A DNA stretch of 64,000 nucleotides, from positions 136 to 64,135 of the forward strand of contig CAWACN010000023.1 in the NCBI GenBank assembly GCA_963780525.1, written 5' to 3'. The position numbers were made by a program, and so were the translations under genes. The stretch comes from an uncultured Acidimicrobiaceae bacterium. GTDB lineage: Bacteria; Actinomycetota; Acidimicrobiia; Acidimicrobiales; RAAP-2. The notes under the pieces were generated by a model. The model was not told the origin of the DNA, did not search any database, and saw only the letters and a program-made list of their open reading frames with translations. Positions 1 to 64,000 of the stretch are shown here, piece by piece. How positions within the stretch are numbered: the first letter of the stretch is position 1; every line of letters starts with the position of its first letter.

Positions 1-677
1 GAGACGGGGATATCGGGCACCAGACGGTCGTCGCCCCAGGCCGACGGGTCGAAGGAGTTCAAGGACGGCCGGCCCCGATCGGCCCGTCGGAACTCGTATT
101 CGGAGTCCACCTGGACGATGCGGGGAACGAGGACGCCGTCCCGGGCAATGCGGGCCAGGTGCATGCCGGGCGGGTACTGCACATCGTGCCCCGTCACCGG
201 CACGGGGTCGACCAACGACACGTCCAGGATCGTCTGGACCAGGCCCCGGACGCCCGGCGGGGACTCCGACACGGTGCAATCGACCCGGTCGTGGAAGCGT
301 CGCAGGGCGATGTCGCCCGGCGTCACCCGGAAACCCCACGAGCGCGCCAACACGGCCGAGAGCGCTGGGTTGTCGCAGCGAGCAGAGATCAGGTACGCCC
401 GGGGCCGGACACCGGAACGGGCCGTCAGGCGCAGCTGGGCCAGGGCAAACGGCCCGAACGCGACTCTCTTGGCCCGGTAGACGAGGAAGCAGATCACCGG
501 CGGGATCGTCGGGTTCAACGCCGGCGGTACCAACGACTCCCGGTCGGCCACCCGGACCTCGTACAACACCTGGAGGATGTCGACGTCGGAGACCTGCAAC
601 GACGCGTCCTCGTCGAGCACGACCTCGGGCGAGCCGTCGACGAGGGGGCGGATGTCCAGCGAACCGGCGAGCGGCAT
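1..677 (-). CDS. hypothetical protein, N-terminal ~225 aa (gene runs off left edge); weak acetoacetate-decarboxylase-like impression
   Basis: Absent from the ORF track because no stop lies inside the window. The ATG at 677-675 overlaps the TGA (679-677) of the upstream LLM gene (ATGA coupling). My hand translation MPLAGSLDIRPLVDGSPEVVLDEDASLQVSDVDILQVLYEV...SWGFRVTPGD stays open to position 1 with G/C-rich third positions. The family assignment is tentative. Confidence 0.5.
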   Translation of the reverse strand, partial: MPLAGSLDIRPLVDGSPEVVLDEDASLQVSDVDILQVLYEVRVADRESLVPPALNPTIPPVICFLVYRAKRVAFGPFALAQLRLTARSGVRPRAYLISARCDNPALSAVLARSWGFRVTPGDIALRRFHDRVDCTVSESPPGVRGLVQTILDVSLVDPVPVTGHDVQYPPGMHLARIARDGVLVPRIVQVDSEYEFRRADRGRPSLNSFDPSAWGDDRLVPDIPV

Positions 678-1819
678 CAGGCCACCCCCGTCCCGGCCGC
701 CGCGCCGACGGACACCGGAACCGGTCGGCGCGCCGCCCCGTCCCGGGTCTTGAACCGTGGCATGACCTCTTCGGCGAACAGCCGCATGGAGTCGAGCACG
801 TACTGCTGCGGCACCACCTCCATGAACTGGTGGATGAAGTTGATGCCGTCGAACCCGACGTTCTCCCACGCGGTGATGGCGTCGGCCACGTCGTCCGGCG
901 TCCCCATGGTCACGCCCTTGAAGGCCTTGGCCGCATCGCCGGGCGAGCCCGACTCCCGGCGCAGGGCCGGCAGCAGGCCCTCGGACGGGTACGAGTGCGT
1001 CGGCAGCACCTCTTTGGCCGACAGGAGCTGCGCCGCCATGTAGGAGAACATCGAGGCCACCTTCAGCCCGTTGCGCCGGCCCAGGTCACCGTCCTCGCAG
1101 CACGACAGGAAGTTCACCGTCAGGACCTTGTCGTTCACGAAGGCGCCGACCGGGTCGCACGTCTCAATGTGCTTGCGGTAGTTCAAGACCTTCTTCTCCG
1201 AGTCGGCGAAACCCCCCGGCGACAGCCCCAGGCACCCCAGTCCACGGTCGGCGGCGTCGATCTCGGTCCCCGGCGACGTCACCGCCACCCACATCGGCGG
1301 GTGCGGCTTCTGCAGCGGCTTGGGCAAAATGGCTCGTTCGGGCATGGAGAACATGCGCCCGTTCCACGAGAAGCGCTCCTGCATCCACATTTTGGGGATG
1401 ACCCGGACGAACTCGTCCCACGTCTTCTTGGTGTCGTCGGGGTTGGCCCCGAAGCCGCTCAATTCCGGCCACGTCGCGGAACGGCCGGTCCCCAACTCCA
1501 ATCGTCCGCCCGAGATGATGTCGAGGACCGCCGCCCGCTCCGCCACCCGGATCGGACTCTGGTACTGCGGAACACACGCCACTACGCCGTGCCCCACCCT
1601 GATGCGCTTGGTCATGGTCGCCGCCGCCGACAAGAAGATGTCGGGGCCCGAGCAGTGCGAATACTCCTCCAAGAAGTGGTGCTCGACGGCCCAGATGTAG
1701 TCGAAGCCGAGCTCGTCGGCCAGGCGCACCTGCTCGAGCGCGTTCTCGTAGACCTGGCGCTCGGAGTCCGCCGTCCACGGACGTGGCACCGACAGCTCCA
1801 TGAACAAGCCGAACTCCAC
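677..1819 (-). CDS. LLM-class (luciferase-like) flavin/F420-dependent oxidoreductase
   Basis: 380-aa ORF MEFGLFMELSVPRPW...LGFDYIWAVEHHFLEEYSHCSGPDIFLSAAA, a typical luciferase-like monooxygenase N-terminus and length. It is divergent from the TetR gene. Confidence 0.9.
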   Translation of the reverse strand: MEFGLFMELSVPRPWTADSERQVYENALEQVRLADELGFDYIWAVEHHFLEEYSHCSGPDIFLSAAATMTKRIRVGHGVVACVPQYQSPIRVAERAAVLDIISGGRLELGTGRSATWPELSGFGANPDDTKKTWDEFVRVIPKMWMQERFSWNGRMFSMPERAILPKPLQKPHPPMWVAVTSPGTEIDAADRGLGCLGLSPGGFADSEKKVLNYRKHIETCDPVGAFVNDKVLTVNFLSCCEDGDLGRRNGLKVASMFSYMAAQLLSAKEVLPTHSYPSEGLLPALRRESGSPGDAAKAFKGVTMGTPDDVADAITAWENVGFDGINFIHQFMEVVPQQYVLDSMRLFAEEVMPRFKTRDGAARRPVPVSVGAAAGTGVA

Positions 1820-1868
1820 GCTCGCCCTCCCCGTCCCTTGTCGTTTTTGTTAACGGTGATTAAACTTT

Positions 1869-1878
1869 AAGCATGCTT
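1869..1878. promoter_or_regulatory. candidate TetR operator: perfect 10-bp palindrome AAGCATGCTT
   Basis: It lies in the A/T-rich 99-bp gap between the divergent LLM (start 1819) and TetR (start 1919) genes. A GTTAAC palindrome sits at 1849-1854. No binding data. Confidence 0.3.
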
Positions 1879-1918
1879 GGGGGGTGGAGTCAACGTGATC
1901 CGGCCGGTTTTGTGACCG

Positions 1919-2584
1919 ATGACTAACATCCGTGCTCATATGAGCCCGCCACGGGAGGCGCCGAAAACCAAGGGCGAGCGGACCCGCCAAGCGATCATGA
2001 CGGCCGCCACCGACCTGTTCCGTGAGCGTGGCTTCCGCGAGACGAGCCTGGGCGACATCGGGGCGGCGGCGGGCGTGAGCGGGCCGGCCATCTACCGCTA
2101 CTTCGACAGCAAGGGCGAGCTCCTCTCCGTTCTCATTGAAGAGGCGGCGGTCATCTGGAGGGGAACGGTCGACGAGGTCCTGAATGAGGACATGCCCCCG
2201 CTCGTCACGCTCGAGCTGCTCATCGACGCGGCGATCGTGCTGCAGCTGCGCAACGGCAATCTGCGCGACGTCTTCGTCAAGGAGTACCGCTCGCTCGATG
2301 ACGATGCCCGCCGTCGGGTCGCCCGCATTGAGCGGGTGCGCATGGCCGAATGGGTCCACTTGTTGTGCGAGGTACGCCCCGGCCTGGCCGAGGACGAGGC
2401 CCGGGCCGCCGTCACCATGCTCGACGGCATGCTCCGTTCCATCACCACGCTCGACCGGTCCGACCCCGAGTTGTTGGCCCGCGTCATGAAGGACATGGTC
2501 TTCGGCGGACTGCTGGCCGTCGGCATCCCTCGGCCTGACGCGGTCTTCGGGGCGAAGACGGCGCCCAGGACGGCGAGCGCATGA
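1919..2584 (+). CDS. TetR/AcrR family transcriptional regulator
   Basis: The N-terminal HTH signature TRQAIMTAATDLFRERGFRETSLGDIGAAAGVSGPAIYRYFDSKGELL is present. The stop TGA 2582-2584 overlaps the ATG 2581 of the next gene. An alternative start is the ATG at 1940. Confidence 0.9.
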   Translation: MTNIRAHMSPPREAPKTKGERTRQAIMTAATDLFRERGFRETSLGDIGAAAGVSGPAIYRYFDSKGELLSVLIEEAAVIWRGTVDEVLNEDMPPLVTLELLIDAAIVLQLRNGNLRDVFVKEYRSLDDDARRRVARIERVRMAEWVHLLCEVRPGLAEDEARAAVTMLDGMLRSITTLDRSDPELLARVMKDMVFGGLLAVGIPRPDAVFGAKTAPRTASA

Positions 2585-3889
2585 CGGTTGGCTCCGCTGG
2601 TCCTGACTCGATGCCCTCGCTGGAGGACTTCCGCCAGGAGGTCCTGACCTTCCTACGTGCCACGCTGCCGGCCAAGGGCGGAGGGGCGAGCGGCGTCGTC
2701 TCGTTCGGCGGCTCGGGTCTCTCCCGATCGGTCGCCTACCAGGGCCAACTGGCCGACGCCGGCCTGGCCGGCATCACGTGGCCGGCCGAGTACGGCGGGC
2801 GTGGTCTGCCGGGGCGCTATCAGCGTATGTACGACAGCGAGGCGAAGGCCTTCCGGGTCCCGCCGCGTTCGCTCGAGATCGGTCTCGGCATGTGCGGGCC
2901 GACACTGCTGGTTCACGCCAGCGAGGAACAGAAGCGCGCCTTCATCCCACCCTTACTGCGGGGCGAGCACGTGTGGTGCGAGCTGTTCAGCGAGCCCGGC
3001 GCGGGCTCGGACCTCTCGAGCGTGCAGACGCGGGCGCCGGCGGGACGGCGACGAGTTCGTGCTCCAGGGCCAAAAGGTGTGGACCTCGGGCGCGCAGCAC
3101 AGCGACTACGCGGCCTGTCTCGTGCGCACGGACGCCACCCGGCCCAAGCGCGAGGGCATCACGATGCTGATCGTCGACATGCACGTGCCGGGTATTACCG
3201 TGCGACCGCTGCGCCAAATAACCGGTGAGTCCCACTTCAACGAGGTCTTCTTGGACGAGGTGCGGGTGCCCGTGGCCAACGTCGTGGGCGAGGTGAACGA
3301 CGGCTGGCGCGTGGCCCGCACCATGCTCGCCTTCGAGCGCCAGGCCCTGGGCAACATGGGCGGTGGCGGCGGGGGCAAGGGCGGCTTCACCGCGCTGGCC
3401 GAAGAGGCCAAACGGCGGGACCTGGCGTCACGTCCCGTCCTGCGGGATCGCCTGGTGCAGCTGCGCATCCGCCAAATGGTCCTCCGGCACCTCACCGCAT
3501 ACCTGCTGGTGAAGGCCAAGGGGGGCGACGGGGCGGCGGCCTCGCTGCTCAAGTTGGCCATGGCGCAACTGGTCCAGGAGTCGGCCCTCGTCGCGGTGGA
3601 GACGGCCGGCATGCACGCCACCGCGTGGACGACCGACGACCCCGACGCTGGGCGCTGGTCGGACCAGCTGCTCAGCTCGCAGTCGGCCTCCATCGGCGGG
3701 GGCACGAACCAGATAGTGCGCAACGTGATCGCCGAGCGTGTGCTCGGCCTCCCACGCGACCAAGAGGGTGACCTCATGCCCGGCGACCTCGACGCCGCGG
3801 CCGGCGGCGTCGGCGGCGAAGTCGGTGGCGGGACCGGCAGTGCCCCGACGACGTCGTCGGTGGGCGCAGGAACGACTCGTGGCCACTGA
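2581..3889 (+). pseudogene. acyl-CoA dehydrogenase, apparent +1 frameshift near 3034-3044
   Basis: The N-terminal part is in frame 1 (ORF 2581..3228: ...WCELFSEPGAGSDLSSVQTRA). It continues in frame 2 (ORF 2657..3889: RDGDEFVLQGQKVWTSGAQH...GGTNQIVRNVIAERVLGLPRD). Paralogs in this window read TRATRVGDEY across the same point. One extra base in gcgCcggcgg explains the shift. The roughly 42-aa tail after LGLPRD is unusual. Confidence 0.8.
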
Positions 3890-6134
3890 GCATCCGCCGG
3901 CGCCGCTCCCCCCCGGCAGCCGGACGCAGGTGCTCAGTGGTCTACGGGTCGTCGAAGTCGGTCAGTACGTCGCGGCCCCGCTGGCGGGCACGATCTTCGC
4001 CGACCTCGGCGCGGACGTGGTCAAGGTCGAGCGGCCGGGTGGCGACCCGCTGCGGACCGATCACGCTCGCTTCGCCGCCTGGAACCGGGGCAAGGAGACG
4101 GTCGAGCTCGACCTGCGCTCGGCCGCCGGCAAGGCGGGGCTCTTCGACCTCGTCAATGAGGCCGACCTCCTCGTCGAGAACCTGCGGCCGGGCGCGCTGG
4201 ACCGGCTCGGTCTGTCACCGGCCTCCCTGCGAGCGAGCTTGCCCCGCCTGGTCACCTGTTCCATCAGCGCCTGGGGCTCCGACGGGCCCTCGCGCGACGA
4301 GCCCGGCTGGGAGCCGCTCGTCCACGCCCGGGCCGGGGCGCAGCAGGGATTGTTCACGGGCGACGATCCGATTTGGCTCCCCTTCCCCGTGGCCAGCGTG
4401 TCGGCGGCACTGGTGGCGGTGCTCGGCGCCGGAGCCGCGTTGATCAAACGCGCCTCGACCGGCTACGGCCAACACGTCGAGACGTCACTCCTCGACGCGC
4501 TCCTCTTCCTCAACGCCGCCGCCATCTTCCATCGCGAGGGACACCGGCCCCGCGTCATCCGCCACACCAAGTCCCCGATTCTGCGCGTCTTCGACACGTC
4601 CGACGGCCGCGCCGTCATGGTCAACCTCAGCGGCACGGAGCGCTGGCGCGAACTGTGTCGATTGTTGGGCATGGACGACGGTGGGCTCGACTACTCCACG
4701 CCCGAAGGTCTCTCCAAGCTGTCGGACCGCGAGTGGAACCGCACCATGTTGCAACAGGTCATGGAGCGCTTCGGCGCCCGCACCGCCGACGAGTGGGAGA
4801 CCGCGCTGCTGGCGCAGCCTGCCGCCGTCGCCAAGTGCAACTCGCTGGCCGAATGGCTGGCGAGCGAGCAGGCCCGTGTCGACGGGCTCGTTGAAGAGCT
4901 CGACGACCCGGTGCTCGGGCGGGTGCCGTTGGTGGGTCCTCCCGTGCGGATCGCCGTCGATGCCGCCGATCCCGGCGGAAGGCGTCCCGGCCGCCGGCAC
5001 GGTGGCGAGCAGGGCGCGCTCGGCGGGCACCGCATCATCGACCTGTCCTCCTTTTGGGCCGGCCCCCTCGCCTCACGTCTGCTGGCCGAGTTGGGCGCCG
5101 ACGTCGTGAAGGTCGAGCCGCCCGGGGGCGAGGGCGGCTTCCAGATGATGCCGGTGCTGCCGAACATTTATGTCGACGCCAACCGTTCGAAGCGGGGCAT
5201 CGTCCTCGACCTCAAGACCCCCGAGGACCGGGTGCGACTGCTCGACCTCGTGGCGGCGTCCGACGTGGTGGTCGAGAACGCCATGGCTGGCGCCTGGGAA
5301 CGGCTCGGGCTCGACGAGGCGGCGCTGCGGGCGGTCAATCCAGGGCTTGTGTATGCGCGGGCCAAAGGCTTTGGTGTGGCGGGGCCGTTGGCGACGCGGC
5401 CCTCTTTTGATTACGTCGTCCAGGCGGCGACGGGCATGGAGATGACGCAGGGCGGGGGCGTGCGTCCGGTGCCCGTCAACTTCACGGCCAACGACTACGG
5501 GACTGGGCTGTTGTTGGGGGCGGGCATCGTGCTGGCGTTGCTGGGGCGGGCCCGTGGCGTAGCCGTGACCGGGGTCGACGCGTCGCTGGCCTTGACGGCG
5601 ACGGTGTTCCAGTCCGAGGACGTGGCGGCGTTGGCGACGGGCGCCGGCGCCGGCGGGGGCGGGGTGCCGGATCGGGTGGGAGCCGACTTGTTGGGGCCGT
5701 CGATGTGGTTCCACTTGTATCGGGCCGAGGACGGGTGGGTGACGGTCTGCTGCGTGACCGATGCGCACCGGACGGGGCTGCTGCGGGCGCTGGGACTGTT
5801 TGGCGGCGAGGGCATTGACGGCGACGGGGCGGCGGCGGCGCTCGTTGACGAGGTCGCCGACGCGATCGGGCTGCTGACGGTGTCGGCGGCGGTGTTGGCG
5901 CTGCGCTCCGAGGGCGTCCCGGTGGCGGTGAGCGTGCACCCCTCCGCGGTCCCCGACGACCCCCAAGTCGTGGCCCGGGAACTGCTGCGCCGGTACCGGC
6001 ACCCGGCAGCGGGCCGCTTCGTGCAGGTGGGACTCCCTCTGTCGTTGTCGGTCGATGCCCCGGCAGTCAAGGGACCCGCCCCGACGCCGGCACCGGTGCG
6101 GCGACGGATCAAGAAGACGGCGTCGGCATCGTGA
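3879..6134 (+). CDS. tandem double-domain family III (CaiB/BaiF) CoA-transferase
   Basis: Two complete CoA-transferase III units sit in one ORF. Unit 1 is LRVVEVGQYVAAPLAGTIFADLGADVVKVERPGGDP. Unit 2, from about 5020, is RIIDLSSFWAGPLASRLLAELGADVVKVEPPGGE. I place the start at GTG 3879 (VATEHPP), overlapping the upstream stop by 11 nt; the ORF track start at 3738 gives an Arg/Ala-rich junk leader. Confidence 0.85.
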   Translation: MATEHPPAPLPPGSRTQVLSGLRVVEVGQYVAAPLAGTIFADLGADVVKVERPGGDPLRTDHARFAAWNRGKETVELDLRSAAGKAGLFDLVNEADLLVENLRPGALDRLGLSPASLRASLPRLVTCSISAWGSDGPSRDEPGWEPLVHARAGAQQGLFTGDDPIWLPFPVASVSAALVAVLGAGAALIKRASTGYGQHVETSLLDALLFLNAAAIFHREGHRPRVIRHTKSPILRVFDTSDGRAVMVNLSGTERWRELCRLLGMDDGGLDYSTPEGLSKLSDREWNRTMLQQVMERFGARTADEWETALLAQPAAVAKCNSLAEWLASEQARVDGLVEELDDPVLGRVPLVGPPVRIAVDAADPGGRRPGRRHGGEQGALGGHRIIDLSSFWAGPLASRLLAELGADVVKVEPPGGEGGFQMMPVLPNIYVDANRSKRGIVLDLKTPEDRVRLLDLVAASDVVVENAMAGAWERLGLDEAALRAVNPGLVYARAKGFGVAGPLATRPSFDYVVQAATGMEMTQGGGVRPVPVNFTANDYGTGLLLGAGIVLALLGRARGVAVTGVDASLALTATVFQSEDVAALATGAGAGGGGVPDRVGADLLGPSMWFHLYRAEDGWVTVCCVTDAHRTGLLRALGLFGGEGIDGDGAAAALVDEVADAIGLLTVSAAVLALRSEGVPVAVSVHPSAVPDDPQVVARELLRRYRHPAAGRFVQVGLPLSLSVDAPAVKGPAPTPAPVRRRIKKTASAS

Positions 6135-6147
6135 GGAGGCGACGTCG

Positions 6148-7149
6148 TTGAAGATCGACAGCGGTCTCGGGATGGAGCTGCCCCGGGTGGCCGAGCGGGT
6201 GAGCGCAGCCGAGGCGGCCGGACTCGATTGCGTCTGGGCCGCTGAAACGACCAACGACCCGTTCCTGTCGTTGACGCTGGCCGCTGAACACTCAACGTCG
6301 GTGTCCCTCGGGACGGGGATCGCCGTGGCCTTCGCCCGCAACCCGATGAGCATGGCGTACACGACCAACCAATTGCAGGAGTACTCGGGCGGGCGCGTCG
6401 TGTTGGGGATGGGGTCGCAGGTGCGACGGCACATTGAGAAGCGGTTCAGTTCCCCGTGGTCGCACCCCGCGGCACGGATGCGGGAGTACGTACTCGCCTT
6501 GCGGGCGATCTGGGCGTCATGGAACGAAGGGGCGACGCTCGAGTTCGAGGGCGAGTTCTACACGCACACGCTGATGACGCCCGTGTTCGCCCCGCGCCCC
6601 CATTCGTTCGGGCCGCCCCGCGTGTTCCTGGCGGCCGTCGGGCCCCTCATGAACGAAGTCGCCGGCGAAGTGGCGGACGGGGTCATCACGCACGGCATCT
6701 GCACGTCCCGGTACCTCCAAGAGGTCATTCTGCCGGCGGTGGACCGGGGGCTGACGAAAGGGGGGCGTCGTCGGGACGAGTTCGAGGTGACGTGTCCGGG
6801 CTTCATCACGGTGGTCGAGGACCCGTCGAAGATGGAGAAGGCCCGCAACGCCATGCGGAACCACGTCGGCTACTACGCCTCGACGCCGGCCTACCGGCAC
6901 GTCTTGGAGCTCCACGGCTGGGGCGACCTGCAGACCGATCTCTACGCCTGCTCGAAGAGAGGTCGCTGGGACGAGATGGCGCGCCTCATCGACGACGAGG
7001 TCCTCGACACGCTGACGATCGTCTGTGCGCCGGACGCCCTGGCCGGGGCGGTGGCCGCCCGCTACGGCGGTCTGGTCGACCGGATCAACGTCTCGTGGTG
7101 GCGCAAGGACTGGTGGCCCGACGTCGAGCGCGAGCTTCGGGCCTTGTGA
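6148..7149 (+). CDS. LLM-class F420-dependent oxidoreductase
   Basis: The sequence LKIDSGLGMELPRVAERVSAAEAAGLDCVWAAETTNDPFLSLTLAA...VVLGMGSQVRRHIEKRF fits the family. The TTG start at 6148 is preceded by GAGGAGG 6 nt upstream, just after the CoA-transferase stop. Confidence 0.85.
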   Translation: MKIDSGLGMELPRVAERVSAAEAAGLDCVWAAETTNDPFLSLTLAAEHSTSVSLGTGIAVAFARNPMSMAYTTNQLQEYSGGRVVLGMGSQVRRHIEKRFSSPWSHPAARMREYVLALRAIWASWNEGATLEFEGEFYTHTLMTPVFAPRPHSFGPPRVFLAAVGPLMNEVAGEVADGVITHGICTSRYLQEVILPAVDRGLTKGGRRRDEFEVTCPGFITVVEDPSKMEKARNAMRNHVGYYASTPAYRHVLELHGWGDLQTDLYACSKRGRWDEMARLIDDEVLDTLTIVCAPDALAGAVAARYGGLVDRINVSWWRKDWWPDVERELRAL

Positions 7150-8405
7150 GCGGGACCGACGTCAAGGGGTTCACCGCCCCCGGGTTCGAGCGGGTGGCCG
7201 AGACGCTGGGCGCGGGTGCGACCCTGACGTTGGGCGACCGGGAGCGCCGGGCCGACCTGGGCGAGGGCGGCGGTGCATTCAGCGCCTTCGTCGACGGGGA
7301 GTGCGTCGTCGACATCTGGACGGGCGTGGCCGGCCCGGACGGACAATCGTGGGCAGAGGACACCCGAGCCGTCATCATGTCGTCGACCAAGGGCATGACG
7401 ACGTTGTGCGCCCACATCCTCGAAGATCGAGGCGAGCTTGACCTCGATGCGCCCGTCGCCCGCTACTGGCCCGACTTCGCCGCGGCCGGCAAGTCAGCCA
7501 CCACGGTGCGCCAATTGCTCAGCCACCAGTCCGGAGCGATCGGTGTGCCGGGCGCCGAGCAGTTGCTGGGCTGGGACGGGCGGGGCTGGGACGACACCGA
7601 GGCGATCGCCGCCGCCATCGCGACCAGCGAGCCCGCCTGGGAACCGGGGACGCGGCACGGCTACCACGGCGTGACGTTCGGCTGGCTGGTGGGTGAGCTG
7701 GTCCGGCGCATCAGCGGCCAGAGCCTCGGGACGTTCTTCAAAGAGCAGGTGGCCAGGCCGCTGGGCGTGGCCGACGCCATCTCCATCGGCACGACTCTCG
7801 ATGACGTCCCCTCCGTCGCCAGGGTGATGGAGTTCCCGGTCAAGCCCGGCAGCAAGGGCGCGTTGCGGTCCATCGACCCCGCCTCCAACTCCGGTCGCGC
7901 CGTCCTGGCCGGCACTCACGGCAGCCTCTTCGCGGACGAACACGGCGAGCCCCGCTTCGCCCACTTCATGAACCAGCCACGCGTCCTCGGCGCCGAGGTC
8001 GGCGCACTCGGCGCCACGGCGACCGCCCGGGCGCTGGCTCGGACCTACATGGCACTGGCGGACGGCGAGGAACTCGTGTCGCGCCCGTCGGTCGAGCGCT
8101 TCCGCACCGAGCAGGTCTGCGGGCGCGACGCCGTCATGGGCGTCCCCACCCGCTGGGCCGTCGGCTACTCGCTGGAGCCGCCCCCAATCGTCCCCGGCGC
8201 GCCACCCATGCACGGCCCCAACGAAGGCGCCTTCGGTCACATGGGGGCCGGCGGCCAGATCGGGTTCGCCGATCCGTCAGCTCGCGTCGGCGTCGCGTTC
8301 GTCCGCAACCACCTGGAGAACCAGGCGCTCCCGCTCATGGGCGCCGTTCTGGTGGACGTGCTGTACTCGTGTCTGGGGGAAGGGGGCGTCGGTGTACGCA
8401 GCTGA
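7146..8405 (+). CDS. serine hydrolase (class C beta-lactamase/esterase family)
   Basis: An SxxK motif is present in VIMSSTKGMTTLCAHIL, and the length is about 419 aa. The GTG at 7146 overlaps the upstream TGA (GTGA). Confidence 0.85.
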   Translation: MSGTDVKGFTAPGFERVAETLGAGATLTLGDRERRADLGEGGGAFSAFVDGECVVDIWTGVAGPDGQSWAEDTRAVIMSSTKGMTTLCAHILEDRGELDLDAPVARYWPDFAAAGKSATTVRQLLSHQSGAIGVPGAEQLLGWDGRGWDDTEAIAAAIATSEPAWEPGTRHGYHGVTFGWLVGELVRRISGQSLGTFFKEQVARPLGVADAISIGTTLDDVPSVARVMEFPVKPGSKGALRSIDPASNSGRAVLAGTHGSLFADEHGEPRFAHFMNQPRVLGAEVGALGATATARALARTYMALADGEELVSRPSVERFRTEQVCGRDAVMGVPTRWAVGYSLEPPPIVPGAPPMHGPNEGAFGHMGAGGQIGFADPSARVGVAFVRNHLENQALPLMGAVLVDVLYSCLGEGGVGVRS

Positions 8406-9951
8406 GCACGCCAGGGAGCACCCGGAACAGCCGGCCATCATCATGGCGCCATCTGGACGCACATTGACTTTCGCCGAGTACGAAGCCGGCGCCAACCAGG
8501 TCGCCCATGTCCTGCGCGAGACCGGGCTCCACAAGGGCGATCACATGGCGATCTTCATGGAGAACCACCCGGCCATGCTGCTGGCCGAGGCGGGGGCCGA
8601 GCGCACCGGCCTCTACTTCACGCCGGTCAACTCGTACCTCTCGGCGGACGAGGTCGCCTACGTCGTCAATGACTCTCGCTCCCGCGTGGTCATCACGTCG
8701 ACGGCCAAGGCGGAGGTCGCCGCACAACTACCGACCCTCTGTCCCGAAGTCGACCGCTTCATCATGGTCGACACGACCAACTCCGGCCATGTCGTCGACG
8801 GCTACGAGTCGTGGGCCGACACGGTCGACGCCCAGCCCACGGACCATGTCCCTGATGAACAGATGGGCGCCCCCATGATGTATTCATCGGGAACGACGGG
8901 GCGGCCCAAAGGCATCCTCCGCCCCATGTACGACATCCATCCGTCCGAGACGAACATCGGCGTCCTCGGGATCGCCGGGCTGTGGCGGTTGCGTGAGGGC
9001 ATGGTGTATCTGTCGCCGGCGCCGCTGTACCACACCGCCCCGCAGGTGAGCGTGGCCATTGCGCTACGGATGAAGTCGACAGCGGTCGTGATGGAGCACT
9101 TCGACCCGGCGCTGTATCTCGAGCTCGTGGAGCGGTACGGGGTCACGCACTCGCAGGTCGTGCCGACCATGTTCAGCCGGATGCTCAAGCTGCCCGACGA
9201 CGTGCGTGCGGCGGCCGATGTGTCGTCGTTGGAGGTCGTCATCCACGCCGCCGCGCCCTGTCCGGTGCCGGTGAAGGAACAGATGATCGAGTGGTTCGGA
9301 CCGATCCTGCTCGAGTACTACGCCGCCACCGAGGGCAACGGGTGCACGTTCATCACCTCGCCGGACTGGCTCGCGCACAAGGGCAGCGTCGGGCGTTCGG
9401 TGCTGAGCGACATCCACATCCTCGATGACGAGGGGCGGCAGTGTCCGGTGGGGGTGTCGGGAACGGTGTGGTTCGCCGGCGCCACTGACTTCGAGTACTT
9501 CAACGACCCCGAGAAGACGGCCGGGAGTCGGCGGGACGACGGTGCGACCTCGACGGTGGGCGACGTGGGGTACCTGGACTCGGAGGGGTATTTGTTCCTG
9601 ACCGATCGTAAGGCGCACATGATCATCTCCGGCGGGGTGAACATTTACCCGCAGGAGACGGAGAACCTTCTGGTGACGCACCCGTCGGTGTTGGACGCAG
9701 CTGTGATCGGCGTGCCCAACGAGGATCTGGGCGAGGAGGTCAAGGCCGTGGTGCAGCTCGTCGACGGGGTCGAGGGCGACGCGGCTGTCGAGGCCGCGCT
9801 GATCGCCTTCTGCCGCGAACACCTGGCCCACTTCAAATGCCCGCGCAGCGTCGACTTCGTGGACGAGTTGCCCCGGCTGCCCACCGGGAAGCTGTACAAG
9901 GGTGTGTTGCGCGAGCAGTACTGGGCGGCGCACGACACACGGATCGTGTGA
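8392..9951 (+). CDS. acyl-CoA synthetase / AMP-dependent ligase (FadD-like)
   Basis: The AMP-binding signature MMYSSGTTGRPKGI and the C-terminal PRLPTGKLYK are present. It overlaps the upstream gene by 14 nt. Confidence 0.9.
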   Translation: MYAAEHAREHPEQPAIIMAPSGRTLTFAEYEAGANQVAHVLRETGLHKGDHMAIFMENHPAMLLAEAGAERTGLYFTPVNSYLSADEVAYVVNDSRSRVVITSTAKAEVAAQLPTLCPEVDRFIMVDTTNSGHVVDGYESWADTVDAQPTDHVPDEQMGAPMMYSSGTTGRPKGILRPMYDIHPSETNIGVLGIAGLWRLREGMVYLSPAPLYHTAPQVSVAIALRMKSTAVVMEHFDPALYLELVERYGVTHSQVVPTMFSRMLKLPDDVRAAADVSSLEVVIHAAAPCPVPVKEQMIEWFGPILLEYYAATEGNGCTFITSPDWLAHKGSVGRSVLSDIHILDDEGRQCPVGVSGTVWFAGATDFEYFNDPEKTAGSRRDDGATSTVGDVGYLDSEGYLFLTDRKAHMIISGGVNIYPQETENLLVTHPSVLDAAVIGVPNEDLGEEVKAVVQLVDGVEGDAAVEAALIAFCREHLAHFKCPRSVDFVDELPRLPTGKLYKGVLREQYWAAHDTRIV

Positions 9952-11363
9952 GCGACGGGCCCGTCGGCCTGCCCGACGACCTGGTGGCGTGGATCGAGGA
10001 GGTCGGCGAGGGTCGTGTGGTACTCGCCGAACGCATGCCGGGCGGCGGGCGCAAGGAGGCCTGGTTCATCGACCTGGCGGGTGGTCCCGACGGAGCGGTG
10101 ACGTCCCTGTTCTTGCGCTACGACCGTTCCGACCCGGCGCAGACGAAGGATCCGTGGACGTTGCACCGTGAGGCGACCGTCTATGTCGCGCTGCAGGACG
10201 GGCCGGTGCCGGTGCCTCGGGTCCTCGGCGTGCATCCCGTGCACCAGGCGATGTTGTCGGAGCGGGTGGAGGGCGGAACCTGGTTCTCCCGCATCACCGA
10301 CCCGGCCGAGCAGGAGACCACGGCGCGGGACTTCATGACGAAGCTGGCGGCGCTGCATTCCCTCGACGCGTCGGCGCTGGAGCTCCCCGCCTTCCCTCGG
10401 GTGACGACGGTCGCCGAGGCCGTCGTGGCCGAGCTCGACGAATGGCATTGGTTGCTGGCGGCGCGGGGCGGGGCTCCCGATCCGGCTCTCGTCTTCTCGT
10501 TGCGCTGGCTGCGGGACCACATCCCTTCCTACGACGGGCCGCCCGTGTTGGTGCAGGGGGACACGGGGCCGGGCAACTTCATGTACTCCGGCGGGAAGGT
10601 AACCGCAGTCGTCGACTGGGAGCTGGCCCACCTGGGTGACCCCATGGACGACATCGCGTGGCTGTCCTTGCGGGCAACGCAGGAGCCCTTCACCGACTTC
10701 CCGACGCGGCTGCGGGAGTACGAGGCGCTGTCGAGCAATCTCATTAATGAGGCTCGGGTCCACTACTACCAAGTCATGGCCGAGACCAAGCTCCAGGTGA
10801 TGGGTCACCGAGGCCCGGGGTCGGGCGACGACGGTGACGGTCGAGGTGGCGGGGACGGTGGCGGCAGTGACGTCGGCAACGGGTTCATCTACCAGGTGCT
10901 CCATCGGCGTTTGTGGTTGGAGGCGCTGGCCGCAGCGAACAGCCTGGAACTGGCGCCGGCCGAGACGCTCCAGGCCCGCGACCCTCGGGACAGCGACTGG
11001 ATGTACGACGCCGTCCTCACCCAGCTGCGCGACGTCATCGTTCCCCGCACGACCGACCCCCTGGCACAGGCGCGGGGGAAGGGGATCGCCCGCCTCATTA
11101 AGTACCTGGCTCGGGTCGACACATACGGTCTCTCCTACGAGGAGTGCGAGCGGCAGGACCTGGAGAAGCTGCTGGGCCGACGACCCGACTCGGTGCTGAG
11201 CGGCCGGGCTGATGCCGCAGTGGCGGTCGTGGCGGGCGACGTGTCCGACGAGGACTACATCCTCACGTTGTGGCGACGGATTGCCCGCGAGACCGAACTG
11301 GCCCGTCCCGCCATGGGCGTGCTCGCCGACCGGCACTGGCCGCCACTCTCGGTGAGCCGATGA
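9948..11363 (+). CDS. phosphotransferase (APH/choline-kinase-like) family protein
   Basis: The kinase-like catalytic region VLVQGDTGPGNFMYSGGKVTAVVDWELAHLGDPMDDIAW is present. The GTG at 9948 overlaps the FadD stop (GTGA). The track ORF start at 9837 is inside the upstream gene. Confidence 0.8.
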   Translation: MSDGPVGLPDDLVAWIEEVGEGRVVLAERMPGGGRKEAWFIDLAGGPDGAVTSLFLRYDRSDPAQTKDPWTLHREATVYVALQDGPVPVPRVLGVHPVHQAMLSERVEGGTWFSRITDPAEQETTARDFMTKLAALHSLDASALELPAFPRVTTVAEAVVAELDEWHWLLAARGGAPDPALVFSLRWLRDHIPSYDGPPVLVQGDTGPGNFMYSGGKVTAVVDWELAHLGDPMDDIAWLSLRATQEPFTDFPTRLREYEALSSNLINEARVHYYQVMAETKLQVMGHRGPGSGDDGDGRGGGDGGGSDVGNGFIYQVLHRRLWLEALAAANSLELAPAETLQARDPRDSDWMYDAVLTQLRDVIVPRTTDPLAQARGKGIARLIKYLARVDTYGLSYEECERQDLEKLLGRRPDSVLSGRADAAVAVVAGDVSDEDYILTLWRRIARETELARPAMGVLADRHWPPLSVSR

Positions 11364-12403
11364 CCACACTCTTCGGAGTCGACCTGGACCAGCGGCGCGC
11401 CGAGCGGACGTATCGCGAGCTCGGCCCTGCGGACGATGACTTCCACGACGAAGAGCTCACTGACCGTTGGTGGGAAACCGAGACGTGCTGGTTCTCGTGG
11501 AACGTTCCCGAACGAAATCTCGGCGGTTGGACGTACTGCCAAGCCCGGCCCAACGCCAACATCTGCAACGGCGGGGCCTGGGTCTGGGACGACCGAGCCG
11601 CCTACCCGTGGGAGTTGGCTTACCGGGCCGAGTACTCCGGGCTACAGCTACCCCCGCGTGCTGAACGGGACATGCGGAACTTCGAGTGGCCCAACGGGGT
11701 CCATGTCCGGGTCGTCGAACCGCTGACCACCTACGCCATCTCCTACCGCGACCCCGGTGCGCTCGAGGTGGACATTGTTTTCGAGGCCATCATGAAACCC
11801 AACCTGCACCCGGACGGCGTCGTCCCCTTTCTCAAGGGAGCGCACTTCGACCAAGCCGGCCACGTGACCGGGACGGTGGTGCTCCACGGCGAGAAAATCC
11901 CGATCGATTGCTACTCCGTGCGGGACCGCTCGTGGGGGCCCCGGCCGATGGGACGCCCGAAGCCGCGTCAGGACAGCTCGTCGGCGAAACACGGGACCAG
12001 GACCCGGTCAGATGCCGGGTCGTTCGGCGGCGTCGGCTACTCGTTCTGCGCCGCCGGTCCCGGCGAAGCGTGGCTCGTCTACGCCATCCCTGGTCCGGAG
12101 GCAGAGCCCATCTCTTGCGGCTTCTTGCTCAGGAACGGCGAGTACGGGCACATTCTGGCGGGCGAACGCCGAGTCACCTTCGACGCCAGCACAGGATGGC
12201 CACTGTCGATCGAAGTAGAGGCTGTCGACGAGTTCGACCGGCGCCTCTCGGTTCGGGGCGATGCGGTGAGCCGGCACTGGCGGGGGCACGGCGGAGATTC
12301 CCTCATGCACTGGCGCTGGGACGACGGAATTGAAGGCTGGGGCGAGGACCAGAGCTACTTCAGCCGAGACCAATGGGAGCGCAACCGCCGGCGAGCCAGG
12401 TAG
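11360..12403 (+). CDS. conserved hypothetical protein (function unknown)
   Basis: 347 aa, MTTLFGVDLDQRRAERTYRELG...CYSVRDRSWGPRPMG...WGEDQSYFSRDQWERN. The ATG at 11360 overlaps the upstream TGA (ATGA), and composition is normal. No family is confidently recognised. Confidence 0.7.
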   Translation: MTTLFGVDLDQRRAERTYRELGPADDDFHDEELTDRWWETETCWFSWNVPERNLGGWTYCQARPNANICNGGAWVWDDRAAYPWELAYRAEYSGLQLPPRAERDMRNFEWPNGVHVRVVEPLTTYAISYRDPGALEVDIVFEAIMKPNLHPDGVVPFLKGAHFDQAGHVTGTVVLHGEKIPIDCYSVRDRSWGPRPMGRPKPRQDSSSAKHGTRTRSDAGSFGGVGYSFCAAGPGEAWLVYAIPGPEAEPISCGFLLRNGEYGHILAGERRVTFDASTGWPLSIEVEAVDEFDRRLSVRGDAVSRHWRGHGGDSLMHWRWDDGIEGWGEDQSYFSRDQWERNRRRAR

Positions 12404-12432
12404 TTCACCGCGACGGGCGCCCGCCCGGCGGC

Positions 12433-13614
12433 CTATCCGTTCTGCGGCGAAGTCGTCGGCCCCGCGGAGACCGTCGTCCAGAGGGGCCACGGGCGCGACG
12501 TCATGACGCGTCCAGTGGGCGCGACCAAGGTGAGCTCCTCGTTGGCGTTTCCCGTCATGGACCAGCCCGAACTGTGGAGGCGGTAATGGTGGTGCTGGCA
12601 CATCAGCACCAGATTTTCCAAATCGGTCCGACCGCCGGACCCCCACGGTTTGATGTGGTGCACATTGGTGAACGTCACGTTCGAACAACCCGGGAAGCGG
12701 CAATGTCGATCCCGCCGCATTACTTCTCGACGTTGGGACCCGCTCGGGAAGCGCCGAGCCCGACCCTCATACATCGTGTGGCCGAGGTCGTCGTCGAGGG
12801 CGACGATCACCGTGGCGTCACACGCCAGGCGGCGCACGGTCTCGGCGTCAATCAGCCCGCCACGCTCCAACTCGCCCGCCAACTCCGACGACTCGTCCGC
12901 CAGCGTCTCCAACGGCGCGTGCACCACGACGACATACGGGCTCGAACCCTGCGCAGCAGCGCGGTCCGACCCAAAGATCTCCAGGTAGACGTCGCAGAGC
13001 CGTTGGTCCCATCGGGTCTCGCCGTCCGAGGGCAGCGCCCGGGCCTCGGTTTCGAGGCGGGACTTCACCTCGGCGTAGGACTCGGGCGGCATCTGGGCCG
13101 TCACCGTGCGGCATTCGTCGTTGAATCTGACCGAACGCGACTCGTGGTCGGTCTCGGCCCGTGACCGCGGCGCGCCCCGTTCCGTGCGGGCCACCTCTTG
13201 CAGCTGCCGGACCGTGCACTCGCGTGCCAGATCCGCCAGCTCCCGATCATTCGCCGGCGTGGCCACGTCGACAACGGCGGCCACCTTGTCGAAGGTCAGT
13301 TCTCCCGATGAGAGCCCGGCGGTCAGGTGGGGACGCTTTTCGAGTTGTTCCCCCACATGCGCGTACGACCGGGCGGAGCCACGGGAGACTCCGCAACGCT
13401 CCACCATCCAAGCTTCCAGCGAGGTCGCGCCCTCGGCCCGCCAGCCCTCTCGCTTCCTGAGCTCTGCGGTATAGCCGACGAAGCGTGCCTCCTCGCGGGC
13501 GATCCGGGCTGACGAAACGGCAGCCAGTCCCATGATCGTCTCAGTGGGCAGGGTCGCCAGATCGACATCAGGACCCGAATCGAACGTGCCGGTGGCGGGA
13601 GCGATCGTCTCCAT
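12433..13614 (-). CDS. DUF222 domain + HNH endonuclease (13E12-repeat-like protein)
   Basis: The C-terminal HNH motif is CRFPGCSNVTFTNVHHIKPWGSGGRTDLENLVLMCQHHHYRLH. The N-terminal region is typical of actinobacterial DUF222 proteins. Confidence 0.9.
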   Translation of the reverse strand: METIAPATGTFDSGPDVDLATLPTETIMGLAAVSSARIAREEARFVGYTAELRKREGWRAEGATSLEAWMVERCGVSRGSARSYAHVGEQLEKRPHLTAGLSSGELTFDKVAAVVDVATPANDRELADLARECTVRQLQEVARTERGAPRSRAETDHESRSVRFNDECRTVTAQMPPESYAEVKSRLETEARALPSDGETRWDQRLCDVYLEIFGSDRAAAQGSSPYVVVVHAPLETLADESSELAGELERGGLIDAETVRRLACDATVIVALDDDLGHTMYEGRARRFPSGSQRREVMRRDRHCRFPGCSNVTFTNVHHIKPWGSGGRTDLENLVLMCQHHHYRLHSSGWSMTGNANEELTLVAPTGRVMTSRPWPLWTTVSAGPTTSPQNG

Positions 13615-13636
13615 CGCCAGGGAACGGTCCCTACGA

Positions 13637-14053
13637 CTACGGAAGTGTGCGGAAAGTCACCATGTTGAAGGTTCTATGTGCGATGCGCCAGCCGTCCGGA
13701 GTGTGGACAAGCTCGTCGTCATAAGAGCCGATGGGATTGAAGCCGGACTCGCCGTCGGCCGCCATGAGCACCCCGTCGACGTAGCAGCGAGCGACAGCAC
13801 GGTCGCCGTCGCCATGCACGTCGACAGCGATGTTCGAGATCCGGTGCATCGTCTGACCCATTCCCGCGTGTGCGGTCACCATGAAGTCAGTGATGTCGTC
13901 GGCGCTCTCCCACGTGCCGATCCCCTCGTACTCAGCCAGGCAGTCGGCAACGAAGCAGGACCGGAACAGATCCCAGTCCCGGCGGTCGATACCGGTGGCG
14001 TAACGGACTAGGACCTCGGCGATGTCCTCCTTCGCCCGGCCCTCCACCGTCAT
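13637..14053 (-). CDS. SnoaL-like / NTF2-like domain protein
   Basis: 138 aa: EDIAEVLVRYATGIDRRDWDLFRSCFVADCLAEYEG...HRISNIAVDVHGDGDRAVARCYV. Its ATG overlaps the SDR stop (ATGA). Confidence 0.85.
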   Translation of the reverse strand: MTVEGRAKEDIAEVLVRYATGIDRRDWDLFRSCFVADCLAEYEGIGTWESADDITDFMVTAHAGMGQTMHRISNIAVDVHGDGDRAVARCYVDGVLMAADGESGFNPIGSYDDELVHTPDGWRIAHRTFNMVTFRTLP

Positions 14054-14889
14054 CGGGCCCCGCCCCCAGCGCCGGCATCGTGATCCATGGTGGCGCTCGC
14101 CGCCTTCATCATGAGCTCGACTGCGTCCTTCCGGGGCATGCCGCCGAGCATCTGGAGGCCCGCCCGCAACTGCTCGCCGACTATCCAGCTGGGGCCGTGC
14201 GGCAGACGGGCGAGCGCATCCCTCACCACCTCATCGACCGTCGCCACCCCCGGCAATGACGCGTCTGCATCGTCCACGAAGCCCCTCTCAGCCCGCAGGC
14301 GCCGCAGGGCCGGCGTGTCGGTCTCCCCCAATACGAGGCTCAGGACGTCGACGCCCAACGGATGGAGCTCGGTCCACAACGCCTCGGTGAACACCACGTC
14401 AAAAGCCTTCGACCCGCCGTAAATGACCATGTTGGGCGCCCCTACGAAGGCCGCGCCCGAACTCAGCACAATGATGCCGCCCCGTCCCCGCTTGACCATC
14501 GGCCCGGCGAAGTGGTGACACATCTGGACCGGGACGACACAGTTGCGTTGCACCATGGCCGTGGCCACCTCCACCGGGTTGGCCAGAAACGGCTGATAGT
14601 TGGGGTCCGCGCCGGCGCAGTACATCAGCAGGCCTACGTCGATGTCCCGCGTGGCGCCGGCGACCGTCTGCATGGCGTCCGGCGAGGCCAGGTCCACGGC
14701 GACGGCACGGGTCTGCACACCGGTTTGGCCGCCGATCTTCCACGCAACCTCGTCCAGGACCCCCTGGCGGCGGGCGAGGAGCACGACGTGCAGCCCCATT
14801 CTGGCCACGGCGGCGGCGAACTCTGCCCCGACCCCCTCAGACGCGCCAGCGATGACGGCCCAGGGCCCATACGACTCGACGAAGGTCAT
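14050..14889 (-). CDS. SDR family oxidoreductase
   Basis: It carries the GASEGVG nucleotide-binding motif and the YGGSKAF (YxxxK) catalytic motif. Confidence 0.9.
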   Translation of the reverse strand: MTFVESYGPWAVIAGASEGVGAEFAAAVARMGLHVVLLARRQGVLDEVAWKIGGQTGVQTRAVAVDLASPDAMQTVAGATRDIDVGLLMYCAGADPNYQPFLANPVEVATAMVQRNCVVPVQMCHHFAGPMVKRGRGGIIVLSSGAAFVGAPNMVIYGGSKAFDVVFTEALWTELHPLGVDVLSLVLGETDTPALRRLRAERGFVDDADASLPGVATVDEVVRDALARLPHGPSWIVGEQLRAGLQMLGGMPRKDAVELMMKAASATMDHDAGAGGGAR

Positions 14890-14973
14890 TGGCGCCGCTC
14901 CCTCCCCATCTCCTCAACCCGTCCATCCGCCCGATCCGCTTCAAGCGCAGAAGTGGGCGACGATACGAGGTCG

Positions 14974-16197
14974 TCAGCGCAATGTCACCGGCAAAGAACG
15001 AAAACCACGTAGTGCCTGCACGGGCTTGTATTCCAGCCGATCACGGGGGACCGCCAACCGCATGTCCGGAAACCGTCGCACGAGCGCCCCGATCGCGATC
15101 TGCCCCTCCAAGCGGGCCAGCTGGTTGCCCAGGCAGAAGTGCTTCCCGAAGGCAAAGGTCAGGTGGCGGTTGGGGTCCCGTCCCAGGTCGAGCTCATCAG
15201 GGCGGTCGAACACCGCCTCGTCCCGGTTGGCCGAGATGATCATTCCCATCACCTTGGACCCCTTCGGCATCGTCGTCCCATCGATCGTCACCTCGTCCAA
15301 CAACGTCCTGGCCGTCCCACACGGCACGGGCGTCGTGAAGCGCAGCAGCTCCTCGACCGCCGGCGCCGATAGCTCCGGCTCGTCCCGCCACCGCGCCGCC
15401 TGCTCGGGGTGCTCCATCAGCGCCACCGCCGAGCTCCCGATCAAGTTCGCAGTGGTGTCATGCCCCGCCAACATCAACAGGAAGATCATGGCGATGACCT
15501 CGTCGTCGCTGAGCGAGTCACCGTCCTCGTTGGCTTCCAGCAAACCCGAGATCAGCCCGTCATCTGGAGCAGCACGGCGGTGTTCGGCCAGGCGCTCCAG
15601 CACGGCGTAGAGCTTCCGGGCTGTCGGGATTGTCCGCAACGCATCCACGCCAGACCCACTTCCAAGCCGAACGACGAACCGTTCCATGAGGACATGAAAC
15701 TCGTCCCGATCTTCGTCACCGACTCCGAGCATGGTCGAAATCACCGACAAGGGCAGTGGCGTGGCGAAACCCGCCACCAGGTCGACCGTCGAGCCGCCCT
15801 GCCGGTCGAGCTCGTCGACGAGGTCGCCGACGATCCGCTCAATGTCCCCCGTCATCTGCTGCACCATGCGCGGCGTGAAGGCTTTGTTCACGAGCCGCCG
15901 CAGACGGGCGTGGTCCGGGTCGTCCTTGTAGACCATGGAATTGGTCAGGAGGCGGAACATCTTGGGCAGGTGCCGCATCATGAAACCCGATCCACCCGTC
16001 GTCGGGTCGCTCGAGAAGCGCAGGTCGTTGTGCAGCAACAGCACGTCCTCGTGCCGCGTCAGCATGAAGCCAGCGCCGCCCATCAGCTGCTTCGAAAACG
16101 CCGGCGACACCGCTCCACCCCGGCGCAGCGCCGCGTAGCGTGGGAACGGATCCGTGAACATGACCGGGTCGGCCAGGTCCGTCACCGTGTCCGTCAT
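14974..16197 (-). CDS. cytochrome P450
   Basis: The heme-binding loop FAFGKHFCLGNQLA and the ExxR motif in VEELLRFTTP are present. I chose the ATG start (MTDTVTDLADP) at 16197; the track ORF extends to a TTG at 16236. Confidence 0.9.
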   Translation of the reverse strand: MTDTVTDLADPVMFTDPFPRYAALRRGGAVSPAFSKQLMGGAGFMLTRHEDVLLLHNDLRFSSDPTTGGSGFMMRHLPKMFRLLTNSMVYKDDPDHARLRRLVNKAFTPRMVQQMTGDIERIVGDLVDELDRQGGSTVDLVAGFATPLPLSVISTMLGVGDEDRDEFHVLMERFVVRLGSGSGVDALRTIPTARKLYAVLERLAEHRRAAPDDGLISGLLEANEDGDSLSDDEVIAMIFLLMLAGHDTTANLIGSSAVALMEHPEQAARWRDEPELSAPAVEELLRFTTPVPCGTARTLLDEVTIDGTTMPKGSKVMGMIISANRDEAVFDRPDELDLGRDPNRHLTFAFGKHFCLGNQLARLEGQIAIGALVRRFPDMRLAVPRDRLEYKPVQALRGFRSLPVTLR

Positions 16198-16235
16198 TGG
16201 CCCTTCCACCAGGGGTTCAAGGCTCGTGGCACTCA

Positions 16236-16251
16236 ATTGAGTATAACCTAT
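16236..16251. promoter_or_regulatory. degenerate copy of the AAAGAG-N4-CTCTTT box / -10 region (ATTGAGTATAACCTAT)
   Basis: It lies in the 59-bp gap between the P450 (start 16197) and the tandem GntR (ATG 16257). TAACCT ends 6 nt before the ATG, which suggests a leaderless regulator mRNA. Confidence 0.3.
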
Positions 16252-16256
16252 TTTTG

Positions 16257-17714
16257 ATGGTCACCGCCGCCCCCTCCACCACCCTCGTCCCCGCGGACCG
16301 ACCGACAACCCCGTCGTCGGCGTCGAACAAGTCCGATTCCGAATCAACGCTGGCGGCGACGGTGGCGCGGCGGATCCTGACCGACGTGGTCGACCGGGGC
16401 TGGCCGGTGGGCCAGGTGCTGGGCTCGCAGTCAGAGCTGATTGAGCGCTACGGGGTGAGCCGGGCTGTCTTTCGGGAAGCCGTGCGGTTGGTCGAGAACC
16501 AGCAGGTGGCCACCATGCGACGAGGCCCCGGGGGCGGGCTGGTCGTCACGGAGCCGACGGTCGACGCCATCATTGATGCTGCGGTGCTGTATCTGCACCG
16601 GGCCAACACCCGTCTGGACGAGGTCTTCGAGGCGCGCATCGTGCTGGAGGTGATCGCGGCCGACCTGGCCACCGAACGGCTCACCGAGGAAGACGCCACC
16701 GGTCTGCGCGCGTTGGAGGAAGCGGAAGTGCGCGACTACCGCGCCCTGCACGCACGGCTGGCCAGCATCACCCTCAACCCCGCGCTCGAGCTCTTCGTGG
16801 ACATCTTGAACCGGGTGGCCTTCCTCTACTTCCGCGGCGGAGGTTCCTCACTGGGCGACGGCACGCTGAGCGCGTCACGAGAGGCCCATGCCCGCATCAT
16901 TGAGGCAGTCCTGGACCACGACGCCGAGACGGCCAGCCGCCGGATGCGCCGTCACCTCGAAGCCGAGTCGGCCTTCCTGCAGAACCGCAAGCTGTCGCGC
17001 CAGGTCCTGCCCCGCAGCGTCGCTCTCGGGGGCGCCGTGAGCAACAAGCGGGCCGAGGAAGTGGCCAGGGCCATCCTGCAGGACGTCGTGGCCGACGACC
17101 TTCCACCGGGGACGCTCATCGGTTCCCAGACCGCCTTGATCGAGCGCTACGGCGCCAGTCGGGCGGTTTTCCGTGAGGCCCTTCGCCTCTTGGAGCACCA
17201 TCAGATCGCCACCATGCGGCGCGGCCCGGGTGGCGGCCTGTTCGTCAGCGCCCCCAGCGTGCGCGGCGTGAGCGACGTGGTCGCGGTCTACCTCGCCCGC
17301 CGCGACATCTCCATGGTCGACCTCGTCGAGTTGCGCATCCGGGTCGAGCTGGCGCTGGTCGACCTGGCCATCGACCGGGCCGGCGGCACCCAGTCCGAGG
17401 GCGAGCTCATCGACACCCTCGAGCACGAGCGAGAGCTCAGCACCGCCGAGTTCGCTGACGGCGGCCACGACCTGCACGCCGTCATCGCCGGAATGGCCGG
17501 CAACCGGGCGCTCGAGCTGGTGTTGCTCGTCCTGCTCCGCCTGATGCGCCTGCACCAGGTCGAAGAGGTCACCGACCAAGAGCGGGCCGTCGCCGCCCTC
17601 GAGGTCTCCAAGGCCCATGGCGCCATCGCCGAGGCGATCACCGAGGGGAACGACGAGCTGGCCCGCCGCCGCATGCGTCGCCACCTCGAGGCGATCGGCA
17701 GCTACCTCCGCTGA
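16257..17714 (+). CDS. tandem-duplicated GntR/FadR-type regulator (two wHTH + two FCD modules in one chain)
   Basis: Repeat 1 is LIERYGVSRAVFREAVRLVENQQVATMRRGPGGGLVVTEPT ... ASRRMRRHLEAESAFL. Repeat 2 is LIERYGASRAVFREALRLLEHHQIATMRRGPGGGLFVSAPS ... ARRRMRRHLEAIGSYL. The ATG start is at 16257. Confidence 0.85.
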   Translation: MVTAAPSTTLVPADRPTTPSSASNKSDSESTLAATVARRILTDVVDRGWPVGQVLGSQSELIERYGVSRAVFREAVRLVENQQVATMRRGPGGGLVVTEPTVDAIIDAAVLYLHRANTRLDEVFEARIVLEVIAADLATERLTEEDATGLRALEEAEVRDYRALHARLASITLNPALELFVDILNRVAFLYFRGGGSSLGDGTLSASREAHARIIEAVLDHDAETASRRMRRHLEAESAFLQNRKLSRQVLPRSVALGGAVSNKRAEEVARAILQDVVADDLPPGTLIGSQTALIERYGASRAVFREALRLLEHHQIATMRRGPGGGLFVSAPSVRGVSDVVAVYLARRDISMVDLVELRIRVELALVDLAIDRAGGTQSEGELIDTLEHERELSTAEFADGGHDLHAVIAGMAGNRALELVLLVLLRLMRLHQVEEVTDQERAVAALEVSKAHGAIAEAITEGNDELARRRMRRHLEAIGSYLR

Positions 17715-17718
17715 CCGC

Positions 17719-18763
17719 CTACGTCGTCGAGAACACCTTGCGCGAGTAGTACCAGACCGCCACCACGCTCAGGACGACTGCGAACGCCGCCAGAGCGCCG
17801 ATGTCGGGCAACGTCTCACCGAACGAGGCGTGGTCTGAAATGAGCTTGACGAACGCGTCCATGGCCCACGCCTGCGGCACGACGTGCCCCACGTTCTTCA
17901 CCGTCGTACTCACCGCGCTCAGCTGGTAGACGCAGCCGCCCAACATGCCGGCGATGATGGCGACGATCACCGCAGTGGCGATGGCCTGCTCCTGCGAGCG
18001 CGCCCACGTCCCGATGATCACGGACAGCGCGGCCACGCTGATCCCCAGGAGCACAATCACCAGGAGCACGCTCAAGGGATTGCCCCAGTGCACCCGGAAC
18101 AGCACGTAGCCGACGAAGATCAAGCCGATCGCCATGGTGACCGCGGTGACCATCATGCTGGCCATCTGACCGAACACGATGTCCCGCTTGCGCACCGGAG
18201 CCGCCGACAAACGCTGCAGCACCCCCAGTCGCCGCGTCTCGACCATGCCCGCCGCCAGCACCAGTACGGCGATCCCCATGAACAACACCAGGTTCGCCGG
18301 CGCCACGTACCAGAACGGGCTCAGCGGCGCCTCCACCGGCGTCGCCTTCAACGTGCGCGTCGGTGAACGACGTGTGCGAGCCCTCGGCCGCCATCAGGTC
18401 CATGAGCGCCACCGCATCCGTGCGAGCCTGCACGGCGTCGGTGGTGGCGGACTCCACGAGGAAGTCCGCCCGCACAGAGTTTCCGGGTGCCGGCAGCTGC
18501 ACGATCCCCGCCACCACCCGGCCCCGCAGGATGTCGTCGGTCAGATCCGAACGGCTGTTCTCGACCCGCACCTTGATCCCGTCCGTCGTCTGCGCCAGGT
18601 GCAACAAGCGCGCCGACGGGTGGTACAGGCCGATCGGCTCCTTCGGGCTGCCCTCGAGCAGTCCCGTGATGAGGATGATGACGACCGGCACCAGCGTGCC
18701 GATGATGAGCAGTCGGCGGTCGCCCATGGCTCGGCGCAGGTTGACCCAGATGACCGCGATCAC
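17719..18763 (-). pseudogene. ABC-2 type transporter permease, apparent +1 frameshift near 18349-18355
   Basis: TM1 and the extracytoplasmic loop are in the frame of ORF 17816..18763 (MIAVIWVNLRRAMGDRRLLIIGTLVPVVIILITG...SHTSFTDAHV). The five C-terminal TM helices are in the frame of ORF 17719..18351 (KATPVEAPLSPFWYVAPANLVLFMG...). The architecture matches the intact permease upstream. Confidence 0.75.
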
Positions 18764-18764
18764 G

Positions 18765-19916
18765 TCACGGCTCCACCATCTTGCGCACCCGGGTCATGGC
18801 GAGGCCGCCGGCCACCACGGCGATCACCAACAGAACGACGAAGGGGCCGATGATGCTGCTCGCCGGCTCACGAAGCTGGTCGAGTCGGCCGAACCCGACC
18901 AGCGCCCAGCCGTTCGGCGTGCCGAGGGCCAGCACCTGGAAGGCGTCGGGCAGCGAGCCGGACGGCAACAGGTTGCCGCCGACCAGCGCCAGGAAGAGGC
19001 CGACGAGCAACGTGATCCCGAAGGCCTGCTGCTCGGTCTTGGCCAGCGACGTGAGGAAGACGCCGATGCCGCACATGGCCGCCGTGGTGGCGATGGCCAA
19101 CAAGAGCACCCCGAGCAAGTTGCCCCAGTCGGCGCCGAAGCCGTAGGTCGTCACGGCCCAGATCACGAAGATCGTCGCCATGCCGGTGAGGAAGATCGCC
19201 AACAGCTTGCCGAGGACGATCTGGGTCGGCCGCACCGGTGCCGCCGTGATCCGGGCCAGCGTGCCGGCCGACCGCTCCATCAACAGGGAGCGCATGCCGA
19301 GACCGCTCCCGATGAAGAGGAACACGACCGCGATGTTGGGGGCGAAGAAGTTCAGGTTGACTTTGCCGCCGTGACCGACGTCCTGACTGTCGATCGAAAC
19401 CGACGCCCTTGTCGGAGCAGCAGTGAGCGACGACACCGACACGTGCTCGTGGGGGATCCGGCTGGCGTACATGACGCTCGAGATCCCGGCCGCCACCGAC
19501 TCGGCGTACTCCTCCCCCAACGGTGACGTGCCCTTGGTGACCACGTCGAAGCCGGGAGTGTGCGTCGCGCCCGGGTCGACGATGGGGACGAGCAGGCTGT
19601 GGAGGCGCAGCTGCGACGGCAGGACGGCCACGCCGCCGTCGAGGGTGCCGTTCGCCACCGCGTCCTTGACCGACTGCTGGCTGGGCAACGTGGTGACGGT
19701 GACGTTCTTCGGGAGCTGACTGGCGGCCAGCGCAGACGACAGCATCTGGGGCGAGGCCCCTGCCACGCCGATGTGCACCGGCGCGACGTTGGCCCCGCCG
19801 GCGAAGGACAGTCCGAGGACGGCCGCCATGAGCAGCGGAGCCGCCAGGCACCCGATGAGGACGGAGCGATCGCGCAGCCGGCGGTGGAGCTCGTTCCACG
19901 CGATGACGCGGATCAA
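18765..19916 (-). CDS. ABC-2 type transporter permease
   Basis: It begins IRVIAWNELHRRLRDRSVLIGCLAAPLLMAAVLG, followed by a large loop and then multiple TM helices. The TTG start at 19916 overlaps the ATPase stop (TTGA). The track fuses it to the ATPase ORF. Confidence 0.8.
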   Translation of the reverse strand: MIRVIAWNELHRRLRDRSVLIGCLAAPLLMAAVLGLSFAGGANVAPVHIGVAGASPQMLSSALAASQLPKNVTVTTLPSQQSVKDAVANGTLDGGVAVLPSQLRLHSLLVPIVDPGATHTPGFDVVTKGTSPLGEEYAESVAAGISSVMYASRIPHEHVSVSSLTAAPTRASVSIDSQDVGHGGKVNLNFFAPNIAVVFLFIGSGLGMRSLLMERSAGTLARITAAPVRPTQIVLGKLLAIFLTGMATIFVIWAVTTYGFGADWGNLLGVLLLAIATTAAMCGIGVFLTSLAKTEQQAFGITLLVGLFLALVGGNLLPSGSLPDAFQVLALGTPNGWALVGFGRLDQLREPASSIIGPFVVLLVIAVVAGGLAMTRVRKMVEP

Positions 19917-20843
19917 TCCCGGAGCTCTTTCCCCGTGAGGGTCAAGAAGACGTCCTCGAGGTTCGGCGTCCGCACCTCGACCCCCGTGAGTTCGACCCCG
20001 TGCTTGGTGGCGACGGCGACGACCGCGGAGAGGACGGCCGGCCCGTGGTCGGTGGTCAGCTCCAGACTGCCCTCGTGCTCGTGGACGTCGTGGACGTTGT
20101 GGAGCTCGAGGCAGGCGGCGGACAGCTGGGCGAACGAGAGCCGCGTCGCAGGACAGGTGGACCTTGTCCCGGCCGCCATGGGAGCCGATGAGCGACTCGG
20201 CCGTTCCCTCGGCAATGAGGCGCCCGTCGTCAATGATGCCGATGCGATCACAGAGGCGGGCCGCCTCCTCCATGTAGTGCGTCGTGTAGAGGACGGCGAT
20301 ACCGAGGCGCCCGACGGTCTCCAAAATTGCGTTGCGGCTCTGCGGGTCGACGCCGACGGTGGGCTCGTCGAGGACGAGCAGCTTGGGCCGATGAAGGAGG
20401 CCGGCCGCCATGTTGGCCCGCCGCTTCATGCCGCCCGAGTAGGTCCCGATACGGTCCTTGCCCCGGTCCGCCAGGCCGACCAGCTCGAGCGTCTCGCTGA
20501 TGCGGCCCTGCAGCTCCTTGCCGCCCAGGCCGTAGAGCTGGCCAAAGAAGGTCAGGTTCTCGACCGCCGAGAGGTCGGGGTACAGCGCGAGGTCCTGGGG
20601 GACGTAGCCCACGGCCGCCTTGGCTTCCAGGGTCCCGCCGGCGAAGCCGTCGACAGTCACTTCTCCGTGGTCAGGGATGATGAGACCGCACAACATGGAG
20701 ATGGTCGTGGTCTTCCCGGCGCCGTTCGGCCCGAGCAGGCCGTAACACTCGCCGGCCGCAATGGAGAAGGAGACGCCCTTGACGGCCTCCCGATCGCCGT
20801 AGCTCTTGCGCAGGCCCTCACAGCGCAACATTGATTGCTCCAT
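19913..20843 (-). pseudogene. ABC transporter ATP-binding protein, apparent +1 frameshift near 20144-20160
   Basis: Walker A GPNGAGKTT, signature YSGGMKRR and Walker B LLVLDEPT are in the frame of ORF 18765..20843. After ...SHGGRDKVHL that frame turns Arg-rich. The genuine C-terminus RLSFAQLSAACLEL...RTPNLEDVFLTLTGKELRD is in ORF 19913..20251. Confidence 0.85.
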
Positions 20844-20859
20844 GCACCCTCCCGGAAGG

Positions 20860-20877
20860 AAAAGAGGACCCTCTTTT
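20860..20877. promoter_or_regulatory. 18-bp palindrome AAAAGAGG-AC-CCTCTTTT (AAAGAG-N4-CTCTTT box)
   Basis: It has perfect 8-bp arms and lies 17-34 nt upstream of the ABC ATPase ATG (20843). A GGGAGGG Shine-Dalgarno sequence sits between the box and the start. Confidence 0.5.
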
Positions 20878-20931
20878 TTGCACCCTAGCAGAGTGGATCC
20901 GCAGGCTCAGGTCGGAACCAGCGTCTCAGGT

Positions 20932-21008
20932 GACAGCAGAATCTCGAGGTCAGGCCACCCGACGGCGGATGGTCGACCTCGACAAAGAGTGTGATGAATT
21001 CTGCTGTC
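20932..21008. terminator. long nested inverted repeat (candidate terminator or structured RNA)
   Basis: The outer arms are GACAGCAGAAT (20932-20942) and ATTCTGCTGTC (20998-21008). The inner arms are TCGAGGTC (20944-20951) and GACCTCGA (20975-20982). It lies 37 nt downstream of the hydrolase stop on the minus strand, with no U-tract. Confidence 0.35.
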
Positions 21009-21044
21009 GAGCCGGGGTCATGCCCCGCCCACGCTCCTTTCCGC

Positions 21045-22484
21045 TCATCCGTCGGCGAGGCGGAGCGGGAACGAGTGCGCGGCCACCGCCAGGATCTCTA
21101 TGCGGTCCTCCTCGAGGAGGAAGCCGGCGGCGATGGCTGCATCGAGCGAGGCACCGAAGCGATCGAGGTACTCATCCTCGCCTCCGGTATAGAGCTTCGA
21201 CAAGGTGCCCTCGTCGAAAGGCTCGGTGCGTCCGAACAACATGGCGAAGGTCTCGCCGGACTGCCCCAGCCCGCTCATGACGGCTGTCGGCACGTCTACC
21301 CACGGGGTGCGGATCCCACCCTTGGCGATCCCGTGCTCGTCGAGGACGTAATCGGTCCGGTCGCCGTTGAGTTCGAGGGAAGGAGCCGATGGCGGCGCAT
21401 CACCACCGGCGGACCAGCGCACCAGGTGAGCCAGTGCCGCCTGCGCCACGTAATGCTGCTGGGGCCCGGCGTTGATTGGCGTGTCCGTCTGGCCGATCAG
21501 CAGGTCCCTCGTCGGACGCAGCAGCTCGGCCATGCGCTGGGCGGACAAGGTGCCGTCGTCGTGTCGCCCCGCGCTGACCGTGTAGGTGTCGGCATGCGCT
21601 GCGCCGGCCATCTCCCACACGCGCAGGCGATCCGTATCGGGTTGCTCGGCCAAGCCTCCACCGAGCAGGACGACGTCGGTCTCGCTCTGCAAGGTCAACA
21701 CCGGCACGCGGGCGTCGTCGCGGATCCGCTCACCCTGCGACGAAATCGCCACGCGTGTCGCCTCCATGCCCAACCGCGCCGACGCCGGGATGAACACGCC
21801 GTCGATGGAGACGCCCGACGCCGGCCGGCCGTGGACGAAGAACCCGTCGAAGAGCTGCGCATGAGGATCGATGGCGTTGATGTAGGTCACCAGGCACGCA
21901 GCGGACTGGGACTCACCCGCAGCCAGGATCTGCGATGGCTTTAGCCCACCGAGCGGGTTCTCGTCGCTCGGCAGCTGCAACAACCGGCCCACCTGCGTGA
22001 AGATGTCAAAGGACCAGGCGTCGCCGGGATGCTCGAGGTCGCCGTAGCGCTCGGGGTCCAGCAGCTTGAGATGGATGCTCTCGACGAAGCCACCCCCGTC
22101 GATGCCGACCTTCTGCGCCGAAACGCCGACCCAGGCGTGCCCCGCCGCGGCCAGCGAACGATGGAAGAAGCCCCAGTCGGGTGCGGCGTCGATACCAGCC
22201 GAGACGTTGTGCCACTCCACGACGACGGTCCCGCTGAACCGCAGCGGGCCCGACGGTTTCCGCACGACGATGCGGGTACGAAAGGGGGCCTCTGGGCCAG
22301 TCGTCACGTCCCACCGTCCGTCGGCGCCGCGTTCCCCCTGCAGCTCGTACGAGACGGCGGTTCCCTCGAAGCTGAACTCGGTCTCTTCGTACCCGAGCGT
22401 GGCCAGGTCGTAGTCCCGCATCACGTCGGGTGCCGCGCCCGGCATCTCGCGAAACGCTGTCTCTCGTGTGCTGGCCACGGTCAT
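21045..22484 (-). CDS. alpha/beta hydrolase domain protein
   Basis: 479 aa with a nucleophile-elbow-like AAGESQSAAC and normal composition. The subfamily is not certain. Confidence 0.75.
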   Translation of the reverse strand: MTVASTRETAFREMPGAAPDVMRDYDLATLGYEETEFSFEGTAVSYELQGERGADGRWDVTTGPEAPFRTRIVVRKPSGPLRFSGTVVVEWHNVSAGIDAAPDWGFFHRSLAAAGHAWVGVSAQKVGIDGGGFVESIHLKLLDPERYGDLEHPGDAWSFDIFTQVGRLLQLPSDENPLGGLKPSQILAAGESQSAACLVTYINAIDPHAQLFDGFFVHGRPASGVSIDGVFIPASARLGMEATRVAISSQGERIRDDARVPVLTLQSETDVVLLGGGLAEQPDTDRLRVWEMAGAAHADTYTVSAGRHDDGTLSAQRMAELLRPTRDLLIGQTDTPINAGPQQHYVAQAALAHLVRWSAGGDAPPSAPSLELNGDRTDYVLDEHGIAKGGIRTPWVDVPTAVMSGLGQSGETFAMLFGRTEPFDEGTLSKLYTGGEDEYLDRFGASLDAAIAAGFLLEEDRIEILAVAAHSFPLRLADG

Positions 22485-22527
22485 CCTCCTGGTGGGAAGG
22501 CGGGGGATCGACTCGATCCACCCGCCT

Positions 22528-22543
22528 ATTGGGGATACTCTTT
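22528..22543. promoter_or_regulatory. half-conserved box ATTGGGGATACTCTTT
   Basis: It shares the 11-mer GGATACTCTTT with the 32482 and 28556 boxes. It lies between the divergent hydrolase (22484) and thiolase (22605) genes. Confidence 0.4.
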
Positions 22544-22604
22544 ATCGCCGGTCGGCGCGACCGGCGACGACCCCGCACGGAGCGGAGAGGGACGAGGATA
22601 GGAC

Positions 22605-23843
22605 GTGACTGAGGCCTGGATCATCGACGCCTGCCGGACGCCGCGTGGCATCGGCAAGGTGGGGAAGGGCGCACTGGCGGAGATCCATCCCCAGGTCCTC
22701 GGCGCCACCGTCCTCCGAGCGCTCGCCAAACGAACGGGCCTCGACACCGGCGACGTCGACGACATCGTCTGGGGCACCTCGAATCAAGCCGGGACCCAAG
22801 GCGGCGACCTGGGCCGCATGGCCGCGCTCGACGCGGGCTACGCCACGACCGCCAGCGGCGTCACCTTGGACCGCTTCTGCGGGTCGGGCATCTCCTCGGT
22901 CAACTTCGCCGCTGCGTCGGTCATGTCCGGGATGGAAGACGTGGTCGTTGCCGGTGGCACCGAAATGATGTCCTCCTACGGCGCCAACGCGTTGAAGTCG
23001 CGGTCACCATTTCTCGACGGCGGCAACGAGCACCTCCGGGCCATCCACCCTCAGACCAATCAGGGCGTGGCTGCCGACGCCATCGCCACGCTGGAGGGCA
23101 TCGATCGCCGCGCCGTGGACGAGTTGGCCGCGGAGTCACAGCGTCGGGCCGAGATCGCGATCAAGGAGGGGCGCTTCGACCGGTCCCTCGTGACGGTGCA
23201 CCACCTCGACGGTTCCGTCGCACTGGACCGTGAGGAGTATCCGCGCCCGGGTACGACGGCCGACTCGCTGGCCTCGTTGCCTGCGTCGTTCGAGTCGCTG
23301 GCGGACTACCAGCTCGACGAGGCGGGGACGACCTACCGCTCCCTGGTCCTGCAGAAGTTCCCCGGCCTCGAGATCACGCACGTTCACCACGCCGGGAACT
23401 CTTCAGGTGTCGTCGACGGGGCCGCCGCCATCCTGATGACAACTCCCGCCTACGCATCTGCACACGGTCTGGCTCCCCGGGCGCGCATTGTCGCCACGGC
23501 CAACATGGGCGACGACCCGACGTTGATGCTCAATGCGCCGGTTCCGGCCACGAGGAAGGTGGTCGCCAAGGCCGGCATGTCGCTGGCCGACATCGACCTG
23601 TTCGAGGTCAACGAGGCCTTCGCCGTCGTGCCCGAGAAGTACATTCGCGACCTCGACATCGACCGCGAGAAGATCAACGTGAACGGCGGCGCAATCGCAC
23701 TGGGCCACCCCATCGGGGCAACGGGCTCTCTCCTGGTCGGGACCGCCCTCGATGAACTGGAACGCCGGGACAAGCAGGTTGCGCTCATCACCATGTGCGC
23801 CGGAGGCGGCATGGCGCCGGCGGTGATCATCGAACGGGTCTGA
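22605..23843 (+). CDS. acetyl-CoA C-acyltransferase (thiolase)
   Basis: The active-site regions LDRFCGSG, NVNGGAIALGHPIGATG and MCAGGGMA are present. The start is GTG. Confidence 0.92.
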   Translation: MTEAWIIDACRTPRGIGKVGKGALAEIHPQVLGATVLRALAKRTGLDTGDVDDIVWGTSNQAGTQGGDLGRMAALDAGYATTASGVTLDRFCGSGISSVNFAAASVMSGMEDVVVAGGTEMMSSYGANALKSRSPFLDGGNEHLRAIHPQTNQGVAADAIATLEGIDRRAVDELAAESQRRAEIAIKEGRFDRSLVTVHHLDGSVALDREEYPRPGTTADSLASLPASFESLADYQLDEAGTTYRSLVLQKFPGLEITHVHHAGNSSGVVDGAAAILMTTPAYASAHGLAPRARIVATANMGDDPTLMLNAPVPATRKVVAKAGMSLADIDLFEVNEAFAVVPEKYIRDLDIDREKINVNGGAIALGHPIGATGSLLVGTALDELERRDKQVALITMCAGGGMAPAVIIERV

Positions 23844-23892
23844 CTCCGGGAGCCGGTTGAGGGCGGCGTCGCGCCCGTGCTACGCATCACCC

Positions 23893-24858
23893 ATGTTCAC
23901 AATGCGCTTCTCCCAGCGGACCGCGACAGAGGATCCCGCCGCTCGCGCCGAACTCTATGCGGCGACCATCGACATGTGCGCCTGGGCCGAAGAGCATGGC
24001 GCGCTGGCGGCGATCCTGAGCCAGCACCACGCTGTCGACGACGGCTACCTCCCTTCGCCCGTCCCGCTGGCATCTGCCATCGCGGCGAGGACGAACACGT
24101 TGCCTATCAACGTGGCCGCGCTGCTCCTTGCGCTCTACGAGCCCGTCAAGCTCGCCGAGGACCTCGCCGTCGTCGACCTGATTAGCCGGGGTCGGGTTTC
24201 CTATGTCATCGGGATCGGCTACCGGGACGAGGAGTTCGACATGTTCGGCGTCGAGCGCCGGGGCCGGGGCCATCTCGTTGAGGAGCGCATCGGGCTGCTG
24301 CAGCGCCTGTGGTCCGGAGAGCAAATCGACCTCGACGGACGCTCAGTGCGGGTGAGACCACTGCCCTTCACTCCGGGCGGCCCGATGTTGGCCTACGGCG
24401 GCGGCACCGAGGTGGCAGCCCGCCGAGCGGGCCGCCTCGGCCTGATGTTCTTGGCCGAGTCGCACGACACCACACTTGAAGAGGCCTACCGCGCCGAGGG
24501 CGGGGACAGCGCGCCGGGATGCTTCTTCGCGCCGCGCGGCGTCCCGAACACCGTCTTCGTCGCTGACGACCCCGAACGGGCCTGGGCGGAAATCGGTGAG
24601 TACCTGCTCCTCGACGCCGTCAGCTACTCACAGTGGAACGCCCACCGTGAGGGCACCGTTTCGATTTCGCGCGCGCCGAGCGTCGCCGCCCTCGCCGCCG
24701 AAAAAGGGGCGTACCAGATCATCACCCCGTCCGAGGCCCGGAACCTCGTGGCTGCCGGTAACCCGCTCGGGCTGCAGCCGCTCGTCGGCGGCATCCCGCG
24801 CGACCTTGCGTGGCCGTACCTCGAAGCAGCGGCGGCCGTGTCGGCGTCGCTCTCGTAG
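23893..24858 (+). CDS. LLM-class flavin-dependent oxidoreductase
   Basis: The sequence MFTMRFSQRTATEDPAARAELYAATIDMCAWAEEHGALAAILSQHH...VIGIGYRDEEF fits the family. I chose the ATG at 23893. Confidence 0.85.
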   Translation: MFTMRFSQRTATEDPAARAELYAATIDMCAWAEEHGALAAILSQHHAVDDGYLPSPVPLASAIAARTNTLPINVAALLLALYEPVKLAEDLAVVDLISRGRVSYVIGIGYRDEEFDMFGVERRGRGHLVEERIGLLQRLWSGEQIDLDGRSVRVRPLPFTPGGPMLAYGGGTEVAARRAGRLGLMFLAESHDTTLEEAYRAEGGDSAPGCFFAPRGVPNTVFVADDPERAWAEIGEYLLLDAVSYSQWNAHREGTVSISRAPSVAALAAEKGAYQIITPSEARNLVAAGNPLGLQPLVGGIPRDLAWPYLEAAAAVSASLS

Positions 24859-24877
24859 GAGCCGCTTCGAGGATTGG

Positions 24878-26101
24878 TCAGGCACCACCGGTCGTCTCGG
24901 CCACCGCGACGCCCGAGGTCACCAAGTCCTCTATTTCGGCGGACGGCAGGTTGAGCTCGGCCAGGATCTCGCGCGTGTGCTCCCCGACATGCGGGGCCCG
25001 GAAACGGGGCTGGGGCGGCTCGCCGTCGAAGTCGGCCGGCGTCGCCAGCATGGGCATGCTGCTCTGCTCGTCGGGGACCTCGACCACCGACTTGGCCGCT
25101 AGGAATTGCTTATCGGCGACCACGTCTTCGATTGAGTTGACCGGGCTCCAGAAGAGCTCCGGTTCGGCTTCGAAGGCCTCCGCCCACTCTTCGAGCGACC
25201 GGGAGGCGAAGATCTCGTCCAGGAGGGCGATCAGTACGCCGGCATTGATGGCGCGGGCGGTCAGCGTGGCAAAGCGTTCGTCGGTGAGCCACTCGGGATG
25301 ACCGACGGCTCGGGCCAAGGCGGGCCAATGGCGGTCACCCTCGAGTCCGACGATCCAGAAGGCACGCCCGTCCCCTGCCGTGTAGTTGTTGACGACCGGG
25401 CTATACATCGTCTCGCGCACGCCGATGCCCAGCGTCCTCCCCCACATGAGCATGATGTTGAGGTCGAAACCGATGGTGTAACAGCCTTGGCGTAGCAGGG
25501 AGGTCGAAACGACCTGACCCCGGCCGGTGCGCGTCTGCTCCACCAGGGCGGCGCTGATCATGGCGGCGCCCGTCATAGCGGCGGAATGGTCGCCCATGCC
25601 GCCCCGCTGGAAGGGCAGCGGACCGCCGGGGCCACGCAGGGACTCGGCGATGCCGGCCCTGGCCCAGAATGCAGCGACGTCGTAGGCGCCGCGGTCCGCC
25701 TCGGGGCCTTCCAAGCCGTAACCGGTGATGATGGCGTAGACGAGGCCGGGGTGGCGCTCGTGCACCTGGTCGGGACCGAGCCCGATGCGCTCCAGGGCAG
25801 CCGGACGCAGGTTGGTCAAGAAGACATCCGCTTCGGCCACCAGTTGATGCGCCAACGCCAAGCCGCGCTCGCTCGAGAGGTCGAGCGCAATGGCCCGCTT
25901 GCCCCGGTTGTCCAGCTCGAACACCGGGTTGGAGGGGAGATCACCGCCGAGAACGTTGAGGAACGTGCGGCACGGGTCACCTTCGGGCGGCTCGACTTTC
26001 ACGACGTCGGCACCCCAGTCGGCCAGGATCCCTCCGGCCCCCGGACCGGCGACCCAGACCCCGAGCTCGACCACCCGGATGCCGCTCAATGGCCCGCTCA
26101 T
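24878..26101 (-). CDS. family III CoA-transferase (CaiB/BaiF)
   Basis: It contains IRVVELGVWVAGPGAGGILADWGADVVKVEPPEGDP and ITGYGLEGPEADRGAYD. Confidence 0.9.
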   Translation of the reverse strand: MSGPLSGIRVVELGVWVAGPGAGGILADWGADVVKVEPPEGDPCRTFLNVLGGDLPSNPVFELDNRGKRAIALDLSSERGLALAHQLVAEADVFLTNLRPAALERIGLGPDQVHERHPGLVYAIITGYGLEGPEADRGAYDVAAFWARAGIAESLRGPGGPLPFQRGGMGDHSAAMTGAAMISAALVEQTRTGRGQVVSTSLLRQGCYTIGFDLNIMLMWGRTLGIGVRETMYSPVVNNYTAGDGRAFWIVGLEGDRHWPALARAVGHPEWLTDERFATLTARAINAGVLIALLDEIFASRSLEEWAEAFEAEPELFWSPVNSIEDVVADKQFLAAKSVVEVPDEQSSMPMLATPADFDGEPPQPRFRAPHVGEHTREILAELNLPSAEIEDLVTSGVAVAETTGGA

Positions 26102-26162
26102 GCGATTGCGGTGTTGTTACGAGGGACTGGCATAGAGACCGGCATGGACTCGGACAATAGGG

Positions 26163-27461
26163 CTAGTGAGCGCCGGCGGGCGTGCGCTTCACCGCCTTGC
26201 TCAAGTCAGATGACTTGACGACGCCGGTGACCTTCTCCTTGGGCTTGGTCGAACGCACCGACACGTCATGGCCTTCGGCCTGTGCCCGCAGGGCACCGAC
26301 CGTGCAGTTCTCGCGACCGCCGAGGGTCGAGAAGGGGTCGAACTCGAAGTGGCGCATGGCGTTGAGGTGCGTCATGCGATTGATGTCGTGGTCGCTGACG
26401 CCCTCGAGATAGAGGCCGAGCTCCTCGGGTGAGAACGGCCAGGTCGAGTCGGAGTGCGGGTAGTCGCACTCCCACATGACGTTGTCCATGTTCAAGAAGT
26501 CGCGACTGGCCACGCCGAAGCGATCGTCGATGAAGCACGTCAGCACGTGCTCGTCGAAGACCTCGCTGGGCAGCTTGTCCCCGAAGTCCTGGCCGGTCCA
26601 CGTGTGGTGCTGCTTGTACTGGTAGTCGATGCGCTCGAGGAAGTAGGGGATCCAGCCGATCCCACCCTCGGACAGCGCCACCCGCACGTCGGGGAAGCGG
26701 CGGAAGACCGAGGACCAGATCAGGTCCGTCGCCGCCTGCACAATGTTGATCGGGGTCAGCGTGATCAGGCAGTCAATGGGCGCGTCCGGCGAGGTGATGA
26801 CCATCTGCGAGGAGGACCCGATGTGCATGCACGCCACCACCCCCTCGTCGCTGCAGGCCTTCCACATCGGGTCCCAGTGGTCCGAGTGCAGGCTGGGCCA
26901 GCCCAGCTTGGAGGGGTTCTCGGAGAAGGTCACCGCATGGGCTCCCTTCGCCGCCGTCCGTCGGATCTCTGCCGCCAAGACCTCGGGATCCCAGATGGCG
27001 GGCAGGGCGAGCGGAATGAAGCGCCCGGGCTGCGAGCCGCACCACTCGTCGATGTGCCAGTCGTTGTAGGCCTGGAGCATGGCCAAGGCCACGTCCTTGT
27101 CCTCGGTCCTGGCGAACATCTGCCCGCAGAATTGCGGGAAGGAGGGAAAGCAGAGCGCACCCAACACGCCGTTTGCGTTCATGTCCTTGATGCGCTCGTT
27201 CACGTCGTAACAGCCGGGGCGGATGTCGTTGAAGGAGGTCGGCTCAATGCCGTACTCGTCCTTCGGCCTGCCCGCCACGGCATTCAGTGCGACGTTGCCG
27301 ACTTCCGTCCCTTCGTAGCTCCAGACGTTGGTGCCGTCCTCCTTGGTGAGGAATTGCGGGGCCAGATCGACGTACTTCTTGGGCAGGCGGTCCTTGAAGA
27401 GATCGGGTGGCTCGACCACGTGGTCGTCGACGCTGACCAGAACCATGTCGTTGATGTTCAC
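26163..27461 (-). CDS. amidohydrolase family protein (Amidohydro_2 / ACMSD-like)
   Basis: It contains VLVSVDDHVVEPPDLFKDRLP...HAVTFSENP...WECDYPHSDSTWP. The GTG at 27461 is preceded by GGGGGA; an ATG at 27446 is an alternative. The upstream part of track ORF 26163..27698 has poor codon bias. Confidence 0.88.
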   Translation of the reverse strand: MNINDMVLVSVDDHVVEPPDLFKDRLPKKYVDLAPQFLTKEDGTNVWSYEGTEVGNVALNAVAGRPKDEYGIEPTSFNDIRPGCYDVNERIKDMNANGVLGALCFPSFPQFCGQMFARTEDKDVALAMLQAYNDWHIDEWCGSQPGRFIPLALPAIWDPEVLAAEIRRTAAKGAHAVTFSENPSKLGWPSLHSDHWDPMWKACSDEGVVACMHIGSSSQMVITSPDAPIDCLITLTPINIVQAATDLIWSSVFRRFPDVRVALSEGGIGWIPYFLERIDYQYKQHHTWTGQDFGDKLPSEVFDEHVLTCFIDDRFGVASRDFLNMDNVMWECDYPHSDSTWPFSPEELGLYLEGVSDHDINRMTHLNAMRHFEFDPFSTLGGRENCTVGALRAQAEGHDVSVRSTKPKEKVTGVVKSSDLSKAVKRTPAGAH

Positions 27462-27665
27462 TTGTCCCCCTAGGAACCGTTGATCATTTTGCCCGTCTTG
27501 GCGATATCGGTCTGCATGTCGTGAAGCCGCAGGAGAGCAGACCCCGGGTCGCACCTGCGTTGACGTGATCAGTCTGGTACATATCGAACACCAACCGGAC
27601 GGCGAAGTGAAAGTCCTGCACGTCGAGGTCTGATGCGCTGCCGTGCCGCCGGGCAAGGTGATGAT

Positions 27666-27691
27666 CGTTTTCTGATGTACTGCAGAAAACG
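27666..27691 (-). terminator. hairpin CGTTTTCTG-N8-CAGAAAACG (terminator/attenuator or operator candidate)
   Basis: It has a 9-bp perfect stem and lies 56 nt downstream of the crotonase stop, inside a 285-bp non-coding spacer. There is no U-tract. Confidence 0.3.
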
Positions 27692-27746
27692 CTCGCAACT
27701 TTCAGAACGGGCGAGCCTCCCGCGCGTCGTGCTCACTTCGGGCGGG

Positions 27747-28524
27747 TCAGCGGTACTGCGTCTCCGACTTGTCCCTCGGCGCCGGCGGGTTCGGCGGGTA
27801 GTTGCCGATCAGCGTGTACGAGAAGCCGTTCTGCAGGGCGGCGGTCCGGGTCAGGTCGAGCGACTCCCAGATGGCCCGGATCGTTCCCTGAATGGCCTTG
27901 GGGTTGCGTCGCGCGATCGACAAGCGCGATCTCACGGGCCCGGTCGCGGAGGGCGTCGCGCGTCACGACTTCGGTGACGAGGCCGAGACGCAGCGCCGTC
28001 TCCGCGGTAATGCGTTCCTCGTTCCCCATCAATGCCCAGCGGAGCACATCGCCGAGCGGCACCCCGCGGTGGAGCATGCCGACCGGCTCGAGCGAACTCA
28101 CAATGCCGACGTTGGCATGGGGATCGAAGAACAGGGCGTCCTCGGAGCAGATGATGATGTCCGACTCGTTCAAGAAGTACTGGGCCCCCCCGGCGCAGAA
28201 CCCGTGAACGGCGGTCACCACCGGCTTCCACACCTTGTGGTGCAGCTTCGGGCTGAGGCTTTCGCCGGGGTCGAAGCTGTTCCAGGTGTTCTCCTTCATG
28301 AACCACAGGTCGCCGCCACCGATGTCGACGCCGGTGCAGAAGGCGCGGTCGCCGTTGGCCTGGAGCACGACGCAATAGATGTCGTCCGTCTCCCGGACGG
28401 TCTCCCAGGCCCACTGCATGTCGGCGGCCATGGCGTTGTTGAACGAGTTCAGGTTGTCCGGCCGGTTCAGCGTGATGGTCGCAATGTTGTCGGCAACCTC
28501 GAACAGGATGGTCTCGCGGTCCAT
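27747..28524 (-). pseudogene. enoyl-CoA hydratase/isomerase, apparent +1 frameshift at 27921-27924
   Basis: MDRETILFEVADNIATITLNRPDNLNSF...AFCTGVDI...GFCAGGAQYFLNESD runs to ...DRAREIAL in the frame of ORF 27733..29475. The C-terminus SIARRNPKAIQGTIRAIWESLDL... is in ORF 27747..27935. The junction reads gcg CTTG tcg. Confidence 0.8.
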
Positions 28525-28555
28525 GCATCCCCCTGGCGGAGTGGTCGGTAGGAAT

Positions 28556-28571
28556 AAAGAGTATCCTCTTT
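28556..28571. promoter_or_regulatory. 16-bp box AAAGAGTATCCTCTTT (reverse complement of AAAGAGGATACTCTTT)
   Basis: It has perfect 6-bp arms. It lies between the divergent crotonase (start 28524) and SDR (start 28693) genes. It shares a 14-mer with the box at 32482. Confidence 0.55.
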
Positions 28572-28692
28572 GTGCGCCGCGGCCCGGTTTGCGGCCGGGG
28601 CACGCGGCCGACAGCATCACACACGACCAATCGACTACAGACAAGCCGACGCCGCTGGCAGCCGGCGTCGGAACAATGGAGAGGAACACTTC

Positions 28693-29451
28693 GTGGAGAT
28701 CCAGGGCAAGAAAGCCGTCATCGTCGGTGGCGCGTCGGGCATGGCCAAGGCGTCGGCCGAGCTGCTCCGCCAAAAAGGTGCCGACATCGCCATCCTCGAC
28801 CTGCCGAACACCGCCGGCGCCGAAGTCGCCAAGGAGCTCGGAGGCACCTTCCACGAGGTCAACATTCTGGACGAAGCCCAGACCGAATCGGCACTGGCCG
28901 ACGCCGTCGACGCGCTCGGCGGTCTGCACATCGCGGTGAACACCGCCGGCGGAGGCGCCGCCAAGCGCACGCTCAGCAAGGACGGCCCGCACCCGCTGGA
29001 CACCTTCCGCCAGACCATTGAGCTGAACCTGATCGGCACGTTCAACCTCAACCGCCTGCAGGCCTTCCACATGTCGACCAACGAGCCCGAAGACGGCGAG
29101 CGCGGCGTCATGATCGACACCGCCTCCATCGCCGCCTACGAAGGGCAGATCGGGCAGGTGGCCTACGCGGCAGCCAAGTCCGGCATCGTCGGCATGGTCT
29201 TCACCATGGCGCGCGACCTCGGGAGCCTGGGCATCCGGGCCATGGCCATCGCGCCGAGCCTCTTCGCCACCGGACTCACGGAGGGAATTCCGGACGAATT
29301 CGCGGCGACCCTGACCAAAGACGCCGCATTCCCCAAGCGGCTGGGCAGGCCCGAGGAGTACGGGAAGCTGGCCGTGGCGATCGTCGAGAACCCGATGCTC
29401 AACGGGCTCTGCATCCGCCTCGACGCCGGCACCCGCTTCGCTCCCAAGTAA
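28693..29451 (+). CDS. SDR family 3-hydroxyacyl-CoA dehydrogenase-like oxidoreductase
   Basis: It carries KKAVIVGGASGMAKA and the YAAAKSG catalytic motif. The GTG at 28693 is preceded by GGAGAGGAA. Confidence 0.88.
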   Translation: MEIQGKKAVIVGGASGMAKASAELLRQKGADIAILDLPNTAGAEVAKELGGTFHEVNILDEAQTESALADAVDALGGLHIAVNTAGGGAAKRTLSKDGPHPLDTFRQTIELNLIGTFNLNRLQAFHMSTNEPEDGERGVMIDTASIAAYEGQIGQVAYAAAKSGIVGMVFTMARDLGSLGIRAMAIAPSLFATGLTEGIPDEFAATLTKDAAFPKRLGRPEEYGKLAVAIVENPMLNGLCIRLDAGTRFAPK

Positions 29452-29474
29452 GCGCGCAAAGGGGCGGGCGCACA

Positions 29475-30536
29475 ATGTCGCCGGTGCGGTCGGTCGACCT
29501 GCGGATCGATGTCACGGACGCAGCCGGGCTGGGTGAGCCGGCCCACATTGCGCTCACCGTCACCGCGCCGGACGCGCTTCCGCCTGTTCCTGTCGTCTGC
29601 TTCGCCAAACCGGGGGCGGGTTACAGCCGCGGCTACTACACCGAGGACCTGCCCGGACCGGGGCGCGGTGCCCAGGCCACCTGGCATGCCGAACGCGGGT
29701 GGATCTTCGTCTCGGTCGACCATCTCGGTGTGGGCGACAGCTCGCTGCACGATCCCGAGCGGCTGACGTTCGCACCCGTCATCGCAGCGAGTCAGGCCGC
29801 CGAAGCCGAAGTGCGGCAGAGGCTGGCGGCGGGCACCCTGATGGACACGCTGGACCCCGTGGCGGACTTCCTCACGGTCGGGATCGGACAGTCGATGGGT
29901 GGGGCCTTCACCATCGTGCAGCAAGGGCGGCACCACGGATACGACGGTGTCGCCATTCTCGGCTACAGCCCGTTGCGGACGCAGCCGACGACGGGCCCCG
30001 GACAGCCACCGCTCCCGCTTCCCTGGGTGCCGCGCGACGCGCAGCTGTCCGACGGCGTCTTCACCAACGGGCCGGCACTGGCTGAGCTTCCGAACGCTGA
30101 TCCGGCGGCCTTTGCAGAGGCGGGGGAAGCGCTGCCGATGGCGTGGGGCTTCCACTACGACGACGTCGATCCGGCGGTCGTGCGGCGCGACATGGAGGAC
30201 TATCCCGCCCGGCACGGCGACCTCCCGCCGTGGGGATCGGCCACCATCCCGGCTACGGCGGTGCTTTGGTGTCTCGCACCGGGCTCCACGCTGGCGGAAG
30301 CCGCGGCAATCCGTGCACCCGTCCTCGTGGCGTTGGGCGAGCGTGACGTCCTGGTCGATCCACGCGGTGAGCCGCGTGCCTACGAGTCGGCTGCGAGTGT
30401 CGACCTCTTCGTCTGCCCGCGCATGGCGCACATGCACAACTTTGCGGGCACACGTGAGCTGTTCTGGCGCCGTTTGGAGACGTGGGCCGATTGGGTCCGT
30501 GCGGTCCGGGATGCCGGCCCGGACGCCGCGGGCTGA
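29475..30536 (+). CDS. alpha/beta hydrolase
   Basis: 353 aa with the nucleophile elbow GIGQSMGG and normal composition. Confidence 0.8.
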   Translation: MSPVRSVDLRIDVTDAAGLGEPAHIALTVTAPDALPPVPVVCFAKPGAGYSRGYYTEDLPGPGRGAQATWHAERGWIFVSVDHLGVGDSSLHDPERLTFAPVIAASQAAEAEVRQRLAAGTLMDTLDPVADFLTVGIGQSMGGAFTIVQQGRHHGYDGVAILGYSPLRTQPTTGPGQPPLPLPWVPRDAQLSDGVFTNGPALAELPNADPAAFAEAGEALPMAWGFHYDDVDPAVVRRDMEDYPARHGDLPPWGSATIPATAVLWCLAPGSTLAEAAAIRAPVLVALGERDVLVDPRGEPRAYESAASVDLFVCPRMAHMHNFAGTRELFWRRLETWADWVRAVRDAGPDAAG

Positions 30537-30564
30537 CGGGCTCGCGCTCTCCGGCGCACCCGGG

Positions 30565-31422
30565 CTAAGTCGCCAGCCGGAACTGATAGGACGCGGCGGT
30601 CACCGGGCGGTCGCCGTCGCCCTCGTCGTGCAGGATGATCCGCACCGCCACCGCACCGTCGGACCCCACGACCGGTTCGGCATCGGCCCGGAACGGACCA
30701 ACCTTGCCCCGGGCGAGGAACATCACGTGCGAGGACAGGGCCTCGAGGCGATCCCTCTCGAAGGCGTGCGCCTCGGCGGCCCGGTCGAAGGCCGCCGTCT
30801 CCAACAAGACGAACTGGGGGCCGAGGTGCAGGGCCGCGTCGGGAGAGGCGACCTCCGACGACAGCACCGGCAATGCCCAATGACCGTCGGGACGGCGAGT
30901 GGCCCCGAAGACCTGCCACAGCGGCGGCAGGTCGGGACCGTCCTCGACCACAATCGGGTCCACCTGCATTTTGTCGAGCCCGGCCGGCGGTGTGCCGATG
31001 CTGACTCCCTGGCCCTGCGTCAGCGCCAGCACCCGGCCCGGCTCGTCCGCGTCGACAATGCGCGAGCGGCTGTAGCCCATCTGACGCCCGTGCTTGAGGA
31101 CCTCCGACACCACCGCAATGCGCCTGACGTCCCGCCCGGGGTCGAGGACCTGGCAAGAGTGGATCACAGGGTTGGGCACGGCCTCCCGGTCACTCCGGCC
31201 GCCGCCCTCGGGCGCGGCGATGCCCAGCACCGCGAGCAGGATGGCGCCCGTCGGAGTCCGCATGTCGCGGCGCAGCGTGACGGTGTCGTCGGTCGGCCCG
31301 AGGTCCATGGACGACCAGCGCCGCCCGATGTAGCGGTAGCTCAGCAAGCCGCCCCAGCGCCGGCGGAGTTCGGCCGCGTACGCCTCGGGATCATTGAGCA
31401 GCTCCCTGATGTCCCTCGGCAT
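30565..31422 (-). CDS. hypothetical protein (possibly hot-dog-fold, thioesterase-like)
   Basis: 285 aa from the ATG at 31422 (MPRDIRELLNDPEAYAAELRRRWG...). Composition is normal, whereas the opposite-strand ORF 29899..31437 is Arg/His/Gly-rich shadow. It is divergent from tesB. The fold guess is weak. Confidence 0.65.
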   Translation of the reverse strand: MPRDIRELLNDPEAYAAELRRRWGGLLSYRYIGRRWSSMDLGPTDDTVTLRRDMRTPTGAILLAVLGIAAPEGGGRSDREAVPNPVIHSCQVLDPGRDVRRIAVVSEVLKHGRQMGYSRSRIVDADEPGRVLALTQGQGVSIGTPPAGLDKMQVDPIVVEDGPDLPPLWQVFGATRRPDGHWALPVLSSEVASPDAALHLGPQFVLLETAAFDRAAEAHAFERDRLEALSSHVMFLARGKVGPFRADAEPVVGSDGAVAVRIILHDEGDGDRPVTAASYQFRLAT

Positions 31423-31491
31423 CACCGGCCTGTCTAGCGCAGAAGGCCGCGGACCGGTCCACTTGCCCCGGGGCCGCCGCCCTGCACACTC

Positions 31492-32403
31492 TTGAGCATG
31501 GACTTGGCCGCGGACCTGCGCTCGCTGCTCACTCTGGAGCGGGTGGACAAGGACCTCTTCCGGGGGCGCAACGCCAACTACGGCCCCCGCCGCACCCTCT
31601 TCGGCGGGCAGGTGGCGGCGCAGTGCCTGCTGGCCGCCGCGGCAACCGTCGAGGCCGGGCGGCTGCCGCACTCCTTCCACGGCTACTTCCTCCGAGCGGG
31701 TCGCAGCGACATCCCGGTGATCCTGGAGGTCGATCGTGATCGGGACGGGCGCTCGTTCTCGGCCCGCCGTGTCGTGGCCATTCAGGACGGCGAGGTCATC
31801 TTCTCCATGGTCACCTCGTTCCAGGTGGAGACCGAAGATGGCGCCCGGTTCGACGACGCCCCACGCCGGGAGGTGCCCACGCCAGAGGACACGACGCTCG
31901 GTGGTTGGAATCCCCTCCTCGACGTGCGCCCCGTCACGCCGACCGACTTCTTGAAGGGCGTGTTCACCGACTGCCTGTGGGTCAAGTCGGCCGTCTCCCT
32001 CGGTGATGATCCGCTGGTGCACAGAGCCGGACTGACCTACCTGTCCGACCTGGGGACCGGCTTCGGTCAGCAGGACCGCAAGCTGATCGGACGGGGCGGC
32101 CCTTCCATCGACCACTCCGTCTGGTTCCAGGAGGACATCCGCGCCGACGAGTGGGTACTCGTCGACCTGCGACCGGTGAAGGCCCGCAGCGCACGGGGGG
32201 CGTACCACGGCTCGCTGCGGGATCGCGACGGCGCGCTGGGTGCCACGATCTACCAGGAGCAGCTGCTCATCCCGGGTTCGGCGGCCGACCTGCGGGCGGG
32301 CGTGTTCCCCGACGACGAGGACGTGGCCGTCGAGAATGGCGACCCCGAGGACGTGGCCGAACGTGCGGCGGCGCGGGGAGAGCATCCTGCGGCGGCTGAG
32401 TGA
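31492..32403 (+). CDS. tesB: acyl-CoA thioesterase II
   Basis: It shows the double hot-dog TesB pattern: LLTLERVDKDLFRG...LFGGQVAAQCLLAAAATV...HSFHGYFLRAG...GRSFSARRVVAIQDGEVIFSMVTSFQ. Confidence 0.85.
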   Translation: MSMDLAADLRSLLTLERVDKDLFRGRNANYGPRRTLFGGQVAAQCLLAAAATVEAGRLPHSFHGYFLRAGRSDIPVILEVDRDRDGRSFSARRVVAIQDGEVIFSMVTSFQVETEDGARFDDAPRREVPTPEDTTLGGWNPLLDVRPVTPTDFLKGVFTDCLWVKSAVSLGDDPLVHRAGLTYLSDLGTGFGQQDRKLIGRGGPSIDHSVWFQEDIRADEWVLVDLRPVKARSARGAYHGSLRDRDGALGATIYQEQLLIPGSAADLRAGVFPDDEDVAVENGDPEDVAERAAARGEHPAAAE

Positions 32404-32481
32404 CCGAGTGACCGAGCGTCGGAACGACCTTTGGCGCGGCGCCGCTCTGCGGTGGCAGGGTGGCGTGGTTCGCTACCGACA

Positions 32482-32497
32482 ATAGAGGATACTCTTT
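32482..32497. promoter_or_regulatory. 16-bp box ATAGAGGATACTCTTT abutting a start codon
   Basis: It ends 5 nt before ATG 32503. The embedded TACTCT ends 7 nt before the ATG, which suggests a leaderless mRNA. Confidence 0.55.
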
Positions 32498-32502
32498 CTG
32501 CC

Positions 32503-34660
32503 ATGCCGATCGCCATCACCGAAGACCACCAGACCCTGGGCCAGACGGCCTCGGACTTCCTGGCCAAGCACGATTCCCGAGGAGCAGCCCGGGCCCTGCT
32601 GGAGGCCGGGACCGAAGCCCTGCCCTCGTTCTGGGGCGACATCGCCGAGCTGGGATGGCTGGGGCTGCACCTGCCCGAGGAGCACGGCGGATCGGGCTTC
32701 GGCCTGCCCGAGCTGGTCGTCGTTGTCGAGGAGCTCGGGCGGGCCCTGACGCCCGGACCCTTCATCCCGACCGTGATCGCCAGCGCGGTCATTGACACTG
32801 CCGGCTCCGACGAGCTGGCCGCCCGGTTGCTGCCCGGCTTGGCCGATGGGTCCGTGGTGGCCGGCGTCGCCCTCGAAGGGGACGTCACCGTGCGCGACGG
32901 TCGGGCCGCCGGGACGGTGCCGGCGGTGTTGGGTGGTGGCCTCGCCCACATCCTCGTCCTGCCGGTGGGGGACGACGTCATCGTCGTCGACGTCTCGGCC
33001 GGCGGGGTGCAGGTGGAGGTGCCACCCAACCTCGACCCCACGCGGCGTTCGGCCCGCGTCAGCCTCGACGGCGCACCGGCCGAAGTGATCGCCGGCGGAA
33101 GGCGGGCCCTGGTCGACCTCGCTCGCCTCATTGTGGCCGCCGAAGCGACCGGTGTCGCCAACGAATGCACCGAGCAGGCGGCCGCCTACGCCAAGGTGCG
33201 CGTGCAGTTCGGCCGGCCCATCGCGACCTTCCAAGCCGTCAAGCACCACTGCGCCAACATGCTGGTGGCCTCCGAGCTGGCGACCGGGGCCGTGTGGGAC
33301 GCGGCCCGGGCGGCGAGCGAGGGCGCCGACCAGTTCACCTACGCCGCTGCCATCGCCGCCGCGCTGGCCCTCGCGGCGGGTGACGAGTGCGCCAACCTCA
33401 ACACCCAGGTGCACGGCGGCATCGCGATCACGTGGGAGCACGACGCGCACCTGTATCTCCGCCGGGCGACCGCACTCGAGGCGTTCGTCGACGGCGAGGC
33501 GGCCGCCCGTGAGATCACCGACCTGGTCCGCCAAGGAGCACGGCGCACGCGCACCATCGACCTGCCACCCGAGGCCGAGCCCATGCGCGACGAGGTGCGA
33601 GCCTTCGCGCAGCGTGTGCACGGCCTCGACGCCGCGGCGCAGCGCGACGCCATGATCGAGACCGGGCTACGTCATGCCGCACTGGCCCCTGCCCTGGGGC
33701 CGCAACGCCGGCGCGGTCGAGCAACTCGTCATTGAGCAGGAGTTCGCGGCGGCCGACGTGAAGCGTCCGCAGTACTCCATCACCGGATGGGTCATTCTGA
33801 CGCTGATCCAGAACGCCACGAAGGATCAGGTCGAGCGCTGGGTCCTCCCCGCACTGCGCCAGGACGTCATTTGGTGCCAGCTGTTCAGCGAACCCGAGGC
33901 CGGGAGCGACGCCGCCGGTGTCAGGACGCGCGGGACGCGGGTGGACGGCGGCTGGCTGGTGAACGGCCAGAAGGTCTGGACGAGCGGGGCGCACTATGCC
34001 AGCTTCGGCTTGGCCACCATCCGCACCGATCCCGAGGCGCCGAAGCACGAAGGCATCACGACCATGGTGATCGACATGCATGCCGAAGGTGTGGAGGTGC
34101 GTCCGTTGCGCATGACCACGGGACAGTCGGAATTCAACGAGGTCTTCTTCAACGACGTGTTCGTACCGGACGACGATGTCGTCGGCCCCGTGAACGGTGG
34201 CTGGACGGTGGCGCGAGCCACACTCGGCAACGAGAGCGTCTCCATCGGCGGCGGTCAGGGCGGCCAGACCACGCCGGCCGGCGTGATCATCGGGCCGTAC
34301 GATGCCCACCCGGAGCGCCTGCCGGGCGGAGCCGGGCGGATCGGTCGCTACATAGCCCAGACCGAGGCCGTGACACTGCTCAACATGCGCACCGCCCACC
34401 GCGCGCTCATCGGTGGTGGCCCCGGCCCCGAGGGCAACGTCACCAAGCTGGTGCTGACCGAGATCGGCCACGAGGCGACGGCCATCACCGTCGCGGTGAG
34501 TGGGTCCGGGACCCTGTTCAGCGACGGTGCCGGCGCAATGGTGTCGGCCATGGTGCTCATGCACCGGGGCATGTCGATCGCCGGCGGCACGTCCGAGATC
34601 AAACGCAACCAGATCGGCGAGCGCATCCTCGGCCTGCCGCGGGACCCGCTCATCAACTAG
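32503..34660 (+). pseudogene. two-domain (fused alpha/beta-type) acyl-CoA dehydrogenase, apparent +1 frameshift at 33664-33667
   Basis: Domain 1 is in the frame of ORF 32431..33735 (MPIAITEDHQTLGQTASDF...VHGGIAITWEHDAHLYLRRA...PMRDEVRAFAQRVHGLDAAAQRDAMIETG). Domain 2 is in ORF 33674..34660 (YVMPHWPLPWGRNAG...WCQLFSEPEAGSD...GGTSEIKRNQIGERILGLPRD). No stop separates the domains. The junction is accGGGctac. A paralog reads EAGY at the same point. Confidence 0.8.
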
Positions 34661-34683
34661 CGGTCTCGCTCTACGCTCGGTCC

Positions 34684-34944
34684 GTGTCCTCGCGGCTCGA
34701 CAAGTCCTGGAAGGTGCTGGCCAGCCCGTCGACGCCCAGCGTGGACCGTTGTGTCGACATCTTCCTCAGACCCGACGGCACCTTCGGATTCGAGGAGTTC
34801 CGACGGGATCCTGAAGACCGCGGCGCCTGGACGCCGATGACCTACTTCTCGGGCCGGGAATACGACACCGAGGCGGAAGCCCTCGCTGCAGCCAGGACAC
34901 ACGTGCCCTGGCTGGGCGAAGTGCTCGATGCCGGCATGCGTTGA
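34684..34944 (+). CDS. small hypothetical protein (86 aa)
   Basis: The GTG at 34684 opens VSSRLDKSWKVLASPSTPSVDRCVDIFLRPDGTFGFEEFRRDPEDRGAWTPMTYF.... Composition is reasonable. No family is recognised. Confidence 0.5.
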   Translation: MSSRLDKSWKVLASPSTPSVDRCVDIFLRPDGTFGFEEFRRDPEDRGAWTPMTYFSGREYDTEAEALAAARTHVPWLGEVLDAGMR

Positions 34945-34954
34945 ATCACTCTGG

Positions 34955-35418
34955 TTACTGGCCCCCGAAAGTCGTCTCGGGGGAGCGCCAGTCAGTCGAT
35001 ACGAACCGGTGCGCAATAAGCCAGCGGTCGCCGACGGGGACGAGACGGTCGCGGTAGCGGCCCATGTGATCGAGGCCGATCTCGGTGATCACCGTGAAAT
35101 AGCTGGCGACGACCGCCTCGTTCGGTTGGAGGGATTCGAACCTCACATTCGTCACGTTGTGGCGCACGATCCTGCGCCGCGCCCGGCGTCGCGCTTCTTC
35201 GCCGCTTCCTGCTGCGCCTGCACGGCTACAGTCGCGCCGCCGAAACGCGCCTTGATGGCCTCTCGGCCCTGCAGCGGCTCTGCATTGCGGATTTCGAGGA
35301 CACCGTCCACGCAGAAGGCCCCGGCGAAGTCGTCGAGGAGGTAGCGATCGCCGCTGTGCGTGTACTGCGCCAGCGTGTCGCGACATGCCTCGCGGGCGGC
35401 GAGCTCCCAGAGTTCCAC
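34955..35418 (-). pseudogene. SnoaL-like/NTF2-like protein, apparent -1 frameshift between 35173 and 35236
   Basis: The N-terminal part MELWELAAREACRDTLAQYTHSGDRYLLDDFAGAFCVDGVLEI...EAIKARFGG is in ORF 35152..35418. The C-terminal part IVRHNVTNVRFESLQPNEAVVASYFTVITEIGLDHMGRYRDRLVPVGDRWLIAHRF is at the end of ORF 34955..35752. Confidence 0.7.
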
Positions 35419-35542
35419 GGCGGCGTCGGCTCCTTCTCGCTCGTCTTGGCGGACCTGGCGATCCTACGCAGGGCCAGCAGGAGCCGGCACCTTCGTGACG
35501 GCGTCCCCCGACGCACCGGCCACCTGCTCCTAAAGTGCGCCT

Positions 35543-37489
35543 ATGGCTGACGCTGATGCCCACGGCAGCCGGGCCTCCGGCGTCTGGAACCTCCTGATCG
35601 GCCCACCCAAGTCGGCGCGGGGTGCAGGGAAGGATCGGATAACACCCGTCGAGGGCCTGTCGGCCCTGTCGCTCGACGCCCTGACGTCCGTCGCCTACGG
35701 CCCCGAGGCCATCATCCTCGTGCTGGCTGTGGCCGGCGCCGGGGCGCTCCATCTGGTCCTGCCCATCACCATCGCCATCGTGTTGCTGCTGGCGATCCTG
35801 GTGTTCTCGTACCGCCAGGTCATCGATGCCTATCCGATGGGCGGCGGGGCCTATGCCGTCTCACGGGCCAACCTCGGCGCAAACGTCAGCCTCGTCGCCG
35901 CCGCGTCGCTGGTCGTCGACTACACGCTGACGGTCGCCGTCTCCATCGCCGCTGGTGTGGCGTCGCTGCAGTCCGCCTTCCCGAGCCTGGACGGGGCCAC
36001 GATCCCACTCTGTCTCGGGATCCTCCTTTTCATCATGGTGCTGAACCTGCGCGGCCTCGGAGAGACGGCGCGGGCCTTCTTGCTCCCGACTCTCCTGTTC
36101 ATCGTCGGCTTGCTGGCCATCATCGCGATCGGGCTCATCCACCCCCTCGGGCTCAACGAGTCGCAGCTCGGCACGTCCCAATTGCCCACCACGAGCTTCA
36201 AGGCCGTGACATTCCTGTTGATCCTGAAAGCCTTCTCGGCCGGGTGCAGCGCCCTGACCGGGGTGGAGGCGATCGCCAACGGCACGCCGCTGTTCCGGGA
36301 ACCCCGGACCGTGCGGGCCAAGCGGACCGAAATGCTGCTCGGCCTCATCCTCGGCGCCATGCTGCTCGGACTCGCGGTCCTGGCCAAGCGCTGGCAGATC
36401 GGCCCCCGCACGGGCCAGACGGTGCTGAGTCAGATCATGGCCATGTCCATCGGACGGGGTTTGGCCTACTACATCATTTCGATCACCATCACCGTCGTCC
36501 TCGCCCTGGCGGCCAACACGTCCTTCGGTGGGTTGCCCGTCCTGGCCAGCCTGGTGGCGCGCGACGACTACCTGCCCCACCTCTTCACCATTCGCGGCGA
36601 CCGGCAGACCTTCGGCAACGGAATCTTCGTCCTGACGATCATGGCGGGCGCGCTGCTCGTCGCCGTCGACGGCAACACCAACACCCTCATCCCGCTCTTC
36701 GCCATCGGGGTGTTCATCGGCTTCACGCTTTCCCAGACCGGGCTGGTCGTGCACTGGTGGCGCGAGCGTCCGGCCCACTGGCGGCGCCGCGCCTCCATCA
36801 ACGGCTTCGGCGCGGTGATCACGGCCATCGCCACCGTCGTCTTCCTCGTCTCCAAGTTCACCGAGGGCGCCTGGGTCGTCGTCATCGCCATCCCCGCCTT
36901 CATCTGGCTCTTCCTGCGCATTCACGCCTACTACGAACGCTCCGCCAAGGAGCTTCGTTTCGACGAGAACCCCGGCCTGCCCGAGCCCAAGCGCACCATT
37001 GTGGTGGTGCCGGTCAACCGGATCTCCCGCCTCACCGAGCACGCGCTGAGCGAGGCCGAGTCACTCGGTCAGGAAGTCATCGCCGTGACCGTCATTCTCG
37101 AGGGGGCCGACGAGGGCGCCGCCGCCAAGTCCGAGCATTTCTTCGACCACTGGGACAGGTGGAACTGCGGCATACCGCTGAAGGTGCTGCACACCGAGTA
37201 CGCCTCCGTCGTGCAGCCGATCGTGGCCTTCATCGACAAGCTGCGCGCCGAACACCCCGACGACCAACTCGTTGTCCTGATCCCCATTGTGCGACCCTCG
37301 AAGCTGCGCTACCGGATCCTGCACAACCAGATCGACCTGGTGCTCTCGGCCGCACTGCGGAACAGGGACGACGTGGTGGTGGCCCGGGTCACGGTGCCAC
37401 TGGAGCGGCCGCAGCCCCAGCCCGAAACGGAGGCGACGACCGGGCAACACCCCGCGTCCGGGCCAGGGCCGGGAACCAGCTCGACCTGA
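35543..37489 (+). CDS. APC family permease with C-terminal cytoplasmic domain
   Basis: 648 aa with about 12 hydrophobic helices (LDALTSVAYGPEAIILVLAVAG...) followed by a soluble tail of about 190 aa. TAAAGT ends 6 nt before the ATG, so the mRNA is probably leaderless. Confidence 0.85.
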   Translation: MADADAHGSRASGVWNLLIGPPKSARGAGKDRITPVEGLSALSLDALTSVAYGPEAIILVLAVAGAGALHLVLPITIAIVLLLAILVFSYRQVIDAYPMGGGAYAVSRANLGANVSLVAAASLVVDYTLTVAVSIAAGVASLQSAFPSLDGATIPLCLGILLFIMVLNLRGLGETARAFLLPTLLFIVGLLAIIAIGLIHPLGLNESQLGTSQLPTTSFKAVTFLLILKAFSAGCSALTGVEAIANGTPLFREPRTVRAKRTEMLLGLILGAMLLGLAVLAKRWQIGPRTGQTVLSQIMAMSIGRGLAYYIISITITVVLALAANTSFGGLPVLASLVARDDYLPHLFTIRGDRQTFGNGIFVLTIMAGALLVAVDGNTNTLIPLFAIGVFIGFTLSQTGLVVHWWRERPAHWRRRASINGFGAVITAIATVVFLVSKFTEGAWVVVIAIPAFIWLFLRIHAYYERSAKELRFDENPGLPEPKRTIVVVPVNRISRLTEHALSEAESLGQEVIAVTVILEGADEGAAAKSEHFFDHWDRWNCGIPLKVLHTEYASVVQPIVAFIDKLRAEHPDDQLVVLIPIVRPSKLRYRILHNQIDLVLSAALRNRDDVVVARVTVPLERPQPQPETEATTGQHPASGPGPGTSST

Positions 37490-37498
37490 CGCGTGGGT

Positions 37499-38302
37499 TC
37501 AGCGTCCCTTCCAGACCGGGTCGCGCTTTTCGATGAAGGCGGTGGCACCCTCCTTGGCGTCCTCGCTGCCGAACACCTTGGGCTGCCATTCGGCCGCCAG
37601 CACCTTGGCCCGCTCCAGGTCGGTGGACGCGGTTCGCACCATCTGCTTCGTCGCGTGCAACGCCAGAGGACCGTTCCGTGCGATCCGCTCGGCCAGGGCC
37701 ACTGCAGCGTCGAGGACCTCGGCGGGTGGGACGACCTGGTTGATCAGGCCGAGGGACAGCGCCCGTTCGGCATCGATGGAGTCGCCGGTCAGCGTCAACT
37801 CGAGTGCGACGGCCAGCGGGATGCGCGTGCTGATGAACACGCCTCCGCCGGCGGCGAAAAGGCCGCGCTTGACCTCGGGCACCCCGAAAGAGGCGGCGGA
37901 CGATGCGACCACCACGTCGCAGCCGAGGAGAAGCTCGAAGCCGCCGGCCACGGCTGTGGCGTTGGCTGCGCCGACGATGGGGACGGCAATCTCCCCGTTG
38001 GTGAAGCGGACGAAACCGCGCATGGCGTCCGGATTGCCGCTCATGCCGCCCGAACCGCCCTCGGCGAAACCACGCAGATCCATGCCGGCGCAGAAGGCCC
38101 GGTCGCCCGTCCCGGTGAGCACCACCGCACGGACTTCGGGATCCTGCTCCGCATCGAGCATGGCGAGTCCGATGGCCGACAGCAGCTCGGGGTTCAGTGC
38201 ATTGCGCGCCTCAGGCCGGTTGAGGCGCAGCACCTGCACCGCTCCCCGTCGCTCCTTGACGAGTACCGGCTCGGCCGGACCCTCCGCAGCAGTGTCCGTC
38301 AT
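37499..38302 (-). CDS. enoyl-CoA hydratase/isomerase
   Basis: It shows VQVLRLNRPEARNAL...AFCAGMDL...AVAGGFELLLGCD and the C-terminal EGATAFIEKRDPVWKG. Confidence 0.92.
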   Translation of the reverse strand: MTDTAAEGPAEPVLVKERRGAVQVLRLNRPEARNALNPELLSAIGLAMLDAEQDPEVRAVVLTGTGDRAFCAGMDLRGFAEGGSGGMSGNPDAMRGFVRFTNGEIAVPIVGAANATAVAGGFELLLGCDVVVASSAASFGVPEVKRGLFAAGGGVFISTRIPLAVALELTLTGDSIDAERALSLGLINQVVPPAEVLDAAVALAERIARNGPLALHATKQMVRTASTDLERAKVLAAEWQPKVFGSEDAKEGATAFIEKRDPVWKGR

Positions 38303-38450
38303 CAGGCGACAACCTTTCTGTCTCGCAAGATCGCGATGGCTTCAGCCCAGTGGTGAAGCCCGCTCAGTATGGCCTCCGCGTGCGGGCCGGCTCCGTCCTG
38401 GGCTGCCATCATCGCGTGGCCGGACGTCTGCAGTCCGGGATCTGAAACGT

Positions 38451-38466
38451 GTTGAGTATACTGAAT
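38451..38466. promoter_or_regulatory. degenerate box GTTGAGTATACTGAAT (core palindrome AGTATACT)
   Basis: It lies in the 195-bp gap between two divergent crotonase genes (38302 and 38498). Confidence 0.3.
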
Positions 38467-38497
38467 TAGCCGCCGGACCACCGAGGAGGGCACAGCC

Positions 38498-39349
38498 GTG
38501 GCAGAGCCCTCGACCGGGAGCGACCAGAGCAGCGGACCCGTGATCCTGACCGACGTGGTCGACCATGTGGGAACCATCACTTTGAACCGCCCCAGCCGGC
38601 GCAACGCGCTCGACGGCGAGCTCATCGGCGCGCTCGACGGTGCAGTGCAACAGATGGCTGAGGATCCCGACGTGAGAGTCGTGATCCTCACCGGCGCGGC
38701 GGCCGAAGGCCACCTCGGTGGCTTCTGCTCCGGGGGCGACATCAAGAGCGGAGCCCGGGGTGCCCCGGGCAGCGAGAAGGGCGTCCCTCCGGATGCTCTC
38801 TCCGGCGACCTCTCCCGCCATGATCACCACGCCGCCATGCGGCTCCATCTCATGCCGAAACCGACCATCGCGATGGTCGGCGGCCCGGCCGTGGGAGCCG
38901 GCTGCAGTCTGGCCGCGGCCTGCGACCTCCGCTTCGCATCGGACGACGTGGTCTTCTCGGCGGGCTTCCTGCCCAACGGCCTCGCAGGCGACTACGGCGG
39001 CTCCTTCTTCTGGACCCGCATCGGAGGAACGGGGCTCGCCCGGCGCCTGTACCTGCTCAACGAGAAGATCGGAGCTCCCGAGGCACTGACGCTCGGCATG
39101 GTGCACGCCGTCGTCGCTCCCGAACAGCTCCGCTCCTACGCCGATGGCGTCGCCCGTCAACTCGTGCGGGCTCCCGCCAGCGTGCTCGCCCTGGTAAAGG
39201 ACAATCTCAACGCAGCCGAAGACGAGGTCGAGCGGCGGCGCTGGCTGTTCGCGCACGAGGCGGAGAATCAGAGAACCGCCGGCCATGGCCTTCTCGAGCG
39301 CCTGGCACGCACACAAGCGGGGGCAGACCGGCCTCCGGAGCGTTCATGA
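38498..39349 (+). CDS. enoyl-CoA hydratase/isomerase
   Basis: It shows VGTITLNRPSRRNAL...GFCSGGDI...GPAVGAGCSLAAACD and starts with GTG. The C-terminal tail is atypical but in frame. Confidence 0.85.
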   Translation: MAEPSTGSDQSSGPVILTDVVDHVGTITLNRPSRRNALDGELIGALDGAVQQMAEDPDVRVVILTGAAAEGHLGGFCSGGDIKSGARGAPGSEKGVPPDALSGDLSRHDHHAAMRLHLMPKPTIAMVGGPAVGAGCSLAAACDLRFASDDVVFSAGFLPNGLAGDYGGSFFWTRIGGTGLARRLYLLNEKIGAPEALTLGMVHAVVAPEQLRSYADGVARQLVRAPASVLALVKDNLNAAEDEVERRRWLFAHEAENQRTAGHGLLERLARTQAGADRPPERS

Positions 39350-39619
39350 TCGCGCGGCAGCGTGGTCCGCCGTTACTTCGAAGGCGCTGACGCCGGAGAG
39401 TGGGTCGATGCGGCCAGGTGCGACACCACCGGACTCGCGGGCGAGCGCAGGCCGCCTGACACCGCGGCCAGAGGACCGCTCCAGACTGCGACCGTGGCAG
39501 CAAGCCCACACAGGACGGTGCCGGCAATGACGCCACCTCGGACTCTCCTCATCCGTGCACTGTCGTCCCGCAACATTTGAAGAGTGCCAGGAAAGTGTAA
39601 GAAGGCTCGAAGATTCTCG

Positions 39620-39644
39620 TCAGGCTCGGCCTGCGCCAGCCTGA
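39620..39644 (-). terminator. hairpin TCAGGCT-N11-AGCCTGA downstream of the dehydratase gene
   Basis: It has a 7-bp stem starting 5 nt after the stop at 39649 (minus strand) and has no U-tract. Confidence 0.35.
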
Positions 39645-39648
39645 AGAC

Positions 39649-40932
39649 TCAGACCTCGCCCGCCGTCCCGCGATCCGCCACGATCTCGTGGTGTCGCTCG
39701 AGCATCTGCACCGCCTGCGCCGCCAGATCGGCCGGGGGATCGGGCAGGCGGACCGGACCGTGTGCACGGCTCGGTAGCGCCACGGTGGCTTTCGCCGGAC
39801 AGGTCACGGTGTCGCGCTGGTTCGTGCCCCGCATTTCGATGTCGACGACGCAGCGACCGTCCTCCTGCCGCTTGTCGACGACCTCGCCTGTCAGGACGTG
39901 CGTATCGCCGATGTAGTTGAACTTCCGGATCTCCGAAGATTGTGAGACCAGCCAGCCGTCGTCGCCGATGTAGTCCGTCATGAAGTGACTGAGCCAGCAG
40001 TCGCGCATCACGCCGTAGTCATAGGCCATCGGGTTGCCGATGGCCTGGGCCCAGGCGTTGTCCCAGTGCACCCGTTGCGCGACGTCGGGGATCCCGTACT
40101 CGTTCTTGACGTAGAACGGCGCGATGCGTTGCCGGTTCTTGTACGCGATGCGATTGGCGCAGGGCTCGTAGGGGACGAAGCCGTAGCCGCCGGCGTGGAA
40201 CACGATCATGTCGGTCGTCGTGAGCGGCCCCTTGGCCATCGGGTTGAGCACGTCGCCCACGTGCACGTCCTCCCAGTGCCGCGGCGTCGCGCCCTGGACT
40301 TCTTCGGCAGCGTAGATCGCGTCGATCCGCTCCATGTCCTGCTCGCTGTAGACGGCGGGCTCAATGGAGGAATACTTCCCTTTCTCGCGTGCTGTCTTGC
40401 GCTCGGTGTAGATGGCAAGCGTGCGCGAGATGGCGACGATCTCGGCCCGCTGGTTCATCTTCACGCTGGTGTAGGTCGTCAACAGGGAGCGCTCGGCGAA
40501 CTCGGACTTCTTCTCGACCACGGACTCGGTGCCGCCGAAGCTGTAGAGACCGTCGCCCTCCTGGAGGGGGCGGAACCATTGCCAGGTGCTCCCGGAGACG
40601 AAGACGTGGATGCCGCGGAACGACGGTCGCTTGAGCTTCTCCTTGTGTGGGTCGCCGTAGAGGGGACGGTTCAACGCGATGGCGATCATGGGTGGCGAGA
40701 TCTGCCCACCCCAGCGGGTCGTCGTCCCGTACTCCTCCGAGGTGAACAATGGGTTGTCGTCGCCGTAGCCACGAGCGAAGTTGCGCATCACGTCGGGCGT
40801 GGCCGTGGTCAGGAACTCCCGGCCACCGACGGGTGACCAGCGGCCCACGAGCGCCTTGGCCCGCTCGATGTCCTCGTCCTTGAACTGGTAGTCGGTGGCC
40901 TTCTCGAACTCTGCAGATGTGCTGGACGCCAT
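39649..40932 (-). CDS. MaoC/FAS1-like double hot-dog acyl dehydratase (enoyl-CoA hydratase type)
   Basis: The N-terminal half is DVMRNFARGYGDDNPLFTSEEYGTTTRWGGQISPPMI. The C-terminal half is HWEDVHVGDVLNPMAKGPLTTTDMIVFHAGGYGF. GAAGAGGAG precedes the ATG. Confidence 0.75.
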   Translation of the reverse strand: MASSTSAEFEKATDYQFKDEDIERAKALVGRWSPVGGREFLTTATPDVMRNFARGYGDDNPLFTSEEYGTTTRWGGQISPPMIAIALNRPLYGDPHKEKLKRPSFRGIHVFVSGSTWQWFRPLQEGDGLYSFGGTESVVEKKSEFAERSLLTTYTSVKMNQRAEIVAISRTLAIYTERKTAREKGKYSSIEPAVYSEQDMERIDAIYAAEEVQGATPRHWEDVHVGDVLNPMAKGPLTTTDMIVFHAGGYGFVPYEPCANRIAYKNRQRIAPFYVKNEYGIPDVAQRVHWDNAWAQAIGNPMAYDYGVMRDCWLSHFMTDYIGDDGWLVSQSSEIRKFNYIGDTHVLTGEVVDKRQEDGRCVVDIEMRGTNQRDTVTCPAKATVALPSRAHGPVRLPDPPADLAAQAVQMLERHHEIVADRGTAGEV

Positions 40933-40977
40933 GGCTCCTCTTCTTGCAGCCCGGGGCCTGGGTCGGCCGCTGCGCCT

Positions 40978-40993
40978 AAAGAGGATACTAAAA
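40978..40993. promoter_or_regulatory. box AAAGAGGATACTAAAA (left arm and spacer conserved)
   Basis: It shares the 12-mer AAAGAGGATACT with the 32482/28556 boxes and lies 46-61 nt upstream of the dehydratase ATG. On the gene strand it contains TAGTAT. Confidence 0.45.
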
Positions 40994-41044
40994 GCCGATC
41001 AAGGCGGCCACCTCCCGGGCGGCCCTCGAACCCGACCGACCAGG

Positions 41045-42475
41045 TCAGCGCATGAGCGACCCGAGCGCCTCGAGGTGCCGCCGCATGCGGTGGCGCGCCA
41101 GCTCGCGGTCGCCGGCCGCCACGGCCTCGGCGATCCCGGTGTGGGTGCGCAGGACCTCCGCCTGGATCTGGCGCTGCATTTTCGGAGCAAGTCGCTCAAT
41201 CTGGTGCAGGCGGCTGAGCCGGATGAGGACGAGCGCGACGAGGAAGAGCACCCGGTTCTGGGCGGCGGCCGCCACCGCCGCGTGCAGGTCGTGCACCGCC
41301 TCCACCCGCTCGGCGTCCGTGGCGTTCTCCTCACGGGTCAAGGCGTCGCGCAGGCCGGCGATGCCCGCCTCGTCGATGCGTTCCGCCGCCAAGTCGGTGA
41401 TGGCAACCTCGACCCCGGTCCGCATTTCTGCCAGCTCGTCCAGGCGCATGCCGCGGCGGGCCAGGAAGATGGCGGCCACCTCTGTGACCGCGTCAGCACT
41501 CGGTGCCAGTACGAAGAGGCCGCCGCCGGGACCCCGCCGCATGCGGGCGACGTGGTGATGTTCAAGCAGCCGCACCGCCTCGCGGAGCAGTGCTCGGCTC
41601 ACGCCTTCCCGGGCGATCAGCTCGGGCTCCGTCCCCACCAGATCTCCGGGCTGCAGATCCTCGGCCACGATGGTCTGGGTGATGTGACGGGCCACCGTCT
41701 CGGCGCCCTTGCCGAGACCCGAGTCTGCGAGCACCACCGAGTCGGGCAGCAGCTGGCGGGTCGAACGGCGACGGCGGAAGAACTCGGCCTCGGCCTGGAG
41801 ATGCTTGCGCATCCGATTCCGGGCCAGTCCCCCGTCGCCGGCCATCACGGCTTCGGCGATCATGGCGTGCGCGTGAACGGCCTCTTTCTCCACGTTGCTG
41901 CCGAGCCGTCGCCAATCGGGCGAGTAGAGCTGGGCCACCTGGTTGAACACATCGACGAAGAGGGCAAGGCCGGCGTTGTGGCTGCTGGCGGCCACCAGCG
42001 CGTGCAACTCGCGCGGGTCGCGTTCGGACTCGACCGGTTCGCTGTGGGCGAAGCGCCGCAACTCGGACAACTCCACCTCGTCGGTCCGTTCGGACGCGAG
42101 CTGGGCGGCGAGCTCCTCCAAAATGATGCGGGCCTCGAAGATCTCGTCGAGCCGGGCGTCCACCCTGTGCAGATAGAGGACGACCGCGTCGATTACCGCA
42201 TCGATCGTCGGTTCGGTGATGACGAGGCCGCCGCCCGGACCCCGACGGGTGCGGGCGACCTGCTGGTGTTCGAGCAGGCGGACCGCCTCCCGGAACACGG
42301 CGCGACTCACCTGGTAGCGCTCCAGCAGGTCGGCCTCCGACCCGAGCACCACTCCGACCGGCCAGCCCATGGCCATGACGTCCTCGATGATGCAGTCGGC
42401 CACCTTGGCCGCCCGCTTGGCGTTGGAGTCCGCCCCGGGCCGCGGCATTTCACGGTCAGCCGCCGGCATCGTCAT
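41045..42475 (-). CDS. tandem-duplicated GntR/FadR-type regulator (paralog of 16257..17714)
   Basis: Repeat 1 is LLERYQVSRAVFREAVRLLEHQQVARTRRGPGGGLVITEPT...ARNRMRKHLQAEAEFF. Repeat 2 is LIAREGVSRALLREAVRLLEHHHVARMRRGPGGGLFVLAPS...ARHRMRRHLEALGSLM. Confidence 0.85.
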   Translation of the reverse strand: MTMPAADREMPRPGADSNAKRAAKVADCIIEDVMAMGWPVGVVLGSEADLLERYQVSRAVFREAVRLLEHQQVARTRRGPGGGLVITEPTIDAVIDAVVLYLHRVDARLDEIFEARIILEELAAQLASERTDEVELSELRRFAHSEPVESERDPRELHALVAASSHNAGLALFVDVFNQVAQLYSPDWRRLGSNVEKEAVHAHAMIAEAVMAGDGGLARNRMRKHLQAEAEFFRRRRSTRQLLPDSVVLADSGLGKGAETVARHITQTIVAEDLQPGDLVGTEPELIAREGVSRALLREAVRLLEHHHVARMRRGPGGGLFVLAPSADAVTEVAAIFLARRGMRLDELAEMRTGVEVAITDLAAERIDEAGIAGLRDALTREENATDAERVEAVHDLHAAVAAAAQNRVLFLVALVLIRLSRLHQIERLAPKMQRQIQAEVLRTHTGIAEAVAAGDRELARHRMRRHLEALGSLMR

Positions 42476-42576
42476 CGGGCAAGCCTACCCCCCGCCCCCT
42501 CCTCACTCACTCCCTTTGACCTGCATGTTCGCCAAAAGAGTGGACCGAAAAGCTGGGCCCGGACCCGGGCGTGATT

Positions 42577-42589
42577 ATGTTGAAAACAT
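42577..42589. promoter_or_regulatory. A/T-rich palindrome ATGTT-GAA-AACAT (candidate operator)
   Basis: It lies 34 nt upstream of the DUF2889 ATG, in the 147-bp divergent gap. The downstream TetR is the obvious candidate binder. Confidence 0.3.
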
Positions 42590-42622
42590 GATTTTCGAAG
42601 ACCCACGGCACCGACGACGCCC

Positions 42623-43630
42623 ATGAGCTCGCTCCTGGCCCCCGCCCCCAACGATCCCGTCGCCACGCCGCCGGCCCGGCGCCCCGGCTCTGTCCGTCGC
42701 ACCTCGACGATGCTGATGTCCTGGCCCGGGGGCCTGGGGACGGAATTGCACCTGAACGGTCGCGCCCGTGATCTCCTCACGCCCGTCGCCGGCGAGCCCC
42801 TCGTGCTCGCCGCCACCACCCTCGACGCCGTCACGGGCCAGACACACGACATTCAGCGGATCGAAGCAGAGCCGGGCGTCGAGGAGTTGCAGCGACTCAT
42901 CGGCAGACGGGCGAGAGGCAACCTGCGCAAGGCCATCGCGGAGGAGCTCCCGCAAGAAGTGGAAGCCGGGACCCCGCTGTACCTCCTCCTCGACGACTTG
43001 GCCGGCGCGGCGCTGATCTCCGGCTTTGCCTTCTTCGTCTGGGCCGACGAGATCCCGGGGTTCCACGAACGGATGGCCGCCGCACCGCCCGTCATGATCG
43101 GCGTCTGTTCGGGTTTCCAGGAAGGATCGAGTGCGCTGAACCCGGATGGCACGCTCAAGAGTGTGAGCAAGAACACCGGACGCCCGGGGCCGCTGGTCGA
43201 TCCTGCTGACCCGCTCGGCTGGCACGAGCTCCCCGACCATCCCGAAATCGCCATGCGCCGGGCCCGCAGGATCGACGTGTGGGAGGAGAGCGGAGATATC
43301 CGGATCGACGCCATGTTCCGCGACAGCTGTTGGAATCCGGCGGGCGAGGAAGAGGTCGTGCACGAGTACGAGATCCTCGGCACGGCGGATCCGGAAACCG
43401 GGACACTCACGTCGGTGACCGCCGTCCCTCGCGTGCTGCCCTACCCCGAATGCCCCGGAGCGGCACCGAACGCCACATGGATGGAAGGGACGCCGCTGCG
43501 CGTCATGCGCCGCCAGGTCTTGGAACGTCTGCGCGACACCAACTGCTGCACCCATCTCAACGACGGGTTGCGCGCCCTGGCCGAGGTGCCGGTCCTGGCC
43601 GCCATGCTCCCGGACAATCCGGCGCACTGA
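42623..43630 (+). CDS. DUF2889-like protein
   Basis: 335 aa with the C-terminal NCCTHLNDGLRALAEVP motif that I associate with DUF2889. Composition is normal. Confidence 0.65.
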   Translation: MSSLLAPAPNDPVATPPARRPGSVRRTSTMLMSWPGGLGTELHLNGRARDLLTPVAGEPLVLAATTLDAVTGQTHDIQRIEAEPGVEELQRLIGRRARGNLRKAIAEELPQEVEAGTPLYLLLDDLAGAALISGFAFFVWADEIPGFHERMAAAPPVMIGVCSGFQEGSSALNPDGTLKSVSKNTGRPGPLVDPADPLGWHELPDHPEIAMRRARRIDVWEESGDIRIDAMFRDSCWNPAGEEEVVHEYEILGTADPETGTLTSVTAVPRVLPYPECPGAAPNATWMEGTPLRVMRRQVLERLRDTNCCTHLNDGLRALAEVPVLAAMLPDNPAH

Positions 43631-43636
43631 CCACCC

Positions 43637-44290
43637 GTGGGTAACGCCGACATCGCCCCTGCGGTGCCTGCGGCGCGGAGTGGCCGGCCCCGGCGCTTCG
43701 AGGCCGACGACGAGCTCCGCATCCTCCTTGACGCTGCGCTCGTGGTCATGGAGCGCAACGGCTACACCGACGCGGCCGTGGCCGACATCCTCGACGAGGC
43801 TGCTCTGTCGACACGCTCGTTCTACCGCCACTTCGAGTCCAAGGATCAGCTTCTCTGCGCGCTCTTCCGCCGCGAGGCCGACGCGGCGGCAGAGCGCCTC
43901 CGCGCCAAGGTCGATGCCACTCGAACCCCCCGAGAGGCGCTGCGTGTGTGGATCGACGAGATCCTCAGCTTCGGGCACGACGGGGCCAAGGCGGCTCGCA
44001 TGCGCGTGCTGGGATCTCCCGGCGCCATGAGGGCCGAGGGGTACGCGCGGGAGATGCGCCATGCGGCGCGGATCCTGACGGCGCCACTGCAGGACCTTCT
44101 CTGCCGAGGGGCCGCCGACGGCTCCTTTCCCGGCGCCGACCCGGCGGCCGACGCGCCCCTGATTCAGTCGGTCGTCTGGGCCGCCGCGGGGCTCAACGCG
44201 GCCCGGGACATGCCGTCCTCACGAGCCCATGCCGCGCGCCAGGTGCGATCGTTCTGCGAGCGCGCGTTGGGGGTCACCACCGCGACCTGA
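43637..44290 (+). CDS. TetR/AcrR family transcriptional regulator
   Basis: The HTH region ILLDAALVVMERNGYTDAAVADILDEAALSTRSFYRHFESKDQLL is present. The GTG start is 6 nt after the DUF2889 stop. Confidence 0.9.
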   Translation: MGNADIAPAVPAARSGRPRRFEADDELRILLDAALVVMERNGYTDAAVADILDEAALSTRSFYRHFESKDQLLCALFRREADAAAERLRAKVDATRTPREALRVWIDEILSFGHDGAKAARMRVLGSPGAMRAEGYAREMRHAARILTAPLQDLLCRGAADGSFPGADPAADAPLIQSVVWAAAGLNAARDMPSSRAHAARQVRSFCERALGVTTAT

Positions 44291-44304
44291 CGAGCCCGAC
44301 GGCG

Positions 44305-45405
44305 TCAGAGCGTGGCGCGCTCCGTCAAGGACCACAGGGCCGGCTCACCATCGCTGACTTCCACCGCTCCGTCGATCTCGAGCACGCGGAGGTGGGAGAC
44401 GGCCTCGCCCACCGCGGCCCGGCGCATGAACCCGGCGATGTCGTCCCAGGGCCGAGACCACTTCATGTGCTGCGCCACGTCCCAGGCACTGTGTGGGCCT
44501 TCCCGCAGAATCGCCACGACCTCGCCGAAACGGTCGCGGTGGTGCTGGCGCAACTCCTCCAGCCGGGCGTGCAGGTCGTCGAAGCGGTACTCGTGCGCCG
44601 GCAGCACCTCGCGCACCGTGTAGGGCTCCAGCTTGTCGAGTGACGCCAGGTAGTCCCCCAACGGGTTGGCTCCGGCCTGGGGGTGGTAGGGGATGTTCGG
44701 CGTGATGCGCGGCAGCACGTGGTCACCCGAGAGCATCAGCTCCTGCGTCGCTTCGTAGAAGCACAGGTGTCCGGGCGAGTGGCCCGGCGTCCAGATGGCG
44801 GTGAGGTCCCAGCCGGGCACCTCCGGCCGCGCCCCGTCCTCGAAGAGGATGTCGGGCACGACGGCATCGACCAGCTGCCGCACCGGCATCGCCGCGTTCT
44901 GCAGCGGCTCGAGCTCCTCGTCCGGTGCGCCCATCCGTCGCAGGGCGGCAGCCACCCGGTCCAGCAGGTCGTCGGGCTCGTCGTAGCGGTCGTGGATGAG
45001 CTCCGCGTCGGCCGGGTGCAACGAGATCCAGGCGCCCGAGGCCTCCCGGATGCGGCCGGCCAGCCCGTAGTGATCGGGGTGGATGTGGGTCACCAGAACG
45101 CCCTGCACGTCAGCGATGTCGCAGCCCACCTCCTTCATGCCTGTCGACAAGGCGCCGAAGGCGTCATCGGTGTTCCAACCGGCGTCGATTAGGTAGGGCC
45201 CGCGGTCGGTCTCGAAGACATAGACCAGCACGTACCGCAACGAGTTGTTCGGCAGCGGGACCGGAATGCTCCACAGGCCATCGCGGACCTTCTCGACGCC
45301 GGGGAAGGGATCATTGGCTGCGGCGGCGCCCCGCGCCCGCTGTGCGTGCGGCGGGCCCGGGGGCGGATGCGAATGTGTGTGTTCGTGACGCGACGTCTCG
45401 GTCAC
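44305..45405 (-). CDS. MBL-fold metallo-hydrolase
   Basis: The HxHxDH motif appears in VLVTHIHPDHYGLAG, plus TPGHSPGH. The GTG start overlaps the upstream ACAD stop (GTGA). Confidence 0.9.
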   Translation of the reverse strand: MTETSRHEHTHSHPPPGPPHAQRARGAAAANDPFPGVEKVRDGLWSIPVPLPNNSLRYVLVYVFETDRGPYLIDAGWNTDDAFGALSTGMKEVGCDIADVQGVLVTHIHPDHYGLAGRIREASGAWISLHPADAELIHDRYDEPDDLLDRVAAALRRMGAPDEELEPLQNAAMPVRQLVDAVVPDILFEDGARPEVPGWDLTAIWTPGHSPGHLCFYEATQELMLSGDHVLPRITPNIPYHPQAGANPLGDYLASLDKLEPYTVREVLPAHEYRFDDLHARLEELRQHHRDRFGEVVAILREGPHSAWDVAQHMKWSRPWDDIAGFMRRAAVGEAVSHLRVLEIDGAVEVSDGEPALWSLTERATL

Positions 45406-46622
45406 GATCGGGACTGGGTCGGCGACGGCCCTCGGGGCTCCCGGGGCAGGCCCAGCCCCCGCTCGGCAATCAGGTTGCGCATGATCTCGTTCGACCCTCC
45501 TGCAATGGTCCAGGCACGAGCGTAAAGGAAGGCGTCCTGCCAGCGCCCATCGTCCTCGGCCAGCTCGTCACCCTCGACCGCCATGGACCGCGGGCCCAGC
45601 AGGGCCAGGGCCGCCTCCGTCGTTTCCAGGTTCAGCTCGCTGAACCAGATTTTGGCGATCGGGGCGTCGGCCGGCGTGATCTGGCCTTTCATCGCCTTGG
45701 TCGCCATGGCCTGCCCCAGATGACGCTGAATCCGGGATCGGGCCGCCAGATCGCCGATCTGCTGGCGCACCGCTCCGTCCTCGATCGCCGGCCGACCGTG
45801 CCGCCGGGTGCGGCGAGCGAGCCGGACCAGCCGCTGCCCGGGGTCGTTCCCGCCACCGCCACCGGCACCGCCCACACCCGTGCGCTCTTCGGCCAGGCTG
45901 GCCCCGGCGACGCGCCAACCCTGGCCGGGCGCACCGATGACGTTGGTGGCGGGGATGCGCACCTCGTCGAAGAAGACCTCGTTGAAGTCGGTCGTGCCGG
46001 TCATTTCGCGGAGCGGGCGAACGTCGACGCCGGGACTGTGCATGTCGAGGATGAACGCGGTAATGCCGCCGGCGCCCTCGACGGCCTCGGTGCGCGCCAG
46101 CAGGTAGCCGAAGTCGGCCCACTGGGCCCACGTGCTCCAGACCTTCTGCCCGATCACCACGTACTCGTCACCCACGCGGGTGGCACGGGTCTGCAACGAC
46201 GTCAGGTCGCTGCCGGCATCGGGCTCACTGAAGAGCTGGGTCCAGATGTGTTCGCCGCGCGCAATGGCGGGGAGGTAGGTGGCGCGCTGTTCGTCGGTGC
46301 CGAAGTGCTTGAGCGCACCCGCCACGAGTGGATTGCCGAGCACGGACGGGACGCCCGCCGCGCCGAGCTCCTGCTCCAGTATGCGCTGTTCGTGCGGATC
46401 GCTCTGCTCGGTCGACACGGAAAAGCGGTCCAGTCGGTACCCGGCCTCGTCGAGGTCACGCACGTACCGCCGCAGCAACACGACATCATCGGCGCGGTCC
46501 GGCACGCGCACACCGGTGCGCTGCTTCCACGTCAACGTCGGCCGGTGCGCCGCGATGAACGCTCGCAAGGCGGCCCGGTAGTCGTCATAGTCGTCCGGAA
46601 TGGGGGCGACGATCACGTCCAT
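45402..46622 (-). CDS. acyl-CoA dehydrogenase (beta-type partner of adjacent pair)
   Basis: It begins MDVIVAPIPDDYDDYRAALRAF and contains IWTQLFSEPDAGSDLTSLQTRATRVGDEYVVIGQKVWS...GGSNEIMRNLIAERGLGLPRE. The start is placed from residue 126 of track ORF 45402..46997. Confidence 0.9.
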   Translation of the reverse strand: MDVIVAPIPDDYDDYRAALRAFIAAHRPTLTWKQRTGVRVPDRADDVVLLRRYVRDLDEAGYRLDRFSVSTEQSDPHEQRILEQELGAAGVPSVLGNPLVAGALKHFGTDEQRATYLPAIARGEHIWTQLFSEPDAGSDLTSLQTRATRVGDEYVVIGQKVWSTWAQWADFGYLLARTEAVEGAGGITAFILDMHSPGVDVRPLREMTGTTDFNEVFFDEVRIPATNVIGAPGQGWRVAGASLAEERTGVGGAGGGGGNDPGQRLVRLARRTRRHGRPAIEDGAVRQQIGDLAARSRIQRHLGQAMATKAMKGQITPADAPIAKIWFSELNLETTEAALALLGPRSMAVEGDELAEDDGRWQDAFLYARAWTIAGGSNEIMRNLIAERGLGLPREPRGPSPTQSRS

Positions 46623-46626
46623 GCGC

Positions 46627-47778
46627 TCACACCTCCACCTGGGCTCCGGTTGCCACGGCAACCTCGAGGAACCGCACCAGCCGCTCGCGGTGCCACGCCC
46701 CGTCGCCGTAGAGCACCTGGTTCGCCTTGGCCCGGCGGGTGAAGAGGTGGATGTCGTGCTCCCAGGTGAAGCCGATGCCGCCGTGCAGCTGGAGCGCCTC
46801 ACCACAGATGCGGGCGAACGTGTCGTCGACGTACGCCCCGGCGGTAGCAACCGCCTCAGCCGCGTCGTCCAGGCCGTCACCGAATGCGAGGGCCGCATAG
46901 TGCGCCGCCGCACGCATCGCCTCGAGCTGGAGGAGCAGGTCGGCCAGCCGGTGCTTGATCGCCTGAAAACTGCCGATGGTCCGGCCGAACTGCACACGCT
47001 TCTTCAGGTAGTCCACGGTGGATTCGAAGACGACCTCCGCCGCGCCCACGGACTCCGCTGACTGGAGGACCGTGGCGAGGCAGATGCAGTAGTCCACCGC
47101 GTCTTGGCCGCCGGACAGCAAATTGGCGGCCGGGACGGTCACACCGCCCAAACGGACCTCGGCGAAGCGCCGCGTCACGTCGAGCCCGGACAGGGTCCGT
47201 TCCGAAAGGCCGGGACTCGGGCGTGGAACGAGGAACGAACAGAGCGCACCGTCGGGTCCGCTGGCGACAACCAGGAGCATCGAGGCGTTCCCGGCGGCCT
47301 GCACGTACCGCGACACGCCGTCGAGCCGCCACCCCCCGTCACCCGCCGGTGTCGCCCGCACCTCGACCGAGTCCGGGTCGGGCGACCCGTCGCTGCTGAG
47401 GCACCAGGCCGCCGTCGCCCGCCCGCCGGCCAATTGCGGCAAATACTCGCTGGCCTGCGCGGAGGTGCCGTAGCGGGCGATGGCGCCGGCCACCACGTTG
47501 CAGGGGACGAACGGACCAGGGTTGAGCGCCCGTCCGAGCTCCTCGCCCAGGACGATCAGGTCGACCAGCGGTTGCGCCGTCACGCTGCCGCCTCCGTAGT
47601 CGGACGGGATCAGCATGGCGGTCCATCCGAGTGCGGCGGCTTGCCGCCAGAGGTCCCCGTCGAAGACCTCGGTCTCTTCGATCGATCGCCGGATGTCGGC
47701 CAACGACTGATGCTCGGAGAGGAACCGGCGCGTGGTCGCCCGCAGCAGCTCCTGATCCTCGCCGAACCCGAAGTCCAC
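46627..47778 (-). CDS. acyl-CoA dehydrogenase (alpha-type partner of adjacent pair)
   Basis: It begins MDFGFGEDQELLRATTRRFLSEH and contains FGRTIGSFQAIKHRLADLLL...LHGGIGFTWEHDIHLFTRRA. The next ACAD starts 4 nt downstream. Confidence 0.9.
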   Translation of the reverse strand: MDFGFGEDQELLRATTRRFLSEHQSLADIRRSIEETEVFDGDLWRQAAALGWTAMLIPSDYGGGSVTAQPLVDLIVLGEELGRALNPGPFVPCNVVAGAIARYGTSAQASEYLPQLAGGRATAAWCLSSDGSPDPDSVEVRATPAGDGGWRLDGVSRYVQAAGNASMLLVVASGPDGALCSFLVPRPSPGLSERTLSGLDVTRRFAEVRLGGVTVPAANLLSGGQDAVDYCICLATVLQSAESVGAAEVVFESTVDYLKKRVQFGRTIGSFQAIKHRLADLLLQLEAMRAAAHYAALAFGDGLDDAAEAVATAGAYVDDTFARICGEALQLHGGIGFTWEHDIHLFTRRAKANQVLYGDGAWHRERLVRFLEVAVATGAQVEV

Positions 47779-47803
47779 GGTTAGCGGACCCTGACCGGGG
47801 CCA

Positions 47804-49372
47804 TCAGACCCTGCGCTCCGCTGTGGCCCAGTACTCGTCTCGCAACAGACGCTTGTAGAGCTTTCCGCCGTCCGTCCGGGGGAGGCGGTCCCGGAAGTCC
47901 ACGCTCCGCGGGCACTTGTCGCGCGCCAGGCGTTGTTGACAGAACCCGATCAGCTCCGCTGCCAGCTCCTCACTGGGCCGCACGCCGTCGACCGTCTCGA
48001 CCACGGCCTTGACTTGCTCGCCCCATTCGATGTCGGGGACGCCGATGACTGCGACATCGCCCACTGCGCTGTGCTCGGACAGCACGCCTTCCACTTCGGC
48101 GGGATAGATGTTGACCCCGCCGCTGATGATCATGTCCTTGGCCCTGTCGCGAATGAAGAGATAGCCGTCCTCGTCCATGACGCCGATGTCCCCGAGTGTG
48201 AAGGCCTTGCCTCTGCTCACCGACGCCGTGAGCTCGGGGTCGTCTTTGTAGGCGAAGGTCGCTCCCCGTTCGGACTCGAGATACACCTCACCAACCTCAC
48301 CCCGCGGCAGCTCGTTGCCGTCCTCGCCCAGGATCCTGACTTTCATGCCGGCGACCGACCGTCCGACCGTGCCCGGCTTCTCCAACCAGCGGTACGGCTT
48401 GGCGATGGTGGCGGCGCCCTCCATGCCTCCGTACGTCTCCCAGATGACGGGCCCCCACCACTCCATCATCTGCTTCTTGACCTCGAGCGGACACGGCGCG
48501 GCGGAGTGGACGACGACCTCCAGGCTCGACACGTCGTAGCGGTCCTTCACGGATTGGGGCAGCCGAAGAAGCCGGACGAACTGGGTCGGCACCATGTAGG
48601 CGGTGGTGACCCCGTGCCGGTCGATGGCGTCGAGCGTCGCCTCGGGATCGAACTTCCCGAGGATCGCCACTGACTGTCCAACGTTGAGAGCACCGAGATA
48701 GAAGCCCTGACAGCCGCCGTGGTGCATGCCCGCAGAGACGAGGTGCGTGCCCGTCAAGGGCTGGAACTGAAAGGCGTGACCGAACGTCTTGGCGTGGTCG
48801 GCGGCCACCGACGGATCGATCGTGTGCGAGCGCGGCCGGATCACCGCTTTGGGCTGGCCGGTCGTGCCCGACGAGTAGTTGATGGGGAGGCCCAGCTCCC
48901 GGTCGGCCGGCTCTGTGGTGGGCTGACCCTTCACCAGCTCTTCTTCGTTCGTGAAGCCGCGGATGTCGCCTCCCACCGCGACGCGCAGCGCGATCGATCC
49001 GGTCCCTGACATCTGGTCTGCCCGGTCCTCGTAGTCGTGGTGCAGAACCAAGGCCGCCGCTTCGGAGTGGTCCACAATCTGACGGACCTCGGCTGCCGAA
49101 AGCGCCGGATTCAAGGCGATGGAGGCAAACCCACCCTCCTGGGCCGCCAGCTGCCAACAGAGCATGTCGACATCATTGGGCAGCGCGTAGGCGAAGACGT
49201 CGCCGGCGCCAAGGCCCCGTGCGCGCAGACCGTGGACGAGTTGGTGAGCCCGTGCCGCCAGCTCCGAGAAGGTCAGGGTGAGGCGCGACGGGCACGCCAC
49301 GACCGCAGGCTGATCGGGATACTCCTCGGCGATGTACCAGAATCCCAACCGCCGATCCCAAGCGTGTTGCAT
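47804..49372 (-). CDS. acyl-CoA synthetase / AMP-dependent ligase
   Basis: It shows INYSSGTTGQPKAV and LPRTDGGKLYKR. The ATG at 49372 (MQHAWDRRLGFWYIAEEYPDQPAVV) is chosen; the rest of the 835-aa track ORF is shadow. Confidence 0.9.
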   Translation of the reverse strand: MQHAWDRRLGFWYIAEEYPDQPAVVACPSRLTLTFSELAARAHQLVHGLRARGLGAGDVFAYALPNDVDMLCWQLAAQEGGFASIALNPALSAAEVRQIVDHSEAAALVLHHDYEDRADQMSGTGSIALRVAVGGDIRGFTNEEELVKGQPTTEPADRELGLPINYSSGTTGQPKAVIRPRSHTIDPSVAADHAKTFGHAFQFQPLTGTHLVSAGMHHGGCQGFYLGALNVGQSVAILGKFDPEATLDAIDRHGVTTAYMVPTQFVRLLRLPQSVKDRYDVSSLEVVVHSAAPCPLEVKKQMMEWWGPVIWETYGGMEGAATIAKPYRWLEKPGTVGRSVAGMKVRILGEDGNELPRGEVGEVYLESERGATFAYKDDPELTASVSRGKAFTLGDIGVMDEDGYLFIRDRAKDMIISGGVNIYPAEVEGVLSEHSAVGDVAVIGVPDIEWGEQVKAVVETVDGVRPSEELAAELIGFCQQRLARDKCPRSVDFRDRLPRTDGGKLYKRLLRDEYWATAERRV

Positions 49373-49377
49373 GGCGA

Positions 49378-49393
49378 ATAGAGTATACCAATA
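49378..49393. promoter_or_regulatory. box-like element ATAGAGTATACCAATA filling a 21-bp divergent gap
   Basis: The whole intergenic region between ATG 49372 (minus) and ATG 49394 (plus) is GGCGAATAGAGTATACCAATA. The minus strand reads TATACT 9 nt before its ATG. Confidence 0.4.
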
Positions 49394-49897
49394 ATGCCTT
49401 CCGATCGCCTGGCCAGCGACGATCCGACCCCGCCATCGCCGTCGAGTCCGCAACCGCACCGGGCGTCCCAGCAGGGTTGTTGGATCTTCGACGTCGACGG
49501 CTGCCTGATCGACTCCCTCACGGGCACCTCGCTGCGCCCCGGCGCTCGCGACATCCTCGAGCACCTTGCCGCCACCGGCCGGCGGGCGATCCTCTGGAGC
49601 GCCGGTGGCGACGCCTACGCCCGGGGCCGCGCCGAGCAGTTCGGGTTGGCGGGCCTGATCGACGGCTTCTTCGCCAAGGACGGTCGGGACGCCGACGGTT
49701 ACTACCTGACCACCCACCTCCCGCTGCCCCACCCCCAGGACAGGCCCACCGTGTTCGTCGACGACCGCCCCGAAGACCTGGACCCCACCCTCCCGGTGAT
49801 CGCCGTCTCGCCCTACCTGAGCGACGACCCGTTCGACCGGGGGCTGGACGGCGTTGCCGGACGAGCCGGGCTGGCCGGAACCCCCGACCGGAAATAG
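49394..49897 (+). CDS. HAD-superfamily hydrolase
   Basis: Motif I is WIFDVDGCLIDS and motif IV is VFVDDRPED. It has a Pro/Ser-rich 30-aa leader with no alternative canonical start in frame. Confidence 0.7.
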   Translation: MPSDRLASDDPTPPSPSSPQPHRASQQGCWIFDVDGCLIDSLTGTSLRPGARDILEHLAATGRRAILWSAGGDAYARGRAEQFGLAGLIDGFFAKDGRDADGYYLTTHLPLPHPQDRPTVFVDDRPEDLDPTLPVIAVSPYLSDDPFDRGLDGVAGRAGLAGTPDRK

Positions 49898-49946
49898 GGT
49901 GTACCCATCTCTCGACGGCAGAGAGCAGATCGGGGGCATCGAACAC

Positions 49947-51152
49947 ATGGCTGGCCCGTTGCAGGGAGTCCGCGTCGTGGAGGTGGCCAACTGGACCTTC
50001 GTGCCGGCGGCCGGCGCCGTGCTGGCCGACCTCGGGGCCGACGTCATCAAGGTGGAACCGCCAAACGGGGACCCGCAGCGGGCGCTGCTCAACATGCTCA
50101 ACCTGGGCGGAGGCGGTCCCAACCCTTTCATCGAGATCCCGAACCGGGGCAAGCGCAGCGTCACCTGCGACCTGAGCACCGAAGGCGGGCGCGAGGCCCT
50201 GGCTGCCATCGTCCGCACAGCGGACGTGTTCGTGACGTCGAACCTGGCGCCCATCCGCGCCAAGCTGCGGATCGACGTCGACGACATCCGGGCGATCAAC
50301 CCCGACATCATCTACGTGCGCGGCACCGGCTGGGGTCCCGAGGGCCCGATGGCCGACGTCGGTGGTTACGACATGGCCTGCGGGTGGGCCAGCAGCGGCA
50401 TGGCGTTCAAAATGACGCCGGGCGGCATCGAGCCACTCCCCCAACCCCCTGCCTTCTTCGATCTCCAAGGCGCCAACACGATCGCCGGCGCCATCGGCTT
50501 CGCGCTCTTCAAGCGCTCCAACACGGGCGAGACATCGGTCGTCGACGTGTCACTGCTCCATGTGGGCATGTGGGCGCTGTCGCCCGACATCACCGGCAGT
50601 CCGTACATGGGCGACATCGCGTCGTACGGCGATCGCACCCTCGCACCGAACCCGCTCGTCAACGGCTACGCCACCAAGGATGACCGCTGGATCTACTTCG
50701 TCTGCCTGCAGCCTGACCGCTTCTGGGACGAGTTCTGCACGCTCCTCGGTCGGCCGGATCTGATCACCGATGCCCGCTACGACAGCGCCGCCCACCGCTA
50801 CGAGAACCGTTCGGACCTCGTCCACGAGCTCGACGCGGTCTTCAGCACGCTGACGCTCGACGAGGTCAAGGAGAAGTTCACCGGCTTCAGTGGCGTATGG
50901 GCCCCGGTGCTGCGCCCGTCCGAGCTCCACACCCATCCCCAGGTCGATGCCAACGGCTTCCTGCCCTCGGTGACGGCACACGACGGCAGCGACTACCGCA
51001 TTGTGGCGGCGCCGGCCCACTTCTCGGGCCACACCACCGCGCCACCCGGGCCCGCCCCCGAGTTGGGTCAGCACACCGAAGAGGTCCTTCTCGAGGCAGG
51101 GCTCGACTGGGACGCCATCACGTCGCTGCGTGAAGGCGGAGGACTGGGCTAG
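49947..51152 (+). CDS. family III CoA-transferase (CaiB/BaiF)
   Basis: It contains MAGPLQGVRVVEVANWTFVPAAGAVLADLGADVIKVEPPNGDP and GTGWGPEGPMADVGGYD. Confidence 0.9.
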   Translation: MAGPLQGVRVVEVANWTFVPAAGAVLADLGADVIKVEPPNGDPQRALLNMLNLGGGGPNPFIEIPNRGKRSVTCDLSTEGGREALAAIVRTADVFVTSNLAPIRAKLRIDVDDIRAINPDIIYVRGTGWGPEGPMADVGGYDMACGWASSGMAFKMTPGGIEPLPQPPAFFDLQGANTIAGAIGFALFKRSNTGETSVVDVSLLHVGMWALSPDITGSPYMGDIASYGDRTLAPNPLVNGYATKDDRWIYFVCLQPDRFWDEFCTLLGRPDLITDARYDSAAHRYENRSDLVHELDAVFSTLTLDEVKEKFTGFSGVWAPVLRPSELHTHPQVDANGFLPSVTAHDGSDYRIVAAPAHFSGHTTAPPGPAPELGQHTEEVLLEAGLDWDAITSLREGGGLG

Positions 51153-51158
51153 GCGCCT

Positions 51159-52100
51159 TCAGTCGGCAAGCTCGTCGACCAGGCCCCAGTCGAGCGCCCT
51201 CTCGGCGTCGATCGCCTGGCCGGAGAAGGCCAGCCAGGCCGTGCGCAAACGGCCGATCCGGTGCGTCAGGCTGACCGTCCCCCCTGCGCCGGGCACGAGG
51301 CCGAGGCCGATCTCGGGCAGCGCGATCTGGGTGTCCGGTGCGGCGACGACCCAGTCGGTGAAGGCGGCGAGCTCAATGCCCGAACCCATGCACGCGCCGT
51401 GCACATACGTCACGGTCGACTTCTCCAGCTCCGACAGCGTCCGCCCGACGCTGCGCTCCAACCGGATGACATGCGCCGTTGCCGGATCCGACCTGCTGCC
51501 GAACTCGTCGAGATCGCCGCCGGCGCAGAAGGCCGTCCCCTCCCCTCGCAGCTCCACCCGTGCCACGTCACTCGAAGCGGCAGCCAACGTGAGCGCCTCG
51601 TTCAGCTCGTCCCGCATCCTCGCGTCGAGAGCATTCAATCGTTCCGGACGGGTCAGCGTGATCCGGAAGACCTGGTCATCCCGCTCCACCTTCACTCGTT
51701 GTCCCGACCCGGTCACGACCTCGGCTCGGGCAGGGCGACTGGCCCGCCACGCCGCGAACTCCGGCCCGGACTGGAGGACCGAGTACGCCGCCGACTCGGC
51801 CACGAGACCCTCACCCACCGAGAGGCGGTCCTGTGCGCGCAGCAACAGCGCCAGTGTCGTCGCCGTGATGGGGTGCCCGGCGACGTTCGCCGCGATCCGG
51901 TCGAGCGCCTGGTCGCCCTCGTCGACCGCGACATCACACAGGTCGAGCCAGCGCTCGGCGACCGAACCGTGGGTCACGCCGACCACCACAAACGGCAGGC
52001 TCGCCCGGTTCTTCTGCGCTGTGTCACCGGGGTCCGCCAGGCCGTCGTGCAGATCGACCAGGACGGCGGCGGTTCGCTCGGGAGTGATCGCGCTGCGCAA
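51159..52100 (-). CDS. enoyl-CoA hydratase/isomerase family protein with ~125-aa N-terminal extension
   Basis: The crotonase core is VFRITLTRPERLNAL...AFCAGGDL...GACMGSGIELAAFTD. The TTG at 52100 is the first canonical start after an in-frame TAA. Confidence 0.8.
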   Translation of the reverse strand: MRSAITPERTAAVLVDLHDGLADPGDTAQKNRASLPFVVVGVTHGSVAERWLDLCDVAVDEGDQALDRIAANVAGHPITATTLALLLRAQDRLSVGEGLVAESAAYSVLQSGPEFAAWRASRPARAEVVTGSGQRVKVERDDQVFRITLTRPERLNALDARMRDELNEALTLAAASSDVARVELRGEGTAFCAGGDLDEFGSRSDPATAHVIRLERSVGRTLSELEKSTVTYVHGACMGSGIELAAFTDWVVAAPDTQIALPEIGLGLVPGAGGTVSLTHRIGRLRTAWLAFSGQAIDAERALDWGLVDELAD

Positions 52101-52161
52101 CTCAGCGAGCAGGGCTTCGGCGCTCAGAGGTTCGAGGATCGCGAGACGTTACCCTGCCGTC

Positions 52162-53375
52162 GTGGACGACCTGCCGGTGGAGCGATGGGCCAACAGCGGC
52201 GCCATGGCCCTGACCGGGCTGCCCGACGAGCCGCTCGGACCCCCTGCCGGCCTGGTCGAAGGTGTTGAACGGTTAGGCCGGTCGTTTCCCGGGCTCGACA
52301 CGCTTGCCCTCTTGGGCGAGCGCGCCGCGCTCATGGGGCTGTGGCGGAGGGGCGGGACGAGCTGTGGCGGCAGTTGCCGCCTATTGCCCTGCGCCGACGG
52401 GTTCATGGCCGTTTCGCTTCCCCGCGACGAGGACATGGAGATGGTTCCCGCCTGGCTCGAGCTCGACACCGCGCCCTCCTCCGTGCCCGCCTCCTGGTCC
52501 GCCGTGGCCACCGCCCTGCGTCGAGCGCGATCCCGCGCGTCCTGCGCGAACGAGCCATGCTGCTCGGGCTCCCGGTCGCTCGCGTCGGTGAAGCGGCCCC
52601 ACCCGATCGGACCGGCGGCACGCAACGCGCCGCCGTGATCCCGGCTCGGCTCGGAGAAGCCCCGCCGCGACCCGACATCGTCGGCGCTGTCGTCATCGAC
52701 CTGTCGGCACTGTGGGCCGGCCCCCTCTGCGGCGACCTTCTGGCCGGAGCCGGCGCCTCCGTCGTCAAGGTGGAGTCGACGCAACGACCCGACGGGGCCC
52801 GTCGCGGCGCCCGCGCTTTCTATGACCTCATGAACGGTCGAAAGCGGTCGGTCGCGCTCGACCTGCAGGCGCCGCAAGGAGTTCGCATCCTCCACGAGCT
52901 CGTCCGACGAGCGGATGTCGTCATCGAGGCGAGCCGTCCGCGCGCCCTGTCGCAGCTCGGCCTCGACGCCCGCGACACCGTCACCGACGGCGGTCCCCAG
53001 GTCTGGATCTCCATCACCGGCTACGGCCGCTCCGGCGAAGACGGCCACCGCATTGCGTTCGGCGACGACGCCGCCGCGGCCGGCGGCCTCGTGACCCGGA
53101 CCGCTGCAGGTCCACTCTTCTGCGCCGACGCCATCGCCGACCCGCTCACCGGTCTCACGGCGGCGGCGGCCTGCGTCCACAAGCTCCGCTCGGGTGGACG
53201 CTGGCTCCTCGACGTCTCCATGGCCGCCGTCAGTGCCGGGCTCAGCGGGCCCACCGTTCCGGTACCCACCGGACTCGCCGCCACCGAGCCGCAGGCGCGC
53301 CCCGTTGTCAAGCGGGCGCCGGAACTCGGCGCCGACACGGCCCACGTCTTGGCCGAGCTCGGCATCGAAGCCTGA
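52162..53375 (+). pseudogene. family III CoA-transferase-like protein with N-terminal extension, apparent -1 frameshift near 52516-52540
   Basis: The N-terminal part VDDLPVERWANSGAMALTGLPDEP...ASWSAVATAL is in the frame of ORF 51001..52638. The rest, RVLRERAMLLGLPVARVGE...VVIDLSALWAGPLCGDLLAGAGASVVKVES...ISITGYGRSG, is in ORF 52341..53375. The start is uncertain (GTG 52162, GTG 52177 or ATG 52204). Confidence 0.7.
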
Positions 53376-53382
53376 GCCCGTG

Positions 53383-54903
53383 TCAGCTCCAGGCCAGGTT
53401 CTTCACCTCCGTGAAGTCCTCCAGCCCGTGACGGCCCCACTCACGGCCCAGCCCAGACTGCTTGAAGCCACCAAAGGCCCCGCTCTGCCCGATACCAGTG
53501 AACGTCGAACCCCACCCGGGGCCCTGCCCACCGCCCGGACCGACGTCGGCCAGCGGCTCGGTGCCGACCTTCTGCACCGTGACGAGGCCGGCGCGGATCT
53601 GACGGGCGACGTTGAAGGCCCGTGAGTCCGAGGTGGACACGACGCCGCCACCCAGGCCGTAGATGGAGTCGTTGGCCAACCGCACCGCGTCCTCGTCCGA
53701 GCCCGAGTACGGCACCACCGTGAGCACCGGCCCGAAGATCTCCTCCTGGGCGATGCGCAGGTCATTGCCGCTCACGAAAACCGTCGGCTCGAAGTAGAAG
53801 CCCTTGTCCATCCCCTCGGGCCGCTTCCCCCCGCACAGCAGCTCGGCGCCCTGCTCCAGTCCCGAAGCCACGTAGCCCTCGACCCGTGCGCGCTGCTGCT
53901 CACGGATGAGCGGGCCCAATACGGTGCCCTCAGCACGAGGGTCACCGATTGTGATCATCGGCCGCATCGCCTCCAGGCCATCCTTGTAGGCGTCGAGCAG
54001 GTGTTCGGGCAACAGGATCCGCGTGTGGATCACGCAGCCCTGGCCGCAGTGCATCAGGACCTGCCCGAAGCCGATGGAGCGGGCGTAGTCCTCGCCCACG
54101 TCACCGAGCACCACCGTGGCGCTCTTGCCGCCGAGTTCGAGTTGGACCTTCTTCACCGTCGCGGCGGCGGACCCCATGATGCGGCGCCCGGTCGCCGTCG
54201 AACCCGTGAAGGTGACCATGTCGACCATTGGGTTCGACGTCAGCTCGTCGCCCACCTCGCCGTGCCCCGTGATCACGTTGAGCACGCCGGGCGGAATGCC
54301 CGCCTCCGCCGCCGCCTCCGCGATCATCATGGCGTCGAGTGGCGTCCACGGGTGCGGCTTGAGGACCACCGTGCAGCCGACGGCCAGGGCCGGGGCCACC
54401 TTGACGATGTTCAGCATGAAGGGAAAGTTGAACGGCGTGATGGCCGCCACCACGCCGATCGGCTCGCGCACAATGGCACTGCCGCCCAATCCCGTCGGGC
54501 CGCCGGTCGGCATGGCGTTCTCGACCCAGGGAAAAGAGTGCTCGACCAGTGCCGCGTTCGACCGCAGCATCCCGATCGAACCCGCCCCTTGGACGGCGTC
54601 GGTGAGGAACCCGGTCGATCCGGTCTCGGCGACGATCAGTTCGCGCAGATCCCCAGCCCGGCCCTCGAGGATCTCGGCCATCGCCACCAACCGGGCGGCG
54701 CGCTCCGCCGGCTTCATGTAGGGCCAGGGCCCTTCGTCGAAGGCCCGGCGCGCCGCTTCGACGGCCCGCAGCGCGGTCTTGGTCGAGGCTTCGGGGACGG
54801 ACCCGATCACCTCCTCGGTGGCGGGGTCCACCACCTCAATGGAGCCCGACGCCCCTTCCGACGTCCACGCCCCGTCGATGAACAGTTCGTAGTTCCAGTT
54901 CAT
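53383..54903 (-). CDS. aldehyde dehydrogenase (NAD(P)+)
   Basis: It shows MNWNYELFIDGAWT...VREPIGVVAAITPFNFP...LELGGKSATVV...HCGQGCVIHTR...EEIFGPVL. Confidence 0.92.
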   Translation of the reverse strand: MNWNYELFIDGAWTSEGASGSIEVVDPATEEVIGSVPEASTKTALRAVEAARRAFDEGPWPYMKPAERAARLVAMAEILEGRAGDLRELIVAETGSTGFLTDAVQGAGSIGMLRSNAALVEHSFPWVENAMPTGGPTGLGGSAIVREPIGVVAAITPFNFPFMLNIVKVAPALAVGCTVVLKPHPWTPLDAMMIAEAAAEAGIPPGVLNVITGHGEVGDELTSNPMVDMVTFTGSTATGRRIMGSAAATVKKVQLELGGKSATVVLGDVGEDYARSIGFGQVLMHCGQGCVIHTRILLPEHLLDAYKDGLEAMRPMITIGDPRAEGTVLGPLIREQQRARVEGYVASGLEQGAELLCGGKRPEGMDKGFYFEPTVFVSGNDLRIAQEEIFGPVLTVVPYSGSDEDAVRLANDSIYGLGGGVVSTSDSRAFNVARQIRAGLVTVQKVGTEPLADVGPGGGQGPGWGSTFTGIGQSGAFGGFKQSGLGREWGRHGLEDFTEVKNLAWS

Positions 54904-54944
54904 CCGATCCTCTCCATGTCCATGTCGCCCCCAACCCACTCCGC

Positions 54945-56131
54945 TCACACGTCCCAGCTCAACTCGAGCCGGTCGATCCCGTACAGACCACCACCGTGCT
55001 CGGTGACGTCGACCCCGGGCGTCAGCCAATAGGTCGGAATCACCCGGTGCCATTCCTCCAACGCCACTCGCAGCTCCCGCCGGGCAAGATGCGACCCGAG
55101 ACAACGATGCGGTCCCGCTCCGAACGCGACATGGTTGTTCGCGGCACGATCGAACCGCACCGTCGCTGCGTCGTCGCCGAACACGGCGGGGTCACGGGTC
55201 GCGCCGCACAAGGGAGTGAACACCATGTCGCCCTTCTTCAGCGGGCAGCCGTGGAAGTCGGCGTCCTGCATCACTTTGCGCGAAGGCGCCACGAAGGCGA
55301 ACTGACGCAGGAACTCTTCCACTGCCGCCGGCACGACCGACGCGTCGGATGCGAGCACCTGACGGTCATCCGGATGTGTCGCCAAATGCCAGAAGGCGTA
55401 GCTCAGTTGGATCGAGACGGTGTCGAGCCCGGCCATGAACATCAGAAGGCACCACGAGAGCAGGTCTTCGTGCGCAATGGGCTGCCCATCAATGCGCCAC
55501 GACAGCGAGGCCGACAACAGGTCGTCTGCCGGCGCCCGCCGTTTTTCCTCGAGCAACTCGGCGAAGTACCCCATGACGGCCAGCATCGCCTCGAGCGCAC
55601 CCGAGCGTTCCGGGTCGTCGCCCCCAGCCGGGTGGAGGATCGCATGCTCCCAGGCCAGGAACTGCTCCAACCCGTCGGCGGGCAAGCCCATCAACTCCAT
55701 GAAGATCGACGTCGGATAGCGCCATGCAAAGTCGCGCAGGAAGTCGCAATGACCGGTACTCCTGCGATCGCCCCGATCAATTCGACGCAACGCTCCCTGA
55801 CCTTGTCCTCCAACCGTTCCATGGCTCGGGGTGCGAAGTGCGGCGCCAGCAATTGCCGCCAGACGGTGTGCTCGGGCGGGTCGAGCATCTCGGGGATCCA
55901 CCTGTACGGAGGGTCGGGGTCGTGGACGGTCACCACCGTGCTGGAGAAGACGTCCGGATGCTGCAGCGCCTCCCGGATCAGCGCTGCGTCCGTGAAGACC
56001 CAGAAGCCGTTCCCATAGGTGCTGCGCACGAAGGGGTGCTCGGCCCGCAGGCCGTCGATCTCCTTGGCGTGCGACAGGACGGGCCCGGTGGTGGCCTCGT
56101 TGAAGGCGCAGACCGGGTACCCCTCGTCCAT
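54945..56131 (-). pseudogene. cytochrome P450, apparent -1 frameshift near 55757-55762
   Basis: The N-terminal part (ORF 55691..56158) MDEGYPVCAFNE...LDPPEHTVWRQLLAPHF...VELIGAIAG continues in ORF 54945..56444 as STGHCDFLRDFAWRYPTSIFMELMGLP...VEEFLRQ...FGAGPHRCLGSHLA. The ATG at 56131 is preceded by GGGAAGGGG. Confidence 0.8.
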
Positions 56132-56147
56132 TCCCACCCCTTCCCCT

Positions 56148-56163
56148 ATTGAGGACACTCTGT
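56148..56163. promoter_or_regulatory. degenerate box ATTGAGGACACTCTGT
   Basis: It matches the AAAGAGGATACTCTTT form at 12/16 positions. It lies in the divergent gap between the P450 (56131) and the aldehyde dehydrogenase (56284). Confidence 0.35.
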
Positions 56164-56283
56164 TGTGCCAGATATCGACCTTCGGGCGGAGCCGCGCCAG
56201 TCCGATCCGGCCGATCCCGGCGGGTGTGACGTCCGACCGCCCCGATTACGGTGACGTTGATCGACCTCACGATTGGAGACGCC

Positions 56284-57775
56284 ATGACCCTCGCCAACGA
56301 CATCAGTGCACCCCTGCGCCACGCGGACCGATTCTTCATCGGCGGGGAGTGGGTCACGCCCTCCTCAAAAGCCGTCATCGACGTCATCGATTCCGCCACC
56401 GAGGAACTCTTCTTCAGCGTCGCCGAGGCGCAGGAAGCCGACATGGCCCGCGCCGTCGGTGCGGCCCGTCAGGCCTTCGACCAGGGGCCCTGGCCGCGCC
56501 TGACCCACGCGCAGCGGGCTGAGTACCTGCGCGCCATCTCGACCGAGCTGCAGAAGAGGGCCGAGGACATCGGCCAGATCTGGCCGCGGGAGTCCGGCGT
56601 CCTCCACTTCATCGCAACGGCATCCGTCGCCGGGGCGGCGGGGACCTACGACTACTACGCCGGCCTGGCCGACACCTTCCCCTTCGAAGAGGAGGCCAAG
56701 CCGAGCATGGGCGGCCAGTTCGGGCTGCTTGGTGCGCGAGCCCGTCGGCGTCGTGGGCGCGATCATCCCGTGGAACGCCCCGCTCAGCCTCATCACCTAC
56801 AAAATCGCCCCCGCTCTGTTGGCCGGCTGCACCGTCATCCTCAAGGCCTCGCCCGAGGCACCCGGCGAGGCCTACGTGATGGCGGAGGTCGCGGAGGCGG
56901 TGGGGCTTCCGCCCGGCGTCCTCAACGTCGTGACGGCCGACCGGGAGGTGTCCGAGCTCCTGGTGCGCGACCCGCGCGTGGACAAAATCACCTTCACCGG
57001 GTCGACCGCCGCCGGACGGAGGATCGCGTCCATCTGTGGTGAGCGGATTGCCCGCTGCACCCTTGAGCTCGGGGGCAAGTCCGCCGCGGTCATCCTCGAC
57101 GACATGGACCTGGCTACGGCGGCCACCACGCTCGCCCGCGCCGAATGCTTCCTCTCCGGTCAGGTCTGCTCGTCACTGACGCGGATCGTCGTCACGCAGA
57201 ATCGTCACGACGAGCTCCTCGAGGCACTGGCGGGCACGTTCTCCCAGGTCCAGGTGGGCAATCCCTTCGACGCCGAGACGCAGATGGGGCCCTTGGTGGC
57301 GGAACGGCAGCGCGACCGGGTCGAGGGCTACATCGCCAAGGGACTCGCAGAAGGCGCCACCCTGGCCACGGGCGGTGGACGGCCGGCCCACCTCGACCGT
57401 GGCTGGTTCATTGAGCCGACCGTCTTCGGCAACGTCGCCAACACGTCGACGATCGCGCAGGAGGAGATCTTCGGGCCGGTGCTGAGCGTGATCCCGGCGA
57501 AGGACGAAGCGGACGCCATCGCCATCGCCAACGACACGATCTACGGGCTCAACGCGTCGGTGTTCACCAACGACGTCGAACGGGCCCGGGACGTGGCCCG
57601 CCAGCTCCGGTCCGGCACAGTCGGCCACAACGCATTCCGTACGGACTTCGGGATCTCGTTCGGCGGCTTCAAGCAATCTGGCATCGGGCGTGAGGGTGGG
57701 ACCGAGGGGTTGCTTCCCTTCCTTGAGACGAAGACCGTGATCCTGGAGGGCCGGCCAGCCCCGTACGGCGACTGA
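56284..57775 (+). pseudogene. aldehyde dehydrogenase, apparent +1 frameshift at 56728-56731
   Basis: MTLANDISAPLRHADRFFIGGEWV...PSMGGQFGLL is in the frame of ORF 56251..57042. It continues VREPVGVVGAIIPWNAP...LELGGKSAAVI...EEIFGPVL in ORF 56729..57775. The junction reads ctg CTTG gtg. Confidence 0.85.
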
Positions 57776-57878
57776 CCCGGGCGGCTGCCGGCTCCGGTTG
57801 GCGCACTGACACTCGCGTCAGGGAAGCTCCCCAGGTCGATCGCCGGCCTGCGGGCGGCACGCAAGGGGAGGATGCACG

Positions 57879-59106
57879 TTGTCAGAGATCATGAAGGGTG
57901 TTCGCATCCTCGAGGTCGCCGAGCACACCTTCGTGCCGGCCGCCTCGGCCATCCTGGCCGACTGGGGCGCCGAGGTCATCAAGGTCGAGCATCCCGAACG
58001 CGGCGACGCCATGCGCGGGCTCGCCTCCAGCGGCGTCATGCCCTCCATGGGAGCCGTGCACGTGCTCCTCGAGCACTCCAACCGCGGCAAGAAGAGCATC
58101 GGCATCGACGTCAGCACGGAGAAAGGCCTCGACCTCATCTACCGGCTGGCCGCCACCTGCGACGTCTTCTTGACCAACAAGGTGCCCGCGGTCAGGAAGA
58201 AGCTGCAGATCGAGCTCGAGGACATCAAGGCCCACAACCCCAACATCATCTACGTGGCCGGCACCGGCGGCGGCGAGCGCGGGCCCGAGGCTGACCGCGG
58301 CGGCTACGACTTCTTGAGTTACTGGTGCCGGGCGGGAAGCGCCATGGGGACGACGCCCACCGACGTCGACTACCTGGCCGGGCAGCCCGGGCCGGGCTAC
58401 GGGGACTCCATCGGCGGCATGACGATCGCCGGCGGCATCATGGGCGCGCTCTTCCACCGTGAGCGCACCGGAGAGGCCCTCCCGCTCGACGTCTCGCTTG
58501 CTCGGCGTGGGCATGTGGGCCATGAGCCCTGCCATTGCGCTGTCGCTCCAGCTCGACATGCCCTGGCGTCCCGGTCCCAGCAAGGGGGGCGGCATCAACC
58601 TCCCGAACCCGCTCGTCGGCACCTACCTGACCCAGGACAACCGGTTCCTGGCCTTTTCGTGTCTGCAGGGGTTTCGCTACTGGCCCAGCGCCTGCCGGGT
58701 CATCGGTCGCGAGGAATTGATCACCGACGAGCGTTTCTCCTCCCACGAGCAGCTGGCCGCCAATGCCGCGGCGGCACGCGCCATCCTCAAGGAGACCTTC
58801 GAGTCGGCGCCCCTGAGCGAGTGGCGCGAGCGCCTCGCCGACTTCGAGGGCCAGTGGGCCGTCGCCCAGGACAGCATTGAGGTCACCAAGGACGTGCAGG
58901 TCGAGGCCAACGGCTACCTCGGCCAGACCGCCACCGCCGATGGCACGCCCTTCACCCTCGTGACGACGCCGGTGCAGTTCTCCGGCGTGCCGTCCGCCCC
59001 CAAGCGGTCACCGGAGTTCAACGAGCACTGCGAGGAGATCCTCGCCGACATCGACTGCAGCGAGGAGGAGATGATCGAGCTCAAGGTGGCCGGGGTGCTC
59101 GCCTAA
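57879..59106 (+). pseudogene. family III CoA-transferase, apparent +1 frameshift at 58497-58500
   Basis: VRILEVAEHTFVPAASAILADWGAEVIKVEHPERGD...GGYD...GEALPLDVSL is in ORF 57879..58880. It continues LGVGMWAMSPAIALS... in ORF 58459..59106. Paralogs read VVDVSLLHVGMWALSP. The junction reads tcg CTTG ctc. The TTG start is preceded by AAGGGGAGGA. Confidence 0.85.
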
Positions 59107-59127
59107 TGACAGGCAAGCCCTGAACGC

Positions 59128-59722
59128 ATGAGCGACCCCCGCACCACCGCTGTGCTCTTCGTCGAGTGCCAGCGCGGGGTCATCGGCGACCTCTCGGTGC
59201 TCCCCGCATTGGCCGAAGCCGCCCAGCCGGCACTCGCCGCCATGGCGCAGCCTCGCCGCCGGTGCCCGCCGTGCCGGCGTGCAGGTCGTGCACCTGACCT
59301 ACCTGCCCCTGGCGGGAGGCCGCTCGGCCAGCCAGCGCTCCCCCCTCATGCGCGCCACCACGTCGACGGCGGCCTGGCGCGACGCCGACGCCGCCCTCGA
59401 CATCGTGCCCGAGCTCGGTCTCGGCCCCGACGACCTGGTCCTGCCGAGGCACCAGGGCATCTCACCGGTGCACCGGACCGAGGTGCTCACGATCCTGCGC
59501 AACATGGGCATGGACGAGGTCGTGGTTGCGGGCGTGTCGACCAATCTGGCCGTCCCCCTCGTCGCGGTCGGCGCCGCCGACGAGGACTTCGGCGTCACGG
59601 TGGCCACCGACGCCACCGTGGGAACACCGGCGGCGCACCACGCGTCGATGCTTCGGCACAGCCTCGCCTTCGTAGCCCGTCTCGCCACCACGGACGAGCT
59701 GCTGGCCGAATGGTCAGCCTGA
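59128..59722 (+). pseudogene. isochorismatase-family hydrolase, apparent +1 frameshift near 59248-59256
   Basis: MSDPRTTAVLFVECQRGVIGDLSVLPALAEAAQPALAAMAQ is in ORF 59128..59811. It continues LAAGARRAGVQVVHLTYLP...EVVVAGVSTNLAVPLVAVGAADEDF in the frame of ORF 59279..59722. Confidence 0.8.
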
Positions 59723-59747
59723 TCCGGGCCTCACGACCCGGCCGGGA

Positions 59748-61217
59748 TCAGCCGGGCCAGGCGATGGCCTTGGTCTCGAGGTACTGCTCCAGGCCCTCGA
59801 TCCCACACTGACGGCCGATCCCACTGTCCTTGTAACCGCCGTAGGGCGAGTCGGCGCCGTACCAGAGGCCGCCGTTGACGCCGATGGAGCCGGTCCGGAT
59901 CCGTCGGGCGATGGCGGTGGCCCGCTCCTCCGACGCCGACACCACGCCACCCGAGAGGCCGTAGTTGCTCTCGTTGGCGATGCGGACGGCGTCGTCGTCG
60001 TCCTCGTAGGGGATCACGACGAGGACAGGCCCGAAGATCTCCTCCTGGGCGATGGTCATGGAGTTGTCGACGTCGACGAACAGTGTCGGCTCCACGAACC
60101 AGCCCTTCGGCTGATCGGCCGGGCGACCGCCCCCGAAGACGAGCTTGGCGCCCTCTTCTTGACCCTTGGCGATGTAGCCGAGCACACGGTCGCGCTGCTT
60201 GGCGCTCACGAGCGGTCCCATGACCACGGCGTCGCTCGAGGGGTCGCCGTAAGGCACCGACGCCATGCCCGCAGTGATCAGCTCGACGCCCTCGTCGTAA
60301 CGGGAGCGGGGCAGCAGCAGTCGCGTCTGCATGGCGCAGCCCTGGCCGCCGTGCACACACACCATGGAGGCCATCGGGACCGCCGACGCGAAGTCGGCGT
60401 CGTCGCAGACGATGAGGGCCGACTTCCCACCAAGTTCCAGGAAGACCCGCTTCAGCGTGGCTGCACCCTTTTCCATGATCCGCTTGCCGGTGACGGTCGA
60501 CCCCGTGAAGGAGATCAGGTCGACCTTGGGCGAAATCGTGAGCTCCTCGCCGACCAGGTGGTCTGACGACGTGACGACGTTCACGACACCGGCCGGGATG
60601 TCCGTCTTCTCGGCAATGAGACGGCCGAGCCGGGTGGCGTTCCAGGGCGTGTCGGGCGCCGGCTTAATGATGGTCGTGTTGCCCGTGGCCAGAATCGGGC
60701 CCAGCTTGTTGAGGGTGACCTCCAGCGGGTAGTTCCACGGCACGATGGAGCCGATGACGCCCATGGGCTCCTTGATGACGCCGCGGCGGCTCTTCATACC
60801 CATCATCTCGGAGTCGGGGAGCGACCGCTCCCATTCGAACTTGTCGATCATGTCGGTCGGCCAACCGAGGGCTTCGTCGATCGGCCAGTCGACCTGCGCC
60901 GCGAAGGTCATCATCCGCGGCGAGCCGACCTCAGCGATGATCTCCTCGCGGTAGGCCTCCCGCTCCGCCTTTAAGGCGGTCTGCAGTTGCTCCAGGCAGC
61001 GCTTGCGGAACGCGTGATTGGTCGACCAGTCGGTCTCGTCGAAGGCGCGCCGGGACGAGTCGATGGCCCGCTGCATGTCCTCGGCCGACGCGTCGGCGAC
61101 CTCGCCCAGCACCTCTTCGGTGGCCGGATTGATGTTCTCGAACCGCTTGCCCGATGCGGCCTCGACGAGTTCGCCGTCAATGAGCATGCGCACTTCGCCA
61201 CCGGTTTGGTCGGCCAT
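59748..61217 (-). CDS. aldehyde dehydrogenase (NAD(P)+)
   Basis: It shows MADQTGGEVRMLIDGELV...IKEPMGVIGSIVPWNYP...LELGGKSALIV...HGGQGCAMQTR...EEIFGPVL. GAGGAAGGGGG precedes the ATG at 61217. Confidence 0.92.
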   Translation of the reverse strand: MADQTGGEVRMLIDGELVEAASGKRFENINPATEEVLGEVADASAEDMQRAIDSSRRAFDETDWSTNHAFRKRCLEQLQTALKAEREAYREEIIAEVGSPRMMTFAAQVDWPIDEALGWPTDMIDKFEWERSLPDSEMMGMKSRRGVIKEPMGVIGSIVPWNYPLEVTLNKLGPILATGNTTIIKPAPDTPWNATRLGRLIAEKTDIPAGVVNVVTSSDHLVGEELTISPKVDLISFTGSTVTGKRIMEKGAATLKRVFLELGGKSALIVCDDADFASAVPMASMVCVHGGQGCAMQTRLLLPRSRYDEGVELITAGMASVPYGDPSSDAVVMGPLVSAKQRDRVLGYIAKGQEEGAKLVFGGGRPADQPKGWFVEPTLFVDVDNSMTIAQEEIFGPVLVVIPYEDDDDAVRIANESNYGLSGGVVSASEERATAIARRIRTGSIGVNGGLWYGADSPYGGYKDSGIGRQCGIEGLEQYLETKAIAWPG

Positions 61218-61330
61218 GATGCGCCCCCTTCCTCTGGAATCCCAGGCGACACTACGAACCGCTGCCTCGTCTGTGCAAGGTGACAGGCCGGGCTGGGCGC
61301 TCTCGTCTGACGTCGAGGCGACCCGGCATT

Positions 61331-61348
61331 TTCTGGAAAGAGCCAGAA
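61331..61348. promoter_or_regulatory. inverted repeat TTCTGG-AAAGAG-CCAGAA
   Basis: It has 6-bp arms around an AAAGAG spacer, in the 223-bp gap between the aldehyde dehydrogenase (61217) and the DGPF-sigma operon (61441). It is flanked by T-runs. Confidence 0.3.
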
Positions 61349-61440
61349 TTTTTCGGAACCGTGTCGATCCGGCGGATCCCCGCTCGACGCTCTGCCAGAG
61401 TGAGGCGAACGACGCCCCAGCAGAGAAAAGGAGCATCACC

Positions 61441-61779
61441 ATGCGATTCCTGGGCTACACGCTGGCCAATGAGGCTGAGATGCCGTCCGAGCCACCGCGG
61501 CCGGAGCTGTACGAGGAAATGGGCGCCTTCGTGGAAGGGGCGGTGAAGGCCGGCGTGATCGTGGCGACCGGCGGGATCGCCCCCACCGCACAAGGCGCCA
61601 AGGTCACCTTGCAAGACGGCGAATTCACCGTGGTGGACGGCCCGTTCACCGAGGCGAAGGAATTGGTCGGCGGTTGGGCCCTGATGGAGTGCCGGGACAT
61701 GGACGAGGCCGTGGAGTGGACCAAGCGCTTCCTCAGCGTGCTCGGCGCCGGCGAATGCCGCGTCCGCCCCGTCATGTAA
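61441..61779 (+). CDS. YciI-related / DGPF-domain protein
   Basis: 112 aa containing VVDGPFTEAKELVGGWALMECRDMDEAVEW. AAAAGGAG lies 7 nt upstream of the ATG. This is the typical partner of the sigma factor that follows. Confidence 0.8.
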   Translation: MRFLGYTLANEAEMPSEPPRPELYEEMGAFVEGAVKAGVIVATGGIAPTAQGAKVTLQDGEFTVVDGPFTEAKELVGGWALMECRDMDEAVEWTKRFLSVLGAGECRVRPVM

Positions 61780-61823
61780 GTCGACCGACCCGGCGAGCAG
61801 GACCGGATGGTTGAATCGGTGGG

Positions 61824-63146
61824 ATGGGGGCCACCGATTCGACCGCCGGCATCGAAGCGGTCTTCCGGCTGGAGTTTCCCCGGGTGGTCGCCACCTTGGC
61901 CGCCTTCGTGGGTGACCTCGGTTTGGCGGAGGACCTGGCCCAGGACGCGTTGGTCGACGCGCTCCGGCAGTGGCCGCGCGACGGCGCCCCGCACAACCCC
62001 GGCGCCTGGCTCACGACGGTGGGCAAACGAAAGGCCGTCGACCTCTTCCGCCGCAACCGCACGCTGGGTGAGAAGTACGGCCAGCTCGGACTTGAGATGG
62101 AGCGCGCGGCGTCCTTCCCAACGGAGGACGAAATCGAACTCGGCCCGGCGTCGGAAGAGGAGATCGCCGACGACCGCCTTCGGCTCATGTTCGTGTCCTG
62201 CCATCCGGTGCTGTCCGTCCCGGCCCGGACTGCGCTCACGCTGCGTCTGATCGGCGGACTGACGGTGCCAGAGATCGCCCGGGCCTACGTGGTGCCGGAG
62301 CCGACGATCGCACAACGCATCGTCCGGGCCAAAAGGACGATCGCCGATGCCGGCGTCGCCTTCGAGGTCCCGCAGGGAGCCGACTTGGCGCCGCGACTGG
62401 CCACCGTGCTCCAGGTCATCTACCTGATCTTCAACGAGGGGTATTCGGCCACGGCCGGGGAGGACTGGCTGCGGCCCGAGCTCTGCGCCGAGGCCCTCCG
62501 CCTGGCCAGGGTGCTCTCCGCGCTCGCCCCGGAGGAGGCGGAGGTCCTGGGCCTCCTCGCGTTGTTGGAGTTCCAGTCGTCCCGTCTGCGCGCTCGCCTC
62601 GGCCCGTCGGGCACCCCTGTGCTGCTCCTGGACCAGGATCGGCGGAGTTGGGACCGCCTGCACATCAACCGGGGCGAGGAGGCCCTGGCCCGCGCCGAGG
62701 CACGCACCGAACCCCGCGGCCCCTACACGCTGCAGGCGGCGATCGCCGCCTGCCACGCCCGTGCCTTCCGACCCGAGGACACCGATTGGGAGCAGGTCGT
62801 GTCGCTCTACGACGAACTCGCCCGCACCGCACCGTCACCGATTGTCGAGCTCAATCGGGCCGTGGCGATCTGCATGGCGTCCGGTCCGGCGATTGCGTTG
62901 CAACTGGTCGATGAGCTGTTCGAGACGGGCACGCTCGAGCGCTACCACCTGCTTTCCAGCGTGCGCGGTGACCTGCTCGACCGGCTCGGGCGATTCGCCG
63001 AGGCCGCGCTCGAGTTCGACCGTGCGGCGGATCTGGCCACCAACGCGCAGGAGCGGACGCTGTCCGAGGAGCGGGCCCGGGCCTGTCGCGCCGCCGAGCA
63101 CTCCACGGCGCCAACCGTCACGACTTCTGACCGGACCGAGACCTGA
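61824..63146 (+). CDS. ECF-type RNA polymerase sigma factor with long C-terminal (TPR-like) extension
   Basis: Region 2 is [18 protein letters not shown]...[18 protein letters not shown]. Region 4 is [34 protein letters not shown]. About 250 further aa ([13 protein letters not shown]...) follow. This architecture plus a DGPF neighbour is what is described for the ECF42-like group. Confidence 0.85.
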
Positions 63147-64000
63147 ACGGCCGTCGCCCCTGCACCCACCAGGGCCGCAGCTGCAACCGCACCGGAGGCA
63201 AGGTCCCGTAGACCAGTACGGCGCGACCCCGGGGCAGGCAGCGGAGGGCCTCGGGCGGCAGCAACCGGCGCGGCGTCGTGGTCGACGTCGTCGAGCGTTT
63301 GCCCGTCGGATCGCGCGTGATCGAGGGGTGCGATGCCTCTTCGTCGCCGATGAGCCGGCTGGCGTACTCGAGCGTGTCGGGATCGGCGATCCCGGGCAGG
63401 AACAGCTTGGCCCGGTGGTTGTTCAGCACGGTCGGGGCCCGGGCCCCGTAGCGGCCCCGCACCTGCGCCAGGTCCTGCCAGACCGTGACGATCTGGATCC
63501 CGTGCGACGCGCACGTCGCCGCCAGGCCGTCGAGCTCGGGCAGCGGGGCGATATGTGCCGCCTCGTCCAGCACGACGAGGAGGGGTGGGTCCAACGGCCG
63601 CCCCGACTTCGTGGCACTGGCGAACGCATGTGACAACACCGACTGGGTGAGCGCCGTGAAGTACCCGCGCAGCCGGCGCTGGTCATGTGCCGGCGCGCAC
63701 AGGTACAGCGTGTTCGCAGCGCGCAACAGCTGAGCAGGCTCGAAAGGGGCGGCGGCGGCCGGTCCGGGCGGTTGCTGGGCGAAGGGGGCGAGCACCGTCT
63801 CGGCCGTGGTGTAGACGGAGCTGCGCGTGCGGTCGTCACGACACCAGGTCGCCTCCGCCGCGTGCAGGACTTCGGGCGGCGCGGCGCGCTCCAGAATGGC
63901 GGCCACCTCGCCCACCTCCTGCGTGTCGACCCAGCGCACGACGTCGGCCATGGTCCGGCCGTCGAGCGTCGCCGCGACGAAGAGGGGCGCCAGGAGCTTT
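63118..64000 (-). CDS. type IV secretion coupling protein (TraD/TraG/VirD4-like), C-terminal part; gene continues beyond the right edge
   Basis: It contains [47 protein letters not shown]...[11 protein letters not shown]. The frame stays open upstream of the M at 63951 ([16 protein letters not shown]) to position 64000. The 3' end overlaps the sigma gene by 29 nt. Confidence 0.8.

Follow-up and report, generated by a model that had tools for sequence, protein, structure and literature searches.

The catabolic genes of this stretch of 64,000 nucleotides, referred to below as the window, are preceded at several promoters by the same 16-bp inverted repeat, AAAGAG-N4-CTCTTT, which raises the question of whether the box is a genuine regulatory element and, if so, which protein would read it. 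The box is probably the operator of a pathway-specific repressor, most likely bound by two tandem GntR proteins of the FadR subfamily that are encoded among the genes it precedes.

Recurrence of the box in the window

All nine copies listed in the first-pass annotation were found by direct inspection of the window, each at the coordinates given for it, and on a gene map drawn with a frame HMM and Pfam all nine are intergenic and lie upstream of genes. The perfect 8-bp arms claimed for 20860–20877 are present, and AGAGGATACTCTTT is common to 32482 and, as its reverse complement, to 28556. The list was incomplete: at least one further box (20984) had been missed, together with weak candidates at 42535 and 49894. 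The sites, unstranded unless a strand is given, are as follows.

16236–16251: box ATTGAGTATAACCTAT, in the divergent gap between a P450 gene (− strand, ATG 16197) and a tandem GntR gene (+ strand, ATG 16257)
20860–20877 (core 20861–20876): box AAAAGAGGACCCTCTTTT, perfect 8-bp arms, TANNNT absent inside
20882–20887, − strand: TAGGGT, putative −10 hexamer for ABC exporter transcription, 5 nt upstream of the preceding box
20984–20999: additional box AAAGAGTGTGATGAAT, sharing its gap with box 20861 at a distance of 123 bp
22528–22543: box ATTGGGGATACTCTTT, between the divergent genes for Abhydrolase_10 (−) and thiolase (+, GTG 22605), with TACTCT toward thiolase
28556–28571: box AAAGAGTATCCTCTTT, between the divergent genes for crotonase (−, ATG 28528) and SDR (+)
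32482–32497, + strand: box ATAGAGGATACTCTTT, followed after 5 nt by the ATG (32503) of the leaderless fused ACAD, with TACTCT at box positions 9–14
38451–38466: box GTTGAGTATACTGAAT, between ECH 37499–38302 (−) and ECH 38498–39349 (+), the crotonase pair
40978–40993: box AAAGAGGATACTAAAA, between the stop of tandem GntR 41045–42475 (−) and the start of a MaoC-like hydratase (40932, −)
42535–42550: weak candidate half-box AAAGAGTGGACCGAAA, upstream of GntR 41045–42475 (10.2 bits, low confidence)
49378–49393: box ATAGAGTATACCAATA, reading TATTGGTATACTCTAT on the − strand, followed by 5 nt and the leaderless FadD ATG (49372)
49894–49909: weak candidate ATAGGGTGTACCCATC, upstream of CoA-transferase 49854–51152 (15.1 bits, low confidence, scored in the window only)
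56148–56163: box ATTGAGGACACTCTGT, 16 nt upstream of a P450 ATG (56131, −), adjoining the Shine–Dalgarno sequence GGGGAAGGGG

The recurrence exceeds that of a composition-matched background, both in a k-mer scan and in shuffles of the window's intergenic gaps. With up to two mismatches, AAAGAGN4CTCTTT has 3 matches against 0.35 expected from whole-window shuffles, and AAAGAGTATCC (copies at 22533, 28556 and 32487) is the top over-represented 11-mer of the window in an unbiased k-mer scan, observed 3 times against 0.001 expected. An A/T-containing 11-mer common to three gaps arose in 0 of 2000 shuffles confined to the 4.6 kb of gaps, and again in 0 of 2000 when shuffling was held within 20-nt blocks, which keeps the A/T islands. 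This test was limited to A/T-containing words because, for G+C-rich 11-mers, 3.6% of shuffles already produce one common to three gaps, which leaves the unfiltered version weak. A symmetrised matrix, cut at 9 bits or more, gives 12 sites in the window, scores that are circular in that its training set partly consisted of these same sites; control actinobacterial loci totalling 1.45 Mb give 1.45 per 64 kb. The independent evidence is therefore conservation in relatives.

The box had also been placed in nearly every A/T island, which overstates its reach: the islands at 1838–1875, 42571–42601, 27668–27689 and 61328–61358 hold other palindromes. It is not a general promoter feature, since at least three promoter gaps of the window lack it and carry different palindromes. 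A repeat or mobile element was rejected, the similarity being limited to 16 bp. Rfam covariance models gave no match at the gathering score in the 64 kb, and a literature search with the box sequence returned only primers and unrelated matches.

Conservation in related loci and promoter geometry

The window belongs to an Acidimicrobiales-like genome. In relatives, the box stands as a conserved island in diverged promoters of seven families (ACAD, thiolase, ABC exporter, crotonase/SDR, MaoC, ECH and GntR). Phylogenetic footprinting bears out the earlier proposal that conservation extends beyond a TANNNT hexamer, by 8 nt upstream and 2 nt downstream, after which the flanks are unalignable. A plain TANNNT does not describe the conserved span of at least 16 nt; the boxes at 20861 and 56148 contain no such hexamer, and the former, for which orthologs are available, is invariant in relatives.

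The individual sites follow this pattern. At the fused ACAD, ATA[GA]AGG[AG]TACT[CA]TTT followed by 4–5 nt and ATG is retained in L100, L101 and L102, whose fused ACADs are 90%, 79% and 71% identical to that of the window and whose upstream flanks are unalignable. Some fused ACAD homologs are automatically annotated as 3-oxochol-4-en-24-oyl-CoA dehydrogenase. The ABC exporter box, 17 nt upstream of the ATG (20843, −) and adjoining the Shine–Dalgarno GGGAGGG, is invariant over 19 nt in seven loci (window, L001, L082, L085, L087, L088 and L101), with the adjacent N-terminal coding sequence diverged. The additional box at 20984 is identical in L101 (2748) and near-identical, as AAAGAGTATGACGAAT, in L087 and L089. 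At 22528, GGATACTCTTT is invariant in six loci and accompanies the thiolase where the neighbouring gene differs (L001, L101). The 16236 site is retained as A[TA][TA]GAGT[AG]TAA[CT][CT]TAT in L001 and L081–L090, including L088, where the upstream flank is unrelated. Counterparts of 28556 in L001, L002, L085, L100 and L101 keep the SDR-side arm and the TA core, the other arm being variable. The perfectly palindromic core of 38451, AGTATACT, is matched in L100 by TTGAGTGTACTAAA, a conserved island amid diverged flanks, and between the same gene pair as at 49378 (g49394 homolog and FadD) L099 has TAATGGTATCCTCTTT. Sites related to 40978 are AAAGAGTATACTAAAA in L100 and AAACAGGATACTCTTC upstream of MaoC in L095, and AAAGAGACTACTCTTT and AAAGAGGTTACCCTTT follow directly on the GntR stop in L091/L092; this post-GntR site retains its arms and varies in the central 4 nt, GATA in the window, ACTA in L091 and GTTA in L092. 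No counterpart of the 42535 half-box was seen in L100. Five of the six copies first described as partial or weaker (16236, 22528, 38451, 40978 and 49378) thus have orthologous copies, and the evidence for the sixth, 56148, comes from the window alone.

The 16-bp consensus consists of the halves A-W-W-G-A-G-K-R and Y-M-C-T-C-W-W-T, or AWWGAG[T/G]A and T[A/C]CTCWWT in symmetrised counts. At positions 1–3 and 14–16 of the symmetrised 24-site set, 90% of 288 cells are A/T in a genome of 68% G+C, and about half of the sites have one good arm only. T9, A10 and T14 are the most invariant positions and coincide with those of TANNNT, so part of the box signal is the core promoter itself. Two geometries are seen. 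In class I the −10 hexamer lies within the box, usually as TACTCT at positions 9–14, and at three leaderless genes (ACAD, FadD and GntR) the ATG follows 5 nt past the box, giving hexamer, 7 nt, ATG. At 16236, TAACCT would serve the leaderless GntR gene (start 5 nt downstream) and TATACT on the opposite strand the P450; at 28556, TACTCT points toward crotonase and TATCCT toward SDR. In class II (ABC exporter and P450 56131) a separate −10-like hexamer precedes the box by 5 nt, and the box runs up to the Shine–Dalgarno sequence. TAGGGT at 20882–20887 is probably the −10 of the ABC exporter promoter, with TAGGGT, TATGGT, TAGCGT or TAGCCT in orthologs, and the box would then span about +1 to +18. 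The 56148 box has TATCTG 5 nt upstream on the − strand and shares this arrangement. Judged from hexamer positions, class II boxes would cover the start site.

No conserved −35 element accompanying the box was found in the ortholog alignments, and a promoter of the ECF-type sigma encoded at 61824–63146 was rejected for this reason. The HAIR/HspR site, CTTGAGT-N7-ACTCAAG, was likewise rejected, having only TTGAGT in common with the box.

Overlap with the −10 raises the possibility that RNA polymerase itself reads the box as a core promoter element specific to a lineage or sigma factor, composed of a −10 TACTCT, an upstream A/T-rich 'GAG' extension and a TT discriminator; the box would then look dyadic because many gaps hold divergent promoters whose −10 elements overlap on opposite strands. 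The near-invariance of T9, A10 and T14, the fixed spacing at the three leaderless genes, TANNNT on each strand for divergent genes at 16236, 28556 and 38451, and the single degenerate arm of about half the sites are all consistent with such an element. However, it does not explain the two boxes lacking TANNNT, one of which is invariant in seven loci with its hexamer 5 nt upstream, nor why non-divergent sites (ACAD 32482, MaoC 40978) are likewise dyads. Other promoter gaps of the window do without the box, its frequency drops about 50-fold in 1.45 Mb of loci from other Acidimicrobiales and actinobacteria, and the missing −35 argues against the ECF-type sigma. This explanation is unlikely.

Tandem GntR regulators and other possible readers

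The candidate binders are two unusual regulators.

16257–17714, + strand: tandem GntR-FCD regulator of 485 aa with two complete wHTH+FCD modules; proposed binder, presumably autoregulated
41045–42475, − strand: second tandem GntR-FCD regulator, 476 aa; proposed second binder

Aligned over their full length, the two proteins are 52% identical, and their recognition helices are almost the same. Both wHTH modules are under purifying selection, and across 46 homologs SRAVFREA and RRGPGGG vary little or not at all in either half. An AF2 model of the two-module chain has a pTM of 0.83, and its two FCD modules are about 40% identical. In all orthologs of 16257 the box sits on the regulator's own leaderless promoter; the upstream gap of GntR 41045 holds only the weak candidate at 42535. 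In NCBIfam the tandem GntR falls below every characterised-group cut-off (best sub-threshold matches NanR, LldR, PdhR and GlcC), and regulator and target enzymes match no equivalog there, the thiolase alone passing a subfamily cut-off. A PDB structure search comparing single chains returned only single-module relatives, with TM normalised to the query of at most 0.35, and a literature search for tandem or pseudo-dimeric GntR proteins found no papers.

Across the fetched loci, box and regulator occur together. Scored with a matrix built from the window alone, 18 of 22 loci with a tandem GntR gene hold a site that reaches 16 bits, against 3 of 79 without one, a comparison confounded by phylogeny and by the retrieval of GntR-positive loci through GntR or a regulon gene; box density is 0.166 versus 0.0034 per kb, about 50-fold. 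The association includes distant loci (L091, L092, L095 and L099, with GntR 47–62% identical, and L102, with ACAD 71% identical). There are exceptions: L094 has a tandem GntR (52% identical) and no good box; three box-like sites stand in a Streptomyces locus (L069) where no GntR/FCD gene lies within 10 kb; and L101, over the 22 kb fetched, carries five boxes but lacks a regulator. The contig of L101 equals in length the one bearing the GntR homolog P0062, and the two are possibly a single contig.

These exceptions bear on whether the box is a true operator with another binder, either a TetR (1919–2584 or 43637–44290) or a factor encoded outside the window. L069 and L101 would suit such a binder, as would the lack of a strong site in the upstream gap of GntR 41045. 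Yet the TetR promoter islands carry palindromes of their own, AAGCATGCTT and ATGTTGAAAACAT; L092, L095, L098, L099 and L102 combine box and tandem GntR without a homolog of either window TetR; the motif is of the FadR-subfamily GntR type and not of the TetR type; and L101 loses its weight if it does share a contig with P0062. Another binder is improbable. Of the candidates first named, the tandem GntRs remain well placed, as the boxes track their gene and occupy its leaderless promoter, whereas the TetRs, with different palindromes at their own promoters and missing from most of the distant loci with boxes, are less likely.

Action at the RNA level, through 5′-terminal hairpins, attenuators or weak terminators, could be envisaged for the ABC exporter and P450 56131, where the box would form the first ~18 nt of the mRNA with a 7-bp stem adjoining the Shine–Dalgarno sequence, and the ABC spacer is invariant as well. 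At the leaderless ACAD, FadD and GntR genes, however, start codon and start site both come downstream of the box, which is therefore outside the mRNA. The stems are short and A/U-rich, most copies have imperfect arms without compensatory changes, and Rfam offers no match, so that this reading is very improbable. Chance resemblance among A/T-rich promoter islands selected by eye could appeal to the six eye-picked weaker copies and to matrix scores circular for the window, and is scarcely credible against the unbiased k-mer ranking, the intergenic shuffles (0/2000) and the conservation in relatives.

Comparison with known operators and biological meaning

The dimeric-repressor dyad overlapping the −10 and start site that had been suggested is the best-supported reading of these sequences, given the footprints beyond TANNNT, the tracking of box and GntR gene, and the regulator's own promoter. 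The repressor would control an island of P450s, FadD, fused ACAD, crotonases, MaoC hydratase, thiolase, ABC exporter and the regulator itself, which may serve beta-oxidation or steroid-side-chain-like catabolism. Each chain has two complete modules with near-identical recognition helices, so a single tandem GntR polypeptide could contact both dyad arms as a covalent pseudo-dimer. Since a class I box contains the −10 and the ATG lies 5 nt on, bound protein would occlude the −10; at class II sites it would cover the start site. Release of the repressor would depend on a pathway ligand, perhaps an acid or acyl-CoA bound at the FCD domains.

The statement that the box does not resemble classic FadR/GntR operators proved wrong: the ideal box, AAAGAGTATACTCTTT, is palindromic and A/T-rich around a GT-N2-AC core. 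FadR-subfamily operators, in a comparative-genomics compilation, follow the palindromic rule NyGT-Nx-ACNy with x = 2–3, and the GT–AC distance is 2 nt in the GntR, HpxS, HypR, MdcY and PrpR groups (Suvorova et al. 2015, PMC4494728). In the window, GAGTATAC provides GT-N2-AC at 38451 and 49378, as in the ideal GAGTATACTC, and 16236 has GAGTATAAC, GT-N3-AC; at 28556, 32482, 22528 and 40978 GT occurs in one half only (GTATCC). As in that subfamily, the box is an A/T-rich palindrome of ~16 bp with a GT...AC core and an A/T-rich periphery, found in the regulator's own promoter and in divergent gaps, with single sites departing from perfect symmetry and extra half-sites nearby (PMC4494728). Cognate regulators are at hand in the two tandem GntR-FCD genes, the box being on the 16257 promoter. 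In contrast, the window has GAGT/ACTC where the subfamily has TKGT/ACMA, TTGGTA-like halves appearing only as variants (FadD TATTGGTA, L099 TAATGGTA); many sites have G, not T, at position 7 (GGATAC); and the presumed binder is a covalent two-module tandem, unlike homodimers of ~230-aa subunits.

A parallel in promoter position is Atu1419, a VanR-type FCD GntR of Agrobacterium fabrum that represses catabolic genes from an operator, ATGTATACAT, overlapping −10 boxes; this 10-bp palindrome is bound by a homotetramer (dimer of dimers), with two sites 109–190 bp apart in one region (PMC7797058). The GTATAC core, the −10 overlap and the pairing of sites recur here, boxes 20861 and 20984 being 123 bp apart. 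However, the present box spans 16 bp with outer arms AAAGAG, its presumed binder is a fused two-module chain, and structural similarity to the window regulator covers one module only.

In function, the system is analogous to KstR and KstR2, TetR-family regulators of Mycobacterium and Rhodococcus whose palindromic operators are repeated over a steroid/lipid catabolic island and overlap its promoters. One operator serves many promoters of a large catabolic island in both cases, whereas the regulator family differs and the motifs are unrelated: the KstR motif TnnAACnnGTTnnA and the KstR2 motif AnCAAGnnCTTGnT have no match in the window, in agreement with the first-pass annotation.

Taken together, the locus most likely represents a new regulon under a familiar kind of regulation. 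A bolder possibility, offered tentatively, is that the binders form an undescribed class of FadR-type regulators duplicated within one chain (wHTH-FCD-wHTH-FCD, about 480 aa) and widespread among uncultured soil Acidimicrobiales, with a 16-bp dyad doubling as a leaderless −10, two ligands, and paralogs sharing one operator in a KstR-like lipid/steroid catabolic regulon, in a class for which no characterised transcription factor is known. If so, this would be a natural covalently fused GntR pseudo-dimer, its PDB relatives being single-module, and two diverged FCD modules could integrate two different ligands. The class I geometry illustrates that in leaderless genes operator and −10 element are necessarily the same DNA.

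Acidimicrobiia are abundant in soils and peat and almost entirely uncultured, and we know of no characterised transcriptional regulon in this class. An operator with its targets and a candidate regulator provides a handle on the substrates that these bacteria degrade: motif scanning can delimit the catabolic regulon in metagenome-assembled genomes, and the ligand would name the pathway.

Recurrence and placement of the box in the catabolic island

The window has a G+C content of 68.5%, and the best relatives of the proteins encoded in its central part come from metagenome-assembled genomes (MAGs) of uncultured Acidimicrobiaceae and Acidimicrobiales, with the amidohydrolase at 26163-27698 being 93% identical to a protein of an MFD-series MAG. 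A gene map built from a frame-aware composition model and Pfam places the following genes in the catabolic island:

Two P450s
FadD-type ligase
Several acyl-CoA dehydrogenases, one of which (fused ACAD) exists in relatives as a single fused protein of 718 aa
Five crotonase-family genes
MaoC-like hydratase and thiolase
Family III CoA-transferases and aldehyde dehydrogenases (ALDHs)
ABC-2 exporter and two TetR genes
16257-17714, plus strand, and 41045-42475, minus strand: a pair of unusual regulators, 485 aa and 476 aa long, each with two complete GntR wHTH and FCD modules (tandem GntRs)

Several window genes are split between reading frames where their homologs are intact (32503-34660, 54945-56131, 56251-57775, 57879-59106 and 18765-20843). 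These include the fused ACAD (32503-34660), a single ORF in relatives, and the P450 at 54945-56131, whose frame changes near 55748; frame switches also occur in an ALDH, one CoA-transferase and the ABC fusion. The splits look like indel errors of long-read assembly, or are possibly pseudogenes.

Promoters of the island share a 16-bp dyad (consensus AWWGAGKR/YMCTCWWT), a putative operator. The nine copies quoted in the first-pass annotation are exact in position, and the identities it reported among them are correct. AAAGAGN4CTCTTT occurs three times with at most two mismatches, against 0.35 expected. In a claim-blind k-mer scan, the window's most over-represented 11-mer was AAAGAGTATCC, which has three copies (22533, 28556 and 32487) against 0.001 expected. 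When the ~4.6 kb of intergenic sequence was shuffled 2000 times, three gaps never came to share an 11-mer containing six or more A/T, and the result was the same for 2000 shuffles within 20-nt blocks that preserve the A/T islands; the composition filter matters here, since G+C-rich words recur and weaken the test when it is left off. By three independent estimates, the recurrence is not due to chance. A matrix scan of the window added 20984 as one further convincing box and 42535 and 49894 as weak candidates, confirming and slightly extending the original observation. The claim of a box in nearly every A/T island was too strong, as other palindromes occur at 1838-1875, 42571-42601, 27668-27689 and 61328-61358.

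A second recurrent palindrome, TTCTG-N8-CAGAA, has two perfect intergenic copies: TTTTCTGATGTACTGCAGAAAA at 27670-27687, upstream of the amidohydrolase/CoA-transferase operon, and TTTTCTGGAAAGAGCCAGAATTTT at 61331-61348, in the divergent gap adjoining the ALDH at 59748-61217. Chance would supply 0.66 matches with at most one mismatch. A different regulator may use this palindrome as its operator.

All boxes are intergenic and stand to their genes in two recurring geometries. In class I, a TANNNT hexamer, mostly TACTCT at box positions 9-14, lies inside the box and faces the gene. At three promoters the start codon follows 5 nt past the box and 7 nt past the hexamer:

ATG 32503: fused ACAD
ATG 49372, minus strand: FadD, class I
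ATG 16257, plus strand: tandem GntR, class I

With the ATG only 7 nt past the hexamer, these three genes must, on this spacing, be leaderless, the box serving as their predicted -10 region. In the divergent gaps at 16236, 28556 and 38451, the near-palindromic core gives one hexamer per strand. Class II boxes, which contain no TANNNT, lie at 20861 (ABC exporter) and 56148 (the P450 whose start is at 56131). They start 5 nt 3' of a separate -10-like hexamer (TAGGGT and TATCTG, respectively) and end directly at the Shine-Dalgarno sequence, 16-17 nt ahead of the ATG; the distances between hexamer, box and ATG point to putative transcription start sites for this class.

Conservation of the box in related loci

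Homologous loci were fetched for the amidohydrolase (80 from reference genomes), for GntR 16257 (19 metagenomic) and for the fused ACAD (three). In alignments of orthologous promoters, the box is a conserved island amid diverged DNA, and the expectation of the first-pass annotation that conservation would extend beyond TANNNT is borne out. At the ACAD promoter, ATA[GA]AGG[AG]TACT[CA]TTT followed by 4-5 nt and the ATG is kept in relatives with ACAD identities of 90, 79 and 71%, in which DNA further upstream is unalignable. The GntR promoter keeps A[TA][TA]GAGT[AG]TAA[CT][CT]TAT in eleven loci, including one with an unrelated upstream flank (L088). At the thiolase, GGATACTCTTT is invariant in six loci and remains with the gene even where its neighbour differs. 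The ABC exporter promoter has 19 nt invariant in seven loci beside diverged coding sequence, and its upstream hexamer changes at N positions only. At the crotonase/SDR promoter, a single arm is conserved. A site just 3' of the second GntR gene keeps its arms with an altered centre, as in two GntR-carrying relatives (L091 and L092):

Window: AAAGAG-GATA-CTAAAA
L091: AAAGAG-ACTA-CTCTTT
L092: AAAGAG-GTTA-CCCTTT

Between the box and the SDR start, 28572-28690 is a conserved untranslated stretch, in which the hairpin CCCGGTTTGCGGCCGGG precedes GACAGCATCACACACGACC, that is kept in five related loci (L001, L002, L085, L100 and L101) while neighbouring bases vary. The stretch has no match in Rfam; it might act as a leader or as an attenuator.

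When all sites are considered, T9, A10 and T14 are among the most invariant positions; since these belong to TANNNT, part of the box signal is core promoter. An element read purely by polymerase would account for this signal and for the leaderless geometry, but does not account for why two boxes lack the hexamer, why non-divergent promoters have dyads, why other window promoters have no box and why the box is rare in 1.45 Mb of related loci. We consider it unlikely, though worth keeping in view.

A duplicated GntR regulator as the candidate binder

The first-pass annotation offered two GntRs and two TetRs as binders. The TetRs are the poorer candidates, because their own promoter islands (1838-1875 and 42571-42601) hold palindromes distinct from the box, AAGCATGCTT and ATGTTGAAAACAT, and because most distant box-bearing loci lack them. 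The stretch 61824-63146, at the island's edge, encodes an ECF-type sigma factor that carries a DUF6596 extension at its C terminus; this factor is an unlikely reader of the box, with no conserved -35 upstream of the boxes.

Each half of the tandem GntR is a full FadR-subfamily module, and the halves are ~40% identical to each other. Between the paralogs, N-N and C-C identities reach 52-55%, above the between-half value, so the internal duplication is older than the paralog split. Among 46 homologs, each half shows little to no variation in its recognition helix (SRAVFREA) and wing (RRGPGGG), indicating that both DNA-binding domains are maintained; both wHTH modules should read similar half-sites, matching a dyad. 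The AlphaFold2 whole-chain model has a pTM of 0.83, which would fit two modules in a defined arrangement. Searching the PDB by sequence and by fold returned single-module relatives only (PmiR, DhdR, NanR, Atu1419/VanR and FadR), with no entry covering both halves, and no NCBIfam model of a characterised regulator matched at cut-off. The predicted architecture fits the role of binder.

With its training confined to the nine window sites, a matrix found a site scoring 16 bits or more in 18 of 22 tandem-GntR loci (0.166 per kb) and in 3 of 79 loci without the gene (0.0034 per kb), counts that ignore phylogeny and whose GntR-positive loci were retrieved via the GntR or a regulon gene. Among seven more distant GntR-carrying loci, six (L091, L092, L095, L098, L099 and L102) carry a site scoring 14 bits or more, each adjoining the GntR gene or on its promoter; L094 has none at that threshold. 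This co-occurrence is supportive rather than decisive for the GntR as binder.

The locus L102 comes from a distant relative (71% ACAD identity), and its fused ACAD has a tandem GntR of 510 aa immediately upstream. The start called for this GntR looks over-extended, as the call includes the box ATAGGGTGTACTGTAT followed by 5 nt and an ATG. This box and a second one, ATATAGGATCCCCTAT, which fills a 30-bp gap between thiolase-like and ChsH2-like genes, are the sites at 6916-6931 and 8044-8059.

Binding by a different, unseen regulator would accommodate a locus of Streptomyces sp. NPDC002088 (L069), where three similar sites (AAAGAGTATACGCTTA, AAAGAGTACAACGAAT and AAAGAGTATCCGCTTT) lie by homologous catabolic genes and no GntR/FCD gene was found within 10 kb; we judge this alternative improbable. 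At all three sites (8015, 13158 and 14038), the second arm is consistently asymmetric (AAAGAG...CGCTT[AT] at 8015 and 14038, AAAGAG...CGAAT at 13158), and thiolase, crotonase, luciferase-like monooxygenase and MFS genes are neighbours. Action of the box as an RNA hairpin, conceivable for class II sites only and ruled out for boxes ahead of a leaderless start, is very improbable.

Relation to known operators

For the tandem GntR as binder, known operators provide a further comparison. GntR-family operators follow the palindrome NyGT-Nx-ACNy, and FadR-subfamily sites are A/T-rich with a GT-AC spacing of 3 nt, or 2 nt in several groups (PMC4494728). With x = 2, the idealised box AAAGAGTATACTCTTT fits this rule, although GA precedes the GT where the family consensus has TK, and position 7 is frequently G in place of T. 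For the VanR-type FCD regulator Atu1419 of Agrobacterium, the bound sequence is ATGTATACAT; the palindromes overlap -10 boxes of targets that it represses, and its site pairs lie 109-190 bp apart (PMC7797058). The window boxes at 20861 and 20984 are 123 bp apart. The assertion that the box is unlike GntR operators was thus mistaken, and the resemblance strengthens the GntR assignment, while the main line of the earlier interpretation, a dimeric repressor site, is supported.

The likeness to KstR and KstR2 is functional only, and their motifs are absent from the window.

The box is a newly recognised putative operator, with a putative regulon, of a familiar type. Its main interest lies in the covalently duplicated regulator and in the leaderless genes, where operator and -10 element are predicted to be fused.

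Follow-up and report, generated by a model that had tools for sequence, protein, structure and literature searches.

The window, a stretch of 64,000 nucleotides from an uncultured Acidimicrobiaceae bacterium, holds three genes that each carry one extra base. An enoyl-CoA hydratase/isomerase (crotonase) gene lies on the minus strand at 27747..28524 and matches PF00378 with E = 1.4 × 10−29; its ortholog in the relative G102 is intact, at 258 aa, and aligns to the window gene in two frames. An aldehyde dehydrogenase gene is on the plus strand at 56284..57775 and has PF00171 matches on both halves, with profile positions 1-108 and 124-461 split over them. Downstream of it at 57879..59106, also on the plus strand, is a family III CoA-transferase gene, whose read-through protein P0002 matches PF02515 with E = 1.5 × 10−73, and for which a paralog, SVVDVSLLHVGMWALSP, is found at about 50544 in the window. 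The original prediction located a +1 junction in each gene at the same pentamer, GCTTG, and direct reading of the window confirms all three: gcg CTTG tcg in the crotonase gene (27924-27921, minus strand), ctg CTTG gtg in the aldehyde dehydrogenase gene (56728-56731, plus strand), and tcg CTTG ctc in the CoA-transferase gene (58497-58500, plus strand). At every junction the frame is restored when the four bases are read as a single Leu, and the two frames of the G102 protein alignments meet there. The base after GCTG differs among the sites, giving GCTGT, GCTGG, and GCTGC.

A fourth junction had been placed at GTTG (18352-18349) in an ABC-2 permease gene (17719-18763, minus strand, with PF12698 and PF01061 matches on its 3' part). 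That placement is ruled out by the homologs in G102 and G022, which assign the extra base upstream to GCGC at 18358-18355 (GCG + GCC, Ala; GAC GCGC ACG TTG AAG). Several more had been overlooked. These are a GCGC or CCGG at 3034..3040 (plus strand; base absent in G022 and G102), GCTC at 20141-20138 (minus strand; GCT + GCC, Ala, from homolog comparison), ACCG at 33661..33664 (plus strand; ACC + ACG, Thr, with the base absent in G022, G102, and G045), and CAGC at 59248..59251 (plus strand; base absent in the same-assembly contig C34, in G022 and G102, and in contigs of runs X2 and X4). A minus-strand gene near 54945-56143 also has two extra bases, net +2, within 55757..55763; C34 is without both, contigs of runs X1 and X2 are without bases 55760 and 55763, and the frame change appears in the protein alignment as well. 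With these further junctions, GCTTG makes up 3/8 of the resolved single-base junctions of the contig.

One comparison for the three sites is with C34, a strain copy that is 96.8% identical. It has CTG at both junctions within its span, those of the aldehyde dehydrogenase and the CoA-transferase, and its CoA-transferase gene is a single open frame. The extra base is absent from orthologs at all three junctions. A genus-wide pattern for the CoA-transferase codon finds 38 three-base Leu codons in 44 matches (CTG 20, TTG 9, CTC 6, CTA 2, CTT 1), and CTTG in this contig only. The aldehyde dehydrogenase pattern finds a three-base codon in 67 of 70 matches, again with the +1 in this contig only; another 24-nt match, in G131, has no aldehyde dehydrogenase similarity and is set aside. 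For the crotonase, 52 of 59 matches have the 3-nt codon, and a +1 occurs in 4 of 56 ortholog matches, which show three different words and lie in genes that contain other errors too. Three other assemblies have a +1 at this codon (CTTG in G003, CTCG in G113:C8, and TTCG in G062), each copy with more extra bases, and the other G113 copy is intact. Apparent +1 matches in G063:C10 (no crotonase similarity) and in G083 and G149 (a 36% paralog in one frame) are set aside, and the off-length matches G023, G130, G011:C24, and G092 look like other genes. Independent runs, which share at most 0.20 of words, have contigs that bridge the CoA-transferase junction but, among those listed, not the aldehyde dehydrogenase one. 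Two contigs of run X2 make up the whole depth there, each without one base, and one contig of run X3 is likewise without the extra base.

Frame breaks were counted in 1.476 Mb aligned to G102, a census that takes in 1.48 Mb of the 3.42 Mb in this genome and 2.26 Mb of the roughly 4.2 Mb in G102, and from which 229 of 516 isolated indels were dropped as they could not be placed. The resolved breaks are 222 of +1 versus 20 of −1, an approximately 11-fold excess of insertions, and the +1 rate, 0.15 per kb, is even over 17 contigs (chi2 p = 0.33). A mixture model of the +1 breaks gives a weight of 0.87 (0.76-0.97) to merging of the two alleles of a SNP, 0.13 to random bases, and 0 to duplication, with a lnL gain of 72.7; in its calibration, simulated random, duplication, and merge sets return merge weights of 0.07, 0.00, and 0.99. 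The related assemblies G102 and G022 give 0.81 and 0.86. When C34 serves as an exact reference, a synonymous allele of a neighboring base accounts for 20 of 25 inserted bases (null 0.42, p = 1 × 10−4), and CTG/TTG accounts for 37 of 1250 within-species coding SNPs, mainly after G. A cruder and weak test, which asks only for a synonymous word, scores 181/222 against a null of 74-77%, and for a few junctions (ATCG AGC GCG) no pair of alleles is a plausible source. Merged pairs correlate with the SNP spectrum (rho 0.77), a result that was left aside because codon usage confounds it, and G022 was discarded as a census reference because it is noisy (108 +1 breaks of its own in 119 kb) but retained as a replicate. 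An intrinsic codon HMM recovers the junctions but fuses overlapping genes and is left out of the counts.

The expected enrichment of GCTTG among genome-wide junctions is found, modestly. In-frame G-CTTG, the hyphen marking the codon boundary, is at 9 of the 222 resolved +1 junctions, where simulation (n = 2500) gives 0.36% for a random inserted base and 0.88% for a duplicated one; leaving out the three sites by which the pattern was ascertained, 6/219 remain (p = 0.0002 and 0.014, respectively). A merge model that depends only on the codon predicts too few, with GCTTG seen 10 times versus 2.3 expected and CGCTTG 9 times versus 0.7, while CCTTG is seen 0 times versus 1.5 expected. CGCT or AGCG is near 48 junctions versus 22.6 expected, and CGCTCG is at 20 versus 6.2, and in G000, G102, and G022 the CGCTCG junctions lie on both strands. 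The pentamer excess reflects an error hot-spot in the CGCT context, which is also present in two related assemblies.

It is almost certain that the three four-base Leu codons come from errors of assembly, probably with the synonymous strain variants CTG and TTG standing side by side. The extra base is missing from the strain copy, the orthologs, and the independent contigs, and the genome carries a load of insertions with an allele-union signature. We put at roughly 0.8 the probability that the junctions are consensus errors of a strain-mixed metagenome assembly, with alleles merged and CGCT favored. The alternative offered in the original prediction, a systematic sequencing or assembly indel, has held up. 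The source assembly is probably long-read. At a SNP between co-occurring strains, an indel-tolerant consensus could write both bases in succession, and a Leu codon that was polymorphic for CTG and TTG in the source population would come out as CTTG. Because such a word would merge both alleles, skipping either base leaves Leu. Hundreds of other codons may have acquired CTCG, GCGC, ACCG, GTCG, and the like through the same process. A CGCT context presumably raises the merging rate, and (C)GCTTG would be over-represented for that reason; the genes would be intact in the cells themselves. Counting against merging, no TTG allele is seen directly at the three sites in this species.

Another kind of artefact would be a context-dependent insertion at (C)GCTG by base-calling or polishing, without strain polymorphism and possibly through an unmodelled DNA modification. 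The CGCT/AGCG excess near junctions and the CGCTCG junctions on both strands are in its favor, as is the presence of one N6/N4 methyltransferase gene (PF01555, with no assigned target) at C32:34837-35526. For Listeria, the literature describes nanopore errors at GCAGC and GCTGG that are modification-mediated (PMC10687267) and, as here, centered on a motif around GCTG/CAGC. Unlike those, the junctions here have no single shared pentamer and differ in the next base, and CGCTTG is tied to codon frame and strand: 8/8 CGCTTG junctions combine the sense strand with the Leu frame, a combination that 49% of CGCTG/CAGCG occurrences lack (p = 0.005, or 0.017 without two ascertained sites). The zero weight of duplication also argues against it. 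No excess of C>T is present at CGCTG, with CG-CTG to TTG at 239/1419 versus 495/2778 in other G-CTG and CAG-CG to CAA at 55/397 versus 159/1106 in other CAG-C. The genome, which is 75% complete, has no match to PF00145, the C5 methyltransferase family, or to PF02384. The suggestion of a methylated k-mer accordingly finds no support; we regard the base-calling explanation as unlikely, and a new genus-wide DNA modification at CGCT/AGCG, made visible as an error hot-spot, as distinctly improbable.

That the insertions are real loss-of-function mutations in one strain, making these genes pseudogenes, is very unlikely. The contig does bear the bases, and C34 could be another, intact strain, but pseudogene formation does not fit 222 insertions versus 20 deletions at an even rate over contigs, repeated in two other assemblies, and mutation is not expected to insert bases that follow synonymous alleles. 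Within the CoA-transferase family, 5/56 long-contig MAG loci are broken, each elsewhere, versus 0/24 short-read-named or isolate loci, these being small numbers from best-match loci.

The remaining explanation is translational, either a programmed +1 shift on CUU or a quadruplet CUUG decoded to Leu, with (C)G-CUU-G as the context. The enrichment of the pentamer among junctions and the CTTG of G003 at the same crotonase codon are what might recommend it, together with the use of CUU as the P-site codon of prfB (PMC12421855). The prfB frameshift is described with an SD-like element and CTT TGA C (PMC12421855), and has in common with the junctions here CTT as the last zero-frame codon and the +1 direction. 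The junctions lack its CTTT run, A-site stop, SD-like element, and conservation: the next codons are GTC, GGT, and GCT, the zero-frame stops are 63, 104, and 127 codons downstream, and the shift sites in the CoA-transferase and aldehyde dehydrogenase genes are in this contig only. The absence of an SD-like stimulator, as originally noted, is borne out by anti-SD duplex energies of −2.8, −5.7, and 0.0 kcal/mol, calculated with an anti-SD 9-mer, none of which comes from a contiguous SD. The prfB of this genome is one open, unshifted frame, as reported for 2658/2658 Actinomycetota (PMC12421855).

In the Ty1 +1 frameshift, CUU-AGG-C, CUU is likewise in the P site, but a slowly decoded AGG is needed in the A site, unlike the codons that follow CTT here. 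Slippage from CUU to UUG would also require the tRNA to re-pair at all three positions. As had been noted, the pentamer is read normally elsewhere, with GGG CTT GTG in frame at 5343..5351 (plus strand) within the intact 798-aa double CoA-transferase ORF at 3738-6134; in-frame G-CTT-G is intact at 89 sites, 24 of them CG-CTT-G, versus 9 junctions. If CTTG is forced to Leu throughout, the aldehyde dehydrogenase breaks at residue 260 (L260). The +1 suppressor tRNAs SufB2 and SufJ (10.1101/2020.12.31.424971, PMC4238358) offer the likeness that four bases would yield one residue, but no enlarged-loop counterpart is found in this genome at 75% completeness, where five tRNA-Leu (TAG, TAA, GAG, CAA, and CAG) all have 7-nt anticodon loops, and the words at junctions are diverse; an ARAGORN tRNA-??? 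on C8 is set aside for its implausible fold. The further extra bases in the crotonase copies of G003, G062, and G113:C8, beside the intact G113 copy, also speak against recoding. With three bases in the strain copy, orthologs, and independent contigs, programmed frameshifting or quadruplet decoding is not upheld, and it is extremely unlikely that this lineage truly carries CTTG and reads CUUG as one Leu by a stimulator-free +1 shift or a quadruplet tRNA that was not assembled.

Merged alleles place the junctions near a known class of error. Indel frameshifts in long-read MAGs are reported to be commoner in nanopore soil assemblies than in HiFi ones (PMC13087279), and such errors (PMC13087279; proovframe, 10.1101/2021.08.23.457338) are scattered single-base indels in ordinary genes, as they are here. 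The differences are that insertions here outnumber deletions 11-fold, are mainly unions of synonymous alleles, and are mostly not homopolymer extensions. Our literature search found no description of this allele-union signature, which is no proof of its being unpublished, and the available text of PMC5632298 does not describe allele merging. It would be a major finding if housekeeping metabolic genes were naturally read with quadruplet codons; the evidence points instead to an artefact. In a strain-mixed metagenome assembly, four bases for one conserved residue, with either skip synonymous, are the expected mark of merged synonymous alleles, and a call of recoding or of a pseudogene from such an assembly should first be compared with strain-overlap contigs and orthologs.

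Three broken genes in the window, a crotonase (PF00378; 27921-27924, minus strand), an aldehyde dehydrogenase (ALDH; PF00171; 56728-56731, plus strand), and a family III CoA-transferase (PF02515; 58497-58500, plus strand), have their +1 junctions at CTTG just where the original prediction placed them, and one Leu for CTTG restores REIALSIARRNP, QFGLLVREPVG, and LDVSLLGVGMW, respectively. A fourth junction had been misplaced at a GTTG word: the sequence of relatives there is GAC xxx ACG TTG, which puts the surplus base in GCGC at 18358-18355. The window also holds four further +1 junctions with other words and one +2 site. The three CTTG junctions are almost certainly no real feature but an artefact of some kind, and we put at about 0.8 the probability that they come from merging of strain alleles, in which the consensus writes both bases of a SNP in a row (CTG and TTG giving CTTG). 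Elsewhere in the window, single-base differences from the related assembly G102 lie 16 nt apart at 52520 and 52536, where a codon HMM calls a frame change, and a 798-aa ORF at 3738-6134 (plus strand), matched by a long ORF in G102, apparently fuses 2 CoA-transferase III domains, in line with the original prediction.

The genome holding the window, G000 (3.42 Mb, 46 contigs, 75% complete, ~68% GC; the window is G000:C23:136-64135), has at least 15 overlaps between contig ends, totaling ~89 kb with 120 isolated single-base indels. Because these overlaps are 93-98% identical, several strains were co-assembled, and from the strain overlaps and the indel load we infer that the reads were long. Long-read metagenome assemblies are known to contain frameshift errors (proovframe; PMC13087279), with more of them in nanopore soil data (PMC13087279). 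The overlaps are useful internal controls, such as G000:C34:14649-23835 against window 55597-64000. Long degenerate tandem repeats, each unit a few hundred bases in length, occur on contigs C9 (~180-199, 254-260, and 330-349 kb), C32 (12-18 kb), and C36 (158-171 kb), and are probably large repetitive surface proteins.

For a census of frame breaks in G000, 2.26 Mb of G102 served as the reference, against which 1.476 Mb aligned at 84% identity; isolated single-base indels were polarised by reading frame, leaving out 229 unresolved ones. Resolved breaks were 222 of +1 versus 20 of -1 in G000, and 37 versus 8 in G102; the +1 rate is even over 17 contigs (p = 0.33), that of the window's contig being typical, and the most frequent junction words are GAGC, GTCG, ACGC, GACG, GCGC, CTCG, CTTG, CCCG, and ACCG. 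Random insertion, base duplication, and allele merging were weighed against each other in a likelihood mixture whose SNP rates came from 1250 coding SNPs that separate strain copies. The model correctly recovered simulated sets and gave weights in G000 of 0.13, 0.00, and 0.87 (bootstrap 0.76-0.97), respectively, with merging at 0.81 in G102 and 0.86 in a second related assembly, G022. With the strain copy as exact reference, a synonymous allele of a neighbouring base was inserted in 20 of 25 usable events (chance 42%, p = 1e-4), taken from 39 resolved +1 events with 56 unresolved ones left out. CTG/TTG makes up 3.0% of within-species SNPs, 20/37 of them after a shared G and 9/37 after a shared C. 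A consensus letting every read pay one deletion may beat one that costs half of them a mismatch; a back-of-envelope calculation with toy figures suggests that, for alleles at close to 50:50 frequency, merging would be expected once the local probability of a deletion is above ~0.03-0.06, and such a threshold would favour error-prone contexts. Our literature search found no description of an allele-union signature. The single-contig relative G022:C1 (L031-L044) carries 108 resolved +1 breaks in 119 kb, ~0.9 per kb, six times the G000 rate.

Pure base-calling error at the junctions is the leading alternative, and an unlikely one. The predicted enrichment of the pentamer among junctions holds, with in-frame G-CTTG at 9/222, or 6/219 without the original three (p = 0.0002 versus random insertion, p = 0.014 versus duplication), and a looser count of GCTTG gives 10 versus 2.3 expected under codon-only merging. 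This excess belongs to a wider hot-spot: CGCT/AGCG lies near 48 junctions versus 22.6 expected, CGCTCG 20 versus 6.2, and CGCTTG 10 versus 1.3. CGCTCG junctions fall on both strands in G000, G102, and G022, a few of them without a plausible allele pair. CGCTTG junctions occur only on the sense strand and in the Leu frame (8 in G000 and, counting distinct sites, one in G102 and one in G022); context and polymorphism therefore probably act jointly. Motif-centred modification errors are known (PMC10687267), and a methylated k-mer had been proposed, but the C>T excess that a methylation miscall predicts at CGCTG on both strands was not seen. A search of the contigs of this 75% complete genome for three DNA methyltransferase families found no C5 methyltransferase, the sole enzyme detected being of N6/N4 type (PF01555), at G000:C32:34837-35526 (plus strand). 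CGCT/AGCG insertions occur on both strands genome-wide in all three assemblies (e.g., G000:C9:605059 and C1:2387), and include ATC AGC GCG written ATCG AGC GCG, with no plausible allele pair.

That the extra bases are genuine, in real pseudogenes, is highly improbable. C34, the strain-copy contig overlapping window 55597-64000 at about 96.8-96.9% identity, carries CTG at the two junctions within its span, those of ALDH and CoA-transferase; its CoA-transferase is a single open frame, and its ALDH carries an extra base of its own at another place. Pattern searches of 135 genus genomes, with variable length permitted at the junction, found a three-base Leu in 38 of 44 CoA-transferase matches (CTG 20, TTG 9, CTC 6, CTA 2, CTT 1) and CTTG in the window's contig only; the nearest named relatives of this protein are Acidimicrobiaceae/Acidimicrobiales metagenome bins. 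For ALDH, 67/70 matches had three bases, the exceptions being the window's contig, one 25-nt match, and a G131 match set aside as an unrelated locus. Contigs of four public runs, sharing at most 0.20 of the words, were compared over window 55600-59800, which takes in the CoA-transferase junction (no piece among those listed spans that of ALDH, and the crotonase lies outside). One base is absent at the CoA-transferase junction in two X2 contigs (whole depth) and one X3 contig, and public-run contigs also omit bases at 55760, 55763, and 59246-59249. The extra bases are private to the G000 consensus and like alternative alleles.

Translational recoding at CTTG is the least credible reading. The strongest point for the original prediction is the recurrence in the crotonase, where three bases stand in 52/59 matches (three others were set aside as other genes) and +1 in four: the window and G003 (both CTTG), G113:C8 (CTCG), and G062 (TTCG). 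Against it, all of these words can be composed from two codons that relatives carry at that position, the genes of G003, G113:C8, and G062 each have additional extra bases, and a second G113 copy is intact with TTG. The prfB +1 signal is defined by an SD-like element, a CTTT run, and a stop in the A site (PMC12421855), all absent at the three junctions, the first as originally noted; prfB is in one open frame in G000, as in all 2658 Actinomycetota which that paper surveys. All five tRNA-Leu of G000 have 7-nt anticodon loops, where an 8-nt one had been sought; tRNA-Leu(TAA), at G000:C8:67405-67481 (minus strand), is 77 nt long and has a canonical loop, but differs from the other four in its short variable arm. 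The pentamer is also read normally, as the original prediction said, with intact in-frame G-CTT-G at 89 sites of the alignment, CG-CTT-G making up 24 of these. Reading CTTG as Leu everywhere breaks ALDH at residue 260 (in-frame CTT G), and CTTG is therefore not an obligatory quadruplet.
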